In this document: piece by piece, positions 1 through 64,000 of the stretch
How positions within the stretch are numbered: position 1 is the first letter of the stretch
Layout of the letters: each line of letters opens with the position of its first letter
NCBI GenBank assembly: GCA_965199675.1
Contig: CBDATI010000015.1
Coordinates: forward strand, 98,217 to 162,216
Source: Vicinamibacterales bacterium
GTDB taxonomy: Bacteria; Acidobacteriota; Vicinamibacteria; Vicinamibacterales; UBA8438
Direction: 5' to 3'
Length of the DNA stretch: 64,000 nucleotides
Translations under genes and position numbers: made by a program
Notes under the pieces: generated by a model
Told to the model about the DNA's origin: nothing
Databases searched by the model: none
The model's input: the letters and a program-made list of their open reading frames with translations, nothing else

Positions 1-999
1 TGGCACAACCAGCGGCGCACGTACTACGTGCGGGTCGGCAGCGTGAGCCGCGAGGCGAGCCCCGAGGAGTTGGCGCGCCTGTTTCAACAGCGCGGCGCTT
101 TCCGCCCCGAGCTGCGGCCGGTGTCGGGTACGTCGATCGCGGATCTCGATCGCCGGCGACTCGAAGACTACTTCCTGTACGTTCGCCAGCAGGAGGCGCC
201 GGCGTCGAGGCCGTCGGACGAATGGCGGCGGGAGACGGCGGCGTGGGCCAGGAACGAGGACGAGGCGAACTGGAGATCGCTGGTCGACCTTCGGGAGCAG
301 GAGTGGCTGGCGGCGCGGGGCGCCGAATGGGTCTCGCTCCTCGTCAACACGGAGTTCCTCGACGACAGCGACCGGCAGCCGGCGACTGTCGCCGGGCTGC
401 TGCTCTTCGGCAGTCGTCCCAGCCGGTACCTGCCCCAGGCGAAGATCGACGCGGCTGCCTATTTCGGGCGCGAGAAGGACTACGACGCCCGGGAGCGCCG
501 CACGTTGCGGGGGCCGCTCGTCCGTCTGCAGGGCGCTGACGGCGCTGTGCTCGAACCGGGTCTGGTGGAGCAGGCCGTGGAATTCGTCAGGCGGAACATC
601 GCAACGGCTGCTCTCGAGGACGGCGCACGGCGACAACCGCGATGGGACTATCCCGAAGAGGCGGTTCGCGAGGCGGTCGTCAACGCGATCGTGCACCGCG
701 ACTACCTCCTGTCGGGGACCGACATCGAGATCGGCATCTACTCGGATCGTCTCGAGGTCGTGTCGCCCGGCCGCCTGGCGAACGGCATCACGCCGGCCCG
801 CATGCGCAGCGGATGCCGGAGCGCGCGCAACGAGCTGTTGAAGGACGTGATGCGGGACTACGGGTACGTCGAGCACATGGGGATGGGCATACCCCGGAAG
901 ATCATGCGCAGCATGCGGGACCACAACGGCACCGACCCCGAACTGCTCGAAGAAGACGAGCGCTTCACCTTGAGACTGTGGAAGTCTGCGGCGCCTTGA
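1..999 (+). CDS. AlbA_2/HATPase_c_4-type putative DNA-binding ATPase (often annotated RecG-like helicase or transcriptional regulator); 5' end outside window
   Basis: Frame is open from base 1. The C-terminal motif VREAVVNAIVHRDY...GMGIPRKI is typical of the HATPase_c_4 domain that follows AlbA_2 (Schlafen-like) domains. The leading YYVRVGS..R.A...EL.RL resembles the end of AlbA_2. Confidence 0.65.
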   Translation, partial: WHNQRRTYYVRVGSVSREASPEELARLFQQRGAFRPELRPVSGTSIADLDRRRLEDYFLYVRQQEAPASRPSDEWRRETAAWARNEDEANWRSLVDLREQEWLAARGAEWVSLLVNTEFLDDSDRQPATVAGLLLFGSRPSRYLPQAKIDAAAYFGREKDYDARERRTLRGPLVRLQGADGAVLEPGLVEQAVEFVRRNIATAALEDGARRQPRWDYPEEAVREAVVNAIVHRDYLLSGTDIEIGIYSDRLEVVSPGRLANGITPARMRSGCRSARNELLKDVMRDYGYVEHMGMGIPRKIMRSMRDHNGTDPELLEEDERFTLRLWKSAAP

Positions 1000-1289
1000 C
1001 CTCGCGCCGCGCAGACGCCGGTGGCCCGGGCGCGGCGTGTCCGCGAGTGGTTCTGCCGGACGCCTGACCGGCCGGGCTGTCCGCCGACGTGCTGTCGCGC
1101 GGAATTCTCCTGAGCCCGCACTCCGCGCGGCAGGTTCACCACGGACTGCCGCCGCCCTCGGTGGAAGAAAGGTCGCGGTTCGAAGGCGAGTCCGAGACTG
1201 TGGACCGCCCACGGGCCAATCCGATCGGCCGGCGCCCGGCGCGCGCCCGCAGGGCGCGAATCTCCGTGCCGCCGTGATCGCTCGCGATT

Positions 1290-1488
1290 CATCGAATGCG
1301 GCTCTCGGCCGCCGATGGTCGAACGTCGCGGTCCAGACCATCGACCATCGCGGTAGCGCCCGCGTCTCCGGTCACTCCTGCGCACGAATTCGGCCGACGG
1401 CGCATCATCGGGACGCCCCCCTCGTGGCCTCCGCTCGCGGGTCGCGTTTTCGCTTTCCCCCCAATTTACCCCCCAACTCACCTCCCAT
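1290..1488 (-). pseudogene. Remnant of the N-terminus of a P4-type (DUF4102 arm domain) tyrosine integrase
   Basis: Minus-strand pieces MGGELGGKLGGK / RPRGGRPDDAPSAEFVRR..GRYRDG / GLDRDVRPSAAESRIR* lie in shifting frames with a stop. They align to the first ~70 aa of the intact integrases (MGGKLDGNLVG..KPRGRHPENALSADFVRS..GRYCDGHGLYLDVQASGSRSWIQR). DNA around the start (ccat..tggtggaaaagcc) matches 45630-45655. Confidence 0.5.
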
Positions 1489-1862
1489 TAATGGTGGAAA
1501 AGCCGGCGCGGGGACAGACCCCTCCGCCGCCGGGTCCGCCATCGTGTTTTTGCCCGTATTCCGGGCGAAAACGCGGCTTTCGACGCCCGTCAGGACCGCC
1601 TGTACACGCCAAAACAGGGCGGACTGATCCTTCTCCCCGTTGCCGTGAGCGGCAGGCAACGATGCAACTGGTTGATGGCAGACATCTCGAAGGGGTCGTG
1701 GGTTCGGGCGCTACGCAGTTGACGCCCAGCTCCATGCACAACCAAGGAGGCCCGAAGCGTGACGCGGAGGGCGCAGTCGGCACCGGGGGGAGTCAGGGGG
1801 CGCGAATGGTCAGGTTCCCCCTGCGCTGGCGACAACGGACGGATTGACGAGGAGATTGCGAC

Positions 1863-3951
1863 ATGCGGACAGGAGTGATTTTCGCGAGAGGTCGTTGCAG
1901 AGCGCTGAAGTGGCTGGCGCTGTTCGGGGTGGTGTTCGTGCTGGGGGGCGGCTCGGGCGTCGCGCAGCCCAAGAACTACGAGATTGAGTTCGATGCTGAT
2001 CGTGTCGTCAGGGAAGGTGCGAGTACTACGATAACTGTGATGTTGTCGGCCGAAGTACCCGCAAACACGGGAAGCGACACAGTAATAGACGTCATGGTGG
2101 GTGTACGCCAACCAGGTGCCAGTGCATTCGCGGGCGCTGGTTGGGCCGCAGGCACCACGCCGGCCGAACTCAACAACGTGGATGTGACCTTCGCCGACGT
2201 AGCTACGTCGTTTACAATGAAGATTCCGAAGAACACGACCGGTAACTCTGAGCGGCTTGGGAGCAAGAAATCCATCTTGTTGCAGACAAACACGGACACC
2301 GATGCCGAGGACGAAGCTCTCGTCTTCTATGCTACAGCTGGTTCTGACTCGTCGCAGACGCCGCATGCCAGGAGCGCCCAACAGCTCATCATCGACGATG
2401 AGCAAACCCAGAGTTATGTGCTGTCCCTGCCAAAAGTCGACGGCAAGGCTCAAGACCCGACGGAAGCCGGTGACCCAGTCAAGGTGAAGCTGGAGGCCAA
2501 ACCGAAGCACGTCCAGGGCTATGCAGACCTGTACTTTCATATCGACGACAGCAAGTACGAAATCGATGCTGAAAGCCTTGGGCGCAAAAGGATAGGTAGA
2601 AGGGGCGACGACAGGGCCCCGGAGGATGGCGTGCCGGATAGTGGCCCTTTCAACGATCACACAGTCGAAATAACGGTTCCGAATAGCGACGGGGATCGGG
2701 AGTCGGACACTATCACCCTGAGTGTGCACTCGGGTCAGGCCGGAAACTCCATGCTGGAGGATTCGCTGCAGATCACAGTCAAGGACAAGGACCCGCTGCC
2801 CATGGTCACGGCGATGGTGGTGGACGACAAGGGCGAGGCCCTCGATCCGCAGCCCATGTCGGTGATGGAGGGCGAGACGGTCATGGTGAAGGTGATGCCC
2901 GTCGACAAGGACGGCAAGGTCATGAAGGCGATGGAGGACCTGTCGGTCATGCTGGCGCCGTCCTCGTCGAGCACGGCCGACGGCATGGACTACCGCATCT
3001 ACCAGGCCATCTCCGTTCCCGAAGGCATGAACTCCAGCGCGGCCGTTTCGCTGGAGCTGCTCGACAACGACGATGTGGGCGCCGAGATGCTCGTGCTCGA
3101 CGCCACCGTGTCGGGCGAAGCTGCCATCGGTTCCGGGACCGAGATGAGCGAGGCCGTGTTGTCGTTGGAGGTCAAGGACGAGACGACCCCGCTGGTCTGG
3201 GTGAAGGACGATGCCTACGACGCCATCATGATGGCCCTCGGCGACGACCCGCTGAACCCAGGCGACTCGGCCGAGATCATGACCGACGAACCTGTTCGGC
3301 CATCTGCCCATGGTGGACGTTTCGTACGGCGCCCGGGTGGAAGGCGGGGCGGTCAGCGCGTCCGCGAGCGGCGAGATGGTGATGCTGATGGCCGAAGCGG
3401 CCGGAAGCGACACCAAGGTCACGGTCATCGCCACCGCATCCATGGGCGATTCCCTGATGACGCACCAGGATCGTGCGAACGTTGCGGAACTCACGTTCCC
3501 GGTCATGGTCGAGCTCGCAGATCTCATGGTCGAGCTCATGGGCCCCGAAGACAAGAACCTCGTCGAGGGGATGTCCTACGAGATCTCGGCGATGGCGAAC
3601 CGCCCGGTCGAGATGGACACCATGGTCGAGTTGGTCCAGACCGACGGCACGGCCTCGCCGTCTGACTACACGGTCGAGCCCATCACCATCATGGCCGGCG
3701 ACAAGATGGGCATGACCACGCTGACGGTGGAACCCGACGCGATGATGGAGAACGACGGCAACATGGCGGAGATGCTGACCCTCGAAGGGCGGTTCGTCGA
3801 CGATATCAGCGGCGACACCATGCCCACCTACCCGATGAGCCTCAGCTTCTACCTGTGGGATGCCGCGGTTCCGGCCCTGCCGGTCATCGCGCAGCTCCTG
3901 CTGGCGGCGTTCCTCGCGGTCGGCGGCTACCGGCGCTACCGGCGGCGGTAG
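1863..3951 (+). pseudogene. Secreted Met-rich repeat surface protein, paralog A (Calx-beta/Ig-like repeats, C-terminal VPALP-TM-RRYRRR tail); +1 frameshift near 3281-3291
   Basis: ORF 1863..3665 is protein-like only up to ...DSAEIMTDE. ORF 3310..3951 in the next frame continues the homology. The uninterrupted paralog B (52056..) reads GEMIEIMGSALFNAAPNVTLSYSV, against AEIM / NLFGHLPMVDVSYGA here. Signal peptide MRTGVIFARGRCRALKWLALFGVVFVLGGGSGVAQP. Repeats end in ..IIDDE, ..VKDKD, ..LDNDD. Confidence 0.7.
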
Positions 3952-3987
3952 CCCGTCGTTTCGGTCGGCGGCGGCGGCTCTCCCTTG

Positions 3988-4030
3988 CCCCCTCTTTCCC
4001 GGACGCTCCGGGGAAGAGGGGGTTCTCGTT
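3988..4030 (+). terminator. Long GC hairpin downstream of surface-protein gene A (terminator-like)
   Basis: ccccctctttcccgg (3988-4002) pairs with ccggggaagaggggg (4008-4022), a 15-bp stem with one G-U, followed by ttctcgttt. A homologous hairpin follows paralog B at 51984-52018. Confidence 0.5.
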
Positions 4031-4059
4031 TGGCGGGTCGAGCAGGCGCAGCAGGCGCC

Positions 4060-4300
4060 CGGACGGTGATCATCACGCGCTTTGACGATCGCGTCGACAG
4101 CCTCAAACACGCGGATCGACGACCTTGTCGCGCGCTTCGACGGTCGCTTCGACGACGTCAACGCCCGCATCAGCGAGCTCCGCGCCGATCTTGCCCGCAT
4201 CGATGACTGGCTCGGGGCCGTCGAGATCGCCGTGGGGAAAGTGGATCAGTGCCTGCTGACCATCGACGCGTCGTGCTGCCCGGCGCCGGGGCTGACGCAC
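4060..4300 (+). pseudogene. Degenerate copy of the small coiled-coil gene found intact at 51528..51827
   Basis: Pieces in three frames read ..ITRFDDRVDSL / NTRIDDLVARFDGRFDDVNARISELRADLARIDDWLGAVEIAVGKVDQCLLTID / RRVVLPGAGA. They match NARIDDLRSELNARMDRIE...RNVEIAFAKVDQRLLTIERVVLPGAEQ. No N-terminal TM segment is recoverable. Confidence 0.4.
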
Positions 4301-4560
4301 GCCCGCAGGATTTCGGCGACTTGCCCGAACTCGGCCCCCCGGCCCACCCCGCCCTCAGCGCCCGCGCTGCTCGGTTCGGAGCTCGCCTCGACCCGCTTCT
4401 CGTCGCCCGGCGGCGGGAAACACTTGGCGCACGAGTACCGGTCGAACGGCCGCTTGTGAAGCCGGGGCGGGCGGTGCAACCGAAGCACGCCCTGCCTCGT
4501 CCATGGGGAGGCTGACGAAAGCCGTGCGGGTGCCGAGAAGCGGCCTCGTTCCTCAGGCGC

Positions 4561-5457
4561 CTACGGATCGAGGCCGAGGAGCCGGGCCGGGTTGTCGCGG
4601 ATCATCAGGTCGATGTCGGCGTCGCTGACGCCCTCGGCGCGCAGGCCGTCCATGAGGGCGTTCAGACCGTCGGGGTGCAGCGGGTTCCCGGCCTGCCCGA
4701 GATCGGACGACAGGAGGAAGTGGCGGGCGCCGTAGGTGCGGATGGCGTCGGCGTAGTCGGCGTATGAGAACTGGCCGTTCAGGACCGCCAGCCACACGAG
4801 CTCGATGATGACGTCGTGCTCGGCCATCGCCGCGAGCTGGTCGGCGGTCGGCGACTGGCCGAGCCCGTGGGTGACGAGAATCTGCTCGACGCCGCGGGCG
4901 CGCGCCTCGGGAATCAGGGCCAGCACCTCCGCGGGCGACGAGTGCCCCATCGCGAGCACGAGGTCGTGCTCGGCGATGAGGTCGAAGATCTCGCCCAGGG
5001 CCGGGTCCATGACGCCGCCGCGCATGACCGGCACGAACTCGCCGGGGTCGCCCGCGCGGGTCATCCAGAACTCGGCGTCGAACGTCGGCAGCCAGACCAC
5101 CTTGCCCCGCCCGCCGGAGAACGCCACCAGTTGCCGCACCGCCTCGGCGTTGAGACCGCCGACGGAGTGGTTGAGGGCGACGCCGCCGAAGATCTCGATG
5201 CCGGGCACCTCCTGCATGGCCAGCCACGCGCGGTCGGCGGTCATCGTGAAGTGGTTCTTGAAGACGAGCCCGCGCATGCCGGCTCGCTTCGCGATGCGCG
5301 CGATCTCGAGGTCGCCGACCGAGCGGGGCCGCGAGTCGGGCCCCGAGTGCACGTGGAAGTCGATGACCCCGGCCAGGCCGGTGGTCTGTCCCGCCGCCGG
5401 CTGAACCAGGACGACGCCCATCAGTGCCGCCGCCCAGGCGGCCGTCCACCGTCTCAT
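4561..5457 (-). CDS. Exported metal-dependent hydrolase (amidohydrolase-type TIM barrel)
   Basis: Signal peptide MRRWTAAWAAALMGVVLVQPAAGQ. HxH metal motif in VIDFHVHSGPD. Uninterrupted 298-aa ORF. Confidence 0.6.
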   Translation of the reverse strand: MRRWTAAWAAALMGVVLVQPAAGQTTGLAGVIDFHVHSGPDSRPRSVGDLEIARIAKRAGMRGLVFKNHFTMTADRAWLAMQEVPGIEIFGGVALNHSVGGLNAEAVRQLVAFSGGRGKVVWLPTFDAEFWMTRAGDPGEFVPVMRGGVMDPALGEIFDLIAEHDLVLAMGHSSPAEVLALIPEARARGVEQILVTHGLGQSPTADQLAAMAEHDVIIELVWLAVLNGQFSYADYADAIRTYGARHFLLSSDLGQAGNPLHPDGLNALMDGLRAEGVSDADIDLMIRDNPARLLGLDP

Positions 5458-5565
5458 TGCGTATCCTCTCCGGGCGCCCCGCGGCGCCCCGTTGTCCGGT
5501 CAGCGCCGTGGGCGGGCCGGACCGCGAAAGGTCCGCCGACCCGCCGTCTTCAGCCGACCGATCCC

Positions 5566-7350
5566 CTACTGCCCGGCCGACGCGCCGGCCGGCGGCACGT
5601 TGCCGTTCGGCTTGAGCGCGGCCACGCCCGGCGCCCCCGACGGCCCGCGCAGCGTGAACCAGAGCGTTCCCTCCGCGTCGCGGTCGAGCTTGGGCGTGTG
5701 CGCCCGCAGCTCGGGGAACGGGAAGTACGTGAAGTCGCCCGTCGCCTGATCGAATCGCACGAGCGCGTTGTAGATGCCGTTCTCGACCCACAGGTTGTCG
5801 TCGGCGTCGGGCCAGACGTCATAGGGGTTCCCGTCCTTGAGGGGCAGCTCGAACTCGGTGACGGTCCCCGTCGCGGGGTCGATTCGCGAGATGGCGTTGC
5901 CGAAGTAGTGGGCGGCCCACACCTTGCCGGCGGAATCGATGGCGGGGCGCCGCGCCGGATTGGCGAGCGGGTACGACCGCCACGCCGAGGTCTCCTGGTT
6001 GTACATGAAGATCGCGGGGGTGTGCAGGCCCACCGCCCAGACCCGGTCCTGCCGGTCGACGACGATGCCGTAGCCGCTGAACCCGGCCAGCGGCTCCCAC
6101 TCGGTGAAGTCGTTGGCGGCGAGGTCGAAGCGGCCGATGCGGCCGGCCGAGGCGAAGTAGGTGTACCAGAACTGCCCCCGGGAATCGACCCAGACGCTGT
6201 GCGGTCCCGCCCCCTTCGTCGGCATCGGATAGCGGGTCATCTCGCCGGTGGCGGGGTCGAGCTCGCCGAAATGGTCGCCGGTCAGCTCGACCCAGTAGAC
6301 GCGGCCGCGGTGCTCGACGATGCCGTGGGGGGTGACGTTGATGTTCCCGGGGTTCTCAATCCAGAGCTCCTCGGTGCGCGTCTCGAAGTCGGGGTCGCGG
6401 CTGTCCATGCGGATGATGGAGTTCGAGCCGTTGCCCGACACCCAGATGACCCCCGGCTCGGCGAGGCTCGCGAAGACGCTGTGGATGCTGCCGCGCGGCG
6501 GCGCGCCGTTCGCGAGCCGGCGCTGCGGTCCGCGTTTCAGCTCGTACTCGATGTAGACGGCCTCGGACAGCGCCTCCTCGTCGCGGACGAGGGGGTCGAG
6601 CTCGAGGTCGCGGGGCTCGGACCCGGGCCCGAAGAGGGAGGTCAGGTACTGGACGATCAGCTCCTTCTCCTCCACCGACACCAGGTCGTGGGTCACCTGC
6701 GGGACGCCGGGCGCCATGTTGGCGACGCGGCCGTCGACATCGAACATGCGGTCGACGGCCTGCCGCCAGCCGCGCTCGTTGCGCGGGCCCCGGCGGTGGA
6801 ACCCGGCCGGGCCGTGGCAGCCGAAGCAGCCGCGCAGCATGATGTCGCGGGCGGGGTGGGGCGGGTACAACGTGTCGAAGTCGACGATCTCGGCCGCCCG
6901 GCCGTCCGCGGCGCCCCCGCCGTAGTTGCGCTGCGCACTGGCTCCCCGCGCTGCCGCGCCCTCCTCGGGACCCCTCCCGAGGGCCGTCAGGGCGATGTCG
7001 GCCGTGGTCGTCTCGTCGGCCCGCACTTCGATTGTCGCGGTCGGCGACTCGAACGCCTCTTCGATCACCGAGACGTCGTAGGTGCTCGGGGGCAGATTGA
7101 AGATGCGGTAGCCGCCGTCCACGGTGTAGACGGTGTAGGCGATGCGGTGGACGGTGTCGTGCGCCTTCACGCGGAGGGCACGCACCTCGCCGTGGTCGGC
7201 CGTGACGCGACCCGCGATCTGGCCGGTCCCGCCGTTCTGGGCGAGGGCGGCCCCGCCGGGCAGGCCGGCGCCGACGAGCAGCATGGCCGCCGCGGCGGCG
7301 GCGAGGGCGACCGGACGCCCCATGTCGCCGGTTCGTGGTTGCTTCGGCAT
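5566..7350 (-). CDS. Secreted CarboxypepD_reg-like + mono-heme cytochrome c + Vgb/NHL-like beta-propeller protein
   Basis: N-terminal signal, then GRVTADHGEVRALRVKAHD...YRIFNLPPSTYDV (carboxypeptidase-regulatory-like fold). CFGCHG heme-c motif. Repeated propeller blades GPHSVWVDSRGQFWYT / GIVVDRQDRVWAV / PAIDSAGKVWAAHYFGNAISRIDPATG / YDVWPDADDNLWVE. Confidence 0.6.
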   Translation of the reverse strand: MPKQPRTGDMGRPVALAAAAAAMLLVGAGLPGGAALAQNGGTGQIAGRVTADHGEVRALRVKAHDTVHRIAYTVYTVDGGYRIFNLPPSTYDVSVIEEAFESPTATIEVRADETTTADIALTALGRGPEEGAAARGASAQRNYGGGAADGRAAEIVDFDTLYPPHPARDIMLRGCFGCHGPAGFHRRGPRNERGWRQAVDRMFDVDGRVANMAPGVPQVTHDLVSVEEKELIVQYLTSLFGPGSEPRDLELDPLVRDEEALSEAVYIEYELKRGPQRRLANGAPPRGSIHSVFASLAEPGVIWVSGNGSNSIIRMDSRDPDFETRTEELWIENPGNINVTPHGIVEHRGRVYWVELTGDHFGELDPATGEMTRYPMPTKGAGPHSVWVDSRGQFWYTYFASAGRIGRFDLAANDFTEWEPLAGFSGYGIVVDRQDRVWAVGLHTPAIFMYNQETSAWRSYPLANPARRPAIDSAGKVWAAHYFGNAISRIDPATGTVTEFELPLKDGNPYDVWPDADDNLWVENGIYNALVRFDQATGDFTYFPFPELRAHTPKLDRDAEGTLWFTLRGPSGAPGVAALKPNGNVPPAGASAGQ

Positions 7351-7673
7351 CGTCTCACCTCGTTCCCGGGTATCGCGGCGATCGCCGCCTCTCGCGGCGC
7401 GACGCTCCTGCCGCTTCCGGCGCGGCCGGGAGGCACGCGCTGGTGCGCCGGCCCGCCAATCGTCGCCTTCGGCTCCGCTCGGCGCCCCAATCTTGGCCTT
7501 CTGAAGGCTCCACCGATTCCGTGAACCTCAAGTATAGGAGCACGGCAGCCCGCGGCGAAACCGGGGGCTGTCGTCCGGTGCGGCGGCAGACGGGGACCGC
7601 AGGGCGCAGACCGCGTCGAACCCTCGCCTCTGCCGTCGGTCTTCCGGCGAATGCTCGGGTGTAAGATGGGCGC

Positions 7674-10410
7674 ATGGTGCGAGCCGTCGCCGCCGCCCTG
7701 GTCGCGGTGCTGGTCGGGGCCGTCCCCGCCGGCGCCGGTGCGCCCGGCCCGCGCCTGCTTTCCCCGGGGGGGACCCCGGTGGAGAGCACTGCGCCCGCCG
7801 CGGGCGGGATCTCGGCGGCGAGCGCTGCGTCCGCCGCGGGCGGGACTCCGGCGCAGCGTGCGGCGCCCGCCGCGGGCGGGACTCCGGCGCAGATCGCTGC
7901 GCCTGCCGCGGGCGGGACCCCGGCGCAGAGCGCTGCGCCTGCCGCGGGCGGGACCCCGGCGCAGCGTGCGGCGCCGGCGCGGTCGCCGCAACGCGCTCTC
8001 CTCGATCGGTACTGCGTCACCTGCCACAACCAGCGGCTGCAGACGGGCGGACTCGCCCTCGACGTCGCAGACGTGTCGCGCGTCGGCGACGCCCCCGACC
8101 TCTGGGAGCGGGTGGTCCTGAAGCTGCGCGGTGGCATGATGCCGCCGGCCGGCCGGCCGCGTCCCGACGGGCCGGCTCTCGGCGCGCTGCGCGGGTGGCT
8201 CGAGGCCGAGCTCGACCGCACCGCCGCCGCGACCGTCGAACCGGGTCGCGTGCCCACCCACCGCCTGAACCGGGCCGAGTACGCCAACGCCGTCCGCGAC
8301 CTCCTCGCGCTCGAGATCGATGCCGAGGCGCTGCTGCCGGCCGACGACACCGGCCACGGGTTCGACAACCTCGCGGGCACCCTCGCACTCTCGCCGGCCC
8401 TGATGGAGCGCTACCTGTCGGCGGCCCGGCGCATCAGCCGCCTGGCCGTCGGCGATCCCGCCATCGGGCCGGGCCTGACCTCGCGCACCTACACCGTCCC
8501 GATCGCGATGACCCAGAACGACCGCATGAGCGAGGCGCTGCCGTTCGGGTCGCGCGGCCGGCTCGCGGTGCGGCACCGCTTTCCCCTCGACGGCGAGTAC
8601 GTCTTCACCGTCCGGCTGAAGCGGAGCGTCTATGAGTACATCGTCAACCTCGACGAGGCCCACGACCTCGACGTGCGGATCGACGGCCGGCGGGTGGCCC
8701 GGTTCACCGTGGGCGGGGCGGCGCCGGGGAAGCCGGCCCCGGTCAGCTTCTCGGGCACGTTCGTGGCGGCCGGGGCCTCGGCCTACCCGACCCAGGACTG
8801 GGACGACTACCGGACCGGGGCCGACGCGGACCTCGTCGTGCGCGTCCCGGTTCGGGCCGGCGCCCGGGTCGTCGGGGTGGCGTTCGCCGACAGGTCGTGG
8901 GAGCACGAGGGTGTGCTGCAGCCCGATCTCCGGGAGTACGGCGCCACCGTCACCGAGACCACCGACACGTCGACCCGACCCGAGGGACCCGGCCTGGAGA
9001 GCGTGACGGTCGACGGACCCTACGCGGCGACGGGACCGGGCGAGACCGCGAGCCGGTCGCGCATCTTCGTCTGTCGGCCCGACGGCGCGGACGCCGGCGG
9101 GGAGGCCTGCGCCCGGTCGATTCTCGCCCGCCTCGCCCGGCGCGCGTACCGCCGGCCCGTGGGTGCCGCCGACCTCGACCCGCTGCTCGCCTTCTACCGC
9201 GAGGGACGGACGACCCACCGGGAGGGCAGCGCGGCGGACCCCGCGCAGGGACGGGAGGCGGCGGGCTTCGAGGCGGGCATCCAGAGCGCGATCGAGCGTC
9301 TCCTCATCGACCCCGAGTTCCTCTTCCGCATCGAGCGCGACCCGGCCGGCGTGGCCCCCGGTGCGCCCTACCGGCTCACCGACCTGGAGCTCGCCTCGCG
9401 GCTGTCGTTCTTCCTCTGGAGCAGCATTCCCGACGACGAGCTCCTCGACCTCGCGGCGCGGCGCCGGCTCTCTGACCGCGGCGTGCTCCAGGGCCAGGTG
9501 CGGCGCATGCTGGCGGACGCCCGCGCGTCGGCCCTCGTCGACAACTTCGCCGGCCAGTGGCTGTCCCTGCGCAGTGTCGAGGGCATCGCGCCCGACCCGA
9601 ACCTCTTCCCCGGCTTCGACGAGAACCTGCGCGAGGCGTTGCGGCGCGAGACCGAGCTGTTCTTCGAGAGCCAGCTTCGCGAGGACCGCAGCGTCGTCGA
9701 GCTGCTCTCGGCCGACTACACGTTCCTGAACGAGCGGCTGGCCCGGCACTACGGTATTCGCGGCATCGCCGGCAGCCGCTACCGGCGGGTGACCCTGGCC
9801 GACAAGGGACCCGCCGCGGCCCGGCGCCTCGGCCTGCTCGGCCACGGCAGCATCCTCGCCGTGACCTCCTACGGCAACCGCACCTCGCCGGTGCTCCGGG
9901 CGAAGTGGCTGCTCGAGAACGTGCTGGGGACGCCGCCCGCCCCGCCCCCCGCCGGACATCCCGCCCCTGCCCGCGGGGGGCGAGTCGGGCGAGCCGCGCA
10001 CGGTGCGCGAGCGGCTCTCGCGGCACCGGGCGAACCCCGCCTGCGCCGCCTGCCACGCGCCGATGGACCCGCTGGGCTTCGCGCTCGAGAACTTCGACGC
10101 CATCGGCCGGTGGCGGACGAGCGACGCAGGGCTGCCCGTCGACGCCTCGGCCGTCCTCGCCGACGGGCTCACCACGTTCGAGGGCCCCGGCGGGCTGCGG
10201 CGGGTGCTGCTCGACCGCTCGGACCAGTTCGTCGAGACGGTGGCCGAGAAGCTGCTCGTCTATGCCCTCGGTCGCGGCGTCGAGTCGCACGACCGCCCGG
10301 TCATTCGCAGCATCGTGCGGGCCGCGGCGGCCGACGACCACCGGTGGTCGTCGCTCGTCCTGGGCATCGTCGAGAGCGCGCCGTTCCGGATGCGGAGGTC
10401 GGAGTCATGA
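7674..10410 (+). pseudogene. DUF1592/DUF1595/DUF1588/DUF1585-family protein with N-terminal CxxCH (copy 1); frameshift in a C6 run near 9945-9950
   Basis: Collinear with the intact paralog 21469..23877 (LLDRYCVTCHNQRL..., FFLWSSIPDDELLDLA, DNFAGQWL, SYGNRTSPVLRAKWLLENVLGTPP). After GTPPAPPP the frame is nonsense. The DUF1585-like end (DIPPLPAGGE..RERLSRHRANPACAACHAPMDPLGFALENFD...) continues in the next frame as ORF 10003..10410. Confidence 0.7.
7787..7972 (+). repeat. 36-bp tandem repeat (~5 units) encoding (A/S)PAAGGTPAQxA in the linker after the signal peptide
   Basis: Protein reads APAAGGISAASA ASAAGGTPAQRA APAAGGTPAQIA APAAGGTPAQSA APAAGGTPAQRA. The paralog at 21469 lacks this block. 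Confidence 0.8.
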
Positions 10411-11779
10411 TCATCACGAGGAAGGCGCTGCCCCGGCGGACGGTGCTGCGCGGGGTCGGGGCGGCGGTGGCCCTGCCCCTGCTCGACGGCATGGTGCCGG
10501 CGGCGACCGCCCTCGCCCGGACCGCGGCGCGGCCGGTTCCCCGGTTCGGCGTCGTCTACATCCCCAACGGGGTCGTCCTCGACGAGTGGACCCCCGCCGA
10601 TGTGGGCGCGGGGTTCGCGTTCTCGCCGATCCTCGCGCCCCTCGAGCCGTTCCGCGACCGGGTGCTGGTGCTGAGCGGCCTCACCCAGAACGTGAACGGC
10701 CTGACCGCGCGGAGCGGGGCGGTGCACGGCCGCTGCGCGACGAAGTTCCTCACCGGCGCCATCCCCCGGCCGTTCGGGCAGGAGGGCAACGACTTCCTCG
10801 CCGACGTCTCGCTCGACCAGCTCGTCGCGCGGGAGATCGGCGGGGAGACGCCCATCGGCTCGCTCGAGCTGTCGCTGGAGTCGGGCGACAAGGGGGCGGG
10901 GACCTGCGACGGCGGCTACAGTTGCACCTACAGCCACACCATCTCGTGGCGCGGGCCGCGCACCCCGCTGCCGATGGAGCACAACCCGCGGGTGGTGTTC
11001 GAGCGGATGTTCGGCGACGGCGGCAGCACCGACCCCGCCGCACGGCGGGCGCGGGCTGCGCGTCGCCGCAGCCTCCTCGACTCGGTCCGCGGCAAGGCGG
11101 CCGACCTGAGGCGCGGCCTCGGCCCGAGCGACGCGGCCCGGCTGGGCGAGTACCTCGACGCGGTGCGCGACATCGAGCGGCGCATCCAGCGGGCCGAGGC
11201 GCAGTCGGCGCGCGAGCTGCCGGCGTTCGACCAGCCGGCGGGGGTTCCCGCGGGCTTCGCCGACCACGCGCGGCTCATGTTCGACCTGCAGGTGCTCGCG
11301 TGGCAGAGCGACCTGACCCGGGTCATCACGTTCATGGTCGGCCGCGAGTTCAGCAGCCGCACCTATCCCGAGATCGGCGCCCCCGGCGGGCACCATCCGC
11401 TGTCGCACGAGGGCAGCGCGGCGAGCCGCGAGCAGCTCGTCCGCATCAACCGGCACCACGCCGAGCAGTTCGCCTACTACCTCGACCGGTTGGCCGCGAC
11501 CCCCGACGGCGACGGGACGCTGCTCGATCACGCCGTCGTCTACTACGGGGCGGGCATGGCCGAGGGCGACCACCGGCCGTGGAACCTGCCGCTGGTGGTG
11601 GCTGGCGGCGGCGGGGGACGGCTCGCGGGCGGCCGGCACATCCGGTATGCGGGCGCGACGGGGGGCGGTCGGTCGGTCGACGGGGGCACCCCCTCGCGAA
11701 TCTGCACGTGACGGTACTAGAGAAGCTGGGCATGCGCGTCGACCGCCTCCACGACAGTACGGGGCGGCTGGACTTGTAG
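10407..11779 (+). pseudogene. DUF1552-family Tat-exported protein (copy 1); frameshift near 11655-11685
   Basis: ATGA overlap with the upstream stop. MIITRKALPRRTVLRGVGAAVALPLLDGMVP matches the paralog MFITRTHLPRRTVLRGLGATVALPLLDAMVP. The conserved end HPLANLHVTVLEKLGMRVDRLHDSTGRLDL* lies in another frame ending at 11779. G6 and G5/C5 runs occur at the shift. Confidence 0.7.
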
Positions 11780-11941
11780 GCGCAAGGAGGACAGCGCTGC
11801 CCCGCGTCGGCGGCAACGACCCGAGAATCAGGGCGTGGGAGTCTGCGCCGCAGAACACGGAGTTGGAGAGCGGTGCTTCACCCAGGTCGCGTTGATGCCG
11901 GTGGGGTCTACGAGAAGACCCTGGCCGGGGGCTGCCGGTAC

Positions 11942-13918
11942 ATGTGGCGGTTCGGCTCGAGGCTGCTGCTGGCGGCGGCGTGCTGCGGCGGTTCCGCTGT
12001 CGCCCTCGCCCAGACGGGCACGCCCGGCGTGTCTCCGTTGATCACGGCGGTGCGCAACGGCGACGTGGACGAGCTGCGCGCCCACCTCGCCGGGCCGGTC
12101 GACGTGAACGCACGGCAGCCGGACGGCGCGACCGCCCTGCACTGGGCGGCGCATCACGAGGACATGGCCGCGGCCGACCTGCTGATCGGGGCCGGCGCTG
12201 ACGTCGACGCGGCCAACGACCTCGGGATGACCCCGCTGCTCATGGCCTGCCGCCGCGGCCACGGCGCCCTCGTCGAGCGGCTGCTCCACGCCGGCGCGGC
12301 GGTCGATGCGGTGCTCCCCTCTGGAGAGACCGCCCTGATGGCGGCGGCCCGCGCGGGCAGCCTCGAGGCGGTGAGGGGCCTGCTGACGCGGGGGGCGCCG
12401 GTGAATGCGGTCGAGGCGACGCGCGGCCAGACCGCCCTGATGTGGGCGGCCGCGAACCGGCGGCCGAGGGTGGTGCGGGCGCTGTTGGCCGCCGGCGCCG
12501 ACGTCGGCCCCGGACCGCGACCCGGCGGCGCGTGTACAACATGGGCGGCAGCCGATCGGCTGGATCGGCGTCGCAGGGCATCGCCCTCGAAGAGGTGGCC
12601 GAGGGCGGCAGCACGGCGCTGCTGTTCGCGGCGCGTTCGGGCGACGTCGAGTCGGCCCGTCTGCTGCTCGCGGCCGGCGCCGACCCCGACGACACCGCCG
12701 CCGACGGCAACACCGCCCTCGTGATTGCCGCGCACAGCGGTCACGGCTCCTGGCCGCGCTGCTGCTCGATGCGGGGGCCGACCCCGACGCCGCTCCCCTC
12801 GGTTACACCGCACTGCATGCGGCGGTGCTGCGGGGCACGCTGCGCGACCGCGGCGTTCCGAACGACGATCCGGGCGCCGGCCTGCCCCTCGTGCGCGCGC
12901 TGGCTCGCGGCCGGGGCCGACCCCGACCCGCGCCTCGCTCGAGGCACGCCGGTGCGGCGCTGGAGCCACGATTTCGCGTTCATGGACCGTTGGGTCGGCG
13001 CGACCCCATTCTGGCTGGCCGCACGGTTTCTCGAGATCGGGATGATGCAGGTCCTCGCCGACGCCGGGGCGGACCCGCACGCCGCGAGCCGCGACGGCGC
13101 CACGCCGCTCATGGCCGCGGCCGGGCTGGGTTACAACCGGGGCGGCGGGAGCGCGTTCATCCGCGACCGCCGTGACTTCTCGTCGTACAACCCGGTGGAG
13201 TCGGCCGCGCTCGGGTCCACCATCCCCGCGGCCGAGGAACAGCGGACCCTCGATGCGGTCGCGGCCGTCCTCGCCGCCGGCGCCCGTGTCAACGCAACCA
13301 ACGACGCCGGCGACACCGCCCTCCACGCCGCCGCCTCGCACGGCATGAACCGGGTCATCCGGTTGTTGGCCGACCGCGGCGCCGACCTCCGGGCCAGGAA
13401 CCGCCGCGGACAGGCGCCGGTCGACCTCGCCGTCTACGCCGACGGCATCGCCGGCGACCGGTACTCCCGCACCGCCACGGCAGCACTTCTGCGCACCCTG
13501 GCGGAGGCCCCCTCCGTTCGCCGTCCGGAGGCGGCGCCGCCCGGCCTCGCAGAAGCGGAGGCGACGGCCCCTCCGGCCGCTCCCGGCCGACGCCCCGTCG
13601 CGCGGGGGCTGACCAACCCCGTGGCGCACACGGCGGCGGCGGTGGCGGCGGGGGCCGCCGCCTATGCGACGCACTGCGCCGCGTGCCACGGCGCCAACGG
13701 CCGCGGCGACGGCGTCCTTGCCGCCGCGACCGCCGCCTACGGTCCGCGCCCTTCCGACCTCGCCGACCCGACGTGGCGCCACGGTGGCAGCGACGGCGAG
13801 ATCTTCACCGTCATCCGCGACGGCATCGGCCCACGACTTCGCCATGGACGCCTTCGGCGACCGGCTCTCCGAGACGGACATCTGGCGCGTGGTGGTCTTT
13901 CTCAGGAGCCTGAGGTAG
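11942..13918 (+). pseudogene. Ankyrin-repeat protein with C-terminal cytochrome c domain; at least 4 frameshifts
   Basis: Signal peptide MWRFGSRLLLAAACCGGSAVALAQ. ANK repeats (GATALHWAAHHEDMAAADLLIGAGADVDA.., GMTPLLMACRRGH.., GETALMAAARAGS..). Sense continues through frame changes near 12525, 12745, 12900 and 13840. C-terminus reads YATHCAACHGANGRGDG...EIFTVIRDGIGP / DFAMDAFGDRLSETDIWRVVVFLRSLR*. Confidence 0.6.
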
Positions 13919-13981
13919 AGGTCCCGGCGGGTGGGGGCGGCGACGGGTTCGCCTCTTGACTCTCGACGTCGTCGTGAGCTA

Positions 13982-13999
13982 CCTTACCGCAGGGTAAGG
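13982..13999. promoter_or_regulatory. Inverted repeat (possible operator) just upstream of vapB
   Basis: ccttacc-gcag-ggtaagg lies 17 nt upstream of the ATG. TA antitoxins commonly autoregulate through such palindromes. Confidence 0.3.
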
Positions 14000-14015
14000 A
14001 TTGGAGAAAAAGGTA

Positions 14016-14261
14016 ATGCAGGCGACGATGACCACCAAGGGACAGGTGACTCTGCCCAAACCGATTCGCGACAAGCTCCACCTCAGACCGGGTGACAAGA
14101 TCGACTTCGTGCTCGACGGCGACGTCGTGCGAGTCACGCCGGTCACCGCGTCGGTCACTGCGCTGAAGGGCATGGTGCCGAGACCGGCGGCGCCGGTCAG
14201 CCTCGACGAGATGGATGCGGCGATTGCCCGGGCGGCCGCCCGCCGTTCGTCCAGCCGATGA
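14016..14261 (+). CDS. vapB: AbrB/SpoVT-type antitoxin (VapB-like)
   Basis: MQATMTTKGQVTLPKPIRDKLHLRPGDKIDFVLDGDVVRVTPV is a looped-hinge-helix signature. GGAG lies 9 nt upstream of ATG 14016. The stop overlaps the start of the PIN gene. Confidence 0.75.
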   Translation: MQATMTTKGQVTLPKPIRDKLHLRPGDKIDFVLDGDVVRVTPVTASVTALKGMVPRPAAPVSLDEMDAAIARAAARRSSSR

Positions 14262-14657
14262 TCGGTCTCGACACCAACGTCCTCGTGCGCTACATCGTGC
14301 AAGACGATCCTGACCAGGCGGCGGCCGCGGCGCGCCTCATCGAGGGCCGTTGCACGGCGCGTTCGACCGGCTACGTCAACGTGCTCGTGCTGGTCGAGCT
14401 GGTGTGGGTCCTGACGACCGCCTATCGGCAGGGCAGGGCCGCGGTCGTTTCGGTGATTCGCCAGATACTGCGAACCGCCGAGCTCACGGTCGAGGATCGC
14501 GACACGGTTCTGGCGGGCCCTGCGCGAGTTCGAATCGGGCGCCGCCGACTTCGCCGACTGCCTGATTGCCCATCGCGACCACGCCCGCGGCTGTGCCTGC
14601 ACCTTTACCTTCGATCGGCGGGCGGCCCGCGGCAACCACTTCGCTCTCGTGACCTGA
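14258..14657 (+). pseudogene. vapC: PIN-domain toxin VapC with a 1-nt frameshift near 14513-14519
   Basis: MIGLDTNVLVRYIV.. is a PIN N-terminus. After ..EDRDTVLA the annotated frame becomes Arg/Pro nonsense. The next frame gives LREFESGAADFADCLIAHRDHARGCACTFTFDRRAARGNHFALVT*, a typical PIN C-terminus. Confidence 0.7.
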
Positions 14658-14713
14658 CCGCGTTCCGGTGGTTCCGGTAGCGCGCGGCGACGCCGGTACG
14701 ATCTGGCGGGCCC

Positions 14714-15724
14714 GTGCACCCGAACCCGCAGCACGAGCAGCTCGCCCCGAATCAACTCCTCACAATCACGGGAACGGGTCTGGGGCCGCCGCCGTTGTAC
14801 AATCCCGGCTTTCGATCCCTCGTGGGGAAGGACCGGTCATGCGGAGCAGAACGTGGATCGGCGCAAGCGCCGTCGTCGCTGGTGTGGACCATCCTCGGGC
14901 TGGCCCCGGCCGTGGCTCAGGAGGTGGGGCCGGCCGCCGGATCGCTGGTCATCGTCGGCGGGGCGATGCAGGACCCCGCCATCGTCGAGCGGTTCGTCCA
15001 GCTCGCGGGTGGTTCCGAGGCGCCGATCGTCGTCATTCCGACCGCCGGAGGCGGGGAGACCTACGACCAGTACTACCCGGGCCTTCGCGCGTTCCGCGAG
15101 GCCGGGGCCGCCGACCTGACGGTGTTGCACACCACCGACCGGGCGGTGGCCGACGACCCCGCGTTCAGCGCGCCGTTGCGGCGGGCGCGCGGGGTGTGGT
15201 TCCCCGGCGGGCGGCAGTGGCGCCTCGCCGACGCCTATCTGGGCACGCGCGTACACGAAGAGATTGCCGCTGTGCTCGGACGCGGCGGGGTGGTCGGAGG
15301 CTCGTCGGCCGGGGCGACCATCCTCGGCTCGTATCTCGTGCGCGGCGACACCGCCACCAACACCATCATGATGGGCGACCACGAAGAGGGCTTCGGCTTT
15401 CTCCGCGACACCGCCATCGACCAGCACCTGCTGCGGCGCAACCGCCAGTTCGATCTGATCGAGGTCGTCGAGGCCCACCCCCACCTGCTGGGCATCGGCA
15501 TCGATGAGGACACCGCCATCGTCGTCGAGGGCGACGAATTCGAGGTGATGGGGCAGAGCTACGTCGTCATCTACGATCACGAACGGCGGCTCGACTCGGG
15601 GGGGCGGTTCTACTTCCTGGCCGCCGGAGACCGGTACGACCTGAGACGTCGCCAGGGCTACCGCGTGCAGCGGGTGGCCCGCCCCTTCGATCGGGTGGTG
15701 GAGCGGGCTTGGCCGACGCGGTGA
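14714..15724 (+). CDS. Cyanophycinase-like peptidase (family S51); true start uncertain
   Basis: GSLVIVGGAM..APIVVIPTAGG...VWFPGGRQW...VVGGSSAGATILG (GxSxG nucleophile)...AIDQHLLRRNR. A signal peptide seems split between frames: ATG 14839 MRSRTWIGASAVVA.. versus ..LVWTILGLAPAVAQE. This suggests another indel near 14865 or an alternative start. Confidence 0.65.
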   Translation: MHPNPQHEQLAPNQLLTITGTGLGPPPLYNPGFRSLVGKDRSCGAERGSAQAPSSLVWTILGLAPAVAQEVGPAAGSLVIVGGAMQDPAIVERFVQLAGGSEAPIVVIPTAGGGETYDQYYPGLRAFREAGAADLTVLHTTDRAVADDPAFSAPLRRARGVWFPGGRQWRLADAYLGTRVHEEIAAVLGRGGVVGGSSAGATILGSYLVRGDTATNTIMMGDHEEGFGFLRDTAIDQHLLRRNRQFDLIEVVEAHPHLLGIGIDEDTAIVVEGDEFEVMGQSYVVIYDHERRLDSGGRFYFLAAGDRYDLRRRQGYRVQRVARPFDRVVERAWPTR

Positions 15725-15776
15725 TGCCGGAAGCCCTGCGGGCCGGGGTCTGCGCCGCAGACGGGGCGTGCTCTCG

Positions 15777-16631
15777 TCAGGGGCGGTTGGGCGGCGGGCC
15801 CGCCGCCCTCGTGCGGCGCGCCCGCCCCGACCGGAACAGGACGCCGGTTGCGACGGCGGCGCCGAGCGCCGGGACCAGCAGCACGAGGGCGCCCCACGCG
15901 AGCACCGGGGCGCCGGTGAGCGGGTCGTAATCGAAGCAGCGGAAGAGCACGTCGCCGGGCAGGGGATAGCTCGCGACGAACTGACCGCGTGCCTCGCGCA
16001 CCACCTCGCCGAGCCGCACCGCCGTCACCGACCCTCCCACGAGCAGCCTCGCCACCCGGCCGTCGCGGATGCCAACGAGGAGGGCGGGGTGGTCGAACTG
16101 CCGCCGATCCTCGTCCCATTCGAACCAGAAGCCGAGGGCTCGGGCAAGCCGCTCGACGTCGGTCGGGTCGGCCACCCCGAGCACCCAGCCCGGATGTCCG
16201 GTCACCCCGAGGTGATCGCCCGTGCGCTGCAGGTCGTGCGGCGTGTCGCGGGGGTCGAAGCTGATGACCACCCGCCGCACGTCGTCGGGCAGGTCGAGGG
16301 CCTCGTCTGCTCGTCGCAAGGCGCGCAGGTAGGGTGAGCAGATGCCGGCGCACCGGGTGAAGACCATCGTGAGGACGAGCGGCCCGTCCCCCCACAGCGC
16401 AGAGAGCTGCGTGGGCCCGGCAGGGGTGCGCACCGCGATGTCGGGCACCGGCCGGTTCAGATAGCGGGTCTCGTCGGGCGGGCGATCGGGGGCGGTCACG
16501 CCCACGCTCGACGGCGAGCGTGGGGGCGCGTCGTTCGCCGCCGCGACGGTCCCGGGGCCGCATCCGGCGAGGAGCGCGGCGAAGCAGGCCGCCCCGCGCC
16601 CGCCGGTCAGGCGCGCAGGGCGTGAACGCAC
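15777..16631 (-). CDS. SCO1/SenC-like thioredoxin-fold copper chaperone (lipoprotein, C-terminal TM)
   Basis: GTG start gives VRSRPARLTGGRGAACFAALLAGCG (lipobox). CxxxC motif in MVFTRCAGICSPYL. It overlaps the 3' end of subunit I by ~25 nt. Confidence 0.65.
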   Translation of the reverse strand: MRSRPARLTGGRGAACFAALLAGCGPGTVAAANDAPPRSPSSVGVTAPDRPPDETRYLNRPVPDIAVRTPAGPTQLSALWGDGPLVLTMVFTRCAGICSPYLRALRRADEALDLPDDVRRVVISFDPRDTPHDLQRTGDHLGVTGHPGWVLGVADPTDVERLARALGFWFEWDEDRRQFDHPALLVGIRDGRVARLLVGGSVTAVRLGEVVREARGQFVASYPLPGDVLFRCFDYDPLTGAPVLAWGALVLLVPALGAAVATGVLFRSGRARRTRAAGPPPNRP

Positions 16632-18067
16632 CGTCGTCCCGTGTCCCACAGGTACAGTCCCAGGCCCCCGAACAGCACGAGAATGAAGACCAGCGAGAGG
16701 TTGGCGAAGAAGGGCCCGCTCGCCAGCTCCTCGGGATAGGCCGCGAACCGCCGGGGCACGGCATCGGCGCCGGCGAGGTAGAACGAGAGCATCAGGCCGT
16801 AGCCGCCCACGACGAGGTGCGCGGCCGTGACTCGCGAGCGCCGGAGGTTCTCCGTCTCCGCCGTCAGGCTCACCACGAGGTGATACACGCCCCCGAGAGT
16901 CATCAGAACCACGCCCATCAGGTAGTAGGTGTGGAAGTGCGCGGGCACCCACAGGGTGTTGTGGAAGGCCTGGTTGACGACGATCGTCGAATCGATGACG
17001 GCGGCGACGCCGCCGATCGCCCACCCCATGACCCCGAGGTACAGCAGGGTGGGGGCGAGGCTCCAGCGGATTGCCGACCGGTAGGTCAGCACCAGGGTGC
17101 TGAAGATGGTGACGACGGCGGCGGGCACCGAGACCAGGTAGGAGGAGAGCTGGCCCAGCACCTGCATCCAGCGCGGCTGCGCGAAGTCCATGTAGAGGTG
17201 GTGCAGGTACGCGAACATCACGAGGGCGAGAACCGTGTTCCAGGAGAGGACGACCAGGGTGTTGGTCTTCCACGGCCGCCCGGTGTACGCGGGCATTATC
17301 TCGTAGACGAGGGCCACGCCGAAGTACATCGTGATGTTCACGAGCATGTGCCCGAAGTAGAACGTCAGGTTCTTGATGAGCAGGGCGTCGTTGGCGGCCC
17401 CGCCGCCGAGCGCCTCCCAGCCGATGAGCGCGAGAATGACGACGGCGGCGACGAGGCCGGCGAGAACGCCGATGCAACTGACGGTGGCGATGATGACGAT
17501 CGGCGGCACCTCGGGTTCGCTGCGGCCCGACAAGTAGTGCCACCCGAGGGCTTCGCGCACCCCGTACCGCGCGGCGATCGCGCGCAGGACGTCGCCCGAC
17601 CAGAGCGTCCACGCCACGCCGAGCACGGCGAGGGCGGCGAAGAGGGAAGCGGTGGCCCAGCCCGGCCACGTCCCGCCGGAGAAGAAGGGCAGCGGATACA
17701 GGAAGTACCAGCCGACTCCCAGCCGGCCCACGAGCGTCGCCGCCACCAGCAGCACGACCCCGACCACCGTCATGCCGAGGGCGATGCGCGACACCGCAAG
17801 GCTGGGTCGTACGTACCGAGTCAGGAGGAAGCTCATGGCGGCGAGACCCGCCACGAACCAGACGCCGACCATGCCCAGCCCGTGCAGGGTCATGAAGGCG
17901 TAGAACCACTCGGGTGGGGTGGCGGCGAAGTACCCCGCCTGCAGCGTGCGCATGACCCCGCCGAGGAGGGCCAGGATGGGGAAGAGCACGAGCCCGACGA
18001 CCACCCAGACGAGGGTGAGGCGGGTCATCTGCGCCGTATAGCGGTCCGCGGCTGCTGCGTCGCTCAT
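16607..18067 (-). CDS. Heme-copper oxidase superfamily subunit I (short, 486 aa; Tyr-to-Asn at the cross-link position)
   Basis: All six His ligands can be aligned: TLHG, FYFGHMLVN, AYLHHLYMD, WVPAHFHTYY. GHMLVN aligns to GHPEVY/GHPIVY of A/B-type oxidases. Its ATG overlaps the stop of subunit II (TGATG). Confidence 0.85.
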   Translation of the reverse strand: MSDAAAADRYTAQMTRLTLVWVVVGLVLFPILALLGGVMRTLQAGYFAATPPEWFYAFMTLHGLGMVGVWFVAGLAAMSFLLTRYVRPSLAVSRIALGMTVVGVVLLVAATLVGRLGVGWYFLYPLPFFSGGTWPGWATASLFAALAVLGVAWTLWSGDVLRAIAARYGVREALGWHYLSGRSEPEVPPIVIIATVSCIGVLAGLVAAVVILALIGWEALGGGAANDALLIKNLTFYFGHMLVNITMYFGVALVYEIMPAYTGRPWKTNTLVVLSWNTVLALVMFAYLHHLYMDFAQPRWMQVLGQLSSYLVSVPAAVVTIFSTLVLTYRSAIRWSLAPTLLYLGVMGWAIGGVAAVIDSTIVVNQAFHNTLWVPAHFHTYYLMGVVLMTLGGVYHLVVSLTAETENLRRSRVTAAHLVVGGYGLMLSFYLAGADAVPRRFAAYPEELASGPFFANLSLVFILVLFGGLGLYLWDTGRRCVHALRA

Positions 18068-18669
18068 CACTCGGCCTCCCCGAGGACTTCGATGACCCCT
18101 CGCATGGCGTGGTGCCCGAGCCCGCAGTACTCGAGACACAGCACGTGGTAGGTACCCGGTTCGTCGAAGCGCACGCGCAGCCGGTTGACGTACCCGGGCA
18201 TGGCCTGCGTCTGCGCCAGCACCCGGCCGTCGGGCGTGTAGACGCCGAATGCGTGGTTGACGTCGAGGGTGCGCACGCGGAACTCGACCACGGCGCCCGC
18301 CCGGACGTCGACCGTCGGCGAGAAGTCGCGGTCCCAGGTCTCGATGGACTCGGGGCCCGCATGATCGGTGGGCGAGAAGGCGTACTGCCGACTCACCACG
18401 TTGACGACCTGACCGGGTACGGCCGCCTCCACCGGGTACGGCAACCGCGGTAGGGTCAGGATCAGGAAGATCCCGAGAACGACCATCAGCGACAGGAAGA
18501 ACACGCCGCGCAGTCGGTTGGTGCGGTCGTGGTCGACGGGGCCCTCGCGGGCGGTGGACCGGGCCACGACGACGAACACGGCCGCGATGATCGCGGCCGA
18601 CGACAGGAACAGCAACAGCGGGATGTTGGTCGTCACCGGATCCCTCCCCAAGGTGTATCGTAATGTCAA
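18067..18669 (-). CDS. Heme-copper oxidase subunit II, cupredoxin with CuA site
   Basis: Two TM helices followed by VNHAFGV...CLEYCGLGHHAM (H..CxExCGxxHxxM CuA signature). Confidence 0.8.
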   Translation of the reverse strand: MTLRYTLGRDPVTTNIPLLLFLSSAAIIAAVFVVVARSTAREGPVDHDRTNRLRGVFFLSLMVVLGIFLILTLPRLPYPVEAAVPGQVVNVVSRQYAFSPTDHAGPESIETWDRDFSPTVDVRAGAVVEFRVRTLDVNHAFGVYTPDGRVLAQTQAMPGYVNRLRVRFDEPGTYHVLCLEYCGLGHHAMRGVIEVLGEAE

Positions 18670-18853
18670 TGCGCGGGGGCATCAACGGCATCGGCCGCAG
18701 GGCCGGGGCCGCCCGGGCCGCACATGCGGTATGAGATAGAATGTTCGCGCCCCGGTTTGCGGGCCTCGTCTCCGCTGGGAGGCGGGCGGTCGGGACTGGA
18801 TGCGTCGGCGGTCGCCGTCCACGGCCGGCCGCGGACCGTTCTGGAGGGAGATC

Positions 18854-19843
18854 ATGGATAGCCGGTGGCTTGCCTGTTCGTTGACCCTGGCCGCGCTCGT
18901 GACGTTGACGCCGGCCGTCGCCGTCGCCCAGACCGGGACCTCGGACGCTCCCCGCACCGCTTGGGGCGCTCCGGACCTGCAGGGCGTCTGGGACTTTCGC
19001 AGCCTGACCCCAATGGAGCGCCCGGAGGAGCTGGCCGGGGATGAGAGCTTCTCGCCCGAACAGGCGGCGGAGTTCGCGGCCGAGACCATTCGCCGGCGGA
19101 GCCGCGACGCCGACACGTCGGACCGCGTCGTGCCCTACAACGACTTCTGGTTCGACGAGGGCACGTCGGTGACGACGGAGCGCACGTCGCTCATCGTCGA
19201 TCCGCCCAACGGCCGCATCCCGCCCCTGACCGACGAGGCCCGGCAGCGGCAGACGGCGCTGTCGGAGGCGCGCAGCGGCGTGTCCAGTCACGAGCCGACG
19301 CCCGGCGGCTTCGTCGAGGACCTCGGCCCCGGCGGGCTGCAGGTGCGGTGCATCCTCGGCTTCAACTCGGGTCCCCCGATGGCCCCGAGCGCCTACAACA
19401 ACAACGTGCAGGTGTTCCAGACCGAGGACACCGTGGTCCTCTTCGCCGAGATGAACCACGAGGCGCGCGTGGTGCCGCTCGACGGGCGCGCCCATCTCAC
19501 TGACTCGGTCCGGCAGTGGACCGGCGACTCGCGGGGCCGCTGGGACGGCGACACCCTCGTCGTCGAGACGAGGAACTTCCTGCGCGAGACGAACTTCCAG
19601 CGGGGCGCGACCACCCCCAACCTCACCCTGACCGAGCGGCTCACCCGCGTGGACGCCGACACCCTGCGCTACGAGGTGACGGTGGACGACCCGACGGTCT
19701 GGACGAGGCCGTGGACGTACTCGGTGCCGATGCAGCGGAACCCGCAGCCGGTCTACGAGTACGCCTGCCACGAGGGCAACTACGGCCTCTACAACATCCT
19801 GGCCGGCGCCGCCCTCGCCGGGGCCGACGACGGGTCGCAGTAG
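18854..19843 (+). CDS. Secreted conserved hypothetical protein (C-terminal YEYACHEGNY motif)
   Basis: GGAGGGA SD lies before ATG 18854. Signal peptide MDSRWLACSLTLAALVTLTPAVAVAQ. No domain I can name. Confidence 0.5.
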   Translation: MDSRWLACSLTLAALVTLTPAVAVAQTGTSDAPRTAWGAPDLQGVWDFRSLTPMERPEELAGDESFSPEQAAEFAAETIRRRSRDADTSDRVVPYNDFWFDEGTSVTTERTSLIVDPPNGRIPPLTDEARQRQTALSEARSGVSSHEPTPGGFVEDLGPGGLQVRCILGFNSGPPMAPSAYNNNVQVFQTEDTVVLFAEMNHEARVVPLDGRAHLTDSVRQWTGDSRGRWDGDTLVVETRNFLRETNFQRGATTPNLTLTERLTRVDADTLRYEVTVDDPTVWTRPWTYSVPMQRNPQPVYEYACHEGNYGLYNILAGAALAGADDGSQ

Positions 19844-19883
19844 GAGCCTGCGCGGCAGAGCGGCGCGGGGTCGTGCCGGGTCG

Positions 19884-20036
19884 GTTGGGCGCCCGGCGGA
19901 ACCCGTCAGGCGGTGATTGGCGGGCTGGGGAGACGCCGGCGCGGTACGAGACATCGGGTTCGGCCCGTGATGCCGGCAGAGAGCGCCGGCCGGTTTGGTT
20001 GGCGCCCGGCGGAGCCGTCAGGCGACGATTGGCGGG
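19884..20036. repeat. Two ~41-bp direct copies of a GGCGCCCGGCGG-type intergenic repeat
   Basis: gttgggcgcccggcggaacccgtcaggcggtgattggcgggc (19884-19925) and ggttggcgcccggcggagccgtcaggcgacgattggcgggc (19996-20036). Related units occur at 35186-35297 and inside the 34.5-kb array. Confidence 0.7.
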
Positions 20037-20052
20037 CGAGGAGGAGCGTGTG

Positions 20053-21240
20053 ATGACGAGTGGAACGAGCCCCCGGGAGACGACCCGCAGGGAGATGATG
20101 AAGCAGAGTCTGGCGTTGGCGGGGGCGGGAGTGCTCGGGGTGCGCGGCCTGACCCTGCCGGCCCTCGCCCAGGACGAGACGCCGGCGCCGTTCACCGACG
20201 TACCGGAGAATTTCGGCCAGCCGAATCCCGCTTCCGCCATTCGAATCTACGACATCCGGAACATCGACGGCCCCTACACGCCGGCCGACTCGTTCTACAC
20301 CATCCAGCACTTCGGCAAACCCGTCATCGACGCGGACGGGTTCAGCCTCGGCGTGTCCGGTCTCGTGGACCGGCCGGCGGCGCTGAGCCTCGACGATCTG
20401 CGGGGCATGGACAGCATCGAGATCGACGCCGGCTACGAGTGCTCGGGCAACTCGCGCCGGCTCATCCAGGGGTTGGCGAGCAACGGCCGGTGGACGGGGG
20501 TGCCGCTGCGCGCGGTGCTCGATCTCGTCGGGGTGCAGCCCGCCGCCCGCGAGGTCGTCTTCTTCGGCGCCGACAAGGGGCCCGAGACCGTCGACTTCCG
20601 GGGGACCCCGCACGAGGTCGATCAGCCGTTCGCCCGCAGCCTGTCGCTGGCCGACGGGATGACGACCGGCCCGCTGCTCGCCTATGCCCTGAACGGGGCG
20701 CCCCTGACGGTCGAGCAGGGAGCGCCGCTGCGGCTGCTGGTTCCGGGCTGGTACGGCGTCACCAACGTGAAGTGGCTCTCCCACATCCGGTTGCAGTCCG
20801 AGCGGTTCCTCGGCAAGTGGCAGGCGCGGTGGTACCGCACCCTGTGGTCGGAGGAGATCGGCGGCGAGACGGTGTGGCACGAGACCGAGGTGTCGCGGCT
20901 GCGGGTCAAGTCGGTCATCGCGCGGGTGACCCGGGTCGGCGACCGCCACGAGGTGCTCGGCTTCGTGCTCCACGACGGCACGCCGCTGCGCGGAGTGCAG
21001 GTGAAGGTGGACGACGGCGCGTGGCAGGCGGCCACGCTCGACCCCTCGACGGGGGGCCAGTACTCGTGGAAGCTGTTCCGTTTCGCCTGGAACGGCGCCA
21101 CGCCGGGCGAGCACACCCTGGTGTCGCGGGTCACCGACGTCGACGGCAACGTGCAGCCGACGAGCGAGGAGCTGTCGGCCATCAAGCAGACCGGCCTCGA
21201 GGACAATTCGCAGTTCCCGAGGACGGTGATGATCGCCTGA
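20053..21240 (+). CDS. Tat-exported molybdopterin oxidoreductase of the sulfite oxidase family
   Basis: TRREMMKQSLALAGAG is a Tat signal. GYECSGNSRR carries the Mo-ligand Cys. LLVPGWYGVTNVKWL, plus a C-terminal Ig-like dimerisation domain. Confidence 0.75.
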   Translation: MTSGTSPRETTRREMMKQSLALAGAGVLGVRGLTLPALAQDETPAPFTDVPENFGQPNPASAIRIYDIRNIDGPYTPADSFYTIQHFGKPVIDADGFSLGVSGLVDRPAALSLDDLRGMDSIEIDAGYECSGNSRRLIQGLASNGRWTGVPLRAVLDLVGVQPAAREVVFFGADKGPETVDFRGTPHEVDQPFARSLSLADGMTTGPLLAYALNGAPLTVEQGAPLRLLVPGWYGVTNVKWLSHIRLQSERFLGKWQARWYRTLWSEEIGGETVWHETEVSRLRVKSVIARVTRVGDRHEVLGFVLHDGTPLRGVQVKVDDGAWQAATLDPSTGGQYSWKLFRFAWNGATPGEHTLVSRVTDVDGNVQPTSEELSAIKQTGLEDNSQFPRTVMIA

Positions 21241-21468
21241 GCCGTCGCGGCCTGCCGCCGGCGCGACCAGCGGCAGGATTGGGGGGCGTTTGCCGGTGCG
21301 ACACTGCTGCGGCGCCGGACCCGTTCCGGGTCCCGGTTCCCTCCGGCGGGTGCCCCCGGGCTCGTCCCGCTCATCCCGGGCCGTCCGGCGCTATACTGGG
21401 AGGGCTCCCCGATCGAAGACTGGGGGCTCCCCGATCTGAAGCGTGAAGAGGTTCGAGAGGTGACGGCC

Positions 21469-23877
21469 ATGCTGAAGCGAGGCATCGGCGCGGCGCTGGT
21501 GGTGGGAGTGGCCCTCGTGGCGTGGCCGTCGGCCGCGGCGGGCGGTCAGGCCGGGGCCGGGCCGCCGTCGCGCGCGCTCTTCGACCGCTACTGCGTCACC
21601 TGCCACAACCCGCGCCTGCTGACCGGCGGGCTCGACCTCGGCGAGGTGGATCCCGCACAGACCGCGGCCCATGCGCCGGTCCTCGAGCGGGTCGTCCACA
21701 AGCTGCGCACGGGGCAGATGCCCCCCGAGGGGCGTCCGCGCCCCGACCGGGCCGAGATCGACGCGTTCGTGACCCGCCTCGAGCACGCCCTCGATGAGGT
21801 GGCGGCGGCCGACCCGAACCCGGGCCGCGTGGCGTCGCGGCGGCTGAACCGCGTCGAGTACGTCAACGTCATCGAGGACCTGCTGGGCCTCGAGGTCAAC
21901 GGCGAAGAGCTGCTGCCGTCGGACATGGCGGGGTTCGGCTTCGACAACAATGCCGAGGTGCTGTCGATCACGCCGGGGCTGATGGCCCGCTACATCGCGG
22001 CCGCCACCAAGATCAGCCGGGCCGCGGTGGGCAGCCCCGACATCCGCCCCGTCATGCAGCTCTACGAGGTGGGCTACGAGCAGCGCGATGTGCGGGCCGG
22101 CGAGGACCTGCCCTTCGCGACCCACGGCGGGCTCGCGGTGCGCCACCACTTCCCCCTGGACGGCGAGTACCGCTTCGCCGTCCGGCTCAAGCGCAACGAG
22201 ACCATCGAGACCATCGACGGCATCGCCGAGAACGAGCACCAGATCGAGATTCGCATCGACCACGCCCTCGTCGAGCAGTTCGCCATCGGGGGCCGGTACC
22301 CCGGCCCCGACCCCGGCTCGCTCATCGCGGTGCCCGAGGACGATGTCGAGGGGCAGCGGCTGCACGAGTACCGGATGACCGCCGACCGTGCGCTCGAGGT
22401 GCGGGCTCGGGTCGAGGCGGGCACCCGGCTGCTGTCGGTCGCATTCACCGACTCGGCGCCGTCCCCGCATCCGCCGGGGCTGCTGCCGGGCATCCACCAG
22501 GTCTTCGTCTCCGGGCCGTTCGACGGCGAAGTGCCCGGCGACACCCCCAGCCGCCGGCGAATCTTCACGTGCTACCCGGAGGGCGCCGCCGACGAGGAGC
22601 CTTGCGCGCGCGCCATCATCGGCCAGCTCGCGCGCCGCGCGTACCGCCGGCCCGTCGACTCCGACGACGTCGAGCCGCTGCTGGGCCTCTACCGCGAGGG
22701 CCGGAGCGAGCGCGACTTCGAAGCAGGGATAGAGCGGGCCCTCGAGGGCCTGCTGTCGATGCCGCAGTTCCTGATGCGGGTCGAGCGGCAGCCCGTCGAC
22801 ACCCCGGGCGGCGCCGTGTATCGGCTGAGCGACCTCGAGCTGGCGACCCGGCTGTCGTTCTTCCTGTGGAAGAGCATCCCCGACGACGAGCTGCTCGACC
22901 TGGCGGAGCGGGACGTGCTGAGCGAGCCCGACACCCTGGCCGCGCAGGTGCGCCGGATGCTCGCCGACCGGCGGGCCGCGCGGTTCATGGACGACTTCGC
23001 GGGCCAGTGGCTGCAGGTGCGGAACATCTTCTCGCAGGACCCCGACGGGGCGCTCTTCGCCGGGTTCGACGACTCGCTGCGCAAGGCGATGGTGCGCGAG
23101 ACGCAGTTGTTCTTCCAGAGCCAGGTCCGGGCGGACCGTCCCCTGCAGGACCTGCTGCGGGCCGACTACACGTTCCTCAACGAGCAGCTCGCGCGCCACT
23201 ACGGCGTGGACGACCTCTACGGCAGCCACTTCCGTCGGCACGAGTGGCGGGACGACCGCCGGCACGGGCTGCTCGGGCACGGGAGCCTGCTGACCGTCAC
23301 CTCCTACGCGAACCGGACCTCGGTGGTGCTGCGGGGCCTGTGGGTGCTCGAGACGCTGCTCGGCGCGCCGCCGCCGCCTCCGCCGCCCAACGTGCCGCCC
23401 CTGCCCGAGAGCGACCGCGCCCGGCCGACATCGCTGCGCGAGCGGATGGAGCAGCACCGCAGCAGCCCCGTCTGCTCGAGTTGCCACGCCCGGATGGACC
23501 CGCTGGGCTTCGCGATGGAGCACTTCGACGCGGTCGGACGCTGGCGCGAGCGCGACGGCGGGGCCGAGATCAACGCCACCATCGAGTGGAACGGCGCCAC
23601 CATCGACAGCCCCCGCGCGTTCCGCGAGGCGCTGCTCGCGTCGGGGCACGAGTTCGTGCACACCGTCGTGGAGAAGCTGATGATCTATGCCCTGGGCCGC
23701 GGCCTCGACTACTACGACGCCCCGACCCTGCGGCGGATCGTCCTGGATCTGGAGCACGACGACTACCGCTGGTCGTCGCTCGTGCTCGGCGTCGTCACGA
23801 GCGACCAGTTCCTGATGCGGCGCGCCCCCGAGACCGGGATGCTGGCCGACGTTCGGCTCGAGGCTCTCGATCCGTGA
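21469..23877 (+). CDS. DUF1592/DUF1595/DUF1588/DUF1585-family protein with N-terminal CxxCH (copy 2, intact)
   Basis: LFDRYCVTCHNPRL, FFLWKSIPDDELLDLA, DDFAGQWLQV, SYANRTSVVLRGLWVLETLLG, SSPVCSSCHARMDPLGFAMEHFD. GAGAGG SD lies before ATG 21469 (GTG 21460 is also possible). Confidence 0.8.
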   Translation: MLKRGIGAALVVGVALVAWPSAAAGGQAGAGPPSRALFDRYCVTCHNPRLLTGGLDLGEVDPAQTAAHAPVLERVVHKLRTGQMPPEGRPRPDRAEIDAFVTRLEHALDEVAAADPNPGRVASRRLNRVEYVNVIEDLLGLEVNGEELLPSDMAGFGFDNNAEVLSITPGLMARYIAAATKISRAAVGSPDIRPVMQLYEVGYEQRDVRAGEDLPFATHGGLAVRHHFPLDGEYRFAVRLKRNETIETIDGIAENEHQIEIRIDHALVEQFAIGGRYPGPDPGSLIAVPEDDVEGQRLHEYRMTADRALEVRARVEAGTRLLSVAFTDSAPSPHPPGLLPGIHQVFVSGPFDGEVPGDTPSRRRIFTCYPEGAADEEPCARAIIGQLARRAYRRPVDSDDVEPLLGLYREGRSERDFEAGIERALEGLLSMPQFLMRVERQPVDTPGGAVYRLSDLELATRLSFFLWKSIPDDELLDLAERDVLSEPDTLAAQVRRMLADRRAARFMDDFAGQWLQVRNIFSQDPDGALFAGFDDSLRKAMVRETQLFFQSQVRADRPLQDLLRADYTFLNEQLARHYGVDDLYGSHFRRHEWRDDRRHGLLGHGSLLTVTSYANRTSVVLRGLWVLETLLGAPPPPPPPNVPPLPESDRARPTSLRERMEQHRSSPVCSSCHARMDPLGFAMEHFDAVGRWRERDGGAEINATIEWNGATIDSPRAFREALLASGHEFVHTVVEKLMIYALGRGLDYYDAPTLRRIVLDLEHDDYRWSSLVLGVVTSDQFLMRRAPETGMLADVRLEALDP

Positions 23878-23896
23878 ACCGGGCGGCTCGACGGCG

Positions 23897-24331
23897 GTGG
23901 GCCGGAGCACGAGCGGAGGGCGTGTGCGAGAGACAGTTCGGGACTTCACCCTGGCGGTAGCGGCGTTGGCCTCGCTGTTCGCGGCGTTTCAGTCATGGAC
24001 CACGGCCCGGGACTTGACGGAAGTGCGTGAGGACTTGGCGGAAGTGCGTGAGGACTTGGCGAGGGCGCGCGAGGATCTGAGCGGCGAGGTGGCGAGGGCG
24101 CGCGAGGATCTGGGCGGCGAGGTGGCGAGGGCGCGCGAGGATCTGAGCGCCGACCTGGCGGCGGTGCGCGAAGATCTGAGCGGCGACCTGGCGGCGGTGC
24201 GCGAGGATCTGAGCGGCGACCTGGCGGCGGTGCGCGAGGACTTGGCGGAAGTGCGCGGGCAGTTGCAGACGACCACCGAGGCGATGCTCGCCCACGTCAA
24301 CGCGCCGGGGTTGCACGGCGGCGGACACTGA
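23897..24331 (+). CDS. Small membrane-anchored protein made of tandem 7-/11-residue repeats
   Basis: N-terminal TM FTLAVAALASLFAAFQSW. Then EDLAEVR x2, EDL(S/G)GEVARAR x2, EDLS(A/G)DLAAVR x3 (33-bp DNA units, 24012-24262). Start ambiguous (GTG 23897 or 23924). Confidence 0.55.
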   Translation: MGRSTSGGRVRETVRDFTLAVAALASLFAAFQSWTTARDLTEVREDLAEVREDLARAREDLSGEVARAREDLGGEVARAREDLSADLAAVREDLSGDLAAVREDLSGDLAAVREDLAEVRGQLQTTTEAMLAHVNAPGLHGGGH

Positions 24332-24437
24332 AACGGTCGGTCGGCGGCCTCAGGCTCGCGAGGCTGCCTCGCCCCGGCCGTGCGGCGTCGAGGGCTTGGC
24401 ACGGGCAAATCAACTCGGTATTCCTGGAGAGAGTGGC

Positions 24438-25787
24438 ATGTTCATCACCCGCACGCATCTGCCCCGCCGTACCGTGCTGCGCGGCCTCGGCGCCACGGTG
24501 GCGCTCCCGCTGCTCGACGCCATGGTGCCGGCCGCGACCGCGCAGAGCCGCACCGCCGCCGCGCCCATCAAGCGCTTCGGCGTGTTCTACGTCCCCAACG
24601 GCATGTCCATGCCCTACTGGTATCCGCGGCACGAGCCGGGCAAGCTGGAGACCCTGCCGCCCACTTTGCGCTCGCTCGAGCCGTTCCGCGACCGCGTGAC
24701 GATCTGCGGCGGCCTCGACGACGAGCCGGCCAACCTCGTCAAGGGCGGCGGCGACCACGCCCGGTCCGCCGGCACCTTCCTGACCTGCGTGCCCTACAAG
24801 ATGACGAACGGGGCGGACGTCTCGAACGCGGTGTCGGTGGACCAGATCGCGGCCCGTGAGCTGCAGAACGAGACCCAGCTCGCGTCGCTCGAGCTCGGCA
24901 TCGAGTCGAACGCCATGGTCGGCAACTGTGACGGCGGCGCGAGCTGCGCCTACACCAACACCATCGCCTGGCGGACGCCGACCACCCCACTGCCCATCGA
25001 GAACGACCCGCGGGCGGTGTTCGAGCGTCTGTTCGGCACCAGCGGCAGCACCGATCCCGAGGCGCGGCTGGCCCGCATGCGGCGCGACCGGAGCATCCTC
25101 GATCTCGTCAACGACGAGTTGCAGGGGTTGGGAAGGGTTCTCGGGCCGGGAGACCAGGCCAGGCTCGACGAGTACGTCGAGGCGGTCCGCGACATCGAGC
25201 GGCGGATCACGATGGCCGAGGAGCAGAGCGCCCGCGAGCTGCCGGTGGTCGACCAGCCCGTCGGGGTGCCGAGCGATTACGCCGAGCACGCCAAGCTGAT
25301 GATGGACCTGCTGGCTCTCGCCTACCAGACGGACCTCACCCGCATCAGCACGTTCATGCTCGCGCGCGAGGTGAGCGGCCGCGCCTATCCCGAGATCGGC
25401 GTGCCCGACTCGCACCACCCGCTGTCGCATCACCAGGACGAACCGGCCAAGCTGAACCGGCTGCACCTCATCAACGAGTACCACTTCCAGCAGTTCGCGT
25501 ACCTCGTGGCCAAGCTCGATGCCATCCCCGAGGGCGACGGCTCGATGCTCGATTCGACGCTGTTCCTCTACGGCACCGGCATCAGCGACAGCAACACGCA
25601 CTTCCACGACGATCTGCCCGTGGCCCTTGTCGGGGGGCAGAACGCCGGCATCACCGGCGGCCGCTACGTCCGCTATCCCCAGGACACGCCGCTCGCCAAC
25701 CTGCACGTCACGATTCTCGAGTGGCTGGGCACGCCGGTGGAGGCGTTCGGCGACAGCACGGGTCAGCTCGGCCGGTTGACCGCGTAG
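24438..25787 (+). CDS. DUF1552-family Tat-exported protein (copy 2, intact)
   Basis: MFITRTHLPRRTVLRGLGATVALPLLDAMVP. Collinear with copy 1, including HHPLSHH and the PLANLHVTILEWLG end. Confidence 0.8.
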   Translation: MFITRTHLPRRTVLRGLGATVALPLLDAMVPAATAQSRTAAAPIKRFGVFYVPNGMSMPYWYPRHEPGKLETLPPTLRSLEPFRDRVTICGGLDDEPANLVKGGGDHARSAGTFLTCVPYKMTNGADVSNAVSVDQIAARELQNETQLASLELGIESNAMVGNCDGGASCAYTNTIAWRTPTTPLPIENDPRAVFERLFGTSGSTDPEARLARMRRDRSILDLVNDELQGLGRVLGPGDQARLDEYVEAVRDIERRITMAEEQSARELPVVDQPVGVPSDYAEHAKLMMDLLALAYQTDLTRISTFMLAREVSGRAYPEIGVPDSHHPLSHHQDEPAKLNRLHLINEYHFQQFAYLVAKLDAIPEGDGSMLDSTLFLYGTGISDSNTHFHDDLPVALVGGQNAGITGGRYVRYPQDTPLANLHVTILEWLGTPVEAFGDSTGQLGRLTA

Positions 25788-26042
25788 TGTGGCGTCACGT
25801 GGCAATCTTCCGACATGGACATGGGTTTGCGGCGCGCAATCGTTGAGGAAACACAGCGCCGCACACCCGAACGTTCAGCCATGACGCAGCAGAGGAGTCG
25901 GCGCCGACGCGGCGGGTTCTTCCCGGGCGGGACGGACCGACAGCGGGGCCTCGGGCGCCGCCGCCCCGACCGGAATGGTGACATGCTGCATTCACCCTCG
26001 CCGGTCGACGCCGCCGAGACCTCCCGGCGCATCGGGAGTCGA

Positions 26043-26510
26043 ATGCGACGGCGCGTTCGCAGGAGCCTCTTCGGGCCCGCGTTGACCCTCGTCGCCCTGC
26101 TGCTGCCGGCGTCGGCGCAGGCGCAGCAGGGGCCCTACCCCATCTTCACCGAGGCGCATCTCGACGCCACCATGACGACGCTCGGCCCGAACGTGGCCGG
26201 CGTGCGGGCCGCCCTCGCCGCGGGCGACCACTCGACGGCCAAGGAGCGGGCCATCCGTTCGCGCGAGCAGCTCGCCACCACCATCACGTTCTGGCGCGAC
26301 CGCGCGCGAGACGACGCGGTGGGCTGGCTGCGGACGGCGCTGAACCGGCTCGACGCCCTCGACACCGCCCTCTCCGCCGAGTCGGTTGACGCGGCCGCGG
26401 CCCTCGCGATCGGAAACGAGATCGCCGCCGCCTGCAACGCCTGCCACGCGGTGTACCGCGAGCCGGACGGAGACGGGGCCTACCGCGTGAAGACGAGCGC
26501 CCTGCCCTGA
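26043..26510 (+). CDS. Class II cytochrome c (cytochrome c'/c556-like four-helix bundle)
   Basis: Signal peptide MRRRVRRSLFGPALTLVALLLPASAQA. Helical ~130-aa body with a single C-terminal CNACH heme motif. Confidence 0.55.
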   Translation: MRRRVRRSLFGPALTLVALLLPASAQAQQGPYPIFTEAHLDATMTTLGPNVAGVRAALAAGDHSTAKERAIRSREQLATTITFWRDRARDDAVGWLRTALNRLDALDTALSAESVDAAAALAIGNEIAAACNACHAVYREPDGDGAYRVKTSALP

Positions 26511-26880
26511 CGACCACGGCGCGGACGAGCTCCTGCCGACCGGGAACGACGGCTTCTCCAGGTTGCCTTTCCGCCGGTGGGGCACACCGTTGATGCCCCG
26601 CGACGCTCGCCTGTTCCGGGGTTGGAGCGCGTCGGCGGGAAGGAGACGACTGATTTCCCGTTGAACGCTTGGCTTCGGATGCGGGCGGGGAAGGAGACGG
26701 CATGACGATCGAGGTCCGCGGTTCCCCGGGCCGGCTCCGCGTGCGCATCTGAAGGTCGGCTTCAATCGGCCATTGTTGCGCAGGACGGAATCGAGAAGAA
26801 AGGCGAAGGTCCAGACAGATTGGGCGATTCGGAGGCGCGGTCCGTTGGCATGCGCTTGGCGCAGGTTGGGGGAGTGTACC

Positions 26881-27444
26881 ATGGCGTCCATGCAGGCCGC
26901 GCTGTCGCGGGTGGGTTACGCGGACCTCGTGAACATGCCGGACGACGGGCGCCGGTACGAGATCCATGGAGGGATGCTCGTCGTGGTCCCGTCGCCGTTG
27001 CTGCTGCATCAGATCGTCGCCACGAGGATCGTCACGCGGCTGAACGACTACTGTCGAGATGCCGGCGGGCTTGCGGTGACCGCACCGCTCGACATCGTCT
27101 TCGACGAGCACGACGTCGTCCAGCCCGATGTGGTCTTCTTCCGGGCCGAACGGCTGGGCCTGCTCGACCCGCGCGCCGTGACCCGGGCGGCGCCGGACAT
27201 CGCCGTCGAGGTGCTCTCTCCGTCCACTGCGGCGACCGACCGCGGCCGGAAGATGCGGATGTTCGCGCGCTACGGCGTGCCGGAGTACTGGATCGCCGAT
27301 CCCGTTCGCCGGCAGCTCGAGGTGCACGTGCTCGAAGCGGGCGCATACCGGTTGGCGCAAGCGGCGCGGGCCGGAGAAACGGTGCGCTCGGCCCTGCTGC
27401 CCGATCTCGGATTCGACGCCGACGAACTCTTCACGCCCCTGTAG
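26881..27444 (+). CDS. Uma2-family (DUF820) PD-(D/E)xK endonuclease
   Basis: YEIHGGMLVVVPSP...QPDVVFF...PDIAVEVLSPST...KMRMFARYGVPEYWIADP is the characteristic Uma2 pattern. Confidence 0.8.
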   Translation: MASMQAALSRVGYADLVNMPDDGRRYEIHGGMLVVVPSPLLLHQIVATRIVTRLNDYCRDAGGLAVTAPLDIVFDEHDVVQPDVVFFRAERLGLLDPRAVTRAAPDIAVEVLSPSTAATDRGRKMRMFARYGVPEYWIADPVRRQLEVHVLEAGAYRLAQAARAGETVRSALLPDLGFDADELFTPL

Positions 27445-27786
27445 AGTCCCGCGCCGTTCCCGGGATTCCCGGTGTCGAGCGGAATCTCTCCGTTACCCCG
27501 TCGGCGGGTCCGCCGGCGCGCCCTGGTATCGGCGTGGTCCATCGACCCCGGGCGCGAGCGCGGTCGCGTCCGTCCGCCGGCGCGCCTTGGTATGATGCAA
27601 GACGCCGGTGGCGCGAGCTTCCGGGCGCTGGGGGGGGGCTGCGCCTGAAACGGGTGCGCACTCCCAGCGGGTTGGCTGGACGGCGAGTGAGCCATGGGCG
27701 ACGCGCTCCCGCTGGAGGAACACCGGGGATTGCCGCGGGTGTCGGCGCGTGGGCTTCGGATGGCTTTGACGAGAGGACACGAGACG

Positions 27787-29028
27787 ATGCTGATTCGGAT
27801 TGCGGGGCTGGCCGTCGTCGCGGCGCTGACGCCCCTCGGGGTGATGGCGCAGGCGGGCGGGGCCGGCGACGACGCGGAGATCAGGCCGTTCGAGATCGCG
27901 GTGTCCGACGAGGTGCTCGACGACCTGCGGCGGCGCCTCGAGATGACCCGCCTGCCCGATCAGCTCGACGGCGCGGGTTGGGACTACGGGGCCGAGCTCG
28001 ACTACGTGACCGAGCTCATCACCTATTGGCGCGACGAGTTCGACTGGCGCGAGCAGGAGCGGCGGCTCAACGCGTTCGACCAGTTCAAGACCGTGATCGG
28101 CGACCTCGACATCCACTTCATCCACCAGCGCTCGCCCGAGCCCGACGCCCTGCCGCTCGTCATCACCCACGGATGGCCCGGCTCGATCGCCGAGTTCACG
28201 GAGATCATCGGTCCCCTGACCGACCCCGTCGCCCACGGCGGGCGGGCCGAGGACGCGTTCCACGTGGTGGCGCCGTCCATGCCCGGCTACGGGTTCTCGG
28301 ACAAGCCGCGGGCGCCGGGGTTCGGCCCCGAGCAGATAGCCGAGGTGAACGCGCGGCTCATGGCGCGGCTGGGCTACGAGCGCTACGGCATCCAGGGCGG
28401 CGACTGGGGGTCGATCGTCAGCCGCTGGCACGCGTTCAACCATCCCGACCAGGCGGCGGGCCTGCATCTCAACATGCTGGTCGGCGGGCCGCCGCCGGGC
28501 GCGGACCCGACCGACGGGGTGCCGCCCGAGGAACTCGCGCGGTCGCAGGCGCGGCAGTCGTTCTACAACACCGCGGAGAACGGCTACGCCCAGATTCAGG
28601 GCACCAAGCCGCAGACCCTCGGCTACGCCCTGAACGACTCGCCGGCGGGGCAGGCGGCGTGGATCGTCGAGAAGTTCCGCGCGTGGTGCGACTGCAACGG
28701 CGACCCCGAGTCGGTGTTCACGCGCGATGAGCTGCTCACCAACATCACCATCTACTGGGTCACCCAGACCGCGACCTCCTCGGCCCGGCTCTACTACGAG
28801 AGCCGGAACGCCCCGACCTCGCGGCAGATGGGGCGCATCGAGACGCCGACGGGCGCCATCATCTTCCCCTACGAGCTGTTCATCACCCCGCGCCGCTGGG
28901 CCGAGGCGTCGTACAACATCACCCACTGGACCGAGGTCGAGCGCGGCGGCCACTTCGCGGCGATGGAGCAGCCGGACGTGCTGGTGAACGACCTGCGCGA
29001 GTTCTTCCGGCCGCTGCGGGGGCAGTGA
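27787..29028 (+). CDS. Exported epoxide hydrolase (EHN N-terminal domain + alpha/beta hydrolase)
   Basis: Signal peptide MLIRIAGLAVVAALTPLGVMAQA. IRPFEIAVSDEVLDDLRRRL (EHN domain). HGWPGS oxyanion motif. GGDWGS nucleophile elbow. Confidence 0.8.
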   Translation: MLIRIAGLAVVAALTPLGVMAQAGGAGDDAEIRPFEIAVSDEVLDDLRRRLEMTRLPDQLDGAGWDYGAELDYVTELITYWRDEFDWREQERRLNAFDQFKTVIGDLDIHFIHQRSPEPDALPLVITHGWPGSIAEFTEIIGPLTDPVAHGGRAEDAFHVVAPSMPGYGFSDKPRAPGFGPEQIAEVNARLMARLGYERYGIQGGDWGSIVSRWHAFNHPDQAAGLHLNMLVGGPPPGADPTDGVPPEELARSQARQSFYNTAENGYAQIQGTKPQTLGYALNDSPAGQAAWIVEKFRAWCDCNGDPESVFTRDELLTNITIYWVTQTATSSARLYYESRNAPTSRQMGRIETPTGAIIFPYELFITPRRWAEASYNITHWTEVERGGHFAAMEQPDVLVNDLREFFRPLRGQ

Positions 29029-29073
29029 GGCGTGGCCGGCGCGGCGACCAGGGAACACTCGAGGACCTGAATC

Positions 29074-30153
29074 ATGCAGACTGACGTCGAATCCCGATTC
29101 ACCACGCCCGCGGCGTGTCGCGTGTCGCGGCGCGCGTTCCTCGGCGCCCTCGGGGCGGCGGCCCTGGCCCCGCGCACGCTCGCGCAGGGCACGCCGCCGA
29201 TTCCCGTCACCGCCCTCAACCACGCGACCATCAGCGTCTCCGACCCGGCGCGGTCGCTCGAGTGGTACCAGGGGCTGTTCGGCATGCCCATCGCGGCCCG
29301 GCAGGCCAACACCGTCATCCTGCGGGTGGGCGCCGGGCCGCAGTTCCTGGCCATCGGCGGCGGCGCGAGCGCCAACCCCGGCATCGGCCACTTCTGCCTC
29401 TCGGTCGACGGCTTCGACGCCGACCGCCTCGTGGGCATCCTGGGCGAGCACGGCATCGCGTCGGCGGCGACGTCGGGTCCGATGGAGGTGCGAATCCGAA
29501 TGCGCGGCGCGGAGTTCGGCGGCGCTCCCGAGGGGACTCCCGAGCTCTACTTCGGCGACCCCGACGGCATCGTCGTGCAGTTGCAGGACAGCAGCTACTG
29601 CGGCGGCGAGGGCGTGCTCGGCGACGTGTGCCTCGAGACCCCCGAGCCGGCGCCCACCGAGGGCCTGCTGCGGCTGCGCGACTACAACCACTTCACGGTC
29701 TTCGTGACCGATCAGGCGCGCTCCATCGCGCTCTATCAGCGGCTCTTCGGCCTGCCCATCGACACCTACCAGGGCGCCCTGCCCGTGCTCCGGGTGGGGT
29801 CGGGCAACCAGTTCCTGGCGCTGGGCGGCGGCGGCGCCGGACCTGCCGGTCCGACCATCCACCACGCCTGTCTCACCGTGGACGATTTCGACGTCGACCG
29901 CATCGTCGGCGTGCTGGAGGGCTACGGGGTCGCCCCCCGCGGCGAGGCGTCGGGTCCGGTGGGTCCGCTTCAGTCGTACGTGACCATGCGCATGCCCGAC
30001 CGCGGCGGGGCCCCCGGGGGCACGCCGGAACTGTATTTCACCGACCCCGACGGCATCCTGCTTCAGCTCCAGGACGCGCGGTACTGCGGCGGGAACGGCT
30101 ATCTCGGCGACGAGTGCGGCACCCCCGAGAATCCGACGGGCCGCGACGCCTAG
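29074..30153 (+). CDS. Tat-exported multi-domain VOC (glyoxalase/extradiol dioxygenase-fold) protein
   Basis: SRRAFLGALGAAALAP Tat motif. Three repeats of LNH.T..V.D...S...Y..LFG.P ... GTPELYF.DPDGI..QLQD. Confidence 0.7.
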   Translation: MQTDVESRFTTPAACRVSRRAFLGALGAAALAPRTLAQGTPPIPVTALNHATISVSDPARSLEWYQGLFGMPIAARQANTVILRVGAGPQFLAIGGGASANPGIGHFCLSVDGFDADRLVGILGEHGIASAATSGPMEVRIRMRGAEFGGAPEGTPELYFGDPDGIVVQLQDSSYCGGEGVLGDVCLETPEPAPTEGLLRLRDYNHFTVFVTDQARSIALYQRLFGLPIDTYQGALPVLRVGSGNQFLALGGGGAGPAGPTIHHACLTVDDFDVDRIVGVLEGYGVAPRGEASGPVGPLQSYVTMRMPDRGGAPGGTPELYFTDPDGILLQLQDARYCGGNGYLGDECGTPENPTGRDA

Positions 30154-30162
30154 GCGGGGTGT

Positions 30163-30212
30163 AAAAAAAATGTGATTTCCGCTTGCAACCACCGGTCGAT
30201 GTGATGGACAAT
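30163..30212 (+). promoter_or_regulatory. AT-rich island with A8 run, two ATGTGAT direct repeats and a TTGCAA box upstream of the Mo-hydroxylase operon
   Basis: gtaaaaaaaatgtgatttccgcttgcaaccaccggtcgatgtgatggacaat. This is the only markedly AT-rich stretch in this neighbourhood. No consensus -10 box. Confidence 0.25.
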
Positions 30213-30346
30213 TCGTCGGGTATCGACTCATGTCGGCGGGTAGACCCATGTTTTCCGGGTATGGTTTCTCCGTCAGACGACACAGCGGGCCGGCCCGTCC
30301 AGCGGCCTTCGAGGACTTCGATAGTAACGAGGGAGGTGATCGTCCC

Positions 30347-30991
30347 ATGAGCCAGGAGATCATCGAGGTGACAGAGGAGACGACCCAGCCGGGCGTGTCC
30401 AGGCGGAGTTTCATCAAGGGCGCCATCGCCGCGAGCGCGGCCGTGTCGTCGACCAACTACCTGTTCCGCAGCAACGGCGGGGCGGTGCTGGCCCAGGCGC
30501 CGGCCGCGGGGGCCGTCGACCGGCTCATCACCGTGACCGTCAACGGCCGGAGCCGGCGCGTCGAAGTGCCTCCGATGGAGACACTGGCCACGACGCTGCG
30601 CTACAAGCTGGGCCTGACGGGGACGAAGATCGGCTGCGACCGGGCCGAGTGCGGCGCGTGCACCGTCCTCGTCGACGGGACGCCCCACTATGGCTGCTCG
30701 CTGCTGACGCACTCCGTGCGGGGGCGCGAGGTCACGACCATCGAGGGTCTCGAGGCCGAGGATGGCACCCTGCACCCGATGCAGCAGGCGGTGCTGGAGG
30801 AGCAGGGGTTCCAGTGCGCGTTCTGCATGTCCGGGTTCATCATGAACTCGGTCGCGCTGCTGAACGAGAACCCGAGCCCGACCCGGAAGCAGGCGGCCGA
30901 GTGGCTGTCGGGGAACCTGTGTCGGTGCGCCGACTACGACAAGATCCTGACGTCCGTCCAGCGGGCGGCGGAAATCACGCGGGGGGCCTGA
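30347..30991 (+). CDS. Mo-hydroxylase (xanthine dehydrogenase family) small subunit, 2x[2Fe-2S], with Tat signal
   Basis: GGGAGG SD. SRRSFIKGAIAASAA Tat motif. CDRAECGACTV and GFQCAFCMSG...CRC cluster motifs. Confidence 0.85.
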   Translation: MSQEIIEVTEETTQPGVSRRSFIKGAIAASAAVSSTNYLFRSNGGAVLAQAPAAGAVDRLITVTVNGRSRRVEVPPMETLATTLRYKLGLTGTKIGCDRAECGACTVLVDGTPHYGCSLLTHSVRGREVTTIEGLEAEDGTLHPMQQAVLEEQGFQCAFCMSGFIMNSVALLNENPSPTRKQAAEWLSGNLCRCADYDKILTSVQRAAEITRGA

Positions 30992-30992
30992 C

Positions 30993-33434
30993 GTGGCTGA
31001 TTACAAACTGCTCGGAAAGAACTACCAGACGCCCGACCTCTACGCGAAGGTCACCGGGCGGTCGAAGTACGCCGAGGACCACCGCGCCGAGGGCATGGTC
31101 TTCGCGAAGCTGCTCTCCAGCCCCATGCCGCACGGCCGCGTGCGGTCCTACAACGCCGATGCGGCCCTCGCCCTGCCCGGCGTCGTGGGCATCCTGACCG
31201 CCGACGACCTGCCGGACGAGGTCGACGCCCCGAACGAGGCCGCGCTCACCAACGAGCCGCGCTACGAGGGCGAGCCGATTCTCGCGGTGGCCGCGGTCAC
31301 CGAGCAGATCGCGTCGGACGCCATCGAGCTGATCGACATCGACCTCGAGCCGCTCGAGTTCGTGCTCGATCCCCTCGATAGCCTCAAGCCGGGCGGCCCG
31401 AACGCCCGCACTGAAGGCAACACCACCATCGGCCGCGAGATCGGCGAGATCAAGTGGAGCGCGGCCGATCTGGCAGGGCTCGCACCGGGCGAGATTCCGA
31501 TGGGCGCCGAGGCCGCCCAGGAGTGGTCGTTCGGCGACCTCGAGGCCGGCTTCGCGGAGGCCGACATCATCGTCGAGGAGCACTCCTACAACCAGTCGAC
31601 ATCGCACCAGCCCCTCGAGAGCCGGACGACGATGGCGTACTGGGAGGACGGCAAGCTCTACGTCTATCCTTCCGTGCAGAGCACCGCGCGCGCCGTGGGG
31701 CCGATGGCGCGGTGGGCCGGCATCGAGCCGTCCAACGTCGTGCTCATCAACGAGTTCACCGGCGGCGGGTTCGGCGGCAAGATCAGCGGCTACGTCCACG
31801 CGCAGATTCCCATCCTGCTGTCGAAGAAGATCGGCAGGCCGGTCATGATGCGGATCTCGCGTCGCGAGGAGAACGCCATCGGCCGCGGCCGGCCCGGCGT
31901 CCAGGCCCGCATCCGCCTCGGGATGCGCGCCGACGGCCGCATCACCGCCCTCGACATCCACGGCATCGGCGACCAGGGGCCGTACGGCCGGTCCGGCGAC
32001 GCCATGAACGTGGCGGGCATCGGATCGCTCTGCTACCAGCCGCTGGCCTGCCGCATGCGCGGCACCAACGTCTACACCAACACCCCGCCGCGGGGTCCGC
32101 AGCGGGCGCCGGGCGGCGTGCAGTCGCAGACCATGCTCGAGCCCATCATCCAGAAGGCGGCGAAGCTGCTGGGCCTCGACCAGGTCGTGGTGCACCGGCT
32201 CAACGCGCCCGAGGGACAGGCGCGGTTCGGCCCGCCGGGGCTGAACGGCGAGCAGGGCAACGTGTCGAGCGCGTTCGCCAAGGAAGCGATCGACGTTGGC
32301 GCCGATCTCTTCAACTGGGAGGAGCGCAAGGAGCGCAGCGGCCAGCGCAACGGCGCGAAGGTCACCGGCGTGGGCATGGCCCTGGCCGCCTACTCGGCCG
32401 GCGCCTCCGGCGTCGACGGTCTGTTCGTGCTCAGACCGGACGGGCGCCTCTACATCCAGTCCGGCGTCGGCAACCTCGGCACGGGGTCGACGTTCGACAC
32501 CATGCGGGCGGCCGCCGAGGGGCTGGACATGCCCTGGGAGAAGTGTGAGGTCGCCTGGGGCGACACCAGCCGTCACCTGCCCTGGAGCTGTTCGCAGGGC
32601 GGCAGCTCGACGACCCACGCCCACACGCGGGCGAACTGGGCCGCCGTGCAGGACGCCACGCAGAAGATGCGCGAGATCGCCGCGCAGGATCTCGGGGGTG
32701 CTCCCGAGGACTACGAGATCGGCGGCGAGCGCGTCTACCGCCGGGGCAACCGGTCGCAGGGGCTGAGCTTCGCGAGGATCGCGCAGCGGGCCATCGACCT
32801 CGGCGGCAAGTACGACGGACACGAGCTCCCCGAGGACATCAACGGGATGACCGTCGCGTCGGCCACCGCGCTGGCGGGACAGGGGCTCATGGGCGTCGCC
32901 AAGGACAACTTCGAGGAAGGCGGCCGGCGCATGTCGTTCGTGGCCGGCTTCGCCGAGGTCGAGGTCGACATCGAGACCGGCAACATCAAGATCGTCGACT
33001 ACGCGGCGGGGTCCGACGCGGGCACCATCCTGCATCCCAAGACCTACGAAGGGCAGCTCTTCGGGGGCGCGGTGCAGGGCTTCTCGGTGGCCCTCAGCCA
33101 GAAGTGGGTCTACGACCGGCGCTGGGGCCTGATGGTGGCCAAGCGGTTCTACAGCAACCGGCCTCCGGGTATCCTCGACGTGCCGCACGATCAGCCGATG
33201 AAGTGGGGCAACGCCGACCTGCCCGATCCGTTCAACCCGCTCGGCGCCAAGGGTATCGGTGAGGCGGCGCAGGGAGCGGGGTCCGGTGCCGTCGTCAACG
33301 CCATTGCCGACGCGCTCGAGTCGTTGGGCGAGGGCCAGGGCGACTTCCACCGCTCGCCGGTGACACGCGACATGATTCTGACCAAGCTCGAGCAGGCCCC
33401 GACGGGTCACGATCGGCTGACGGCTCACGTCTGA
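30993..33434 (+). CDS. Mo-hydroxylase large (molybdopterin-binding) subunit
   Basis: GTG start 2 nt after the upstream stop. KVTGRSKYAEDH, FTGGGFGGK, RGPQRAPGG and GAKGIGEAA are aldehyde oxidase/xanthine dehydrogenase signatures. Confidence 0.85.
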   Translation: MADYKLLGKNYQTPDLYAKVTGRSKYAEDHRAEGMVFAKLLSSPMPHGRVRSYNADAALALPGVVGILTADDLPDEVDAPNEAALTNEPRYEGEPILAVAAVTEQIASDAIELIDIDLEPLEFVLDPLDSLKPGGPNARTEGNTTIGREIGEIKWSAADLAGLAPGEIPMGAEAAQEWSFGDLEAGFAEADIIVEEHSYNQSTSHQPLESRTTMAYWEDGKLYVYPSVQSTARAVGPMARWAGIEPSNVVLINEFTGGGFGGKISGYVHAQIPILLSKKIGRPVMMRISRREENAIGRGRPGVQARIRLGMRADGRITALDIHGIGDQGPYGRSGDAMNVAGIGSLCYQPLACRMRGTNVYTNTPPRGPQRAPGGVQSQTMLEPIIQKAAKLLGLDQVVVHRLNAPEGQARFGPPGLNGEQGNVSSAFAKEAIDVGADLFNWEERKERSGQRNGAKVTGVGMALAAYSAGASGVDGLFVLRPDGRLYIQSGVGNLGTGSTFDTMRAAAEGLDMPWEKCEVAWGDTSRHLPWSCSQGGSSTTHAHTRANWAAVQDATQKMREIAAQDLGGAPEDYEIGGERVYRRGNRSQGLSFARIAQRAIDLGGKYDGHELPEDINGMTVASATALAGQGLMGVAKDNFEEGGRRMSFVAGFAEVEVDIETGNIKIVDYAAGSDAGTILHPKTYEGQLFGGAVQGFSVALSQKWVYDRRWGLMVAKRFYSNRPPGILDVPHDQPMKWGNADLPDPFNPLGAKGIGEAAQGAGSGAVVNAIADALESLGEGQGDFHRSPVTRDMILTKLEQAPTGHDRLTAHV

Positions 33435-33453
33435 GGAAGAGGAGGCGACTACC

Positions 33454-34467
33454 ATGAAGGGCGTTATTCGCGACGTAATACCTCAGCTCGAGCTGTTTCA
33501 GCCGAACAGCGCGGACGATGCGCTGGCGCTGCTGGCCGAGCACGGGTCCGATGCCTGGGTGTACGCCGGCGGGCTCGACACGCTCGACTGGTTCAAGGAC
33601 CGGGTGAAGCGGCCGCGGGTGGTCGTGGACCTCGGCGCCATCGAGTCGATGCGCGAGATCCGGTCGACCGCCGACGGGATCGAGATCGGGGCGATGGCGC
33701 GGCTGATCGACGTGGTCAACCACCCCGACATCCAGGCCCGGTTCCCGGCCCTGGCGTTGTCGGCCAAGACGGCCGCGTCGCCGCAGATCCGGAACCAGGG
33801 CACTCTCGGCGGCAACGTGGCGCAGGACACCCGCTGCTGGTACTACCGCGACGGCTGGACCTGCTATCGGGCCGGCGGCAACATCTGTTACGCCAGCCCC
33901 CCGACCGCGATGAACCGCGAGCACTGCATCCTCGGTGCGAGCCGGTGCGTCGCCGTCAACCCGTCCGACACCGCGCCGGTGCTCGTGGCCCTCGACGCCG
34001 AGATGGTCATCCGGCGGGGCCGCGCGGAGCGGGTGGTTCCGGCTCGCGATTTCTTCGTGGGGCCGGAGATCGACATCGAGCGGATGACGGCGCTCGAGGC
34101 CGGCGATCTGCTGATGTCGATTCGGGTGCCGTCGACGTGGTCGGGCGCACGGGTCTACTTCGAGAAGGTCCGTGACCGCGACACGTGGGACTTCGCCCTC
34201 GTCAACGTGGCGACCGCCCTGCGCGAGAGCGGCGGCATCATCCAGGACGCCCGCGTGGTCGTCAACGGCGTGGCCCCGACTCCGGTCCGGCTGCCCGCGG
34301 TCGAGAACGCCATCCGCGGGCAGGTTCGCAACGAGCAGACCGCGAACCGGGCCGGCGACATCTCCATCCAGGGCGTGGCCCCGCTGACCCACAACGGGTT
34401 CAAGGTGAACCTGATGCGGAACCTCGTGCGACGGTCCATCCGCGATGAACCCATGAACGAGGTGTAG
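33454..34467 (+). CDS. Mo-hydroxylase FAD-binding (medium, CoxM-like) subunit
   Basis: AGGLDTLDW, NQGTLGGNVAQ and a CO dehydrogenase flavoprotein C-terminal-like end. Confidence 0.8.
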   Translation: MKGVIRDVIPQLELFQPNSADDALALLAEHGSDAWVYAGGLDTLDWFKDRVKRPRVVVDLGAIESMREIRSTADGIEIGAMARLIDVVNHPDIQARFPALALSAKTAASPQIRNQGTLGGNVAQDTRCWYYRDGWTCYRAGGNICYASPPTAMNREHCILGASRCVAVNPSDTAPVLVALDAEMVIRRGRAERVVPARDFFVGPEIDIERMTALEAGDLLMSIRVPSTWSGARVYFEKVRDRDTWDFALVNVATALRESGGIIQDARVVVNGVAPTPVRLPAVENAIRGQVRNEQTANRAGDISIQGVAPLTHNGFKVNLMRNLVRRSIRDEPMNEV

Positions 34468-34495
34468 CGCGTCGCGTCGTCCCAACGGGAACACG

Positions 34496-34534
34496 GAAGG
34501 GCCGGGCCCCAATGGGCTCGGCCCCTTCGTTTGT
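34496..34534 (+). terminator. Rho-independent-type terminator after the Mo-hydroxylase operon
   Basis: gaagggccgggcc / ggctcggccccttc stem (one bulge), followed by gtttgt. Confidence 0.55.
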
Positions 34535-35045
34535 ACGGCTTCCGAACTCGACGCGGTTTGCAGGGGGCGGGCGCCCGGCGATCGGTTCGTCGGAGCCGGA
34601 CCGTCGCGCGGCTGCGCCGGTTCACATGCGCTTGTACGGCCCCCGATCTCGGACGCTGTTCCGGGGGGTGGGCGCCCGGTGATCGGTTCGTCGGAGCTAG
34701 ACCGTTGCGGGCGCGAGGCGTGCGGCGGCGTCACATGCGCTTGTACGGCCCCCGATCTTGACGCGGTTGCCGGTGGGCGGCGCCCGGCGATCGGTTCGTC
34801 GGAGCCGGACCGTCGCGCGGCTGCGTCGGTTCACATGCGCATGTACGGCCTCCGCGGTTGCCGGTGGGCGGCGCCCGGCGATCGGTTCGTCCGGAGCCGG
34901 CCGTCGCGGGGCTGCGCCGGTTCACATGCGCATGTACGGCCCCCGGTCTCGACGCGGTTTGGGGGGGCGGGCGCCCGGCGATCGGTTCGTTGGAGCCAGA
35001 CCGTCGCGGGCGCGAGGCTGCGCCGGGGTCACATGCGCTGCTCGC
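34531..35045. repeat. Tandem array of five ~90-110-bp units
   Basis: Units start with tgtacgg at ~34532, 34632, 34741, 34843 and 34932. Conserved core gggcgcccggcgatcggttcgtcggagccggaccgtcgcg..ggttcacatgcgc. Two junctions form the perfect palindrome acatgcgcatgt. Confidence 0.85.
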
Positions 35046-35185
35046 TGACGGTGACGTCGGCCGGGTTTGGCGCTACACTAGCCGTGAGTCTGTACCGTGG
35101 GGACGGTGTGGGCTCCTGGTGGGGTCGACCGGCGCCGCCCATCGGAGCGTGGCGCCGGTCGAACCGGAGCCTGCGCTGTGGGGTT

Positions 35186-35297
35186 GGCTAGGCGCCCGAG
35201 CGGAGCCGACAGGCGGCTGGCGGCTGGCTGGCGCCGGAGCTTTTTGGCTGGGCGCCCGGCGGGGCCGACAGGCGGCTGGCTGGCGCCGGAACTTTTT
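35186..35297. repeat. Two tandem ~55-bp units, each ending in TTTTT
   Basis: ggctaggcgcccgagcggagccgacaggcggctggc..tggcgccggagcttttt followed by ggctgggcgcccggcggggccgacaggcggctggctggcgccggaacttttt. Related to the 19.9-kb repeats. Confidence 0.7.
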
Positions 35298-35384
35298 AGT
35301 CGCCCGAGTGGCGTGCTGATGGCCGTGGAGCTGGCGGCTCCTCCCGCGCGCGTCGGCGGCCGCAGTCATCGAAAGGGAGATGCC

Positions 35385-35912
35385 ATGAGCAGGCAGGCAG
35401 GCGGTAGCGTCGGGGCGCCGTCGCGGCGGGGGTTCATTCGGCAGGCCCTCGGGGGCGGCCTGGGGGTGACGATGGTGGGCGCCGCCGGCGGCGCGCGTCC
35501 GGGCGCGCAGGTGGGCGGTCCGATTCGGTCGTTCGACCACGTGGCGGTTCCCATGCGGAACACTGAGGCCATGGTGCGGTTCTACCGAGCCCTCGGCTTC
35601 GGGGTGATGGAGGGCGAGCGCATCTGCTCGGTGCATTTCGGCGACAGCAAGATCAATTTCCATCGGCCGGTGGCGTGGCAAGATCCGAGCTTCACCCTGC
35701 GCGCCCCGGCGGCGGTGCCGCCGTGCGGCGACTTCTGCTTCGTGTGGGACGGCGGGGCGGCCGCGCTGGAAGAGCTGCTCGACCGGGCGGGGGCGGAGGT
35801 GATAGTGGGACCGGCGCCCCGCACCGGCGGGCGCGACGGCGGTACTGTCGAGGGCGTCAGCCGCTACATCCGGGATCCGGACGACAACCTGCTGGAGTTC
35901 ATCATCTACTGA
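35385..35912 (+). CDS. Tat-exported VOC/glyoxalase-fold protein
   Basis: AAGGGAGA SD. SRRGFIRQALGGG Tat motif. FDHVAVPMRNTEAMVRFYRALGF...YIRDPDDNLLEFI. Confidence 0.65.
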   Translation: MSRQAGGSVGAPSRRGFIRQALGGGLGVTMVGAAGGARPGAQVGGPIRSFDHVAVPMRNTEAMVRFYRALGFGVMEGERICSVHFGDSKINFHRPVAWQDPSFTLRAPAAVPPCGDFCFVWDGGAAALEELLDRAGAEVIVGPAPRTGGRDGGTVEGVSRYIRDPDDNLLEFIIY

Positions 35913-35986
35913 TTCGTCTGTGCGTCTGCCGCAGAACGGCGCGCGGTCCCTGCGCGTCGGTGCGCTCGGGGCGCGCCACTGCCGAT

Positions 35987-36739
35987 ATGCCGATGCGGGG
36001 AACGTTGCGCGGCTCGGCGATTGTCCTGACGACCGTCTGCCTGGCTTGCGGCCCCGGACCACCCGCAGGGCCGCCGACCGAGCGCGATTCCCTGTGGATC
36101 GCGATGGTGCGGACCGATGGCGTCCTCATTCCCTTCGCTCGCCGCGGCGACGACGGCTGGGATCTGCCTTGGCCGGCGCCGTTCGACGCCGAGACCGCCC
36201 CTCTCGACACCGACGGCGAGGCCGGTCCGCCTGGGCCGGGCCGGGAGCCGACCCTGCCGACGCCGCCCATCGACCGGCAGGATCCGCGGGGCGGCAGAAT
36301 CGCCGCCCCGATGCAGTGGAGCTTCTACTCGCAGACGGAGCGCGGCACGGCCCTGGCGGTGGCGAGACTGCTGCTCATCGAGGTCCAGTGCCTGATGAGT
36401 TGGGCGTTGGGTTTCGGCGATCGAGAGCTGTCGTCGGTCGAGGGCACTCGCGGTGTCGCCGGCGTCGCCTTCAATCACCCTCTGGAGATCGTGTCGTCGA
36501 GTGACGGCATTCCCGCCCTCGATCAGATGAGCGCCGAGCTGGGGCTGGTCGACGCGACCGACGTCGACGACCCGACGCAGTCGAGGAGGTTCGTCTGGCT
36601 TGGCTTCTATCGCCTGGACGACGGCGGCGTCATCGGCGTCGTGAACGACCTCGCGTTCGAGGGCGAGAGCTGGCTGGTGGTGGAGATCGACGGCGAACAG
36701 GGGCGCATCGTCCACCGCGTCCTTGGTGGCGGCTGCTGA
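35987..36739 (+). CDS. Hypothetical lipoprotein
   Basis: MPMRGTLRGSAIVLTTVCLACG lipobox. No recognisable domain. Confidence 0.45.
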   Translation: MPMRGTLRGSAIVLTTVCLACGPGPPAGPPTERDSLWIAMVRTDGVLIPFARRGDDGWDLPWPAPFDAETAPLDTDGEAGPPGPGREPTLPTPPIDRQDPRGGRIAAPMQWSFYSQTERGTALAVARLLLIEVQCLMSWALGFGDRELSSVEGTRGVAGVAFNHPLEIVSSSDGIPALDQMSAELGLVDATDVDDPTQSRRFVWLGFYRLDDGGVIGVVNDLAFEGESWLVVEIDGEQGRIVHRVLGGGC

Positions 36740-36793
36740 GCCGCGGTCACCGCCCGGAAGGCGACCGCTACGTGCGAGGCCACCCACACCCTA

Positions 36794-37961
36794 GTGTCCT
36801 GTCTGTCAAATAGGGCTACGTAATATGATCCTGCTGTGCGGCCAGACTCGAGCGAGCATGCTGGATTTTACGAAGAATGGCCTCGCCTTTGGCCTTCCAC
36901 TTGTAGGGCTTGGGCGTCAGATTCCGTTCAGCGAGGTAGTCCTCGATGTCCGCCACCAGGGTCTTGACGCTGTTGAAACTGCCCTCTCGGATCACGTCCT
37001 GGGTCAGGTCCGCGAAGAAGCGCTCGACCAGGTTGAGCCACGACGCGCTGGTCGGCGTGAAGTGCAGGTGGAACCGCGGGTGCTTCGCCAGCCAGGCCCG
37101 CACGCGGTGGTCCTTGTGGGTACAGTAGTTGTCGACGATGAGATGAAGATCCATCTCCGGCGGGGTCTCCCGGTCGATTTGCTTGAGAAACCGGAGCCAT
37201 TCCACATGCGTGTGCTGCGCCTCGGTCCGCGCGATGAGCTTGCCGTCCAGGTAGTTCAGGGCAGCGAACAGCGTGACCGTCCCGTGGCGCCGGTAGTCAT
37301 GGGTCCGCGTCCGGGTCGCCCCGCGCCGCAGGGGCAGGCCCGGTTGGGTGCGTTCCAAGGCCTGACACTGGCTCTTCTCGTCGCAACAGAGCACGAGCGC
37401 CCGCTCGGGCGGATCCAGATACAAGCCGATCACGTCCCAGAATTTCTCCGCGAACTTCGGGTCGTTGGACACTTTGAAGGTCTTCACCACATGCGGCTTG
37501 ATGTCGTTGGCGCGCCAGATCCGGTGGACGCTGTCCGGCGACATCCCCACTGCGGCGGCCATGGTGCGCACGCTCCATCGCGTCCGAGGCGCCGGCGGCT
37601 GGGTTGCCCGGAGGATGACGTGTTCGACCTTCTCCGGCGTGATCGAGGGTCGCCGCCCCCGACCCGGCTGATCCCGCAAGCCCGCAAGTCCCTCCCGGTC
37701 AAACCGTTGCGACCACTTGTTGACACAAGCTCTGCTGACGCCGAGCTCCGCCGCCACTTGCTCTTGCGACAACCCGGCGACCCGTCGCAGGATGATCTGC
37801 GCCCGCAAGTGGTCTCGCATGGGGGTCGTAGGTGCCTGCACGCGCCGCTCCAACTCGGCGCGTTCGGGGTCGGTGATTTCGAGGACAGAGACCGGCCGAG
37901 CCATTCCGTATACGATAATGCGTGAAGGTGGTTACGTCAACTCATTTACCGGACAGGACAC
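36794..37961 (-). mobile_element. IS630-family insertion sequence (1168 bp) flanked by TA
   Basis: Terminal inverted repeats gtgtcctgtctgtcaaatagg / gtgtcctgtccggtaaatgag (reverse complement). TA dinucleotide on both sides (36792-93, 37962-63). Confidence 0.8.
36816..37904 (-). CDS. IS630-family DDE transposase
   Basis: N-terminal HTH (LSQEQVAAELGVSRACVNKW). DDE region ..CCDEKSQCQALE...LIVDNYCTHK...WLNLVERFF. Confidence 0.85.
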   Translation of the reverse strand: MARPVSVLEITDPERAELERRVQAPTTPMRDHLRAQIILRRVAGLSQEQVAAELGVSRACVNKWSQRFDREGLAGLRDQPGRGRRPSITPEKVEHVILRATQPPAPRTRWSVRTMAAAVGMSPDSVHRIWRANDIKPHVVKTFKVSNDPKFAEKFWDVIGLYLDPPERALVLCCDEKSQCQALERTQPGLPLRRGATRTRTHDYRRHGTVTLFAALNYLDGKLIARTEAQHTHVEWLRFLKQIDRETPPEMDLHLIVDNYCTHKDHRVRAWLAKHPRFHLHFTPTSASWLNLVERFFADLTQDVIREGSFNSVKTLVADIEDYLAERNLTPKPYKWKAKGEAILRKIQHARSSLAAQQDHIT

Positions 37962-37991
37962 TAGCCGCGCGGCGCGCCGTATAATGCGGCG

Positions 37992-38387
37992 GTGGCTCTG
38001 CGAGAAGACCTGACGCGGCGCCTGCAGGCCGTCGCCCGGCGCGACCCGGACGTGCGCGCTCTCTACGTCTTCGGCTCCCGCATCGACGGGACCCCCCGAC
38101 CGGACTCCGATCTTGACGTCGGCGTGCTCTACGCGTCGCCCCAGCCGCTCGAGAAGACCGTCCGGTTCGAAGACGCCCTCCACCGCACGGTCGGCCTCCC
38201 GGTGGATGTGACCGACGCAGGAAACGCCGACGCCTTCCTGGCTCTGGCGGTGGTGCGTGGCGACCGGATCTTCTGCCGGGACGAGGTGGAGGCGGATCTC
38301 TTCGATCTGTATGTCTTGCGGCGCGCCGGCGACTTGCTGCCGTTCGAGCGCGCACGATGCGCGATGCTGCTCGATGGGACGCCATGA
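37992..38387 (+). CDS. mntA: Minimal nucleotidyltransferase (MNT) antitoxin
   Basis: VFGSRIDGTPRPDSDLDVGV (GSx10DxD motif). GTG start. ATGA overlap with the HEPN gene. Confidence 0.75.
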   Translation: MALREDLTRRLQAVARRDPDVRALYVFGSRIDGTPRPDSDLDVGVLYASPQPLEKTVRFEDALHRTVGLPVDVTDAGNADAFLALAVVRGDRIFCRDEVEADLFDLYVLRRAGDLLPFERARCAMLLDGTP

Positions 38388-38842
38388 CCGCCGGCCGGGT
38401 CAGCCGCACCATCGTCGCCAACCGCGTCGCCCTGATTCGCCGTCTCCTCGACGAGGCCGCAACGCTTCCGCTGGGCGACCTCGACGCCTTCACTCGTGAT
38501 CCGCGGATGGTCGCGGCGGGCGAATCGTATCTTCGCCGCACCCTCGAGGCCCTGCTCGACATCGCCCGCCACGTGCTGGCGAAGGGCTTTGCGCGGGGGC
38601 CGTCCGAGTACGCGGAGGTGGCGCGACAGCTCGGCGAGGTGGGCGTCGTCTCGTCCCGCCAGGCCGACCGGTTGGTGCTCATGGCCCGCTATCGCAACCG
38701 TCTGGTGCATGGCTATCACCAGGTGAAGGCGCCCGAGCTCTACGACCTGCTGGTGCGGCGGCGCGACGATATCTCGGAAACCGTGCGCGAGATCGCGGCC
38801 TGGATGGCGGCGCACCCGGATCGCGTCGCCGACCCCGAGTGA
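38384..38842 (+). CDS. hepT: HEPN (DUF86) toxin
   Basis: RYRNRLVHGY is the Rx4-6H HEPN motif. Size and MNT partner fit the HepT/MntA type. Confidence 0.75.
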   Translation: MTAGRVSRTIVANRVALIRRLLDEAATLPLGDLDAFTRDPRMVAAGESYLRRTLEALLDIARHVLAKGFARGPSEYAEVARQLGEVGVVSSRQADRLVLMARYRNRLVHGYHQVKAPELYDLLVRRRDDISETVREIAAWMAAHPDRVADPE

Positions 38843-38873
38843 CCCGCACGGCTTCCGCCCGGCGGGAGCGGCG

Positions 38874-40076
38874 TCAGAAGAACCAGGTGAGCGACACGTA
38901 GCCCACGGCGCTCAGCACACCGTAGGCCGAGGGCAGGATCTGGCCGGCGGTCGGGGTGTCGTCGCCGACGCCGAAGAACACCCCGCCGGCGACGGTGGTC
39001 TCGTCGCCCGCCGAGTAGGAGAAGCTCGGGGCGACGATGGCGCTCCTGTCGTTGAGGTTCCAGAGCCAGAGGCCGGCGACGCTCAGCAGCGGGTGGATCT
39101 GGTAGGACGCCTGCACCGCCGCCTCGTCGCGCCCGTACACCTGATACTCGGCCCGCAGGAACTCCGGCGACTGGAAGATGCGGAAGAAGTCGTCCGGCGC
39201 GGCGGCGCCGCGGCCGTCGCGCTGGTACTCGACGACGAGGCCCATGTCGCGGCCGTAGACACTCAACCGTCGGTCGAGACCGATGGTGCCCCGCCCCGTC
39301 ACGACGCCCTGGAAGTCCCTCACCACCGCCTCGAACCGGATGGCCCAGGCCCCCAGGCCGCCCGCGGCGCCGACCGCCCCGGCCGTGTCGCCGTAGAGGC
39401 TGCCGCCCCACCCCGAGACCTCCCAGTTTCGCCACGTGGTGAGGCCGCGCGCGAGCGCCGTCGTCTCGTCGCCGACGAGGGTGCGGCTGGGCCGGAACAC
39501 CACGTCGATCTCGCTCAGCGGGGTGGGATAGATGCGGGCCCGCGCGGCGTCGATGCCGCCTCGGTAGACGCGGAACGGGTCGGCGGGGCTGAAGGGAATG
39601 AACGGGTCCGCGGGAGTGAGGAACAGGGTGGTGCCCCACGACACCGCCTGCCGGCCGATGCTCACCTCGACGGTGTCGTTCGGTTGCCATGCCACGTTGA
39701 ACCGGTCGAGCCGTTGCAGCCACCGGACGTGGTCCCGATCGACGGCGGTCCACTGCAGATCGAGCCACTCGCCGCCCGCGGGAACCGCGCCCAGCCCGAC
39801 CAGGCCGCTGAACCCGGTGTCGTCCTGCTGGACGGTGAGCGCGTGGTCCCAGGCGATCTCCACCGCGAAGGGGCCCAACACCGGTTCGGTCGTCAACCGC
39901 AGTCGGTTGAAGACGCTGGCGCCGGCGTCGGTGGCGATCGTCGAGCCGGCCAACAGGGGAACCGTCTGGAAGTAGCCCGTGAGCCAGCTCGACTGGGCGC
40001 GGGCGCGGTCCGGCCCCAGCCCGGCCAGGGCGAGCACCGCGCCGGCGACGAGCAGGCCGCGTGCGCGGGGCATCAT
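38874..40076 (-). CDS. Putative outer-membrane beta-barrel protein
   Basis: Signal peptide MMPRARGLLVAGAVLALAGLGPDRARAQ. Alternating beta-strand pattern. C-terminus ..YVSLTWFF (terminal Phe). Confidence 0.5.
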   Translation of the reverse strand: MMPRARGLLVAGAVLALAGLGPDRARAQSSWLTGYFQTVPLLAGSTIATDAGASVFNRLRLTTEPVLGPFAVEIAWDHALTVQQDDTGFSGLVGLGAVPAGGEWLDLQWTAVDRDHVRWLQRLDRFNVAWQPNDTVEVSIGRQAVSWGTTLFLTPADPFIPFSPADPFRVYRGGIDAARARIYPTPLSEIDVVFRPSRTLVGDETTALARGLTTWRNWEVSGWGGSLYGDTAGAVGAAGGLGAWAIRFEAVVRDFQGVVTGRGTIGLDRRLSVYGRDMGLVVEYQRDGRGAAAPDDFFRIFQSPEFLRAEYQVYGRDEAAVQASYQIHPLLSVAGLWLWNLNDRSAIVAPSFSYSAGDETTVAGGVFFGVGDDTPTAGQILPSAYGVLSAVGYVSLTWFF

Positions 40077-40224
40077 GCCCGACCTTCGGCCGTTCGTCCG
40101 ACCGACCGGGACCCGCCGCGTGTGAGGGAGCGATGTTCGGCGAGGTGCTGGTCCTGGACGGCGAGGGGACAGGCCGCGCGCGCGGGGGGACATGTCCGGG
40201 TCTCGCCCGAGTCGATGCGGGGAG

Positions 40225-40926
40225 TCATGCCCGGGTCTCGTCCGAGTCGATGCGGCCGTCGACCATCCGGACGAGGCGCCGCGACCGCTCCATGACCCGG
40301 GCGTCGTGGGTGGCGAAGACGAACGTCACGCCGAGCTCGCGGTTCAGGTCGGCCATGACGTCGAGCAGGGCGGCGCTCGCGGCCGAGTCGAGGTTCGCGG
40401 TGGGTTCGTCGGCCAGCACCAGGGCGGGCCGGCTCGCCACCGCCCGCACCACCGCCACCCGCTGCTGCTGCCCTCCCGAGAGCTTCCCCGGCCGGCGGTC
40501 CTCGAGCCCGGTCATCCCCGTCCGCTCGAACAGTTCCTGCACCCGCTCCCGGCGCTCGTCGGCGGCCACGCCCTGGAGCAGCATCGGGAACTCGGCGTTC
40601 TCCATCGCCGTCAGCACCGGCAGCAGGTTGTAGGCCTGGAAGACGAAGCCGACCTGGTCGAGCCGCAACCTGGCCAGATCGCGGTTCGACATCGCGGTCA
40701 CGTCGCGGCCCGCCACCTCCACGCGTCCCTCGCTGGGGCGCGTCAGGCCGCCGATCAGGTTCAGCAGGGTCGTCTTGCCGGACCCCGACGGCCCGGCCAG
40801 GGCCGTGAACTCGCCCCGTTCGACGGTCAGGCTGACGTCGCGGACCGCCTGTACCTCCTCCGCTTCCTGGTGGAAGACCTTCCAGACGCCGTCGGTCCGG
40901 ACCGCCGCGGTATCGGTGTCGGTCAT
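40225..40926 (-). CDS. ABC transporter ATP-binding protein (LolD/MacB-type)
   Basis: Walker A GPSGSGKTT, signature LSGGQQQRV, Walker B LVLADEPT. Confidence 0.85.
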   Translation of the reverse strand: MTDTDTAAVRTDGVWKVFHQEAEEVQAVRDVSLTVERGEFTALAGPSGSGKTTLLNLIGGLTRPSEGRVEVAGRDVTAMSNRDLARLRLDQVGFVFQAYNLLPVLTAMENAEFPMLLQGVAADERRERVQELFERTGMTGLEDRRPGKLSGGQQQRVAVVRAVASRPALVLADEPTANLDSAASAALLDVMADLNRELGVTFVFATHDARVMERSRRLVRMVDGRIDSDETRA

Positions 40927-40948
40927 GGAGTCGCTCGCGGTCGCCGGT

Positions 40949-42247
40949 TCACCGGTCGAACTTCATCGCCTCGGTCACGTCGAGCCGGGCCGCCCGCAGG
41001 GCCGGATAGACCGACGCGACCGCGCCGATGAACAGGATGAACAACAGCACCTGCACGAGGCGCGTCGTCCGCAGCAGCGGGAAGATGATCGGATCGACGA
41101 CCACGCCCGAGAAGGTCATCTCGTCCATCAGGGCCGAGAAGTCGAGGCCGTCGGCGAAGAAGCCCCACGTGACGGCGAGCCCGAGGCCGACGCCGATGAA
41201 GCCGCTCGCCGCGGTCAGGGTCAGCCCCTCGATCAGCACGATGGCCCCGGTCTGTCCCGGCGTCAGCCCGAGCGCCCGCAGCACCCCGAACTCGCGGCGG
41301 CGGTGCAGCACCGACATCAGCACGGTGTTGACGATGCCGAACGCGATGATCGTGAAGATGAAGGCGTGGGTCAGGTAGCCGCCGAAGTCGTCGATGGCCA
41401 CCGCCGCCGCCAGCGCCGGGTTCGCCTCGCGCCAGCCCATCACGCGGGCGTCCCCGCGGGCGATGGGCTCTGCCAGGGCGCGCTCGATGCGCGCGGCCAC
41501 CCCGGCCGTCGCGGCGCTGTCGTCCAGCACCACCCCGACGTTGGTGACGTCGCCCGACGACCCCAGCCACTCGTCGGCGGTGGCCAGCGGAATGTGCACC
41601 AGAAGCTGATCCACTTCCGGCACGCCCGTCCGGAAGATGCCGACCACCCGCAAGAGCTGCCCCGCGATCTCGCGCTCGGCGTCCTGCGCCTGCACCACGA
41701 AGCGCGAGCCGAGCCGCAGATCGAGGCGGTCGACCAGGTCCACCCCGACATAGGCGGCCAGCCGATCGTCCGGCTCGAGGTACCGTCCCTCGACCAGCCG
41801 GTCGTCGATGGGGCTGAACTCCGCCTCCGCCGACGGGTCGACGGCGACGATCTGGGCCGGCCGCGAGCCCGCGGCCGAGCTCGCGAGCCCGGTCACGGCG
41901 AGCTTGGCGGTCGTCGCCACCACCCGCGCGGCGACGTCGGGCGTTGCGAACACCTCCTCGGCGGCGCGCCGCACCCCGGCCGGCAGCCGGTCCTCGATGC
42001 GGCGGCTCAGCCGGAACTCGGGGCGCTCGATGGTGACGTGCCCCTCGCCGAGCCGGACCCCCGAGTCGATCCACTGCTCGTGCGAGCCGTCGCCGAGCGC
42101 GAAGGTGAAGACGAGCAGGGCGCCCCCGACGATCATCGCCGACGCCGTCAGCACCGTCCGCCGCACGTGGCGGCGCAGATTGCGCATCGCCAGCAGCACG
42201 AGGACGCGCGTTCGCGCCGGGGGACGCGGGGCGGAGGGCGATGGCAT
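40949..42247 (-). CDS. FtsX-like ABC permease
   Basis: LLAMRNLRRHVRRTVLTASAMIVGGALLVF, a large periplasmic loop and a C-terminal FtsX domain (..RRREFGVLRALGLTPG..). Real start at ATG 42247 inside a longer ORF. Confidence 0.75.
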   Translation of the reverse strand: MPSPSAPRPPARTRVLVLLAMRNLRRHVRRTVLTASAMIVGGALLVFTFALGDGSHEQWIDSGVRLGEGHVTIERPEFRLSRRIEDRLPAGVRRAAEEVFATPDVAARVVATTAKLAVTGLASSAAGSRPAQIVAVDPSAEAEFSPIDDRLVEGRYLEPDDRLAAYVGVDLVDRLDLRLGSRFVVQAQDAEREIAGQLLRVVGIFRTGVPEVDQLLVHIPLATADEWLGSSGDVTNVGVVLDDSAATAGVAARIERALAEPIARGDARVMGWREANPALAAAVAIDDFGGYLTHAFIFTIIAFGIVNTVLMSVLHRRREFGVLRALGLTPGQTGAIVLIEGLTLTAASGFIGVGLGLAVTWGFFADGLDFSALMDEMTFSGVVVDPIIFPLLRTTRLVQVLLFILFIGAVASVYPALRAARLDVTEAMKFDR

Positions 42248-42249
42248 CG

Positions 42250-43509
42250 TCACAACCCCGACAGCGTGTCGGCCGGCGGCACCCGCGCCGCCTTGGCCGC
42301 CGGATAGAGGGCCGCGAGAAGGGCGGTCAGCACCAGTCCGACCGCCGCCCACGTCCACGCCGGCACGTCGTAGCCGACGCGCAGGCTGGGCTCGAGCAGC
42401 GCGCCCTGCAGGGTGACGCTGCCGATGAGCCACGACAGGCTGGGCGGCGCGGCGGCCCACCACACCATCAGCGGAAACGTGACGGCCGAGCCGATGGCGA
42501 GGCTGAGCAGGCCCACGGCCACCGCCTCGGACAGCACCGTGCCCACGATGGCCCACGGCGTCGCCCCCAGGGCGAGCATGACCGCGAACTCGCGCCGGCG
42601 CTCGAAGGTCGCCATGAGCATGGTGTTGGCGATGCCGAAGCTGGCGATGGCGAAGATGATGATGATGAAGATCCAGTACGTCGACTCGGCGAGGCCGACG
42701 TAGTCGACCAGCACCGGGTTGAGCACCGTCCACGACGCCACCTCGATCTCCCGGCTGCCCGCGTCGATGGCCTCGGCGAGCCGCGCCGCGACCGCGTCGG
42801 CCTCGGCCGGATCCGCGGTGGCGACCGCGATCTCGTGAATGCGGGCGGGGTCGAGATAGACGAGCGCCTGCAGGTCGCCGATGGCGAGCACGGCGGTGCG
42901 GGCGTCGAACTCGACGAGCCCGGTCCGGAAGACCCCGGCCACCGTGTAGAGGTCGTTGGCCATCGAGCCGTCGGCGGCCGACCCCACCAGCACCAGCTCG
43001 TCGCCGACGCCGGCCGCCAGTTGCCGGGCCATCTCATCGCCGACGAGTATCTCGTAGGCGCCCGGCTCGGGCAGCCGCCCCGCGACCAGCTCGTCGAGGA
43101 AGCGGGTCAGCGCCACCTCGCGCTCGGGATCCACACCCAGGAACATGCCCGCCGAGGTCGCCTCGCCCGAGCTGACGAGGCCCCCCGCGTACACCCGGGG
43201 GGCCGCCGCCGTCACCCCCTCGTCGGCGTCGATGGTTGCGAGCAGGGCCTCGACGTCGACCCCCTCGCGCCCCCCGAGGGTGTCGTACATGCTGCGGTCG
43301 GGCCGGTACTCGGCGTGGTGGATCTCGATCTGGCCGCTCACGAGCGACGTGGCGTTCTCGACGAGCTCGGCCATGATGCCCCGCATCCAGCCGATCATGA
43401 AGACCACCGCGAAGAAGCCCACGGCGAGGCCGAGGGCGGTCAGCACCGTCCGGCGGGGGTTCCGGCCGATGTTGCGCCAGCCGATGCGCGGCCAGGGCCG
43501 TTCGCGCAT
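42250..43509 (-). CDS. FtsX-like ABC permease (second)
   Basis: GWRNIGRNPRRTVLTALGLAVGFFAVVF ... ERRREFAVMLALGATPW. Confidence 0.75.
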   Translation of the reverse strand: MRERPWPRIGWRNIGRNPRRTVLTALGLAVGFFAVVFMIGWMRGIMAELVENATSLVSGQIEIHHAEYRPDRSMYDTLGGREGVDVEALLATIDADEGVTAAAPRVYAGGLVSSGEATSAGMFLGVDPEREVALTRFLDELVAGRLPEPGAYEILVGDEMARQLAAGVGDELVLVGSAADGSMANDLYTVAGVFRTGLVEFDARTAVLAIGDLQALVYLDPARIHEIAVATADPAEADAVAARLAEAIDAGSREIEVASWTVLNPVLVDYVGLAESTYWIFIIIIFAIASFGIANTMLMATFERRREFAVMLALGATPWAIVGTVLSEAVAVGLLSLAIGSAVTFPLMVWWAAAPPSLSWLIGSVTLQGALLEPSLRVGYDVPAWTWAAVGLVLTALLAALYPAAKAARVPPADTLSGL

Positions 43510-43515
43510 CGGAGG

Positions 43516-44307
43516 CTACCGTCCGCGCTGCAGGGTGCGCAGAGAGAAGAACGAGGTGTCGAGGTCGATGTCGAACTCCAGCTCGTCGTAGCGGAACGAC
43601 GTGCGTTCGCCCGGCTTGTCGGCGGGGCGCATGTCCATGACGCCGGGGACGAGGCGCCCGCCCATCTCGGTGTACTCGCTGTACTCCATGGTGCGGGCCA
43701 GCTCGCCGTCCTCGTCGTAGTACCGCGCCCAGAGCGGCATCGAGTCTCTCTGCCGGACCAGGAACGCCATGTGACCCCAGACCACCGCCGCCTCCGGCTT
43801 CGGGGTCAGGCGAAGCTCCCACACCGCGACGCCGTCGCGCTCGCCCTCGAAGGCCATCTCGACGTCGTAGTCGTCGACGAGACGGCTCTCCTTCACGAGG
43901 TCGTCGTTGGTGAAATGCGACCCCATCCACGAGCCGCCCATCATCGAGGCGGGAATCTTGATGGTGCGATCCACCTTCGGCAGGTAGTTCCAGATGTCGT
44001 CCCCCGCCATCAGGGTCGCCGTGCCCGCGTCCCGCCGCGGCGCGCGCAGGCGGACGAGCGAGTAGTCGGTGCCGAGCGACCACACCTCCATGGTCATCTC
44101 GCGCTCCCAGTGCTCGGTCACCACCTCCATCGTCGCCACGCCGCGGCTCGAGTCGCCGCGCATGAGGCGGTCGACCTGGTCGATGATGGCCATCGGGTCC
44201 GTCTGCGCGGACGCCACCGCCGCGAAGAGAACGCCGGTCACCCCCACGAGCGAAATCTGCGCCAACATTCGGAACATGCGCGTCCTCCCTGGAACCCGAA
44301 CCGTCAC
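43516..44307 (-). CDS. LolA-like outer-membrane lipoprotein-sorting protein
   Basis: Signal peptide, then IIDQVDRLMRGDSSRGVATMEV...DDIWNYLPKVDRTIKIP..MGGSWMGSHFTNDDL. This pattern belongs to the LolA-like family that accompanies FtsX/ABC pairs. Confidence 0.6.
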   Translation of the reverse strand: MTVRVPGRTRMFRMLAQISLVGVTGVLFAAVASAQTDPMAIIDQVDRLMRGDSSRGVATMEVVTEHWEREMTMEVWSLGTDYSLVRLRAPRRDAGTATLMAGDDIWNYLPKVDRTIKIPASMMGGSWMGSHFTNDDLVKESRLVDDYDVEMAFEGERDGVAVWELRLTPKPEAAVVWGHMAFLVRQRDSMPLWARYYDEDGELARTMEYSEYTEMGGRLVPGVMDMRPADKPGERTSFRYDELEFDIDLDTSFFSLRTLQRGR

Positions 44308-44425
44308 CCTATCAGTCTAGCGCAATCCGCCGCCGCAACCGTCTCCACGCGACCGGAACCGGCCCGCCCCCACACCTGACGCGCTCACGGCCCCGACTCC
44401 CCGCGCGGGGTCGGACACTCCGCCC

Positions 44426-45640
44426 TCAGTTGCCGAGGTAGCCGGCCCAGTCGTCCATCAACCGGCGGCGCCGTTCGAACAGATCCGACCGCGCATAGGC
44501 CGCCTCGACCGGATTCCGCACCGCGTGGGCAAGGGCAGCTTCGACGACTTCCCGGGGATGGTCCGTCTCCTCCGCCGCCCAGTCGCGAAAGCTCGACCGG
44601 AATCCATGCGGAACCGCGGCGATCCCGAGCTCGTTGAGCAGCCCCGACAGGGCCATGTCCTTCAACACCCCGCCCCGCGCGGTCGCGAACGCGAGCCGCC
44701 CGCCGTTGTCGAGCCTCCGCGCCGCGTCGAGAATCTCCAGCGCCCGCCGGCACAGCGGAACCCGGTGCTCGCGCTTCGCCTTCATGCGTTCGGCCGGAAT
44801 CGTCCACACGGCGCGCGCCGTGTCCATCTCGGTCCACCGCGCCCCGCGCACCTCACCTGACCTCGCCGCCGTCAGCACCAGAAACTCGAACGCCAGCTTG
44901 ACCACCCGCCTCGCGTCCGCTCTCCGCACCGCTCTGACCGCCGCCGCCACTTCCCGATGCGGCAGCGCTCGCATGTGCTGCACCCGATGCTGCTGACGCC
45001 CGAGCACCGGCCCGATGCGGTCGCACGGATTGTCGGTCCGATACTCCATCGCCATCGCCCATTCCAACACCGCTCCGATGCGCTGGCGCAGGCGCCGCGC
45101 CGTCGTCGGCCTGTCGTGCCACAGATGCTGCAGCACCTCGATCACATCGGCGCTCGTCACGTCGCACACCCTCATCCCGCCAATCAACGGAAACGCGTAG
45201 CGGGCCAGGCCCGCCAACCACGCCCGGCCGTACTTCCGGTTGCTCCAGCCCGGCGTCATCTGCCGCCAGACGCGATGCGCCGCCGCCTCGAAGGTCGGCA
45301 TGATCCGCGCCTCGCGCCTCACCGCCAGCGGGTCTCCGCCTCCTCGCGCGAGCTTCCGGTTGGCGAGCGCCTGCGTCCGCGCCTCTTCCAGTGAGACGAT
45401 CGGATAGCCCCCCAGACCCATCTCCCGCCGCCGCCCCCGTATCGTGATCCGCTGAATCCAGCTTCGGCTGCCCGACGCCTGAACATCGAGATACAGACCA
45501 TGACCGTCGCAGTAGCGTCCCGCCCCGGTCACGCTGCGCACGAAGTCCGCCGAGAGCGCGTTCTCGGGATGCCGCCCGCGCGGCTTCAGCTTGCGTCGCG
45601 CCGCCCTTCCCACCAAGTTACCATCCAATTTTCCCCCCAT
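44426..45640 (-). CDS. P4-type tyrosine integrase (DUF4102 arm domain), int1
   Basis: LSADFVRSVTGAGRYCDGHGLYLDVQASGSRSWIQRI arm domain. Catalytic ARSGEVRGARW...HRVPL...HGFRSSFRDW...AAYARSD. Confidence 0.85.
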   Translation of the reverse strand: MGGKLDGNLVGRAARRKLKPRGRHPENALSADFVRSVTGAGRYCDGHGLYLDVQASGSRSWIQRITIRGRRREMGLGGYPIVSLEEARTQALANRKLARGGGDPLAVRREARIMPTFEAAAHRVWRQMTPGWSNRKYGRAWLAGLARYAFPLIGGMRVCDVTSADVIEVLQHLWHDRPTTARRLRQRIGAVLEWAMAMEYRTDNPCDRIGPVLGRQQHRVQHMRALPHREVAAAVRAVRRADARRVVKLAFEFLVLTAARSGEVRGARWTEMDTARAVWTIPAERMKAKREHRVPLCRRALEILDAARRLDNGGRLAFATARGGVLKDMALSGLLNELGIAAVPHGFRSSFRDWAAEETDHPREVVEAALAHAVRNPVEAAYARSDLFERRRRLMDDWAGYLGN

Positions 45641-45660
45641 TTTTGGTGGAAAAGCCCGAG

Positions 45661-45690
45661 ACTATACAAAGCTCTCCGCCAACGTGTCAA
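45661..45690 (-). promoter_or_regulatory. Near-consensus sigma70-type promoter for int1
   Basis: The minus strand reads TTGACA-18 nt-TATAGT, ending 20 nt upstream of the int1 ATG. Confidence 0.35.
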
Positions 45691-45827
45691 CACGCATCTT
45701 TTCGCCTGAAATCAAGCTGTACGCCCCGCATTCCGACGCCGTCCTGGCCATTCGCGGCCACCCGAACATGGCGGACTGATCCGATTCCCCCGTTGCCGGG
45801 TGAGAGGACGAGTTCACAAGGGAGAGC

Positions 45828-46472
45828 ATGATGCGTATGGGACCGGTTTTTGCGAGAGGTAGTTGCCGGGCGCTGAGCTGGGTGGTGCTGTTCGGCTGGA
45901 TGCTGGCGCTGGGGGGAGGTACGGTCGAGGCGCAGTCACTAAAGGTGTACGTCGCGGAAGGCGACGGAACGCTGACGGTGTTTTGGGCCGGGGGTCCCGG
46001 CGACACGGTCGGATACCGGATCAAAGGCGTGGTACCCGATGACTTGAAGGAGGATCGCGGTTCGAACGAGGCGGCTGGCGCAGGCATGGTCAAGAGAACC
46101 ATCACTGGCTTGACCAACGGCGCCGTATACGTCGTGCGGGTAACGTCGGGGGCGACCTTTGGCACGATAACGGGAAGTCCAGGTAGGGCAACCGAAGACC
46201 CCAACTTCGGAGCGAGATATACGCCAGGCGACAAGCAACTGATGGTATCCTGGCCATCCAAGGCAGGCGCGATGGGTTACCTCGTTCAATACCGGGGGAA
46301 AACCGAAGTTGACCTGATGGACCACGCCATCGTCCCCGCGGGCATGACTGAGACCACCATCATGGGCTTGATCAACGCCGCGACATATGTCGTGCGGGTG
46401 ACGGCGCTGGTGGGGGGGAAAGACTCTCCGGAAGCAGATGTGTTTGGCGTAATTCCTGTTGCGAGGCCCTAT
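45828..46472 (+). pseudogene. 5' fragment of surface-protein paralog C, cut by IS5/IS1182-like copy 1
   Basis: MMRMGPVFARGSCRALSWVVLFGWMLALGGGTVEAQ signal matches paralog A. The FN3-like body is ~85% identical by eye to paralog B up to ..FGVIPVARP, where the IS inverted repeat begins. Confidence 0.75.
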
Positions 46473-47972
46473 CAGCCCGTGGAAAAAGTCGGCAAATTCG
46501 GGCCGATCGGGTCGATCTGAGTGGTTGTAGTGTCGTAGACTTCACAGCATGGCGATGGGCAAGAGGCCGGCGGCTCGACCGGCGCCACCGATGTGGGTGA
46601 CGGCAGAGGACCTTCCCAAGAGTGCGGGGCATCCCTTCTTCGAGCGGCTGAATCGGATTCTGGAGAAATCCAGGTTCGACGCTTTCGTGGAGGGGTTGTG
46701 TGCGGTCTTCTACGCGGAGCGAATGGGTCGTCCGAGTCTGCGACCCGGGCGGTATTTCCGGCTTCTGTTCATCGGGTATTTCGAGGGTCTGTCATCGGAG
46801 CGCGCGATTGCGTGGCGGGTCGCGGATTCGCTGAGCCTGCGGGCTTTCCTGGATCTGGACGTGACGGAGGCGACGCCGAACCACTCGACGCTGTCACGGA
46901 CTCGGCGTCTGATCGACGTGGAGACGCACGCGGCGGTGTTCACGTGGGTGCTGGAGCGGTTGTCGGAAGCGGGTCTGGTGAAGGGGAAGACGATCGGGGT
47001 GGACGCGACGACGCTGGAAGCGAACGCGGCGATGCGGAGCATCGAGCGTCGGGATACGGGGGACTCGTACGACGCGTTCGTGCGGGGGCTGGCGGAGGCA
47101 TCTGGCATTGCGACGCCGACGCGGGCGGAGTTGGCGCGTTTCGACCGTTCGCGGAAGGGCCGGAAGACGTCGAATGAAGAGTGGACGTCTCCGCAGGACC
47201 CGGACGCGAAGATCGCGAAGATGAAGGACGGTCGGACGCATCTGGCCCACAAGGCGGAGCACGGTGTCGACCTGGAGACGGGAGCGCTCCTGTCGGTGAC
47301 GGTTCAGGACGCGTCGGAGGGTGATACGGCGACGCTGCCGGAGACGCTGACGAAGGCGGCGGAGCAGGTGGAGGCGGTTCAGCCTGACGGTGAGGGCGTC
47401 GAAGAGGTGGTGGCCGACAAGGGGTATCACAGCGACGCGACGCTGGTGGCGCTCGACGACCTTGGTGTACGCAGCTACATCGCGGAGCCGGCGCGTGGTC
47501 GGCGCGTCTGGCAGGACAAGAAGACGGGTGAGACGCCGCCGGAGAAGCGTGCTGCGCAGTCGGCGCTGTATGGGAATCGTCGGCGTATTCGCGGGGACCG
47601 GGGCCGTCGTCTCCAACGCTGCCGGGGGGAACTGGTGGAGCGGCCTTTCGCTCACCAGTATGAGACCGGGGGTCTGCGTCGGGTGTGGGTGCGCGGCCAT
47701 GAGAATGTCCGCAAGCGGGTGCTGGTCCAGGCGGCGGGCTGCAACCTGGGTCTGTTGCTGCGCCGCCTGACGGGCGTCGGTACGCCCCGGAGCCTGCAGG
47801 GGCGGGCTCTTTCGGCGATTCTCGGGCTGATCGAACGCCTCATGGGCCTCTGGGGGCGTCTGAACGGCCTCTGGAGGGCCAAATGGGCTCCGGTCGCCCC
47901 CTGGGGCTCAGCCGCTCGTCCCCAAGCTGCTTGAACAGGCCCGCTCAGCGAACCGACTTCGTCCACGGGCTG
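46473..47972 (+). mobile_element. IS5/IS1182-like element, copy 1 (1500 bp)
   Basis: Inverted repeats cagcccgtggaaaaagtcgg / cagcccgtggacgaagtcgg (reverse complement). The transposase is identical to copy 2. Flanks ctat / tcag do not match, so there is no TSD. Confidence 0.85.
46549..47934 (+). CDS. IS5/IS1182-family DDE transposase
   Basis: N-terminal InsH-like region (HPFFERLNRIL...GRPSLRPGRYFRLLFIGYFEGLSSER). DDE region (..GVDATTLEANA...VADKGYHS...RVLVQAAGCNL). Confidence 0.8.
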   Translation: MAMGKRPAARPAPPMWVTAEDLPKSAGHPFFERLNRILEKSRFDAFVEGLCAVFYAERMGRPSLRPGRYFRLLFIGYFEGLSSERAIAWRVADSLSLRAFLDLDVTEATPNHSTLSRTRRLIDVETHAAVFTWVLERLSEAGLVKGKTIGVDATTLEANAAMRSIERRDTGDSYDAFVRGLAEASGIATPTRAELARFDRSRKGRKTSNEEWTSPQDPDAKIAKMKDGRTHLAHKAEHGVDLETGALLSVTVQDASEGDTATLPETLTKAAEQVEAVQPDGEGVEEVVADKGYHSDATLVALDDLGVRSYIAEPARGRRVWQDKKTGETPPEKRAAQSALYGNRRRIRGDRGRRLQRCRGELVERPFAHQYETGGLRRVWVRGHENVRKRVLVQAAGCNLGLLLRRLTGVGTPRSLQGRALSAILGLIERLMGLWGRLNGLWRAKWAPVAPWGSAARPQAA

Positions 47973-47986
47973 TCAGGGTCGAATCG

Positions 47987-48217
47987 TCACTCGGAGTTAT
48001 CCAGGGGCGACCCGGCGACGGCGCGCTTCAGCAGGTGCAGGGCGTCGGGGCCGATCCCGGTAGCGGTCTCGATGGTGGGCCAGGGGACACCGGCGCGAAG
48101 CAGGTCTTCGACCATCTTCACCTGTGCCTCCTGGCGTCCCTCCTGACGCCCCTCTTGGCGTCCCTGCTGACGGCCCTCCTGGCGTCCCTGCTGGACGAGT
48201 TGTTCGGCGTAGTCCAT
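47987..48217 (-). CDS. Orphan duplicate of the Rpn C-terminal domain (76 aa)
   Basis: MDYAEQLVQQ(GRQx)5..AQVKMVEDLLRAGVPWPTIETATGIGPDALHLLKRAV. It starts at the same internal Met as in the full-length Rpn. Homology to the full gene ends near 48287, and upstream indels break the longer frame. Confidence 0.55.
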   Translation of the reverse strand: MDYAEQLVQQGRQEGRQQGRQEGRQEGRQEAQVKMVEDLLRAGVPWPTIETATGIGPDALHLLKRAVAGSPLDNSE

Positions 48218-48419
48218 TCGCGGCTCCTCCCCCGGAACCTCCCGGCGCAGGGCGGCAGCGAAGCGCCGCCAGTGATCGCCCGGGTGAGCAGGGGGCTTCT
48301 CTTGGGGGCCACCCGGGGCGCCGCCGCTCGGCCGAGTTCACTGCCGGCGCGTGCGCGCGTTGGGCCGGCGGCGAAGCGCGGCTTCGGTTCGCGCCCGGTT
48401 TCGGCTCAAGGGTCGATCG

Positions 48420-49451
48420 TCATTCGGAGTTGTCTGCCGGCGGTTGGGCGACGGCGCGCTTCAGCAGGTGCAGGGCGTCGGGGCCGATTCCGGTGGCGGT
48501 CTCGATGGTGGACCAGGGGACGCCGGCGCGAAGCAGGTCTTCGACCATCTTCACCTGTGCCTCCTGGCGTCCCTCCTGGCGTCCCTCCTGACGCCCCTCC
48601 TGACGCCCCTCCTGACGCCCCTGCTGGCGTCCCTCCTGACGCCCCTCCTGACGCCCCTGCTGGCGTCCCTCCTGACGCCCCTGCTGGACGAGTTGTTCGG
48701 CGTAGTCCATCGCGGCTCCTCCCGCCGGAACCTCCCGGCGCAGGGCGGCAGCGAAGCGCCGCCAGTGATCGCGGGTGAGCGTGGCATGCAAGTACACCAC
48801 GAACGGCAGCAGCCGGTCGATGTCGTCGGCCGCCGTTCTGGCGTTCAGATCCGCAAGCAGGCGAAGCGCCGAGCGGGTTGCGGACCAACTGTCGCGGAGC
48901 GCGGCCATCATCGTCAACTGCGCGATGCGTCCGCGCAGCGTTCCACGCACCTCGTCCGGGTCGATGGTCGTCTGGTCGATCAACACGTGCTCGAAGCGCG
49001 GACTCCAGCGCCAGTCGGGAGACACGTCGGCAAACAGGGTCGCGAACTCGGTCGGGTGCGGCCAGCCCGTCCGGCCCTGGAAGAACACCACCGGGAGAAT
49101 CGGCCGCAGCGTCCGGTCCGTCGGGCGCTGTTGGCGGTCGCGCGCCCAGATGCGGCAGCAGTACGTCAGCAGGCGCAGGCGCATCCACCGGTCGGGGGCC
49201 GACTGATGCTCGACGAGCACGTACAGCCACGCGGCGGCGCCGTTCTCCCGTTCGACGGCGAACAGCAGGTCGGATTCTCGTTCCCGGAGGTCGTCGTCGA
49301 CGAAGCGGCCGTCCTGTACCGCGAGGCTCGACCAGCGGAGAGCCTGGGTGACCTGTGCGGGCAGGTACGCCCGCAGGAGGGCGGCGGCGTCCCCCGGGTC
49401 GGAGAACACGGTGCGGAACAGGTGGTCGTGTGGTTGCGGCGTGTCGGTCAT
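48420..49451 (-). CDS. Rpn-family (YhgA-like, PD-(D/E)xK) recombination-promoting nuclease / putative transposase
   Basis: PHDHLFRTVFSDPGDAAALLRAYLP...ESDLLFAVE...VLVEHQS is the Rpn/Transposase_31 signature. C-terminal domain follows a (GRQx)10 linker. Confidence 0.8.
   Translation of the reverse strand: MTDTPQPHDHLFRTVFSDPGDAAALLRAYLPAQVTQALRWSSLAVQDGRFVDDDLRERESDLLFAVERENGAAAWLYVLVEHQSAPDRWMRLRLLTYCCRIWARDRQQRPTDRTLRPILPVVFFQGRTGWPHPTEFATLFADVSPDWRWSPRFEHVLIDQTTIDPDEVRGTLRGRIAQLTMMAALRDSWSATRSALRLLADLNARTAADDIDRLLPFVVYLHATLTRDHWRRFAAALRREVPAGGAAMDYAEQLVQQGRQEGRQQGRQEGRQEGRQQGRQEGRQEGRQEGRQEGRQEAQVKMVEDLLRAGVPWSTIETATGIGPDALHLLKRAVAQPPADNSE
48560..48686 (-). repeat. 12-bp tandem repeat (10 units) encoding GRQE/GRQQ; 5 units in the orphan copy (48127-48194)
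   Basis: Repeated cctcctggcgtc/cctcctgacgcc/cctgctggcgtc units, read directly from the sequence. Confidence 0.85.
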
Positions 49452-49994
49452 CCCGTCGTCGATTGATCATCGCACAGGCTGTCGTCGGCGGCCGCGGTCC
49501 GACCGATCAGCGCGCGTCGCGACGACCGGTAGCTGCCGAAGCCAAGGGTGCGCGACCGGCTGCGGATGACGAGGCGCCGGATCCAGCGGCGGCGCCGGAG
49601 GCTCGACGTGGGAGGTAGAGGGCCCGCCTGATCGCCGTAATCGCGGTCTCGTTTCATGACGTAGCAGCCCTTCCAACTCGTCGAGACTGTGGCTTCCTTT
49701 ACCGATATCGGTATGAGGCCCCGTCCGCGCAAGGACGGGAAGGTGGTGGAAGGTCGAGGCATCATTCCACGGCGGCTCCTGCGAAGCGCGATTGCTCCAT
49801 CGTTATGTACAATAGGGTTGCTATTGGCTCACCGTGTCACTTCTCCCCGATTCGCTTGAAGTCGGGTATGGAATGCGCGGATAGTCGGACCGTCCGGGGA
49901 AGTGAACTTTGTCGCGACAGGACGGTCGTCCTGTCGGTTGACGCCGCTCCCTCCGGCCGCTGCGAACCCACCAGAGATCCGATCAGAGCACCGC

Positions 49995-51179
49995 ATGAAG
50001 CCCCGCGGAAGACATCCCGAGAATGCCCTCTCGACCGAGTTCGTGCGCGACGTCGCCCGGACCGGTCGCTACTGCGACGGCCATGGCCTGTACCTCGACG
50101 TGCGGCCCTCCGGCCGCCGGAGCTGGGTGCAGCGCATCGCCATTTTCGGCCGCCGGCGTGAGATCGGCCTCGGCGGCTTCCCCCTCGTCTCGCTCGCCGA
50201 GGCCCGCGCCGAGGCCTTCGCCAACCGCAAGCTCGCCCGCGCCGGCGGCGATCCGCTTGCCGAAAAGCGCCGCGCCCGGAGCGTGTTGACCTTCGAGGCG
50301 GCGGCCGGGCGGGTGTGGAACCAGATGCGGCCGGGCTGGCGCAACCGGAAGTATGGCCGCGACTGGATGCTGGGCCTTGCCCGCCATACCTTCCCACGCC
50401 TGGGCCCGGTACCGGTGGCCCGCGTCACGAGCACCGACGTCATCGAGACCCTCGAGCCCATCTGGCACGCCCGGCCGGCGACGGCGCGGCGCGTGCGCCA
50501 GCGCATCAACGCGGTGATGGAGTGGGCGGTGGCGATGGAGTACAGGGCCGACAACCCGTGCGACCGCATCGGGCCCGCCCTGGGCCGTCAGCAGGACGTC
50601 GTGCAGCACATGCCGGCCCTGCCTCACGGCGAGGTCGCGGCGGCGGTCGCGGCCGTGCGGGCGGCGCGGGTGAGGCCGGTCGTGAAGCTGGCGTTCGAGT
50701 TTCTCGTGCTGACGGCGGCGCGGTCGGGCGAGGTGCGGGGGGCGCGGTGGGCCGAGATGAACCTGGCCCGCCGGGTGTGGACCGTACCCGCCACGCGCAT
50801 GAAGGCCAACCGCGACCACCGGGTGCCGCTGTGCGAGCGCGCCGTCGAGGTGCTCGGCGAGGCCCGCGGCCGCCGCGGCCTCCTCGTGTTCCCGACGGCG
50901 CAGGGCGGGCGGCTGAAGGACGAGGCCCTGTCGAGGCCGCTCAAGGACCTGGGCCTGTCGGCGGTGCCGCACGGTTTCCGATCGAGCTTCCGCGACTGGG
51001 CGGCCGAAGAGACCAACCACCCGCGCGAGGTCGTCGAGGCGGCCCTCGCCCACGCCGTGCGGAACTCGGTGGAGGCCGCGTACGCGCGGTCCGACCTGTT
51101 CGAGCGGCGCCGCCGGCTGATGGACGACTGGGGCAACTATCTCGGTGGCCGGCGCGAGCTCGTGATGACGTGCGCGTAG
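49995..51179 (+). CDS. P4-type tyrosine integrase (DUF4102 arm domain), int2
   Basis: MKPRGRHPENALSTEFVRDVARTGRYCDGHGLYLDVRPSGRRSWVQRI...HGFRSSFRDW...AAYARSD. Roughly 70% aa identity to int1 by eye. Confidence 0.85.
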   Translation: MKPRGRHPENALSTEFVRDVARTGRYCDGHGLYLDVRPSGRRSWVQRIAIFGRRREIGLGGFPLVSLAEARAEAFANRKLARAGGDPLAEKRRARSVLTFEAAAGRVWNQMRPGWRNRKYGRDWMLGLARHTFPRLGPVPVARVTSTDVIETLEPIWHARPATARRVRQRINAVMEWAVAMEYRADNPCDRIGPALGRQQDVVQHMPALPHGEVAAAVAAVRAARVRPVVKLAFEFLVLTAARSGEVRGARWAEMNLARRVWTVPATRMKANRDHRVPLCERAVEVLGEARGRRGLLVFPTAQGGRLKDEALSRPLKDLGLSAVPHGFRSSFRDWAAEETNHPREVVEAALAHAVRNSVEAAYARSDLFERRRRLMDDWGNYLGGRRELVMTCA

Positions 51180-51527
51180 ACCCGACCGCGCGGGCGGCCG
51201 AGAAATGCAGGCCGCGAGCCCATCGTACGCGCCGGCCCGCCAACGCTTCAGCACCGACACCAAGCACGCGTCACCGACACCAAGCACGCGTCGAGCAGAC
51301 TGGCTGACGCGGACTGCATGCGGCGGCTCGCCGGGCCGCCGGACCAGCGCAACGCCGACGAGTCGGTTGGCAGGGATATCCGCGTGGCGGCTCGCGCCAT
51401 CGCTTCCGGGATCGCCGAGCCCGTAACGTCAAGGGGCGGCTGCACCCCTGGCCATTGGGGAATGTCTGCGTCCGCAGGCCTCGCGCCGCACCCCGCGGTG
51501 AACGCCCGGGTCGACGACCGGCCCGTG

Positions 51528-51827
51528 CTACTGGTCGGGCTGCTCGGCTCCGGGCAGGACGACGCGCTCGATGGTGAGCAGGCGCTGATCGACCTTCGCG
51601 AAAGCGATCTCGACGTTGCGCAGCCGTTCGTCGATGCGGTCCATCCGGGTCTCGATGCGGTCCATCCGGGTCTCGATGCGGTCCATCCGGGTCTCGATGC
51701 GGTCCATCCTAGCGTTCAGTTCGGACCGTAGGTCATCGATGCGGGCGTTCACACCGGCGATCTGCGCCGATGTCAAGCCGGCGAGCACCACCACGGTGCC
51801 GATGATCCACTTCGTGTCGTTGCTCAT
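51528..51827 (-). CDS. Small membrane-anchored coiled-coil protein with RMDRIET heptad tandem repeats
   Basis: MSNDTKWIIGTVVVLAGLTSAQIAGVNARIDDLRSELNA(RMDRIET)x3 RMDRIDERLRNVEIAFAKVDQRLLTIERVVLPGAEQPDQ. Lies directly downstream of surface gene B, same strand. Confidence 0.6.
   Translation of the reverse strand: MSNDTKWIIGTVVVLAGLTSAQIAGVNARIDDLRSELNARMDRIETRMDRIETRMDRIETRMDRIDERLRNVEIAFAKVDQRLLTIERVVLPGAEQPDQ
51631..51710 (-). repeat. 21-bp tandem repeat x ~3.7 (tcgatgcggtccatccgggtc)
   Basis: Perfect copies start at 51631, 51652 and 51673, with a partial copy at 51694. Confidence 0.9.
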
Positions 51828-51983
51828 CCGCACGCGAGCATAACACGCCAACCACAGGCCGGAGGGATGAAGGGGCCGCGCTCCCCGGTGCGCCAGGGGC
51901 AGGGCGGCCCAGAGCAAAGCCGCTCAGCTCCGGTTCGGAGAGACACACGGGCTGGCGTTCAGAAGATTCAGGAAAGGAGGGAG

Positions 51984-52018
51984 CCCTCTCTCCCCCCGAG
52001 CTTCGGGAGGAGAGAGGG
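51984..52018 (-). terminator. Long hairpin between surface gene B and the small coiled-coil gene (homolog of 3988-4022)
   Basis: ccctctctcc..cccg / cgggaggagagaggg forms a ~14-bp stem. The CCCTCT..GAGAGGG arms are shared with the hairpin after gene A. Confidence 0.5.
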
Positions 52019-53997
52019 CAACAAGGGAGAGTTGCGAACGGGACCCCGCCGAACGCTACCGACGCAGGTAGCGGCGGTAGCCGCCGACGGCGAGGAACGC
52101 CGCCAGCAGAAGCTGCGCGATGATCGGCAGGGCCGGCACCGCGGCATCCCAGAGGTAGAGCTTCACTTCGCCCGTCACCTCCGCCGCCATGTCTTCCGCC
52201 ATGCCGTAGAGCGCCAGCTCTTCCGCCATGTTGTCCGCGTTCTCCATCATGCCGTCTTCCACCGCCATCACCATCGTCGTGCCGCTCATCTGGCCCGCAC
52301 GGATGACGATCGGGTCGGCGGTGAAGTCGTCGTCCCCGGCGCTGCTCATGGCCCGGTCACGCATCAGGTTCACCGTCACGGCTTCGGTGACCGCACGGTT
52401 CGCCGTCACCGTGAGCATCGCGCCCCGGCCCCCCTCGACGACGTTCATGTCTTCGGGGCCGGTCAGGGTCAGGGTCAGCGCTTCGACACCCACCTCGACC
52501 GGGAACATGATGCTCGCCTCGCGGGGATCCGTCTGATCGGCGATCTTCACGCCCGACGGCATGCTCGCGTGCGCGGTGATGGTGATGTCCGCCATCCCCA
52601 TGGCCTCGGCCATCACCGACACCATGCCGCCGCTGACCATCGTCGACGCCACCTGCTCGTCACTCGACATGACCGAGTACGACAGCGTCACGTTCGGCGC
52701 GGCGTTGAAGAGGGCACTGCCCATGATCTCGATCATCTCGCCATGGGTGAACATCATGTCGCTGCCCATGCCCGCTTCCTTCGCGGCGTAGACGGCGGCC
52801 TCGACCTCCGCCTGCGTCTTCGCCCACACCAGCTCCATCGTCTTGTCGCTGATGGTCAGCTCGGTCACCCCGGCCACGGTTTCCTTGTCGGCGCCGTGCC
52901 GCGTCTCCTTGCCGGCGAGCATGGCATCGATCACCAGCATCTCGCCGTCGTCGAGCACGTCGTCCTCCAGAGCCATGACCTTCACCATCATCGACTGCGT
53001 CCACGGACGCCGTCCGTTGTGCTCCGGGAACTCGACGGTAGCCGGCAACTGGTAGTCTCCCATCCCGGCCGTGGTGCCCGCCCCCATGGTCAACATCACG
53101 TCCACGGCTTCCGAGGTGTAGCGCCTCGTCTCCGGATCGATGGCGATGGTCTCCGGCGGATTCCGGTCGAGAGTCAGCTTCAGCTCGATCTCCTCCCCTT
53201 CTGCCACGCTGTCCATATTGGGCTCCACCGCGAGCAGCGGCAGCCTGTGGATGTCCAGCACGGTGATCTGATGGGAACCAACCGGAACCACGTCAAAGCC
53301 GCCCGACGCCAACGAGTCATCGTTCACCGACGCCTTCAGCTCGTACTCGTCGTCCATCCTGTTACCGTCGGACGCCGGCAGATGAACGGTGACGTTCGCC
53401 CGGTTGTTCGCCGGGTTCTGGCCACGATCGTCGGCAGTGCCTGCGTTCAACGTCAACGACGTGTCGCTCACCGAGATCATGGCCGAACTCACCGTCACGC
53501 CGTGGAGATCCACCATGTCCAACCGAACATCGAGCGGGAGGTCTCGTCTGTGAGGCATCGCCTCTATAGTGAATTCCACTTCCTCCGCGTTCTCGTAGAC
53601 CGTCGTCGGCCCCGACGACCTGCCTCTCTTCACGGTGACCGTCTGCTCCTCGTTGTCCTCGATGACGATCATCGGCGTGGTCAAGCTGACCGCGTCGTTG
53701 GCATGCAGGTCAATGTCGTTGCTGTGATTCGCATAGAGCATGAATCCGTCGTTTTCCGCTTCATTCTGGTCTTCAAGCACTCGGACAGCCAGCTTGCCCG
53801 TTGCGCTCTTGTGGTGCCGTATGCTGTCCGGAAAATCTGTGGATTTTGGTCTGTCGGGCAGCGTTATCCTCACTCTAGACCACAAATCGCCATCACGGTA
53901 GTCCCCATCTGGGAAGTCCACGTCCTGCTCGTCGTCGTACGGAGACAACCAATCCGCCAAAAGGTCGCGGTCATACCCGGTAACCACCTCGACGTAG

Positions 53998-55497
53998 CAG
54001 CCCGTGGAAAAAGTCGGCAAATTCGGGCCGATCGGGTCGATCTGAGTGGTTGTAGTGTCGTAGACTTCACAGCATGGCGATGGGCAAGAGGCCGGCGGCT
54101 CGACCGGCGCCACCGATGTGGGTGACGGCAGAGGACCTTCCCAAGAGTGCGGGGCATCCCTTCTTCGAGCGGCTGAATCGGATTCTGGAGAAATCCAGGT
54201 TCGACGCTTTCGTGGAGGGGTTGTGTGCGGTCTTCTACGCGGAGCGAATGGGTCGTCCGAGTCTGCGACCCGGGCGGTATTTCCGGCTTCTGTTCATCGG
54301 GTATTTCGAGGGTCTGTCATCGGAGCGCGCGATTGCGTGGCGGGTCGCGGATTCGCTGAGCCTGCGGGCTTTCCTGGATCTGGACGTGACGGAGGCGACG
54401 CCGAACCACTCGACGCTGTCACGGACTCGGCGTCTGATCGACGTGGAGACGCACGCGGCGGTGTTCACGTGGGTGCTGGAGCGGTTGTCGGAAGCGGGTC
54501 TGGTGAAGGGGAAGACGATCGGGGTGGACGCGACGACGCTGGAAGCGAACGCGGCGATGCGGAGCATCGAGCGTCGGGATACGGGGGACTCGTACGACGC
54601 GTTCGTGCGGGGGCTGGCGGAGGCATCTGGCATTGCGACGCCGACGCGGGCGGAGTTGGCGCGTTTCGACCGTTCGCGGAAGGGCCGGAAGACGTCGAAT
54701 GAAGAGTGGACGTCTCCGCAGGACCCGGACGCGAAGATCGCGAAGATGAAGGACGGTCGGACGCATCTGGCCCACAAGGCGGAGCACGGTGTCGACCTGG
54801 AGACGGGAGCGCTCCTGTCGGTGACGGTTCAGGACGCGTCGGAGGGTGATACGGCGACGCTGCCGGAGACGCTGACGAAGGCGGCGGAGCAGGTGGAGGC
54901 GGTTCAGCCTGACGGTGAGGGCGTCGAAGAGGTGGTGGCCGACAAGGGGTATCACAGCGACGCGACGCTGGTGGCGCTCGACGACCTTGGTGTACGCAGC
55001 TACATCGCGGAGCCGGCGCGTGGTCGGCGCGTCTGGCAGGACAAGAAGACGGGTGAGACGCCGCCGGAGAAGCGTGCTGCGCAGTCGGCGCTGTATGGGA
55101 ATCGTCGGCGTATTCGCGGGGACCGGGGCCGTCGTCTCCAACGCTGCCGGGGGGAACTGGTGGAGCGGCCTTTCGCTCACCAGTATGAGACCGGGGGTCT
55201 GCGTCGGGTGTGGGTGCGCGGCCATGAGAATGTCCGCAAGCGGGTGCTGGTCCAGGCGGCGGGCTGCAACCTGGGTCTGTTGCTGCGCCGCCTGACGGGC
55301 GTCGGTACGCCCCGGAGCCTGCAGGGGCGGGCTCTTTCGGCGATTCTCGGGCTGATCGAACGCCTCATGGGCCTCTGGGGGCGTCTGAACGGCCTCTGGA
55401 GGGCCAAATGGGCTCCGGTCGCCCCCTGGGGCTCAGCCGCTCGTCCCCAAGCTGCTTGAACAGGCCCGCTCAGCGAACCGACTTCGTCCACGGGCTG
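53998..55497 (+). mobile_element. IS5/IS1182-like element, copy 2 (1500 bp) with 4-bp TSD GTAG
   Basis: Same inverted repeats as copy 1. gtag occurs at 53994-53997 and 55498-55501. Confidence 0.9.
54074..55459 (+). CDS. IS5/IS1182-family DDE transposase (identical to 46549..47934)
   Basis: The 461-aa translation is identical to copy 1. Confidence 0.85.
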   Translation: MAMGKRPAARPAPPMWVTAEDLPKSAGHPFFERLNRILEKSRFDAFVEGLCAVFYAERMGRPSLRPGRYFRLLFIGYFEGLSSERAIAWRVADSLSLRAFLDLDVTEATPNHSTLSRTRRLIDVETHAAVFTWVLERLSEAGLVKGKTIGVDATTLEANAAMRSIERRDTGDSYDAFVRGLAEASGIATPTRAELARFDRSRKGRKTSNEEWTSPQDPDAKIAKMKDGRTHLAHKAEHGVDLETGALLSVTVQDASEGDTATLPETLTKAAEQVEAVQPDGEGVEEVVADKGYHSDATLVALDDLGVRSYIAEPARGRRVWQDKKTGETPPEKRAAQSALYGNRRRIRGDRGRRLQRCRGELVERPFAHQYETGGLRRVWVRGHENVRKRVLVQAAGCNLGLLLRRLTGVGTPRSLQGRALSAILGLIERLMGLWGRLNGLWRAKWAPVAPWGSAARPQAA

Positions 55498-56438
55498 GTA
55501 GGCATGCGTTTTGCCCTGGTTGTGAAGCTGGGTGAGCTCCAAGTGGTCCCACTGCACTTCGATCTCCAAACGGAGATCCAGCTCGCCCTCGGCCACGTGG
55601 ATGCGTGGGATCCCTCCAATCGTCTTCTTCTGAATATTGCCCATCACCTCCATTCTGGTGATCTGACCCTTCAGATCCGGACCGGCCATGGTGGTGCCTT
55701 CGCCGGTCATGGACCACGGCGACTTGCCGCTGCTGTTCTGAGCACGGACCTGGACTTCGTACGTCATGCCACTGGCCAAATCCGTGAGGGTTGTGGATGT
55801 TCCAACCACAGCCGTGGACAGCACAGTCCAATTCGAACTACCCTTGGCTCGGAACCGCAATTCATAGTCGATGATGGCGCCACCATTGTCGTTCGGCGCC
55901 TCCCACATCACATCCAGCGACATCGTCGTGCCGGCCGTAGCTGTGACTGTCGGCACCGCAGGTGCATCGGGCACGCCCGGATCTGCAGTGGGCCTCGCAA
56001 CAGGAATTACGCCAAACACATCCGCCTCGGGAGAATCATTGTCTCCCATCAACGCCGTCACCCGCACGACATATGTTGCGTCGTTGACCAAGCCCATCAT
56101 GATGGTGGTCTCAGTCATGCCCGCGGGGACGATGGTGTGGTCCATCAGGCTATTTTGGGTTTTCCCTCGGTATTGAACGAGGTAACCCATCGCACCCGCT
56201 TTGGACGGCCAGGACACCATCAATTTCTTGTCGCCTGGCGTATATCTCGCCCCGAAGTTGGGGTCTTCGGTTGCCCCACCTGGACTTCCCGTTATCGAAT
56301 TAACACGGGTTCCCGATACCGAGTCCTCTATCCGCACGACGTATACGGCGCCGTTGACCAAGCCACTGATGGTCGTCTTGAAGCCGGAGTCAAAGGTCTC
56401 GATGGGACCCACATTGGTACTAACCAGCGACGAGCTAG

Positions 56439-56813
56439 CAGCCCGTGGAAAAAGTCGGCAAATTCGGGCCGATCGGGTCGATCTGAGTGGTTGTAGTGTC
56501 GTAGACTTCACAGCATGGCGATGGGCAAGAGGCCGGCGGCTCGACCGGCGCCACCGATGTGGGTGACGGCAGAGGACCTTCCCAAGAGTGCGGGGCATCC
56601 CTTCTTCGAGCGGCTGAATCGGATTCTGGAGAAATCCAGGTTCGACGCTTTCGTGGAGGGGTTGTGTGCGGTCTTCTACGCGGAGCGAATGGGTCGTCCG
56701 AGTCTGCGACCCGGGCGGTATTTCCGGCTTCTGTTCATCGGGTATTTCGAGGGTCTGTCATCGGAGCGCGCGATTGCGTGGCGGGTCGCGGATTCGCTGA
56801 GCCTGCGGGCTTT
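56439..56813 (+). mobile_element. IS5/IS1182-like element, copy 3, truncated after 375 bp
   Basis: Identical to copy 1 from the left inverted repeat (preceded by ctag) through ..gcctgcgggcttt. It then diverges (gggtgcggctcttc.. versus cctggatctgg..). Confidence 0.85.
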
Positions 56814-57041
56814 GGGTGCGGCTCTTCTGTGTAGAGAGCTAACTCACTGATTCATAGGCATTTGCGCTCCTGGGCTCTCTCGCCTCGGCACGCTTGGCGG
56901 AGGTACAGCATTTCCCACCCCCTTCCCGGACCCGCCAGACCCATGCGAGCCCACACCGGGCGCTCGGTCCCTCCTCTGCCGCGGCTCCCCCTGGACATTC
57001 GTCCGGCGTTCTGGTACGGTGTCCTGGAGGGACGTCCTGCG

Positions 57042-57932
57042 ATGGCCACCGCCACGACGAGGTTCTCGGGGCGCGCGTTCAGCGAGCGAGAGATGACGCT
57101 GGTCCGCGAGGTCGTGCGCGACTGTCCGGGCTTGAGCCGGATGGAGCTGGCGCGCACCGTGTGCGAGCTGTTGCGGTGGCGGCGCCCCAACGGACGGCTG
57201 AAGGCCCGCGAGTGCCGGGAGTTCCTGGAGCGGCTGGACGCGGACGGGGCGCTGGCCCTGCCCGGCAAGCGCCGGGGCCGTGCAGCGGGTTCGGTGACCC
57301 GGGTGCCCCGGACGGCGGCGGGCGAGCCAGGGTCCCGGCTCGTCGGCAGCGTGCGCGACATCGAGCCGCTGGCTGTCGAGCGGGTGCGCGAGCCCGCCCA
57401 GCGGTTGCTGTTCCGGGAGCTGGTGGGGCGCTACCACGACATCGGGCACCGGGTTCCGTTCGGGGCGCACCTGCGCTATCTGGTGTTCGCGTCGAGGCCG
57501 GCGCGGGCGGTGGTGGGGTGCCTGCAGTTCTCCAGCCCGGCGTGGCGGATGGCGGCGCGCGACCGCTGGGTGGGCTGGGACGACGCGACACGGGCGCGGA
57601 ATCTGCAGCACGTGGTCAACAACAGCCGCTTTCTGCTGCTGCCGTGGGTCGAGGTGAAGAACCTCGCGAGCGCGGTGCTGTCGCGCGGCCTCGTGCGCAT
57701 GGCGGCGGACTGGCCGCGCCGCTACGGCCTGTCGCCGTGGCTGGTGGAGACGCTGGTGGACCCCCGCCGCCACCACGGCGGGTGCTACCGCGCCGCCAAC
57801 TGGGTGGTGTTGGGGGCCACGAGCGGTCGCGGGCGCATGGACCGGTACGGGCGCCGCGGGGGTGAGGCGCCCAAGACGGTTCTGGTCTATCCTGTGGTTC
57901 GGGATGCGCAGCGGCGGCTGCGGGAGCGTTGA
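57042..57932 (+). CDS. DUF4338-domain protein (accessory ORF of ISKra4-type elements)
   Basis: GRYHDIGHRVPFGAHLRYLVF...CLQFSSPAWRMAARDRWVGW...NNSRFLLLPWV...GGCYRAANW is the pattern I recognise as DUF4338. Confidence 0.6.
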   Translation: MATATTRFSGRAFSEREMTLVREVVRDCPGLSRMELARTVCELLRWRRPNGRLKARECREFLERLDADGALALPGKRRGRAAGSVTRVPRTAAGEPGSRLVGSVRDIEPLAVERVREPAQRLLFRELVGRYHDIGHRVPFGAHLRYLVFASRPARAVVGCLQFSSPAWRMAARDRWVGWDDATRARNLQHVVNNSRFLLLPWVEVKNLASAVLSRGLVRMAADWPRRYGLSPWLVETLVDPRRHHGGCYRAANWVVLGATSGRGRMDRYGRRGGEAPKTVLVYPVVRDAQRRLRER

Positions 57933-57935
57933 GCC

Positions 57936-59552
57936 ATGCGCGTTGTTCCGCCCCGTGCCGCTCCACCCGCCCCGACGCCGTATGCGACGGCGGAGGCGGT
58001 CTTCTCGGAGACCAAGACCTACCTCTCTTCGCGCGAGGCCCAGCAGATGAGTGAGAGCGACCTCGAACGGGAGCTGCACCGGCGGGGCCAGGACTTGATG
58101 CGCAAGCTCCTGCAGGGACACCTCGACCAACGCAGTCCGGGGGAGGCGGCGGGGCCGGTCGAGGGGGCCGACGGCGTCGAGCGTTCGGAGCGCCGCGTGC
58201 ACGAACGCGCCGTGGAGACGATCTTCGGCACGGTGGATGTCGAGCGTGCGGGCTACGCGCGGGCTGGCCACGACAGTCTGCATCCGCTCGATGGGTCGCT
58301 GAACCTGCCGGCGGAGCGTTACTCGCTGGAGGTACGCCGGCGGGTGGCGGAGGCGGCGGCCTCGCGGTCGTTCGACGAAGCGCTGTCGGACCTGTCCCGC
58401 CATACCGGGGCGAAGGTGCCGAAGCGTCAGGCGGAGCAGTTGGCGGCTCGCGCGGCGGAGGACTTCGACGCGTTCTACGAGGCGCGCCGTGCGGCGGCGG
58501 GAGAAGCGGTGCCCGCGGAGTCGGTGGTCGTGCTGACCTTCGACAGCAAGGGGGTGGTGCTGCATCGGGAGGACCTGCGGGAGGCGACGCGCAAGGCGGC
58601 CGAGCGGCGCCGTCGGCAACGGGGGCAGCTCTCGCCGTTCAATCGCCTCAAGCCGGGGGAGAAGAAGCACTCGAAGCGGATGGCGACGGTGGCCGCCGTC
58701 TATGCGGTCGCGCCGTTCGTGCGGAGCGCGGAGGATTTCCTGCAGAGCCTGATGCCCCGACAGCCGGCGGCCAAGACGAAGAAGGGCAGGAAGGCGAAGA
58801 CCTCGGGGGTGCGGCCTCGCCCGGTGGCGAAACGGGTGTGGGCGAGCCTCGAACGGGAGCCCGTGGAGGTGATCGCCGAGGCGTTCCTGGAAGCGGACCG
58901 CCACGACCCCGAACGCGTCAAGCACTGGGTGGTGCTCGTCGACGGGGCCGAGACGCAGCTCGACCTCGTGGAAGAGGGCGCCGCCGCGTACGGCGTGGCG
59001 GTCACGGTGGTCCTCGACATCATCCACGCGGTCGAGTATGTGTGGAAGGCGGCGCATGCGTTCCACCGGGAGGAGAGCCCCGAGTTGGCGTGCTGGGCGT
59101 GGACTCGCGTGCGGGACATTCTCGAGGGCAGGGCCAAGCGGGTCGCGGCGTCGATGCGGCGTGCAGCGACCGTCGCCGGGTTGTCGAAGGACGCCCGCAA
59201 GCCGGTCGACACGTGCGCCGACTACCTGCTGAAGTACGCGCCGTATATGCATTACGACCGCTACCTCGCGGCCGGCTACCCCATCGCCACCGGGGTCATC
59301 GAAGGGGCGTGCCGGCACCTAGTGCGCGACCGCATGGAGTTGACCGGCGCGCGCTGGCGGCTGGTCGGCGCCGAGGCGATTCTGAAGCTCCGGGCGCTGC
59401 GCGCCAGCGGCGACTTCGATGCGTACTGGGACTTCCACGAAGCGCGCGAGTACGAGCGGAATCACGCCCAGCGATACCGTGACGGCGCAGTCCCGCCGGT
59501 CACCGAGCCGCCCCCGCCCCCCGCCTCACCCCGCCTTCGACGCGTCAAGTAG
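57936..59552 (+). CDS. ISKra4-family transposase
   Basis: ..WVVLVDGAETQLDL...VLDIIHAVEYVWKAAHAF...YPIATGVIEGACRHLVRDRMELTGARW..GAEAILKLRALRASGDFDAYW. Confidence 0.65.
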   Translation: MRVVPPRAAPPAPTPYATAEAVFSETKTYLSSREAQQMSESDLERELHRRGQDLMRKLLQGHLDQRSPGEAAGPVEGADGVERSERRVHERAVETIFGTVDVERAGYARAGHDSLHPLDGSLNLPAERYSLEVRRRVAEAAASRSFDEALSDLSRHTGAKVPKRQAEQLAARAAEDFDAFYEARRAAAGEAVPAESVVVLTFDSKGVVLHREDLREATRKAAERRRRQRGQLSPFNRLKPGEKKHSKRMATVAAVYAVAPFVRSAEDFLQSLMPRQPAAKTKKGRKAKTSGVRPRPVAKRVWASLEREPVEVIAEAFLEADRHDPERVKHWVVLVDGAETQLDLVEEGAAAYGVAVTVVLDIIHAVEYVWKAAHAFHREESPELACWAWTRVRDILEGRAKRVAASMRRAATVAGLSKDARKPVDTCADYLLKYAPYMHYDRYLAAGYPIATGVIEGACRHLVRDRMELTGARWRLVGAEAILKLRALRASGDFDAYWDFHEAREYERNHAQRYRDGAVPPVTEPPPPPASPRLRRVK

Positions 59553-59763
59553 CTCTGATCTGGCCGCCGTGCAGAATCCAATGGACTCTCTCTGGGCCGC
59601 CGACGAAAAAGAGCCCGGCGTGTCCGCGATCCTGCGCCTCAAGCTGTCGCCCCTGGATCCGGTGCCTGACATGATCGTCTCCGCAGGCGAAGAAATCACG
59701 CCGATAACCCTGCCCGAGGCTCTCGGCGGCCTCGGCATGGAGACCCAATACAGCACGACCGCC

Positions 59764-61536
59764 GTATTCGGTTACCGGGTCGGGGCGAGAAGATCCCCGA
59801 AAATGTGTGCAGGCGTGGAGGCCTTGTGCCGATACGTGAGACATGGCGCGCAAGAAGGGCGACCAGGACGAGTCGGACCGGACGGGGCGTCAGCGAGACC
59901 CTCGCGACCTGCGCATCGAGCGCCTGAAGCAGGACAAGGCGAAGCTGATCGAGGAACGCGACCACTGGAAGCGCCGCAGCGAGCAGCTGGAAAAGGAGCT
60001 CGAGACCGCTCGGCGAGCCGGCAAGCGGCAGGCGGCCCCCTTCGCCAAGGACCGGCGGCAGGGAAGCGGCGAGCGGCCGGGGCGGCGGCGTGGTGCGGAC
60101 TACGGGAAGCAGGGGCGGCGCCAGCCGCCCCCACGCGTCGACGAGGTCCACGCGGCGCCGGTCCCGACGAGTTGTCCCGACTGCGGCGGCGCGGTCACCG
60201 TGGACGGTGTGTCGTCGCAGTATCAGGAAGAGCTGCCGGCGGTTCAGGCCCTGGTGCGGCGGTTCGACATCGAGGTGGGCCGCTGCGTCCAGTGTCGGCG
60301 GCGAGTGCAGGGCCGGCACGCGCTGCAGACCTCGGACGCCTTGGGCGCCGCCGCTCCCCAACTGGGTCCGAACGTCGCCGCGCTGGTGGTCGAGTTGCAC
60401 ACCGAGCTGGGCATGCCGGTGGAGAAGGTCGCCCGCGTGCTGAACATTCAGTTCGGACTCCGGGTCACCAAGGGCGGTCTGGTCCAACTGCTGCACCGCA
60501 CCGCCGCCAAGGCGGCGCTGGCGTATGCGGCGCTGTGCGAGCAGGTCCGCCGCAGCCCGGTGGTCACGCCGGACGAGACGGGGTGGCGTGTGTGTACGCT
60601 CAACCACTGGCTGTGGGTATTCGCGACCCCGGAGACCACGGTCTACGCGATCTGCGCCGGGCGGGGGTTCGAGCATGCGGCGGCGGTTCTCGGCCCCGAT
60701 TTCTCCGGCGTGCTGGTGCGGGACGGTTGGGTGGCCTATCGCGGCTTCAAGCATGCGCCGCACCAGACGTGCGTGGGTCATCTCTTGCGCCGCTGCAAGG
60801 ATCTGCAGGCCGCTCACCCCGACAGCCCCTGGGCCGGCGAGGTGCAGGCGGTCCTTCAGGACGGTCTCGCGCTGCGCGACCGCTGCAATGCGGGCGACAT
60901 CAGCGAGCACGGTCTGGCAACGGCCCGCGGCCGACTGGTCGCCCGGCTCGGTCGCCTGATCGACACCGCGCCGCCGTTGGCCGCCGCCGAGCGCTTCGCC
61001 AAGCACTTGGCCAACGAGTTCCCGGCGGTGTTCGTCTTCCTGTGCGACCCGTCGATAGACGCGACCAACTGGCGGGCGGAGCAGGCCATCCGTCCCGCGG
61101 TGGTCACCCGCAAGGTGTGCGGCGGCAACCGCACCCGCAAGGGTGCCAACACCCAGCAGGTGCTGGCGAGCGTGGTGCGTACCGCCCGCCAACGCCGACT
61201 CGACCCCCGCGTGCTGTTCACGACGATGCTGTGCGCCCGCGCACCCGTCGTGCCCGAAGCGCTTGCGCTGCCGCCACCCGCCTGACCGCCGGTGGGCCCT
61301 CCCGACGGGTCCCGGGTCCGCCGCCATCACACCGCGCCGGCCGCCGCACGCCTCGCACGCGACCTCCTGGGGCGCCTCCCACGACGAAGACCGATGGCCC
61401 TTCGCGGCATTGGCCCGCCAATCCGACAATCTTGCGTCAGGCACGTCTCGCCGCTGCCGTAACTTTCCGGAGCACAGGTCCATTGTCAGTTACATTTTCA
61501 TGGGCGAAACCGTTCCCGGACGCGCTAACCGAATAC
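59764..61536 (+). mobile_element. IS66-family element (1773 bp) with 8-bp TSD CGACCGCC
   Basis: Inverted repeats gtattcggttaccgggtcgggg / gtattcggttagcgcgtccggg (reverse complement). cgaccgcc occurs at 59756-59763 and 61537-61544. Confidence 0.85.
59843..61285 (+). CDS. IS66-family transposase
   Basis: N-terminal coiled coil. Zn-finger CPDCGG...CVQCRR. DDE core ..VVTPDETGWRV...LVRDGWVAYRG...ATNWRAEQAIRPAVVTRKVCGGNR. Confidence 0.8.
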   Translation: MARKKGDQDESDRTGRQRDPRDLRIERLKQDKAKLIEERDHWKRRSEQLEKELETARRAGKRQAAPFAKDRRQGSGERPGRRRGADYGKQGRRQPPPRVDEVHAAPVPTSCPDCGGAVTVDGVSSQYQEELPAVQALVRRFDIEVGRCVQCRRRVQGRHALQTSDALGAAAPQLGPNVAALVVELHTELGMPVEKVARVLNIQFGLRVTKGGLVQLLHRTAAKAALAYAALCEQVRRSPVVTPDETGWRVCTLNHWLWVFATPETTVYAICAGRGFEHAAAVLGPDFSGVLVRDGWVAYRGFKHAPHQTCVGHLLRRCKDLQAAHPDSPWAGEVQAVLQDGLALRDRCNAGDISEHGLATARGRLVARLGRLIDTAPPLAAAERFAKHLANEFPAVFVFLCDPSIDATNWRAEQAIRPAVVTRKVCGGNRTRKGANTQQVLASVVRTARQRRLDPRVLFTTMLCARAPVVPEALALPPPA

Positions 61537-62311
61537 CGACCGCCTTGCCCGCGGGCCTGATGTTCGAGGCGGATGATATGAAGGATACTTGGCGTATGCT
61601 CACTGGAACGCCGACCATGCCGATTGACCAGGGCGGCGTATCTGTGACCTATTCCGCGGCAGATGGCACGGGGATGCCTCAATCGGAGACTTTTCGAATC
61701 ACGGTGCAGTACATGCCGGACATGCCGGATGCGCCTACGGTGACTCCGAACACAACGTCCGGAGACCTGGACGTGTCTTGGGATATGCCGGCCGACAACA
61801 ACGACCCCATCATCTACTATCAGGTGCAGCACCGAATGATGGGTGAAACCGCGTGGTCCGTGCCCCCGGTGAACGCCACGATGGGGACCTCATACACCTT
61901 CACGGATCTGACCGACGGCGAGACGTACGAATTTCAGGTGCGCGCCGTGAACAGCCTCGGCATGTCCGATTGGTCCGCTACTGGCTCCGGTATCGACCCG
62001 GCGGACCCTCCGGTCGCTCCGACACTGAGGGGCCAGATCACCAGGATGGAGATCAAGGGCAATTTTGAGGAGAAGACAATCGGAGGCGACACGCGGATCC
62101 ACGTGGAAGAGGGTGAATTGGATCTCAGCGTGGAGCTGGAAGTTAGTTGGACACACAAGGAGCTCACCGAGCTTCACGCCCAGAACACGAAGTATGTTTT
62201 TGTCGACATATATGCAGGATGGTCGTCGGCCGCTGGCGTAACCTTGCCGGATTGGGTGTCCTGGCTCGACTACGAACAGGACGTGGACTTTCCGGACACG
62301 AGATATGGAGG

Positions 62312-63761
62312 GGGGATGTCCCGGAGGCTGTTGAACTGAGTTGAAGCGGGTGGCGACTCCTCGTCCCTGTCTGTGGTAGGACAGGGGTGCAATCAACAGG
62401 AGGAGAGCCACCCATGGCGAAGCATGACAGGCGGAGGCGTTCGAGCCAACCCCCGAGTTCACGGGCTGCGACGATTCAGGTACCGCTGCCGGTGCTCGGC
62501 GTGCTGGAGGGAGTCCGGGAAGCCTTCCACGGCTTGTGCATCACGACCGGGATGCAGGTTCTGCAGGCGATGATGGAGGGGGACCGAGAAGACCTGTGCG
62601 GCCCGAAGGGGCGCCATCAGGAGGAGCGGTCCGCGTGGCGCGGCGGCAGCGCGGCGAGCCAGGTAACGCTTGGCGGCCGGCAGGTGGGGGTGCCGCGGCT
62701 GCGGGTGCGCAGCGCCGACGGCGAGGTGGAGCTGCCGAGCTTCCGCTGGGCGTCGGCGACCGACCCGCTGGACGAGCACACGCTGTCTGCGGTCGCGGCC
62801 GGGGTATCGACGCGGCGGTATGCGGACACGTTGGACCCGGCGCCGGCCGAGGTGATGGAGCGGGGCACGTCGAGCAGTGCGGTGTCTCGGCGTTTCGTGG
62901 CGCTGTCGGCGAAGCGGCTGGGGGCGTTTCTGAGCCGTCCGTTGGGTGAGTTGGACCTGCGTGTGGTCTGCATCGACGGCAAGGTCTTCCGAGACCACAG
63001 CTTGGTGGTAGCGTTGGGCATCGATACGGAGGGTGGCAAACACGTGCTCGGTCTGCGCGAAGGCGCGACGGAGACGGCGGCGGTGGCCACGGGGCTGTTG
63101 AGCGACCTGGTGACGCGGGGCGTGCCGACGGACCGGACGTTGCTGTTCGTCGTCGACGGGGCGGCTGGGCTGCGGCGAGCCATCAGCGACGTGTTCGGTT
63201 CCCGCGGGGTGGTGCAGCGCTGCCAGGTGCACAAGCTCCGCAACGTGCTGGGCCATCTGCCCGAGCGGCTGCACGCTTCGGTGGGCAAGGCGTTGCGGGA
63301 TGCCTGGGACATGGATTCCGCGGACCGGGCGGGGCGGGTGCTGAAGCGTTTGGCGAGGTCGCTGGAACGCGACCACCCTGGCGCGGCGGCGTCCATCCGG
63401 GAGGGCCTCGAGGAAACGCTGACGGTGCAGCGGCTCGGTCTGACGGGGGCCCTCGAACGTACTCTGCGGACGACGAACATCATCGAGAACCTGATGGGGA
63501 GCGTCGAGAGCTACACGCGGCGGGTCAAACGGTGGCGCGGCGGCCAGATGATTCAGCGTTGGGTGGCGAGCGCGCTGGTGGAGGCGGCACCGCGCTTTCG
63601 GCGGGTGCGCGGCTACCGCGACCTGCGCCATCTGGTCGGCGGGCTCGACGCGCTGGCCCCGCCCGACGGCGCGGTTGCTGACGTGGCGTAGAATAGACGA
63701 CTTCGGAGCGGAAACAGGGAGTCCGCCACTCGCAAAGTTCAACAACGAACGGGACAATCCC
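62312..63761 (+). mobile_element. IS256-family element (1450 bp) with 8-bp TSD TATGGAGG
   Basis: Inverted repeats ggggatgtcccggaggctgttgaact / gggattgtcccgttcgttgttgaact (reverse complement). tatggagg occurs at 62304-62311 and 63762-63769. Confidence 0.85.
62414..63691 (+). CDS. IS256-family (Transposase_mut) transposase
   Basis: AGGAGAG SD. ..VVCIDGKVF...VVALGIDTEGGKHVLG...LFVVDGAAGLRRAI...QRCQVHKLRNVL...RTTNIIENL. Confidence 0.85.
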   Translation: MAKHDRRRRSSQPPSSRAATIQVPLPVLGVLEGVREAFHGLCITTGMQVLQAMMEGDREDLCGPKGRHQEERSAWRGGSAASQVTLGGRQVGVPRLRVRSADGEVELPSFRWASATDPLDEHTLSAVAAGVSTRRYADTLDPAPAEVMERGTSSSAVSRRFVALSAKRLGAFLSRPLGELDLRVVCIDGKVFRDHSLVVALGIDTEGGKHVLGLREGATETAAVATGLLSDLVTRGVPTDRTLLFVVDGAAGLRRAISDVFGSRGVVQRCQVHKLRNVLGHLPERLHASVGKALRDAWDMDSADRAGRVLKRLARSLERDHPGAAASIREGLEETLTVQRLGLTGALERTLRTTNIIENLMGSVESYTRRVKRWRGGQMIQRWVASALVEAAPRFRRVRGYRDLRHLVGGLDALAPPDGAVADVA

Positions 63762-63813
63762 TATGGAGGCGGACGCTATGCCAGTGGACGCACGTGGGCC
63801 CGGATGCGCATAG

Positions 63814-64000
63814 CAGCCCGTGGAAAAAGTCGGTAAATTCGGGCCGATCGGGTCGATCTGAGTGGTTGTAGTGTCGTAGACTTCACAGCATGGCGATGGG
63901 CAAGAGGCCGGCGGCTCGACCGGCGCCACCGATGTGGGTGACGGCAGAGGACCTTCCCAAGAGTGCGGGGCATCCCTTCTTCGAGCGGCTGAATCGGATT
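63814..64000 (+). mobile_element. IS5/IS1182-like element, copy 4 (left end only; runs off the window)
   Basis: Same left inverted repeat with one mismatch (gtcggtaaattc), preceded by atag. The transposase ATG at 63890 has the same 76-nt offset as in other copies. Confidence 0.85.
63890..64000 (+). CDS. IS5/IS1182-family transposase, 5' part only
   Basis: MAMGKRPAARPAPPMWVTAEDLPKSAGHPFFERLNRI is identical to the other copies. Confidence 0.8.
   Translation, partial: MAMGKRPAARPAPPMWVTAEDLPKSAGHPFFERLNRI

Follow-up and report, generated by a model that had tools for sequence, protein, structure and literature searches.

Why should the same parts, a P4-type tyrosine integrase, a methionine-rich surface-protein gene, a hairpin and a small coiled-coil gene, recur at three loci (A, C and B) on one contig of a Vicinamibacterales bacterium? 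A sequence-only reading of the window, the whole 64,000-nt stretch analyzed here, had held this arrangement to be unassignable to a described system. In our analysis the three loci are likely to be ends and junctions of integrase-borne islands that inserted in tandem and site-specifically into a surface-gene 5′ leader. The arrangement thereby fits a described kind, the tandem, site-specific, integrase-borne genomic island, and is a variant of that familiar theme and no new kind of system.

Repeated modules in the window

The following features of the window bear on the question.

1212–1500, minus strand: P4-type integrase remnant, decayed 5′ part; DNA homology to the int1 5′ end and upstream region
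1618–1645, plus strand: core 1 copy (putative att core), left direct repeat; GGCGGACTGATCC plus ~15 conserved nt
1745–1967, plus strand: conserved surface-gene 5′ block, a 118-nt leader plus signal-peptide codons; >60 paralogues
1863–3951, plus strand: surface gene A; ORFs 1863–3665 and 3310–3951, frameshift at ~3289/3290
3987–4023, plus strand: predicted terminator of surface gene A; 17-bp stem, then T-rich tail; −42.4 kcal/mol, z = −4.3
4079–4300, plus strand: degenerate coiled-coil gene; tblastn match to the 99-aa protein, N-terminal membrane segment missing
44426–45640, minus strand: int1, intact P4-type tyrosine integrase; Pfam domains and catalytic motifs
45661–45690, minus strand: predicted sigma-70-like promoter facing int1; TTGACA-18-TATAGT, 11/12 matches
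45770–45797, plus strand: core 1 copy (putative att core), right direct repeat; 129 nt upstream of the int1 start
45828–46469, plus strand: surface gene C, 5′-terminal 214 codons; signal peptide and Pfam fn3, IS junction at 46470
46470–47972, plus strand: IS copy 1, approximately IS1182/IS5-like, 1503 bp; cuts gene C, terminal inverted repeats CAGCCCGTGG
49902–51179, plus strand: int2, intact integrase; Pfam domains, 73.6% identity to int1
51528–51824, minus strand: coiled-coil gene, 99 aa; N-terminal membrane segment, then 7-residue repeats
51984–52018, minus strand: predicted terminator of gene B with a 17-bp stem; −37.1 kcal/mol, z = −5.0
52056–53994, minus strand: surface gene B, 3′ part; conserved Ig-like region and IPTL-CTERM-like tail, identical to database protein P0001
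53995–55497, plus strand: IS copy 2; splits gene B, 99.9% identical to copy 1
55498–56435, minus strand: surface gene B, middle part lacking the 5′ end; FN3 domains (Pfam fn3, E = 4e-24)
56436–56813, plus strand: IS copy 3, cut short by a further inserted element; gene B 5′ break
~61600–62339, plus strand: surface paralogue D, fragment; cut by an IS256-type element
63811–64000, plus strand: IS copy 4; runs off the window end

Self-BLAST of the window bore out the recurrence, with homologous integrase, surface-gene, hairpin and coiled-coil segments at the three loci, and revealed that the count of three had missed a fourth surface-gene fragment, paralogue D. Positions 1294–1645 matched 45454–45798 in the same orientation (69.7% over 357 nt, E = 1e-25) across the integrase 5′ end and the adjoining intergenic DNA, and the claimed homology in non-coding sequence was thus upheld. 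The intergenic block shared by the two loci, GGCGGACTGATCC, has only two exact copies in the window; these lie on the plus strand, at 1618 and 45770. Positions 3664–3783, 3848–4025 and 4195–4288 match the reverse complement of 52328–52209, 52159–51981 and 51639–51545 (71–81% identity, E down to 3e-39); the three pairs take in the 3′ end of the surface gene, its hairpin and the coiled-coil gene, the last segment being 80% identical in DNA. Gene C (46090–46469) shares 86% identity with the reverse complement of 56381–55990 in gene B, and 61896–62183 in paralogue D shares 71% with 55791–55516.

Both int1 and int2 have three domains, Arm-DNA-bind_3 (PF13356), Phage_int_M (PF22022) and Phage_integrase (PF00589), all above cut-offs, and their translations contain the catalytic Arg, His-x-x-Arg and Tyr motifs (TAARSGE, HGFRSSFRDW and AAYARSD); the NCBIfam integrase model PRK09692 scored 145 bits against a cut-off of 434. 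Positions 44433–45588 of int1 and the reverse complement of 51145–49996 in int2 are 76% identical in DNA and 73.6% in protein, and the int2 start codon is likely the ATG at 49995. The predicted promoter facing int1 was the sole such site in a promoter scan of 44300–52200. The integrase remnant described at locus A is real at the DNA level, whereas its protein is reduced to scraps (DDAPSAEFV and PADRIGP); it is part of a degraded island to its left.

The surface family (140+ members by database search) was found in Vicinamibacterales only, in several copies per genome. Its proteins share a conserved signal peptide, a variable N-terminal domain of FN3/He_PIG type, ~650 conserved Ig-like beta-sandwich residues and an IPTL-CTERM-like tail with the motif VPALP...GGYRRYRRR. 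The IPTL-CTERM model TIGR04174 was matched by 19 of 40 members at E ≤ 0.01, and the gene A tail reached 18.4 bits against a cut-off of 20.5. An all-beta AF2 model of the gene B 3′ part gave matches to cadherin, titin and S-layer folds. The proteins are indeed rich in Met (6.4–10.3% versus 3.0% in int1). The 5′ block is 78–86% identical to >60 paralogues in other genomes, and the N-terminal domain beyond it diverges. A coding N-terminal extension was rejected for the leader because 1-nt indels fall right before the ATG in the short-leader class. Some matching proteins bear sponge-metagenome-style annotations, which suggest that the lineage may be host-associated.

None of the four surface copies in the window is intact: a single frameshift and IS insertions have disrupted them, which cautions against reading function into them. 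The gene A frameshift appeared as a single frame switch in blastx against a full-length relative; the middle and 3′ parts of gene B join in register, judged by homology to paralogue D. The four IS copies are 99–100% identical and encode DUF772 and DDE_Tnp_1 transposase domains, their family assignment being approximate because the NCBIfam IS1182 model scored 177 bits against a cut-off of 270. The region is also rich in unrelated IS elements.

The hairpins at 3988–4022 and 51984–52018, which had been singled out as a conserved element of the module, are homologous by self-BLAST. Each is a G+C-rich stem-loop directly 3′ of the surface-gene stop and is followed by a T-rich tract. Across the family the hairpin is either conserved or substituted by different hairpin and T-tail sequences; in L017, L040, L041 and L044 the stem sequences differ and both parts are kept. 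By its sequence features the hairpin is an ordinary intrinsic (Rho-independent) terminator of the surface gene. The coiled-coil gene contains 21-nt tandem repeats, and its product gave weak DUF7310/XhlA-type matches below threshold. It had been taken for a dedicated partner of the surface gene; it belongs instead to a multi-copy Acidobacteria family (621+ members) whose position, orientation and copy number vary in islands, and is optional island cargo with no fixed partner.

Candidate att cores and region X

The proposed linkage of integrase and surface gene recurs beyond the contig. A divergent integrase was counted within 1.5 kb at 31 of 82 surface-gene 5′ ends from 21 related Vicinamibacterales genomes, a frequency that is inflated because the loci were selected by surface-gene homology; of three int1 homologs sampled from the integrase side, only one adjoins a surface gene. 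The block GGCGGACTGATCC (core 1) always lies upstream of a surface gene and in the same orientation, and sequence comparison favors its reading as the att core of int1-like integrases. Core 1 lies upstream of 20 of the 37 integrases that are ≥63% identical to int1, in 18 cases at 129–162 nt from the start codon, and was never found at this spacing in integrase clades ≤59% identical to int1. Its carriers include loci sampled independently from the integrase and coiled-coil sides (L068, L072 and L075).

The left flanks of core 1 fall into discrete types, either a promoter-like region, termed X, or integrase-proximal arms; the right flanks are likewise discrete, and many left and right combinations occur. 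Flank homology begins exactly at core 1, as seen when X-core-R2 in L045 is set against INT-core-R2 in L011, L027 and L036. Within one assembly, two copies of an 11-kb segment (99.98% identical) are joined, one to X and the other to an integrase arm, with the switch ~20 nt 3′ of the GGCGGACTGATCC block; this pair is a recent exchange at the site. Two genomes share a 5.3-kb unit of a surface gene and a convergent integrase at 97% identity, the DNA around it being different in each.

An attB/attL/attR trio was found for a sister integrase clade (53–56% identity), with a 9-bp core, CCATATGCG, inside region X. The intact attB (L024 and others) has CCATATGCG between ...ggctaaaga and gagcggacgat.... 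In L055 and L034, an island of 6.4–7.9 kb comprising surface gene(s) and integrase lies between CCATATGCG direct repeats, with X followed by core and island arm at the left junction, and integrase arm followed by core and the remainder of X at the right. The same core and island arm are also joined to three other left flanks, and islands occur at secondary sites away from X. The two cores, used by at least two integrase clades, are 46 nt apart. For the int1-like integrases themselves the analysis yielded no such trio, and one exact-pattern scan of JGI metagenomes gave no match to the sister-clade attP junction. Exact k-mer direct repeats for the L046, L001 and L049 islands yielded nothing convincing; the L046 junction is explained by core 2 (CCATATGCG). 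For int2 there is at best a degenerate candidate core, GGTCCGACTATCCGCGCATTCC, ~100 nt upstream.

Of the 21 genomes, 11 contain full-length X, each in a single copy that immediately precedes a surface gene; it is uninterrupted, with both cores, in L019, L023, L024, L029, L045 and others. Just upstream of the cores, X has two conserved TTGCGC-N17/18-TGTTACGCT motifs, and its description as promoter-like rests on these, since no site in X passed the criteria of a sigma-70 promoter scan. A known RNA gene in X or the block was rejected after ARAGORN and Rfam searches at gathering and relaxed thresholds returned nothing, and neither the window nor the X loci contained a tRNA or tmRNA gene. Seven copies of X were too alike to show covariation, the core regions folded no better than shuffles (z = −0.5 and +0.3), and inverted repeats around 45400–46000 and 1300–1950 (10–13 nt) were at chance level. 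A HATPase_c_4 fragment at the left end of the window was considered as an ortholog of an L072 cargo gene and was discarded for want of DNA similarity.

The island reading and its rivals

The homologies, the cross-genome linkage, the reassortment of flanks at the core and the sister-clade trio can all be read directly from the DNA. An island consistent with them would run core, surface gene, cargo, integrase, core: the surface gene would lie directly behind one att core, a P4-type integrase would close the other end with its 5′ end facing the second core copy, and cargo such as the small coiled-coil gene would be optional in between. Because att lies in the surface-gene leader, each integrase would adjoin the surface gene of the neighboring island, its own being at the far end. 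An excised circle would bring integrase and surface gene head to head around attP, and in an array each integrase would adjoin the next island's surface gene, giving the pairing first noticed; that pair would be an attP-like junction between neighboring islands. The suggestion that a small integrative adhesin island had accreted several times is in essence what the evidence shows, and the island reading accounts for the recurrence of the same parts in the window.

Within the window, int1 with the core at 45770 may close on the right an island that would begin, 44 kb away, at the core at 1618 with gene A. We hold this pairing tentatively, as one that could well be wrong: the interval of 4.3–44.4 kb contains metabolic and accessory genes and no transfer functions, and could thus be ordinary chromosome between two separate junctions. 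Locus B (surface gene B, the coiled-coil gene and int2) would be a minimal island in inverted orientation, and all four of the window's surface copies are inactivated by the frameshift and a recent IS burst. The extent of the islands in the window, their current mobility and the action of int1 and int2 themselves on core 1 we infer. Counting against the island reading, 17 of the 37 int1-like integrases have no recognizable core 1.

The divergent pair could itself be the mobile unit, with integrase (minus strand), surface gene (plus strand), hairpin and coiled-coil gene moving as one, att sites at the outer ends and the intergenic block a mere common regulatory element. Five loci (L006, L009, L010, L013 and L066) are 88–94% identical from the integrase stop through the core into the surface gene and differ in the DNA past that stop, and several ~1.5-kb conserved segments span the integrase, the intergenic region and the surface-gene start. 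For L006, L009, L010 and L066, where integrase, core and the divergent surface gene are conserved and the DNA past the integrase stop varies, such a unit is indeed the better fit. Yet the 3′ flanks of 48 integrases had nothing general in common, and a conserved att, or any conserved sequence or repeat, past the integrase stop codon was dismissed. It is precisely at the intergenic block that flank types reassort, and the direct repeats of the sister clade fall between integrase and surface gene, making the island a surface gene plus a convergent integrase. What is conserved in L001/L049 and L031/L065 is the integrase with the DNA on its 3′ side; other members of the integrase family stand at one end of tandem islands whose cargo lies 3′ of the integrase, as in the restriction-modification islands of L069. 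We therefore regard a mobile pair as quite unlikely: the linkage is genuine, and att lies between integrase and surface gene, not at the pair's outer ends. More improbable still is the absence of any site-specific mechanism, with ordinary paralogs arising by duplication and gene conversion, integrases nearby by chance or in a dumping ground, and a leader and terminator conserved for regulation. Tandem arrays with as many as eight surface genes and no integrase, as in L043, the abundance of unrelated IS elements in the window region and the presence of conserved 5′ and 3′ blocks in every paralog, integrase or not, would suit it. It is already contradicted by the constant core-to-integrase spacing, by the trio with its 9-bp direct repeats and by identical island ends at different sites, and the 31 divergent integrases among 82 5′ ends also speak against it.

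A third rival assigns the integrases a role in surface variation, in which recombination of core copies (deletion, inversion or circle re-integration) would change the paralog behind single-copy X, the expression site. Its attractions are the two conserved motifs of X just upstream of the cores, a CCATATGCG integration point that puts an incoming surface gene ~270 nt downstream of those motifs, the 11-kb segment that within one assembly adjoins X in one copy and an integrase arm in the other, inverted modules in arrays and the many integrase paralogs kept intact. However, surface genes displaced behind integrases are intact about as often as X-proximal ones (24/30 versus 8/11); decay of displaced genes was accordingly rejected, which is evidence against a strict silent-cassette model. 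Displaced genes are also unlike silent cassettes because they retain their own leader, RBS and signal peptide. No inverted repeats surround the intergenic regions in the window, where the two cores are direct repeats 44 kb apart; islands also occupy sites away from X, and the X motifs fall below the promoter-scan criteria. Such variation appears unlikely. A related idea, that X is a fixed expression site of integron-like logic with two tandem promoters and at least two att cores in the downstream leader, is doubtful, if slightly less so; since a surface paralog lies right behind the attP core, integration or array reshuffling would then swap the protein transcribed from X.

Tandem, site-specific islands remain the preferred explanation. 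If this is true, an uncultured Acidobacteriota lineage diversifies its outermost proteins through integrase-borne islands at one chromosomal site, tandem accretion builds multigene surface-protein arrays, and sister integrase clades offer a natural example of att-site 'sublocation' use outside RNA genes, possibly with promoter capture by mobile DNA. Should X be an expression site, this would amount to recombinase-driven, horizontally replenished surface variation from whole integrase-bearing islands, not cassettes. The two cores and X are practical markers for delimiting islands in Vicinamibacterales genomes.

Comparison with known systems

Recombinase-driven antigen switching is exemplified by Mycoplasma vsa/HvsR, the fim switch and shufflons. 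As in these systems, tyrosine recombinases here lie beside a multigene surface family with a single promoter-bearing site, and the putative recombination sites are in a conserved 5′ region. Here, however, each paralog is equipped with a leader, start codon and signal peptide of its own, the window sites are direct repeats and no small invertible segment was found. Integrons share a recombination site beside a fixed promoter-like region with the incoming gene landing directly downstream, an integrase divergent from the first gene and a hairpin after each gene. The hairpin here is a terminator and not attC, given its T-rich tail and position directly after the stop codon; moreover, the integrase is P4-type with an arm-binding domain instead of IntI and travels with every unit instead of being stationary, and the units, 5 to >40 kb long and each with an integrase of its own, are not promoterless single-gene cassettes.

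In integrative mobilizable elements (IMEs) and ICEs, new elements enter the att site of a resident element and thereby build arrays. One paper (PMC5704250) deals with such tandem accretion in streptococci. Integration at a resident att and minimal elements with little beyond an integrase would be common to both, whereas no relaxase, oriT or conjugation genes were seen in the islands here.

P4/CP4-57-type islands, as Williams reportedly described in 2002, sit at tRNA and tmRNA genes, with integrase subfamilies preferring particular sublocations. The islands here resemble them in the three-domain integrase (Arm-DNA-bind_3/DUF4102, central and catalytic), in having the integrase at one end and short flanking direct repeats, and in the use of different positions within one target by different integrase clades. 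They differ in that the target is a non-coding leader, with no tRNA or tmRNA, and that the integrase adjoins the downstream half of the target, not an intact target gene.

The closest analog is the tandem ssrA islands of Dehalococcoides, in which many small integrase-bearing islands insert site-specifically and in tandem at one single-copy locus, with rdhA as the paralogous cargo family (McMurdie et al. 2011, PMC3146451). Unlike there, the islands here target non-coding DNA, a promoter-like region and the 5′ leader of a gene from the cargo family itself, and not tmRNA or tRNA; the cargo paralog lies directly behind the core at the integrase-distal end, and at least two integrase clades use two cores 46 nt apart. 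In both, each island carries paralogs of one family (the surface gene here, rdhA there), the integration module adjoins the site, and the islands would be a major source of strain-level diversity.

Integrase and surface-gene loci in the window

The window, with a G+C content of ~70%, carries members of one paralogous surface-gene family (A–D), P4-type tyrosine integrases and copies of a 1503-bp IS1182/IS5-like element, arranged as follows:

~1212-1500 (-), integrase remnant, detectable at the DNA level only
1863-3951 (+), surface gene A, with a single apparent frameshift at ~3289/3290
44426-45640 (-), integrase int1
45828-46469 (+), surface gene C
46470-47972, IS1182/IS5-like copy
49902-51179 (+), integrase int2
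52056-56435 (-), surface gene B, split
53995-55497, IS1182/IS5-like copy
56436-56813, IS1182/IS5-like copy, truncated
~61600-62339, surface-gene fragment D, interrupted by an IS256-type element
63811 to window end, IS1182/IS5-like copy

Self-comparison of the window bore out the three homologous loci claimed by the sequence-only reading, which had overlooked fragment D, the IS1182/IS5-like copies and the frameshift in gene A. The segment 1294-1645 matches 45454-45798 (69.7% identity, E=1e-25), the last ~100 codons of gene A with the following hairpin and degenerate small gene match the reverse strand of 51545-52328 (71-81%), and the 5' fragment C resembles an internal stretch of B (86%). int1 and int2 are inverted copies sharing 76% DNA and 73.6% protein identity. 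The IS1182/IS5-like copies, 99-100% identical and in one orientation, indicate a very recent burst; they truncated C, split B and removed the 5' end of B. Because A is apparently frameshifted, B and C are broken by this element and D by the IS256-type element, no intact surface copy is left in the window.

Three of the four IS1182/IS5-like copies sit in surface-gene paralogues, with TA(G/T) as left flanking bases, and the element possibly has a preference for surface genes. IS remnants accumulate in the right third of the window, where a two-ORF element (56844-59552; a DruA/DUF4338-like protein of 356 aa and a 538-aa ORF) truncates the third copy and is followed by an IS66-family transposase (59843-61285). 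An Rpn/YhgA-type gene (PD-(D/E)XK 'recombination-promoting nuclease'; 47975-48289 and 48409-49470) contains a 12-nt tandem repeat encoding (QQGRQEGR)n; its 3' end is partly duplicated, and the duplicate directly adjoins the IS1182/IS5-like element.

The surface protein family and its downstream elements

Relatives of the window surface genes all came from metagenome-assembled genomes of Vicinamibacterales (Acidobacteriota), often several per contig. More than 140 were found, of ~650-1650 residues, and one database protein is an exact match to the 3' part of B. The family alignment comprises a conserved signal peptide (MRTGAIFARGSCRALKW...), a variable N-terminal region with FN3, He_PIG or Calx-beta domains depending on the member, a conserved region of ~650 residues that gave no match in a Pfam search, and a nearly invariant tail, LWDAAVPALPIIAQLLLAAFLAxGGYRRYRRR. 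The tail is similar to the IPTL-CTERM sorting signal (18.4 bits, cut-off 20.5; 19 of 40 members match at E<=0.01), with which a Methylomirabilis S-layer protein has been reported (PMC8671808). An AlphaFold model (pLDDT 75.7) is a chain of beta-sandwich domains with one terminal helix and matches titin, cadherins, Calx-beta domains and bacterial S-layer proteins, and a PDB profile search returned Ig-like and adhesin domains. The surface protein is therefore a secreted, adhesin- or S-layer-like protein, probably anchored at the cell surface. Methionine makes up 6.4-10.3% of these proteins. Eight paralogues of ~660 aa lie in tandem and co-oriented at locus L043 (OZ244881.1), where the nearest 21 kb contain no integrase, so that simple tandem arrays are another way for the family to grow.

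A hairpin with a 17-bp G+C-rich stem lies ~35 nt after the surface-gene stop codon, and a T-rich tract comes next. Family members either keep this hairpin or have another one with a T tail in its place (L017, L040, L041 and L044); the hairpin is an intrinsic terminator. In the 99-aa protein encoded nearby, seven-residue repeats come after an N-terminal membrane segment. Its family counts more than 621 small proteins from genomes of Acidobacteria and gives no more than weak DUF2730/DUF7310/XhlA-type matches. The idea that this coiled-coil gene is a dedicated partner of the surface gene did not hold, as its position, orientation and copy number vary: 1-5 copies follow the surface gene, in either orientation, or the gene lies 5' of the conserved upstream region X described below. 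For two members, the surroundings were examined starting from the coiled-coil gene itself; both neighbourhoods contain an integrase, and TIR, HATPase_c_4 and sensor-kinase genes are found there too. The coiled-coil gene is recurrent island cargo.

Candidate recombination cores upstream of the surface genes

A set of 65 loci, fetched from 21 genomes around surface-protein relatives, was scanned for matches to int1, to the 99-aa protein and to the DNA blocks conserved at the two ends (5' and 3') of the surface genes. Among 82 non-redundant surface-gene 5' ends, a divergent integrase lies within 1.5 kb upstream of 31 and farther off, with IS insertions between, at 3, and a tandem surface gene precedes 15. 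Because the loci were selected via the surface gene, the linkage looks stronger here than it is from the integrase side. Convergent surface-gene/integrase pairs are common too, and the array surf> <INT surf> <INT recurs (L027, L031, L034, L049 and L055). The int1 family is very large (7720 matches at E<=1e-60); of three int1 homologues (70-73% identity) checked from the integrase side, the one in L068 faces a 1236-aa surface-type gene head-to-head, the one in L069 is at the head of tandem restriction-modification islands and the one in L070 comes after a Calx-beta/LRR protein.

The intergenic block GGCGGACTGATCC (core 1) is present in 25 of 67 loci, and all 32 curated occurrences are co-oriented with a surface gene, 60-310 nt 5' of its ATG. 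When loci are aligned on the block, similarity drops sharply at its left edge and continues for ~10-16 more conserved bases at its right. Left flanks fall into discrete types, either integrase-proximal arms or X, as do right flanks, and the two combine in many ways; one right arm stands behind X in L045 and behind integrases in L011, L027 and L036, with homology beginning at the first G of the block. Core 1 lies upstream of 20 of 37 integrases that are >=63% identical to int1, 18 of them with it 129-162 nt from the start codon, and never occurs at this spacing in more distant clades. The core-bearing integrases include the independently sampled L068, L072 and L075. An 11-kb surface-gene segment is present in two copies (99.98% identical) in one assembly, one of which borders X and the other an integrase arm; the change-over falls ~20 nt 3' of the block. 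From these junctions, we infer that the block is a recombination core.

The 11-kb copies (L028 and L029) lie inverted at opposite ends of the 6.6-Mb contig CBDEVO010000003.1 (GCA_965243615.1); the cause is either heterogeneity in the population, at which the assembly broke, or a long inverted duplication. Around the int1 start codon (45607-45652) is a 10-nt inverted repeat, TTCCCACCAA / TTGGTGGAAA. In related loci, the motif GGTGGAAA, which may be an operator, recurs just 5' of the start codon of many integrases, and it is found in integrase-less remnants next to the core as well.

X itself is a conserved non-coding region of ~270 nt (L024 8560-8826 and 10 other loci) with two copies of TTGCGC-N17/18-TGTTACGCT, which we read as promoter-like. 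It is full-length in 11 of 21 genomes, twice in none and always directly 5' of a surface gene, and had no match in Rfam. Downstream of the second motif is a short hairpin whose sequence varies among genomes while pairing is kept.

A second core, CCATATGCG, lies 46 nt upstream of core 1 and is used by integrases with 53-56% identity to int1. The putative attB is uninterrupted in L024 and other genomes (...ggctaaaga CCATATGCG gagcggacgatagg...), and copies of CCATATGCG enclose a 6.4-kb segment with one surface gene and a convergent integrase in L055 and a 7.9-kb segment with two surface genes and a convergent integrase in L034. In both, the left junction reads X|core|island arm and the right junction integrase arm|core|rest of X. 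Core 2 with the same island arm is attached to three other left flanks (L027, L044/L046 and L004), and two genomes share the L044/L046 unit of surface gene and integrase at 97% identity over 5.3 kb, each in different surroundings. The attB/attL/attR trio of this clade bears the classical signature of site-specific integration and defines the element as core | surface gene ... integrase | core, in which the 5' end of the integrase points toward the core. An attB/attL/attR trio for the int1-like clade itself was not recovered.

Proposed islands in the window, alternatives and known systems

Applied to the window, this architecture would make int1, its strong sigma-70-like promoter (45690-45661) and the core at 45770 the right end of an island. 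The sole other copy of core 1 is at 1618; the decayed integrase immediately to its left would belong to a degraded island further left, and immediately to its right are surface gene A, the terminator and the degenerate coiled-coil gene. The simplest reading is a single 44-kb island across 1631-45769, which we rate somewhat short of an even chance because no transfer functions were found among the genes of its interior. Its attP would read ...GGCCACCCGAACAT-GGCGGACTGATCC-TTCTCCCCGTTGCCGTGAGCGG and the matching empty site ...ACACGCCAAAACAG-GGCGGACTGATCC-GATTCCCCCGTTGCCGGGTGAG. Surface gene C would be an IS-truncated member of the next island rightward, and surface gene B, its terminator, the coiled-coil gene and int2 could form a minimal island, inverted on the minus strand. 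The integrase-proximal junction of the latter adjoins the Rpn/YhgA-type gene, with only degenerate core-like sequence.

The interior of 1631-45769 holds metabolic and accessory genes: a DUF6282 hydrolase, two paralogous PSCyt/PSD-DUF1552 sets, an ankyrin-cytochrome c protein, a xanthine-dehydrogenase-type enzyme, a MacB/LolA-like transporter and one IS630-type transposase. The PSCyt/PSD and DUF1552 (HXXSHH) sets (7973-11557 and 21550-25582) are 67-69% identical; the ankyrin-cytochrome c gene comes after the first, and the second is interrupted by a 33-nt-repeat gene (24007-24270) whose product is an apolipoprotein-like coiled coil. Similar sets also lie beside integrase/surface loci in L001, L002, L049 and L051. 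Between a dehydrogenase operon and an unannotated ORF, a non-coding unit of ~91-108 nt is repeated five times in tandem (34528-35043; 79-90% identical), with no match in an Rfam search.

In the sequence-only reading, the divergent integrase and surface gene could form the mobile unit. This fits better in four genomes, where integrase|core|divergent surface gene is conserved and the DNA past the integrase stop is variable; in L001/L049 and L031/L065, however, the integrase is conserved together with its own 3'-side DNA. X might alternatively be an integron-like expression site, with integration placing a new paralogue behind its promoters. The geometry of sister-clade integration agrees with this idea, which is weakened because integrase-proximal surface genes are intact as often as X-proximal ones (24/30 versus 8/11), and further because the X motifs are promoter-like by our own reading only. 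The system is not an integron, since its integrase is of the wrong type and its hairpin acts as a terminator. Neither is it a shufflon or fim-type switch; the window contains no small invertible segment.

For islands bounded by these cores, the closest described case is that of the tandem ssrA-specific islands of Dehalococcoides, each with reductive-dehalogenase paralogues (PMC3146451). The target there is an RNA gene, whereas here integration would hit the promoter and leader of a gene from the cargo family itself. Two further differences are that the cargo paralogue here lies directly behind the core and that two neighbouring cores appear to be used by sister integrase clades.

Follow-up and report, generated by a model that had tools for sequence, protein, structure and literature searches.

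Which reaction is catalyzed by a heme-copper enzyme that carries Asn in place of the cross-linked active-site Tyr, and to which family does such an enzyme belong? In O2 reductases of the A and B families, the cross-linked Tyr lies on helix VI; in those of the C family, it is found on helix VII, six positions ahead of the His-His pair. This Tyr supplies the fourth electron in O2 reduction. The window analyzed here, a 64,000-nucleotide stretch of the genome of a Vicinamibacterales-like acidobacterium, encodes an Asn-type catalytic subunit together with a CuA subunit and a copper chaperone (Table 1). We consider it reasonably probable that the locus is a self-contained operon encoding an sNOR-type heme-copper oxidoreductase. 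Enzymes of this type may make a share of N2O that standard annotation misses; this copy alone adds little.

Table 1. Features of the three-gene locus, in window coordinates
Feature	Coordinates	Strand	Details
norS-like subunit II, CuA	18067..18636	-	189 aa from GTG 18636; longest ORF from TTG 18669
norY-like catalytic subunit I	16607..18067	-	486 aa, PF00115
SCO1/SenC-like copper chaperone	15777..16631	-	284 aa, PF02630
Non-coding, subunit II to divergent gene at 18800	18637..18799	.	Presumably promoter region

The gene order given in the original prediction (CuA subunit II, subunit I, SCO1/SenC) is borne out by Pfam matches, with all three genes on the minus strand. The frames are intact and overlapping: The stop of subunit II overlaps the start of subunit I (TGATG), and the chaperone begins at GTG 16631, so that its first 25 nt lie within the subunit I gene. 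The chaperone gene is translationally coupled to, and co-encoded with, the subunits. The most likely start codon of subunit II is GTG 18636 rather than TTG 18669, because GGGGAGGGA lies just 5′ of the former and the start context, GTGACGACC, is kept in an alignment of four relatives. An upstream alignment of four close relatives revealed no conserved regulatory motif 5′ of the subunit II start, and no regulator gene adjoins the operon. The gene after the chaperone encodes a convergent cyanophycinase. Because no window neighbor recurs in related loci, we rejected this gene, the sulfite-oxidase-like enzyme, and an unknown 347-aa protein as parts of the system.

Subunit I matches PF00115 (E 5.6e-50, 171 bits), and the original description of its ligands holds. 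H62, H240, H289, H290, H377, and H379 align with Thermus thermophilus ba3 H72, H233, H282, H283, H384, and H386; these six ligands, which bind the two hemes and the B-site metal, show no variation among 29 diverse relatives, both low-spin heme ligands are His (H62, H379), and all three B-site His are present. The FGHMLVN motif occupies residues 238–244. Its final residue, Asn244, aligns with the cross-linked Tyr of both bovine COX1 (Tyr244, pairwise) and ba3 (Y237, profile alignment), in agreement with the substitution first proposed, and is likewise invariant in the 29 relatives. Full-length relatives from ~583 down to ~200 bits all carry GHxxxN, and Tyr-bearing GHP(V/I)VY proteins appeared in this search only below 165 bits.

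A Tyr placed elsewhere, as on helix VII, had been named as the finding that would speak against this assignment; none was found at the C-family helix VII position, where subunit I has Val283 and the aligned Ruegeria CcoN has Tyr. Tyr287, which precedes the His-His pair by two residues, is replaced by Phe, Met, or Val in some relatives. Judging from helix positions in the alignment and in the AlphaFold2 model, no other Tyr appears to be both invariant and on helix VI/VII near His240. The suggested alignment of proton-channel residues showed conserved polar residues along the K-channel region, with Tyr255 (ba3 Tyr248) and Glu256 directly after it at the cytoplasmic end of helix VI, and Ala316 at the ba3 Ser309 position (profile alignment). 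Glu256 is kept in the sub-branch of the window protein and in Ruegeria and is absent from some Asn-type relatives. The AlphaFold2 model (pLDDT 81.8, pTM 0.85) has 12 long helices.

The sNOR family is established in the literature (Stein 2007; Hemp and Gennis 2008; Murali 2024). Published tables list, at the Tyr position, Asn for sNOR and bNOR (CuANOR), Gln for eNOR, Asp for gNOR, and Glu for cNOR/qNOR; sNOR has been described as lacking ba3 Ser309 and as having a conserved Glu at a location unused by other families. Against these residues, eNOR is ruled out by Asn244 where that family has Gln. gNOR, with Asp for one B-site His and a subunit II devoid of CuA ligands, is excluded by the three B-site His and the intact CuA site, and nNOR, with a cNOR-like active-site Glu and His plus Met as low-spin heme ligands, by Asn244 and the two His low-spin ligands. 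An O2-reducing A, B, or C oxidase is incompatible with the residues on helix VI (Asn244) and helix VII (Val283).

Phylogeny placed the protein in the same way. In a careful IQ-TREE analysis with the Ruegeria (Silicibacter) pomeroyi protein as the named sNOR, the 40 Asn-type rows formed one clade (support 100/100); the window subunit I, this named sNOR, and a protein of Thermomicrobium roseum all belong to it. All Tyr-bearing oxidases fell outside this clade, contrary to the possibility, raised at the outset, that the protein clusters within O2 reductases. Because the clade is all-Asn, contains the named Ruegeria sNOR, and is free of Tyr-bearing oxidases, we assign subunit I, on sequence grounds, to sNOR and not to eNOR, gNOR, nNOR, cNOR, or qNOR. 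The family that the original prediction left open is thus sNOR by this assignment, its likeness to a norS-norY-senC cluster is upheld, and the module is a further, ordinary member of an already published family. Structure comparison was less discriminating: Foldseek TM-scores against all solved heme-copper catalytic subunits were 0.70–0.81 and did not separate the families (A-type 0.80 versus ba3 0.72), and the family profile scored 133.6 bits against ba3, its best solved match, and only slightly less, 128.6 bits, against A-type oxidases. A B-family label for the sister group of Tyr-bearing proteins was rejected, its members scoring higher against A-type structures, and haloarchaeal plasmid matches were rejected as NOR-type references because they are A-type (GHPEVY).

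The Ruegeria pomeroyi DSS-3 sNOR shares with the window enzyme the Asn replacement, the six His, a CuA subunit II, and an SCO gene directly downstream of subunit I. Ruegeria subunit I has 39% identity over 86% of the query, against ≤30% over 45% for other plasmid-borne oxidases; the motif VYE(I/L)xPxYTGRPWK(T/S)N after the CuB His is common to the window subunit I and sNOR, and both lack ba3 Ser309. Overall, the window sub-branch has ~36–41% identity to the Ruegeria and Thermomicrobium proteins. The Ruegeria cluster comprises Rrf2, subunit II, subunit I, SCO, orf1, and a formate/nitrite channel. Unlike this norSY-senC-orf1 arrangement, the window operon has no orf1, Rrf2, formate/nitrite channel, or cytochrome c gene; no Ruegeria orf1 homolog was detectable in the host genome, and no orf1-like neighbor recurs in related loci.

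Relative to ba3, the heme and CuB ligands and the K-channel Tyr are the same, with Tyr237 replaced by Asn244, Tyr244 by Val251, and Ser309 by Ala316, and with 12 rather than 13 helices. Within the same superfamily, Rhodothermus marinus eNOR and the cNOR and qNOR enzymes are likewise Tyr-less and NO-reducing; eNOR has Gln, and cNOR and qNOR a metal-binding Glu, at the position of Asn244, and the latter two, unlike the window enzyme, lack CuA. The bNOR (qCuANOR) of Bacillus azotoformans resembles the window enzyme in its Asn active site, CuA subunit, and predicted cytoplasmic proton path.

Subunit II matches PF00116 (27.5 bits) and TIGR02866 (67.6 bits) and consists of two N-terminal membrane helices (hydropathy scan) plus a CuA cupredoxin domain that keeps the full ligand set (H...C-x-E-x-C-x3-H-x2-M); its His, Cys, Cys, His, and Met align with the ba3 and Aquifex subunits II. 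The closest CuA subunits are those of the B family, which supplies the best solved relatives (Aquifex 7deg_B, 57.7 bits; Thermus ba3 CuA, 46 bits). The chaperone matches PF02630 SCO1-SenC (29 bits); its parts include a lipobox-bearing signal peptide (LLAGC) and a Sco domain of thioredoxin-like type (CAGIC, His181), in which the CxxxC motif and the His line up with those of Thermus Sco (PDB 2k6v). Unlike the Ruegeria SCO, it carries a sub-branch-specific extension, a YPLPG...FRCFDYDP hairpin followed by a C-terminal membrane helix, which is kept in 13 relatives from six phyla. Its model (pLDDT 83.3) places the Sco fold at residues 50–215, the hairpin at 233–244, and the helix at 246–276.

The genome check proposed for nirK/nirS and nosZ was negative: nirK, nirS, nosZ, and narG were not found in the host genome, which is 98.45% complete, and neither were cbb3 or cytochrome bd. 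Weak nirK-, nirS-, and NrfA-like matches were rejected as partial and far below family level; a cytochrome c′-like NO binder at 26043–26510, an earlier lead, had no Pfam support. The genome encodes only one other heme-copper oxidase, of A type. Elsewhere it carries a cytochrome P460-family gene and may therefore carry out some chemistry on hydroxylamine or NO. Across related loci, the three genes stand together in about 26–27 of 29, in at least six phyla, with sub-branch holders in Acidobacteriota, Acidimicrobiia, Planctomycetota, Verrucomicrobiota, Eremiobacterota, and Bacteroidota; nirK or nirS is present in only 3 of the 29 genomes carrying the sub-branch. Within the host's family, 3 of 61 sampled genomes hold the module, which looks patchily distributed and, by inference, horizontally acquired.

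We propose that the enzyme probably turns NO into N2O. Electrons from a periplasmic cytochrome c would enter at CuA and travel via the low-spin heme to the binuclear centre; there, two NO would be converted to N2O and water, a two-electron reaction for which the Tyr would not be needed. Protons would probably come from the cytoplasm along a modified K-type path (Tyr255, Glu256, and Thr320/Ser323 up to Asn244), in which case NO reduction would be electrogenic, like that reported for the Asn-type bNOR. The SCO protein, predicted to be tethered to the membrane at both ends, would load copper into CuA. Because nirK, nirS, and nosZ are missing from the genome, the enzyme is outside any denitrification pathway in this host; the host having no NO-forming nitrite reductase, a difference from the sNOR systems of ammonia oxidizers and Ruegeria, its NO would be external, and the enzyme may remove or respire NO from neighboring organisms or chemistry. 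Counted against the NO reductase reading were the lack of nirK, nirS, nosZ, and narG in the host and the scarcity of nitrite reductases among holders, odd for a denitrification enzyme; the missing classic partners (orf1, an Rrf2/NsrR-like regulator, and the nitrite channel); and the room that a genome without cbb3 or cytochrome bd leaves for a role at low oxygen.

These observations bear on the alternatives. A terminal oxidase for low oxygen, scavenging O2 and perhaps NO-tolerant, has been proposed for the Nitrosomonas europaea sNOR, whose norSY-senC transcripts rise 2.7- to 10.8-fold at O2 limitation and whose authors suggested a high-affinity oxidase. Lacking cbb3 and cytochrome bd beside its single A-type oxidase, the host leaves room for such a role; most sub-branch holders have no nitrite reductase, and in Planctomycetota the module lies directly behind an A-type oxidase operon. 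Yet every known O2-reducing heme-copper enzyme relies on the His-Tyr cofactor, and here Asn244 is invariant, Val283 occupies the helix VII alternative, and no other invariant Tyr appears to lie near His240, so that we regard an oxidase as unlikely. Reduction of another small oxidant (peroxide or another nitrogen oxide), or a protective sink that conserves no energy, seems to us improbable. It would suit a family function that is predicted from sequence, a genomic context with no link to nitrogen metabolism, and the P460-family gene, but bNOR, which Murali et al. describe as a demonstrated electrogenic NO reductase and the only Asn-type enzyme so shown, has a matching active site, and conserved polar residues line the K-channel region.

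Membership in bNOR or in a separate unnamed Asn-type family, instead of sNOR, would be in keeping with the Asn that bNOR shares, with the absence of bNOR and Nitrosomonas NorY from the tree, and with the modest identity to the Ruegeria and Thermomicrobium proteins. We give this very little weight, since all Asn-type rows join the Ruegeria sNOR in one fully supported clade and bNOR, by description a separate convergent lineage reported only from Bacillales, keeps a B-type K channel with Ser309; the window protein has Ala316, and its relatives are held by Acidobacteriota, Planctomycetota, and others. It is scarcely credible that the module is a decaying remnant of a transfer with no present function. 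Its rarity in the host's family, where the other two copies have an internal TGA or a frameshift, would fit decay; these defects may, however, be long-read assembly errors, and the window copy has intact, overlapping, coupled frames, all ligands, and many residues of the module proteins that are invariant across phyla.

Within the preferred sNOR assignment, we raise tentatively, as a possibility short of even chances, that the sub-branch constitutes a separate functional type of aerobic non-denitrifiers, serving either as an energy-conserving respiratory sink for foreign NO or as a Tyr-independent low-oxygen oxidase, and not as a denitrification enzyme at all. Its members have the bare three-gene module, with a doubly anchored SCO protein that bears the conserved FRCF-x-Y-x-P hairpin. 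The sub-branch is well populated and occurs mostly in genomes without a nitrite reductase, a distribution that bears on whether sNOR serves denitrification, scavenges NO, or acts as an oxidase.

The three-gene heme-copper operon of the window (C15:98217–162216 of the 5.32-Mb, 98.45% complete source genome; ~70% G+C in the window) very probably encodes a member of the sNOR family. The original prediction was a NOR-type enzyme of open family, argued from the gene order CuA subunit II, subunit I, and SCO/SenC and from an Asn replacing the cross-linked Tyr amid a full set of His ligands. Both observations hold. The genes are packed on the minus strand (Table), their identities as COX1 (E 5.6e-50), COX2/CoxB, and SCO1-SenC being confirmed by Pfam and NCBIfam matches. 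Subunit I reached the cutoff of none of the NCBIfam models scanned, and all scores against curated oxidase equivalogs fell far under their cutoffs (e.g., CtaD, 82 bits vs. a cutoff of 671). GTG 18636 is a better subunit II start than the TTG of the longest ORF; GGGGAGGGA precedes it, and its start context, GTGACGACC, is kept in four relatives.

Table. Features of the operon and its surroundings (window coordinates)
Feature	Coordinates	Strand	Remarks
Ankyrin-repeat protein fused to C-terminal cytochrome c domain	11873–13959	+	Pfam
Putative VapB (AbrB/SpoVT-type) antitoxin and VapC PIN-domain toxin pair	14001–14680	+	Small overlapping genes; translations by eye
SCO1/SenC-like gene, 284 aa	GTG 16631 to 15777	−	25-nt overlap with subunit I end
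Subunit I, 486 aa	18067–16607	−	ATG overlaps subunit II stop (TGATG)
Subunit II	Ends 18067; longest ORF from TTG 18669	−	Tightly packed with subunit I
Exported 347-aa protein	18800–19843	+	Precedes SorA/SoxC-like gene
SorA/SoxC-like molybdopterin oxidoreductase	20035–21240	+	Tat-type signal; far under equivalog cutoffs
805-aa protein (DUF1592, DUF1588, DUF1585, DUF1587, DUF1595, cytochrome c motif), then DUF1552 (HXXSHH), Tat-like signal	21460–25787	+	Planctomycete-type pair

The active-site assignment draws on two alignments that agree: pairwise with bovine COX1, and a 29-sequence family profile with the Thermus thermophilus ba3 oxidase. FGHMLVN matches FGHPEVY/FGHPIVY, placing Asn244 at the cross-linked Tyr site (ba3 Tyr237), and H62, H240, H289, H290, H377, and H379 align with ba3 H72, H233, H282, H283, H384, and H386. 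These six His and Asn244 are invariant in 29 relatives, themselves just 31 to 62% identical to the query. No substitute Tyr emerged elsewhere, for example in helix VII: The C-family alternative site (six residues before His-His; Tyr in Ruegeria CcoN) is Val283, whereas Tyr287, which precedes His-His by two residues, varies across the family, where Phe, Met, or Val can take its place. Along the K channel, ba3 Tyr248 is kept as Tyr255, and Val251 and Ala316 replace ba3 Tyr244 and Ser309. Glu256, directly after Tyr255, is nearly invariant in the sub-branch of the Asn-type clade that holds the window enzyme; it is present in Ruegeria sNOR and absent from some Asn-type relatives. The published sNOR description gives Ser309 as missing and a Glu at another location; on alignment, Ala316 fits the first feature, and Glu256 may be the Glu meant.

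Searching 1.84 billion cluster representatives returned 658 relatives of subunit I at E ≤ 0.001. GHxxxN occurs in every full-length relative from 583 to about 200 bits, and Tyr-bearing GHP(V/I)VY proteins appear only at 163 bits and lower. The nearest protein relatives carry Vicinamibacterales (Acidobacteriota) names. Separately, the names attached to two fetched loci (L042 and L043) and to three database proteins (P0068, P0070, and P0115) are misleading. Among plasmids, tblastn supplied a named anchor on the Ruegeria (Silicibacter) pomeroyi DSS-3 megaplasmid (subunit I, 39% identity over 86% of the query; remaining plasmid oxidases, ≤30% over 45%), with the order Rrf2, subunit II, subunit I, SCO, hypothetical membrane protein, formate/nitrite channel, and cytochrome c; Silicibacter is listed among published sNOR holders. 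In an IQ-TREE phylogeny (54 rows, LG+C20+F+G4), all 40 Asn-type rows formed one clade (support 100/100) that takes in the window enzyme, a protein of Thermomicrobium roseum, and Ruegeria sNOR. Outside it lie nine non-A proteins with Tyr and four A-type oxidases, one of which is the source genome's own. The enzyme thus falls outside the Tyr-bearing rows, and the family left open resolves as sNOR. By published diagnostic residues, sNOR and CuANOR have N at this position, eNOR has Q, gNOR has D, and cNOR/qNOR have E. The gNOR and nNOR readings are ruled out by the intact His set, intact CuA site, and His/His low-spin heme. The bNOR family, compared here by its published description, shares Asn at this site but is reported solely from Bacillales, with a B-type K channel.

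Subunit II has two N-terminal helices and an intact CuA site. On a possible descent of the enzyme family from the B family, subunit II alone leans clearly toward B: Among solved structures, it is closest to the B-family subunit II proteins of Aquifex and Thermus ba3. The subunit I family profile scores 133.6 bits with ba3 vs. 128.6 with an A-type quinol oxidase; the AlphaFold2 model of subunit I (pLDDT 81.8, 12 helices) gives TM 0.80 to A-type subunits and 0.72 to ba3, and for the Tyr-bearing sister rows of the tree, too, A-type structures give the higher scores. The SCO1/SenC-like protein can be aligned with Thermus Sco (2k6v), CxxxC and His included. Its C terminus is extended relative to Ruegeria SCO (YPLPG...FRCFxYxP...WG); this extension is kept in relatives from six phyla, and AlphaFold2 (pLDDT 83.3) folds it into a small hairpin that leads into a membrane helix. 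Because the signal peptide of the window copy carries the lipobox LLAGC, the modeled chaperone would be anchored at each end.

Two electrons suffice for NO reduction, and loss of the cross-linked Tyr, as read from the alignments, argues against four-electron O2 reduction. We infer that the enzyme is moderately likely to be an NO-to-N2O reductase handling external NO; bNOR, with Asn at the same site, is described as a demonstrated NO reductase. Authors working from Nitrosomonas europaea transcript data proposed instead a high-affinity oxidase role. That proposal stays alive because the source genome has no nitrite reductase and no other low-oxygen oxidase. Its single other heme-copper oxidase is A-type; nirK (best match 24 bits), a real nirS (partial propeller matches, 28 to 31 bits), nosZ of either clade, narG, and cytochrome bd were not found there, and NrfA gave just one match, at 26 bits. 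A cytochrome P460-family domain (66.7 bits; G000:C59:107593–108009, in a 498-aa open frame) could possibly handle hydroxylamine or NO in this genome without nitrite reductase. Across 29 sub-branch genomes, full nirK occurs in 2, nirS in 1, full clade II nosZ in 5, and nosZ fragments in 2 more, counts that are lower bounds given MAG incompleteness.

Of the 29 loci fetched, 27 contain the whole three-gene module (50 to 88% identity; Acidobacteriota, Acidimicrobiia, Planctomycetota, Verrucomicrobiota, Eremiobacterota, and Bacteroidota). No other neighbors are conserved across related loci, with one exception: In seven Planctomycetota genomes (L026–L034, ~1–5300), an sNOR-like module directly follows an A-type oxidase operon of CtaD, a subunit III-like protein, small membrane proteins, and its own second SCO gene. 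The bare module, extended SCO, and mostly nondenitrifying hosts may merit a specialist note and leave the overall picture unchanged. Two Acidimicrobiia MAGs binned to Actinomycetota (L017 and L024) encode proteins 62 to 79% identical to the acidobacterial one that nest inside its group in the tree, which would reflect either recent transfer between phyla or misbinning. Within the taxonomic family of the host, the enzyme occurs in 3 of 61 sampled genomes, and in none of five others of the host genus. The other two copies there (G042:C1:938729–940186 and G032:C2:842930–844385) carry an internal TGA or are split by a frameshift; either the genes are truly decaying or the long-read assemblies may be in error. 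A stop/frameshift is also seen in the related locus L012.

The window neighbors—cyanophycinase, sulfite-oxidase-like molybdoenzyme, 347-aa protein, DUF1592/DUF1552 pair, and ankyrin–cytochrome c fusion—do not recur in related loci, apart from a partial case in L012, where a homologue sharing 43% identity with the 347-aa protein lies ~5 kb from the module. That protein has no family match. A small exported helical protein ending CNACH (26043–26510, plus strand) was considered cytochrome c′-like and rejected, having no Pfam class II cytochrome c match. ORFs 11873–12724 and 12442–13959, both with ankyrin repeats, overlap in different frames, which suggests a frameshift or assembly error. The putative VapB/VapC pair lies ~1.1 kb from the downstream end of the operon, with the cyanophycinase gene between.

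Follow-up and report, generated by a model that had tools for sequence, protein, structure and literature searches.

The last 18 kb of the window examined here, a 64,000-nt stretch of contig C15 from an uncultured member of the Vicinamibacterales (Acidobacteriota), hold a genuine pile-up of insertion sequences (IS), in which three surface-protein gene copies (A, B and D) have been wrecked. The best reading of this nest, with a probability of about 0.8, is that at least five IS families, in a recent burst across the whole genome, have accumulated in dispensable, island-borne genes of low GC content. As the nest is one of several in a burst that falls mostly in low-GC accessory DNA, it amounts to an ordinary instance of a known process. 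The IS families proposed for it in a first-pass annotation made from the sequence, four in the span and IS630 upstream, were all recovered with Pfam and NCBIfam profiles and by self-comparison (Table 1). Junctions were read from the assembly, which is the sole source for those that cross identical repeats of 1.5-2.8 kb, notably both sides of IS5/IS1182-like copy 1. All seven elements of the nest share one orientation, an arrangement with a two-sided chance of about 0.016.

Table 1. Features of the nest and of the DNA upstream of it (window coordinates; TSD, target-site duplication)
Feature	Position	Strand	Description
Frameshifted paralog	1863-3951		
IS630-family element	36791-37966	-	transposase 36816-37904; ~7.9 kb upstream of nest
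Tyrosine (phage-type) integrase	44426-45640	-	Pfam Arm-DNA-bind_3, Phage_int_M, Phage_integrase; divergent from gene A
Gene A, 5' fragment	45828-46472	+	215 codons; signal-peptide-like N-terminus, Pfam fn3; stops at left end of copy 1
IS5/IS1182-like copy 1	46473-47972	+	full length; flanks CTAT and TCAG, no TSD
Second tyrosine integrase	49902-51179	+	Pfam matches
Gene B, 3' part	52056-53997	-	tail LWDAAVPALP, hydrophobic helix, RRYLRR, stop
IS5/IS1182-like copy 2	53998-55497	+	simple insertion; 4-bp TSD GTAG at 53994-53997 and 55498-55501
Gene B, 5' part	55498-56438	-	FN3 domains, Pfam fn3 2e-23; ends at left end of copy 3
IS5/IS1182-like copy 3	56439-56813	+	nt 1-375 only, cut by ISKra4; left flank CTAG
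ISKra4-family element	56814-59615	+	transposase 57936-59552; NCBIfam transpos_ISKra4 343 bits vs cut-off 205
Gene D, piece 1	59616-59763	+	100% identical to C22:91971-92118
IS66-family element	59764-61536	+	1773 bp; single ORF 59843-61285, 480 aa; 8-bp TSD CGACCGCC at 59756-59763 and 61537-61544
Gene D, piece 2	61537-62311	+	He_PIG and FN3 domains; 100% identical to C22:92111-92885
IS256-family element	62312-63761	+	1450 bp; transposase 62387-63691; 8-bp TSD TATGGAGG at 62304-62311 and 63762-63769
Gene D, piece 3	63762-63813	+	100% identical to C22:92878-92929; ends ATAG at left end of copy 4
IS5/IS1182-like copy 4	63814-64000	+	continues to end of C15, 409 nt past window; 596 nt assembled

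Three cut-and-paste insertions with canonical TSDs split genes B and D, namely those of IS5/IS1182-like copy 2 (4 bp), the IS66 element (8 bp) and the IS256 element (8 bp). Their TSD pairs (GTAG, CGACCGCC and TATGGAGG) lie exactly where the first-pass annotation had placed them, and in-silico removal of each insertion with one TSD reopens the reading frames, as it had also foreseen. Removal of copy 2 and one GTAG leaves an open minus-strand frame of 958 codons that runs from the border of copy 3 to the stop at 52056-52058; removal of the IS66 and IS256 elements leaves an open plus-strand frame of 319 codons between 59616 and 63813. For the latter two, the exact empty sites are found on contig C22, at C22:92111-92118 and C22:92878-92885, respectively, within a segment (C22:91971-92929) that is 100% identical to the joined gene D pieces and contains each 8-mer once. 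Excising the three insertions gives no complete genes, since the 5' end of B is missing and D consists of an internal piece of 959 nt.

The disrupted genes belong to a family predicted to encode exported FN3 proteins with a C-terminal anchor. The fragment of gene A is 86% identical in nucleotides to the 5' part of gene B, and no continuation of it was found anywhere in the assembly. It has a 99.8% identical copy on C52, and both are cut by an IS5/IS1182-like element, at sites 106 nt apart. Gene B, by comparison with gene A, lacks its start, signal peptide and about 85 codons, no copy of which was found in the assembly, and its 3' part is 79% identical in amino acids to an intact paralog on C22 over residues 432-1072. 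The claim that every paralog is disrupted holds within the window and fails genome-wide, as intact paralogs are present at C22:91477-94716 and at about C10:296586-301112; six of some nine family loci have been hit by IS.

Paralogs of this family are numerous in each genome across the genus and clustered. Genes A and B are flanked by two phage-type integrases that are 76% identical in nucleotides, and modules made of an integrase and a family gene recur on C10 and in relatives. In three of these relatives (G018, G015 and G002), fragmented paralogs adjoin integrases with none of the transposases described here nearby. These modules do not comprise the IS nest, which has been superimposed on them.

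The element present four times in the window is 1500 bp long, with terminal inverted repeats (IRs) CAGCCCGTGGA(A/C)(A/G)AAGTCGG, and copies 1 and 2 are identical at 1500 of 1500 positions. Its transposase matches Pfam DUF772 and DDE_Tnp_1 above their cut-offs and scores below those of the NCBIfam models for IS1182 (177 vs 270 bits) and IS5 (IS5_4, 103 vs 140). According to the ISfinder groupings, the IS5 group of the IS5 family duplicates 4 bp of sequence YTAR, and the IS1182 family is related. The element resembles the IS5 group and IS1182 in combining a DDE_Tnp_1 and DUF772 transposase with a length of 1.5 kb and IRs of about 20 bp, and it resembles the IS5 group in its 4-bp TSDs, mostly CTAG, CTAA, TTAG, TTAA and CTGA. 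It differs from both families in that its transposase stays under both curated cut-offs and that many TSDs depart from YTAR (CTGA, CCAG, GTAC and others). The profile matches place it in the IS5/IS1182 superfamily, and the assignment to a family within it is ambiguous because of the two low scores. Of the 38 copies that are complete and not at contig ends, 28 have a 4-bp TSD, which in 15 cases is CTAG, CTAA, TTAG or TTAA, a YTAR-like preference; the remaining 10 have no TSD. Copy 1, which has no TSD, marks a rearrangement or deletion, and its right flank is unrelated DNA consisting of the 3' end of a minus-strand ORF and a partial duplicate of that ORF. Many other members of the genus contain multiple copies of related IS1182-like elements in their genomes.

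Two junctions described earlier as not simple proved to be so: copy 3 is cut at nt 375 by the ISKra4 element, an insertion of one IS into another, and the far end of the latter abuts gene D. Seven other complete internal ISKra4 copies measure 2808 bp, with IRs GGGTG(C/T)GGCTCTT and a 9-bp TSD in all seven; the TSDs end in A/T-rich triplets. The copy in the window is a truncated member, as it has no TSD and lacks the terminal 6 bp (ACACCC) present in eight of nine other full-length copies. Inspection of the junction sequence revealed no microhomology at the joint with gene D, which is probably a deletion scar.

The IS66, IS256, ISKra4 and IS630 transposases all exceed their NCBIfam family cut-offs. 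The IS66 transposase (Pfam DDE_Tnp_IS66, 1.6e-35; NCBIfam transpos_IS66, 234 bits vs cut-off 180) is encoded between IRs GTATTCGGTTA..., which begin with GTA as in the IS66 family, and six of the eight IS66 copies that are complete and away from contig ends have an 8-bp TSD. Unlike canonical IS66, the 1773-bp element has no accessory tnpA and tnpB ORFs, only that of the transposase, and fits the single-ORF (ISBst12-like) subgroup. The IS256 element (Pfam Transposase_mut, 1.6e-35; NCBIfam, 213 bits vs cut-off 150) combines the Mutator-type transposase, TSD of 8-9 bp, imperfect IRs (GGGGATGTCCCG and GGGATTGTCCCG) and size of about 1.3-1.5 kb of its family. The IS630 element (NCBIfam transpos_IS630, 276 bits vs cut-off 100) has ends CTAGTGTCC...GGACACTAG, as established by comparison with copies on C1 and C63, and in the three copies these ends lie within a TA-containing CTAG, in agreement with a TA target.

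Genome-wide, a count that the first-pass annotation had called for, the five families amount to 117 copies or fragments and 157 kb in total (66 IS1182-like, 17 IS256, 15 ISKra4, 13 IS66 and 6 IS630), and repeats of at least 95% identity make up 5.7% of the genome. The recent activity that it had deduced is borne out by the 100% identity of most of the 41 full-length IS1182-like copies and by the multi-copy ISKra4, IS66 and IS256 elements at 99-100% identity. With a repeat fraction of 0.60, the nest stands at about the 99th percentile among 18-kb windows; it is one of about eight comparably dense stretches, and similar nests are found on C59, C34, C58, C37, C44 and C2.

The distribution of these copies is strongly biased. 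The 1 kb of DNA flanking them has a median GC of 0.649, vs 0.709 at random positions (Mann-Whitney P 9e-24), and IS are more than 100-fold denser in low-GC DNA (0.3-0.6 per kb at GC < 0.60) than in GC-typical DNA (0.005 per kb at GC 0.70-0.72). The surface-protein family has a GC of 0.619, vs 71% for the genome. The proposed concentration of insertions on this family stands against a uniform null, with 8 usable family sites vs 0.37 expected for 0.37% of the genome (P 6e-9). Most of it disappears when local GC is taken into account, with an excess of about 20-fold reduced to about 2-fold (P about 0.06-0.12). Conditioning on GC predicts 4.9 sites (P 0.12), and a hand calculation from the GC bins, with the family left out of the rate estimate, about 4.2 (P ~0.06). 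The family is thus no special target beyond low-GC DNA adjoining integrase genes. GC is confounded with dispensability, so that tolerance and target preference are not separable in these data.

The history of the nest might be reconstructed as follows. The elements have probably gathered in low-GC accessory DNA that adjoins integrase genes and bears FN3 surface-protein paralogs. The 3' two-thirds of gene A may have been lost, either when two directly oriented IS1182-like copies recombined or through a similar deletion mediated by IS, which left copy 1 without a TSD. A later illegitimate deletion would have taken the last 6 bp of ISKra4, the remainder of copy 3 and the 5' part of the C22-identical gene, thereby creating the joint between ISKra4 and gene D. 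The insertions probably persist because the paralogs are redundant and individually dispensable, and also because several elements favor A+T-richer targets; the IS5-like element, in particular, uses YTAR-type 4-mers, which are very scarce at a genome GC of 71% (1127 sites in 5.3 Mb) and whose density is 3.3-fold higher in the family (0.70 vs 0.21 per kb). Once a gene is broken, extra insertions would cost nothing, and the nest would grow.

Part of this structure might instead reflect an assembly that mixes strains or mis-joins repeats, the gene D fragment and the TSD-less copy 1 being paths through identical IS copies that connect DNA of different loci or co-existing strains, and D a population variant of the C22 locus rather than a second copy. 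The nearest RpoB matches all come from MAGs, which makes the genome itself probably a MAG, and the assembly holds segmental duplicates of 97-99% identity that differ in the presence or absence of IS (e.g., C34 vs C51), so that some structures may stem from co-existing strains. Gene D, moreover, matches C22 at all of its 959 nt and has no flank of its own, C15 terminates inside copy 4, and 10 of 38 complete internal IS1182-like copies have no TSD. Perfect TSDs and restored frames cannot, however, come from mis-joins, and the joint between ISKra4 and D, being located 6 bp within the IS, has a unique sequence that the reads must contain. The presence within contigs of 41 identical 1.5-kb and ten 2.8-kb copies implies reads much longer than the repeats, and D as a variant of C22 would need four IS events in 959 nt, with the C22 flanks absent. 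This explanation is accordingly considered unlikely.

Two further possibilities concern the gene family itself. Loss or variation of the exposed surface proteins could be adaptive, for instance as an escape from phage adsorption or host recognition, in which case the enrichment would reflect positive selection rather than tolerance. The involvement of five unrelated IS families, the tally of six IS-disrupted loci plus one frameshifted, the cuts 106 nt apart in gene A and its C52 copy, and the roughly 2-fold excess left after GC conditioning all lean this way; yet that residual excess is not significant, two full-length paralogs are still intact, and the family decays in relatives without IS, which together make selection for loss improbable. 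Less credible still, and very doubtful, is that one or more elements recognize a motif or DNA structure peculiar to the family. In its favor are the YTAR-like 4-mers of the IS5-like element, the A/T-rich TSD ends of ISKra4 and the location of three of ten ISKra4 copies within IS1182-like copies. A 3.3-fold motif density is nevertheless too small for a 20-fold excess, and most copies of every IS family are located elsewhere. Four families with differing TSD lengths and unrelated target sequences have all hit the genes, and no motif is common to the family sites (GTAG, CTAG, ATAG, CTAT, CCAA, CGACCGCC, TATGGAGG and CATGAATT).

A genome-wide burst of this kind has known parallels. IS expansion with IS-mediated pseudogenes and deletions is known from recently host- or niche-restricted bacteria, such as Shigella, Bordetella pertussis (IS481), Burkholderia mallei (IS407A), Yersinia pestis and Sodalis. 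The present genome resembles these in that a few IS families occur in many identical copies, that genes are split with clean TSDs, and that a sizeable TSD-less minority marks recombination or deletion; near-identical copies, gene disruptions and IS-mediated rearrangements thus occur together in it (117 copies, 10 TSD-less IS1182-like ones). Its size of 5.3 Mb is also below that of most congeners, whose complete genomes mostly measure 6.3-7.3 Mb. It differs in that repeats represent only about 5.7% of the genome and that nearly all insertions fall in the few percent of the DNA with the lowest GC. Genome decay linked to a putative host association is plausible. The weak FN3 matches of gene B bear names from sponge-symbiont MAGs, e.g., Candidatus Poriferisodalis. 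Sponge-associated symbionts carry a high transposase load (PMC11410982), and the Vicinamibacterales family UBA8438 has been reported to comprise sponge symbionts (PMC8941161). The likeness of the present genome to these symbionts, as far as its sequence can tell, would lie in its placement in the Vicinamibacterales by RpoB and in its richness in transposases and FN3-type 'eukaryote-like' surface proteins.

Three canonical IS insertions, one insertion of an IS into another IS, one deletion joint and one copy that has no target-site duplication (TSD) have been established within the nest (window 45828-64000), where IS DNA makes up 9.6 of 18.2 kb as counted from element coordinates. The IS5-like and IS1182-like copies represent one 1500-bp element with terminal inverted repeats CAGCCCGTGGA..., which was delimited by self-comparison of the window and whose transposase harbors the Pfam domains DUF772 and DDE_Tnp_1 and scores under the NCBIfam cut-offs for IS1182 and for IS5. 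The first-pass annotation had placed three perfect TSDs at 53994/55498, 59756/61537 and 62304/63762, and had proposed that removal of the inserted elements restores the reading frames of genes B and D, two of the broken surface-protein (FN3) paralogs A, B and D. The TSDs lie at exactly these positions, and both frames are indeed restored. Joining the flanks of gene B opens the minus strand over 958 codons, with a 3' end that specifies a VPALP motif, then a hydrophobic helix and then a basic tail, and the joined pieces of gene D can be read through for 319 codons on the plus strand. The latter are 100% identical to positions 91971-92929 of contig C22, in which CGACCGCC and TATGGAGG occur once each; this match is the strongest confirmation of the gene D insertions, and an independent one. 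The seven IS elements between 46473 and 64000 all have the same orientation, with their transposases on the plus strand, an arrangement with a two-sided chance of approximately 0.016.

Insertion sequences of the window and members of the surface-protein family (positions without contig prefix are window positions)
Feature	Position	Strand	Basis or remark
IS5/IS1182-like copy 1	46473-47972	+	self-comparison; identical to copy 2
IS5/IS1182-like copy 2	53998-55497	+	self-comparison; identical to copy 1
IS5/IS1182-like copy 3, truncated, nt 1-375	56439-56813	+	self-comparison
IS5/IS1182-like copy 4	63814-64000, continues to contig end	+	self-comparison
ISKra4	56814-59615	+	above NCBIfam family cut-off
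IS66	59764-61536	+	above NCBIfam family cut-off
IS256	62312-63761	+	above NCBIfam family cut-off
IS630, at 36.8 kb	transposase 36816-37904	-	above NCBIfam family cut-off
Frameshifted family member (fourth paralog in window)	1863-3951		shift near 3290, outside homopolymer
Intact family member	C22:91477-94716		
Intact family member	~C10:296586-301112		
IS-disrupted family locus	C15:71.9-77.4 kb		two IS1182-like elements
IS-disrupted family locus	C10:303.7-307.2 kb		one IS256

The remaining junctions are less simple. Elsewhere in the genome, eight of nine other full-length ISKra4 copies end in ...GAGCCACACCC, and 9-bp TSDs flank all seven copies that are both complete and away from contig ends. 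The window copy ends with ...GAGCC, directly joined to gene D with no microhomology; as both the terminal ACACCC and the 9-bp TSD are missing, a normal insertion was rejected for this joint. For the order of events in the nest, we infer that ISKra4 first entered IS copy 3 at its nt 375, and that a later deletion took away 6 bp of ISKra4, the remainder of copy 3 and all sequence as far as the middle of a gene similar to that of C22. Three of ten ISKra4 copies (the window copy, C2:16591-19398 and C45:501-3302) lie inside IS1182-like copies, which constitute only ~1.4% of the genome, and two of these three (window and C45) do not have the terminal ACACCC. IS copies devoid of a TSD usually result from recombination between two direct copies or from another IS-mediated deletion, and either process might account for copy 1, which is flanked by CTAT and TCAG and bridges gene A (215 codons) and unrelated DNA. 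The absence of a TSD is shared by 10 of 38 complete internal IS1182-like copies, and a sequence search of the whole assembly did not find the remainder of gene A. Genome-wide pairing of TSD-less flanks, in which, for instance, the CTAT flank of copy 1 was set against the right flank of C63:149505, was dropped, since 4-bp matches will arise by chance and the flank sequences do not continue gene A. The region at 47973-49470 contains tandem repeats of 12 nt and a partial duplicate, 47975-48289 being similar to 48409-48780, and its ORFs at 48406-49470 (minus strand) and 48351-49466 (plus strand) gave no match to Pfam or NCBIfam at E 0.01.

The disrupted genes are fragments. Since IS copy 3 abuts it, gene B has no start and no signal peptide even when rejoined and is short of ~85 codons, and gene D corresponds to residues 166-485 only of the 1079-residue protein encoded on C22, of which it is either a second copy or a population variant. 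Genes A and B were rejected as halves of one gene, given their 433-nt overlap at 86% identity, as were D and B, both of which contain the FN3 region. With read-through B as the query, no intact allele was found among public proteins; the 100% match is the window's own fragment only, and the next best matches show 53-60% identity. Contig C52 (locus L002, 410-2500) carries the leader and 5' end of gene A a second time, at 99.8% identity; this copy is interrupted by an identical IS1182-like element, again without TSD, at a point 106 nt upstream of the cut in the window. The homology of C52 to the window ends at 45773, upstream of the gene A start.

The surface-protein family is large and clustered across the genus. 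The earlier claim that every paralog is disrupted holds within the window, but genome-wide it does not, as intact members are present on C22 and C10. Six family loci of this genome are disrupted by IS elements (A, B, D, the C52 copy, one on C15 and one on C10), and the frameshift of the fourth window paralog marks a genuine pseudogene or else an indel in the assembly. In three related genomes (G018, G015 and G002; loci L092-L095), short or frameshifted family fragments adjoin integrases that are 70-73% identical to the window's, and none of the five transposases was found near these fragments; the family genes therefore seem to turn over fast, with or without IS involvement.

Whether the family is a special target depends on the null model. 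The concentration of hits on one gene family, also put forward in the first-pass annotation, is evident against a uniform expectation, with 8 usable sites in a family that represents 0.37% of the IS-masked genome vs. 0.37 expected (P 6e-9), but it mostly vanishes when local GC is taken into account. The 1 kb flanking IS sites has a median GC of 0.649 vs. 0.709 at random positions (P 9e-24), a value as low as which is found in 4% of random windows only. IS density amounts to 0.3-0.6 per kb in DNA with an IS-masked 1-kb GC under 0.60 and to 0.005 per kb at GC 0.70-0.72, a trend common to all five IS families and weakest in IS66. The GC of the surface-protein family is 0.619; conditioned on local GC, 4.9 sites are expected (P 0.12), or ~4.2 (P ~0.06, by hand calculation from GC bins) if the family is left out of the rate estimate. 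The concentration of hits thus mainly reflects membership in the low-GC accessory compartment. The YTAR-type targets of the IS5-like element, which are very rare (1127 in the whole genome), are 3.3-fold denser in the family, and this density contributes to the excess but is insufficient alone. Hits would persist through tolerance in redundant accessory genes, combined with a preference for A+T-richer targets, and DNA that is already dead might then gather further hits. Alternatively, the hits might be non-neutral, insertion and IS-mediated deletion serving as a recurrent, selected means by which a symbiont population silences or varies surface proteins encoded on islands, e.g., to escape phage or recognition by a host. 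One population would then maintain both the intact C22 gene and its IS-riddled, 100% identical counterpart D as alternative states; we regard this scenario as very improbable.

Genome-wide, the five families account for 117 copies or fragments totaling 157 kb, and 5.7% of the sequence is repeated at 95% identity or above. The last 18 kb of C15 have a repeat fraction of 0.60 (~99th percentile), and comparable nests are found on C59, C34, C58, C37, C44, C2 and several small contigs. Many genomes of the same genus carry related IS1182-like elements in multiple copies; the precise element of the window occurs in this genome only, and its nearest relative is 93% identical.

The assembly is the main uncertainty of this account, as it is probably a metagenome-assembled genome (MAG) and contains near-identical duplicate segments. 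It comprises 5.32 Mb in 63 contigs at 70.8% GC; the window covers C15:98217-162216, and C15 ends 409 nt past it, within IS copy 4. The organism is assigned to the uncultured Vicinamibacterales (Acidobacteriota) on the basis of RpoB, since an 869-residue stretch shares 97-98% identity with proteins from MAGs that bear the label Vicinamibacterales bacterium (e.g., OZ242323.1, OZ244051.1). Vicinamibacterales have been reported as sponge symbionts (PMC8941161), and sponge symbionts reportedly have high transposase loads (PMC11410982). The duplicate segments are 97-99% identical and differ in the presence or absence of IS elements. C34:9258-26902 and C51:1-14095 share 98-99% identity, and ~3.5 kb including an IS1182-like copy is present in the former segment only. 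Similar pairs are C44/C59, C58/C59 and C35/C37, and these pairs, C34/C51 included, represent mobile DNA present in several copies or else strains binned together. On a single 6.8-Mb contig of a relative (G001, C1), identical family-gene matches near both ends (15-26 kb and 6.74-6.77 Mb) suggest a long duplication at the contig ends or an overlap left by the assembly.

The region offers a clean, fully reconstructable case of an IS burst eroding redundant surface-protein genes in an uncultured acidobacterium, and the exact ends, TSDs and target preferences of five unnamed IS elements are of use for annotation. For students of the surface-protein family, A, B and D are dead fragments, and the full-length copies are those on C22 and C10. 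More generally, IS density is over 100-fold lower in typical-GC than in low-GC DNA of this genome, and base composition and accessory status largely explain why the family looks 'targeted.' No new kind of system was found, and the nest is the product of a well-known process.
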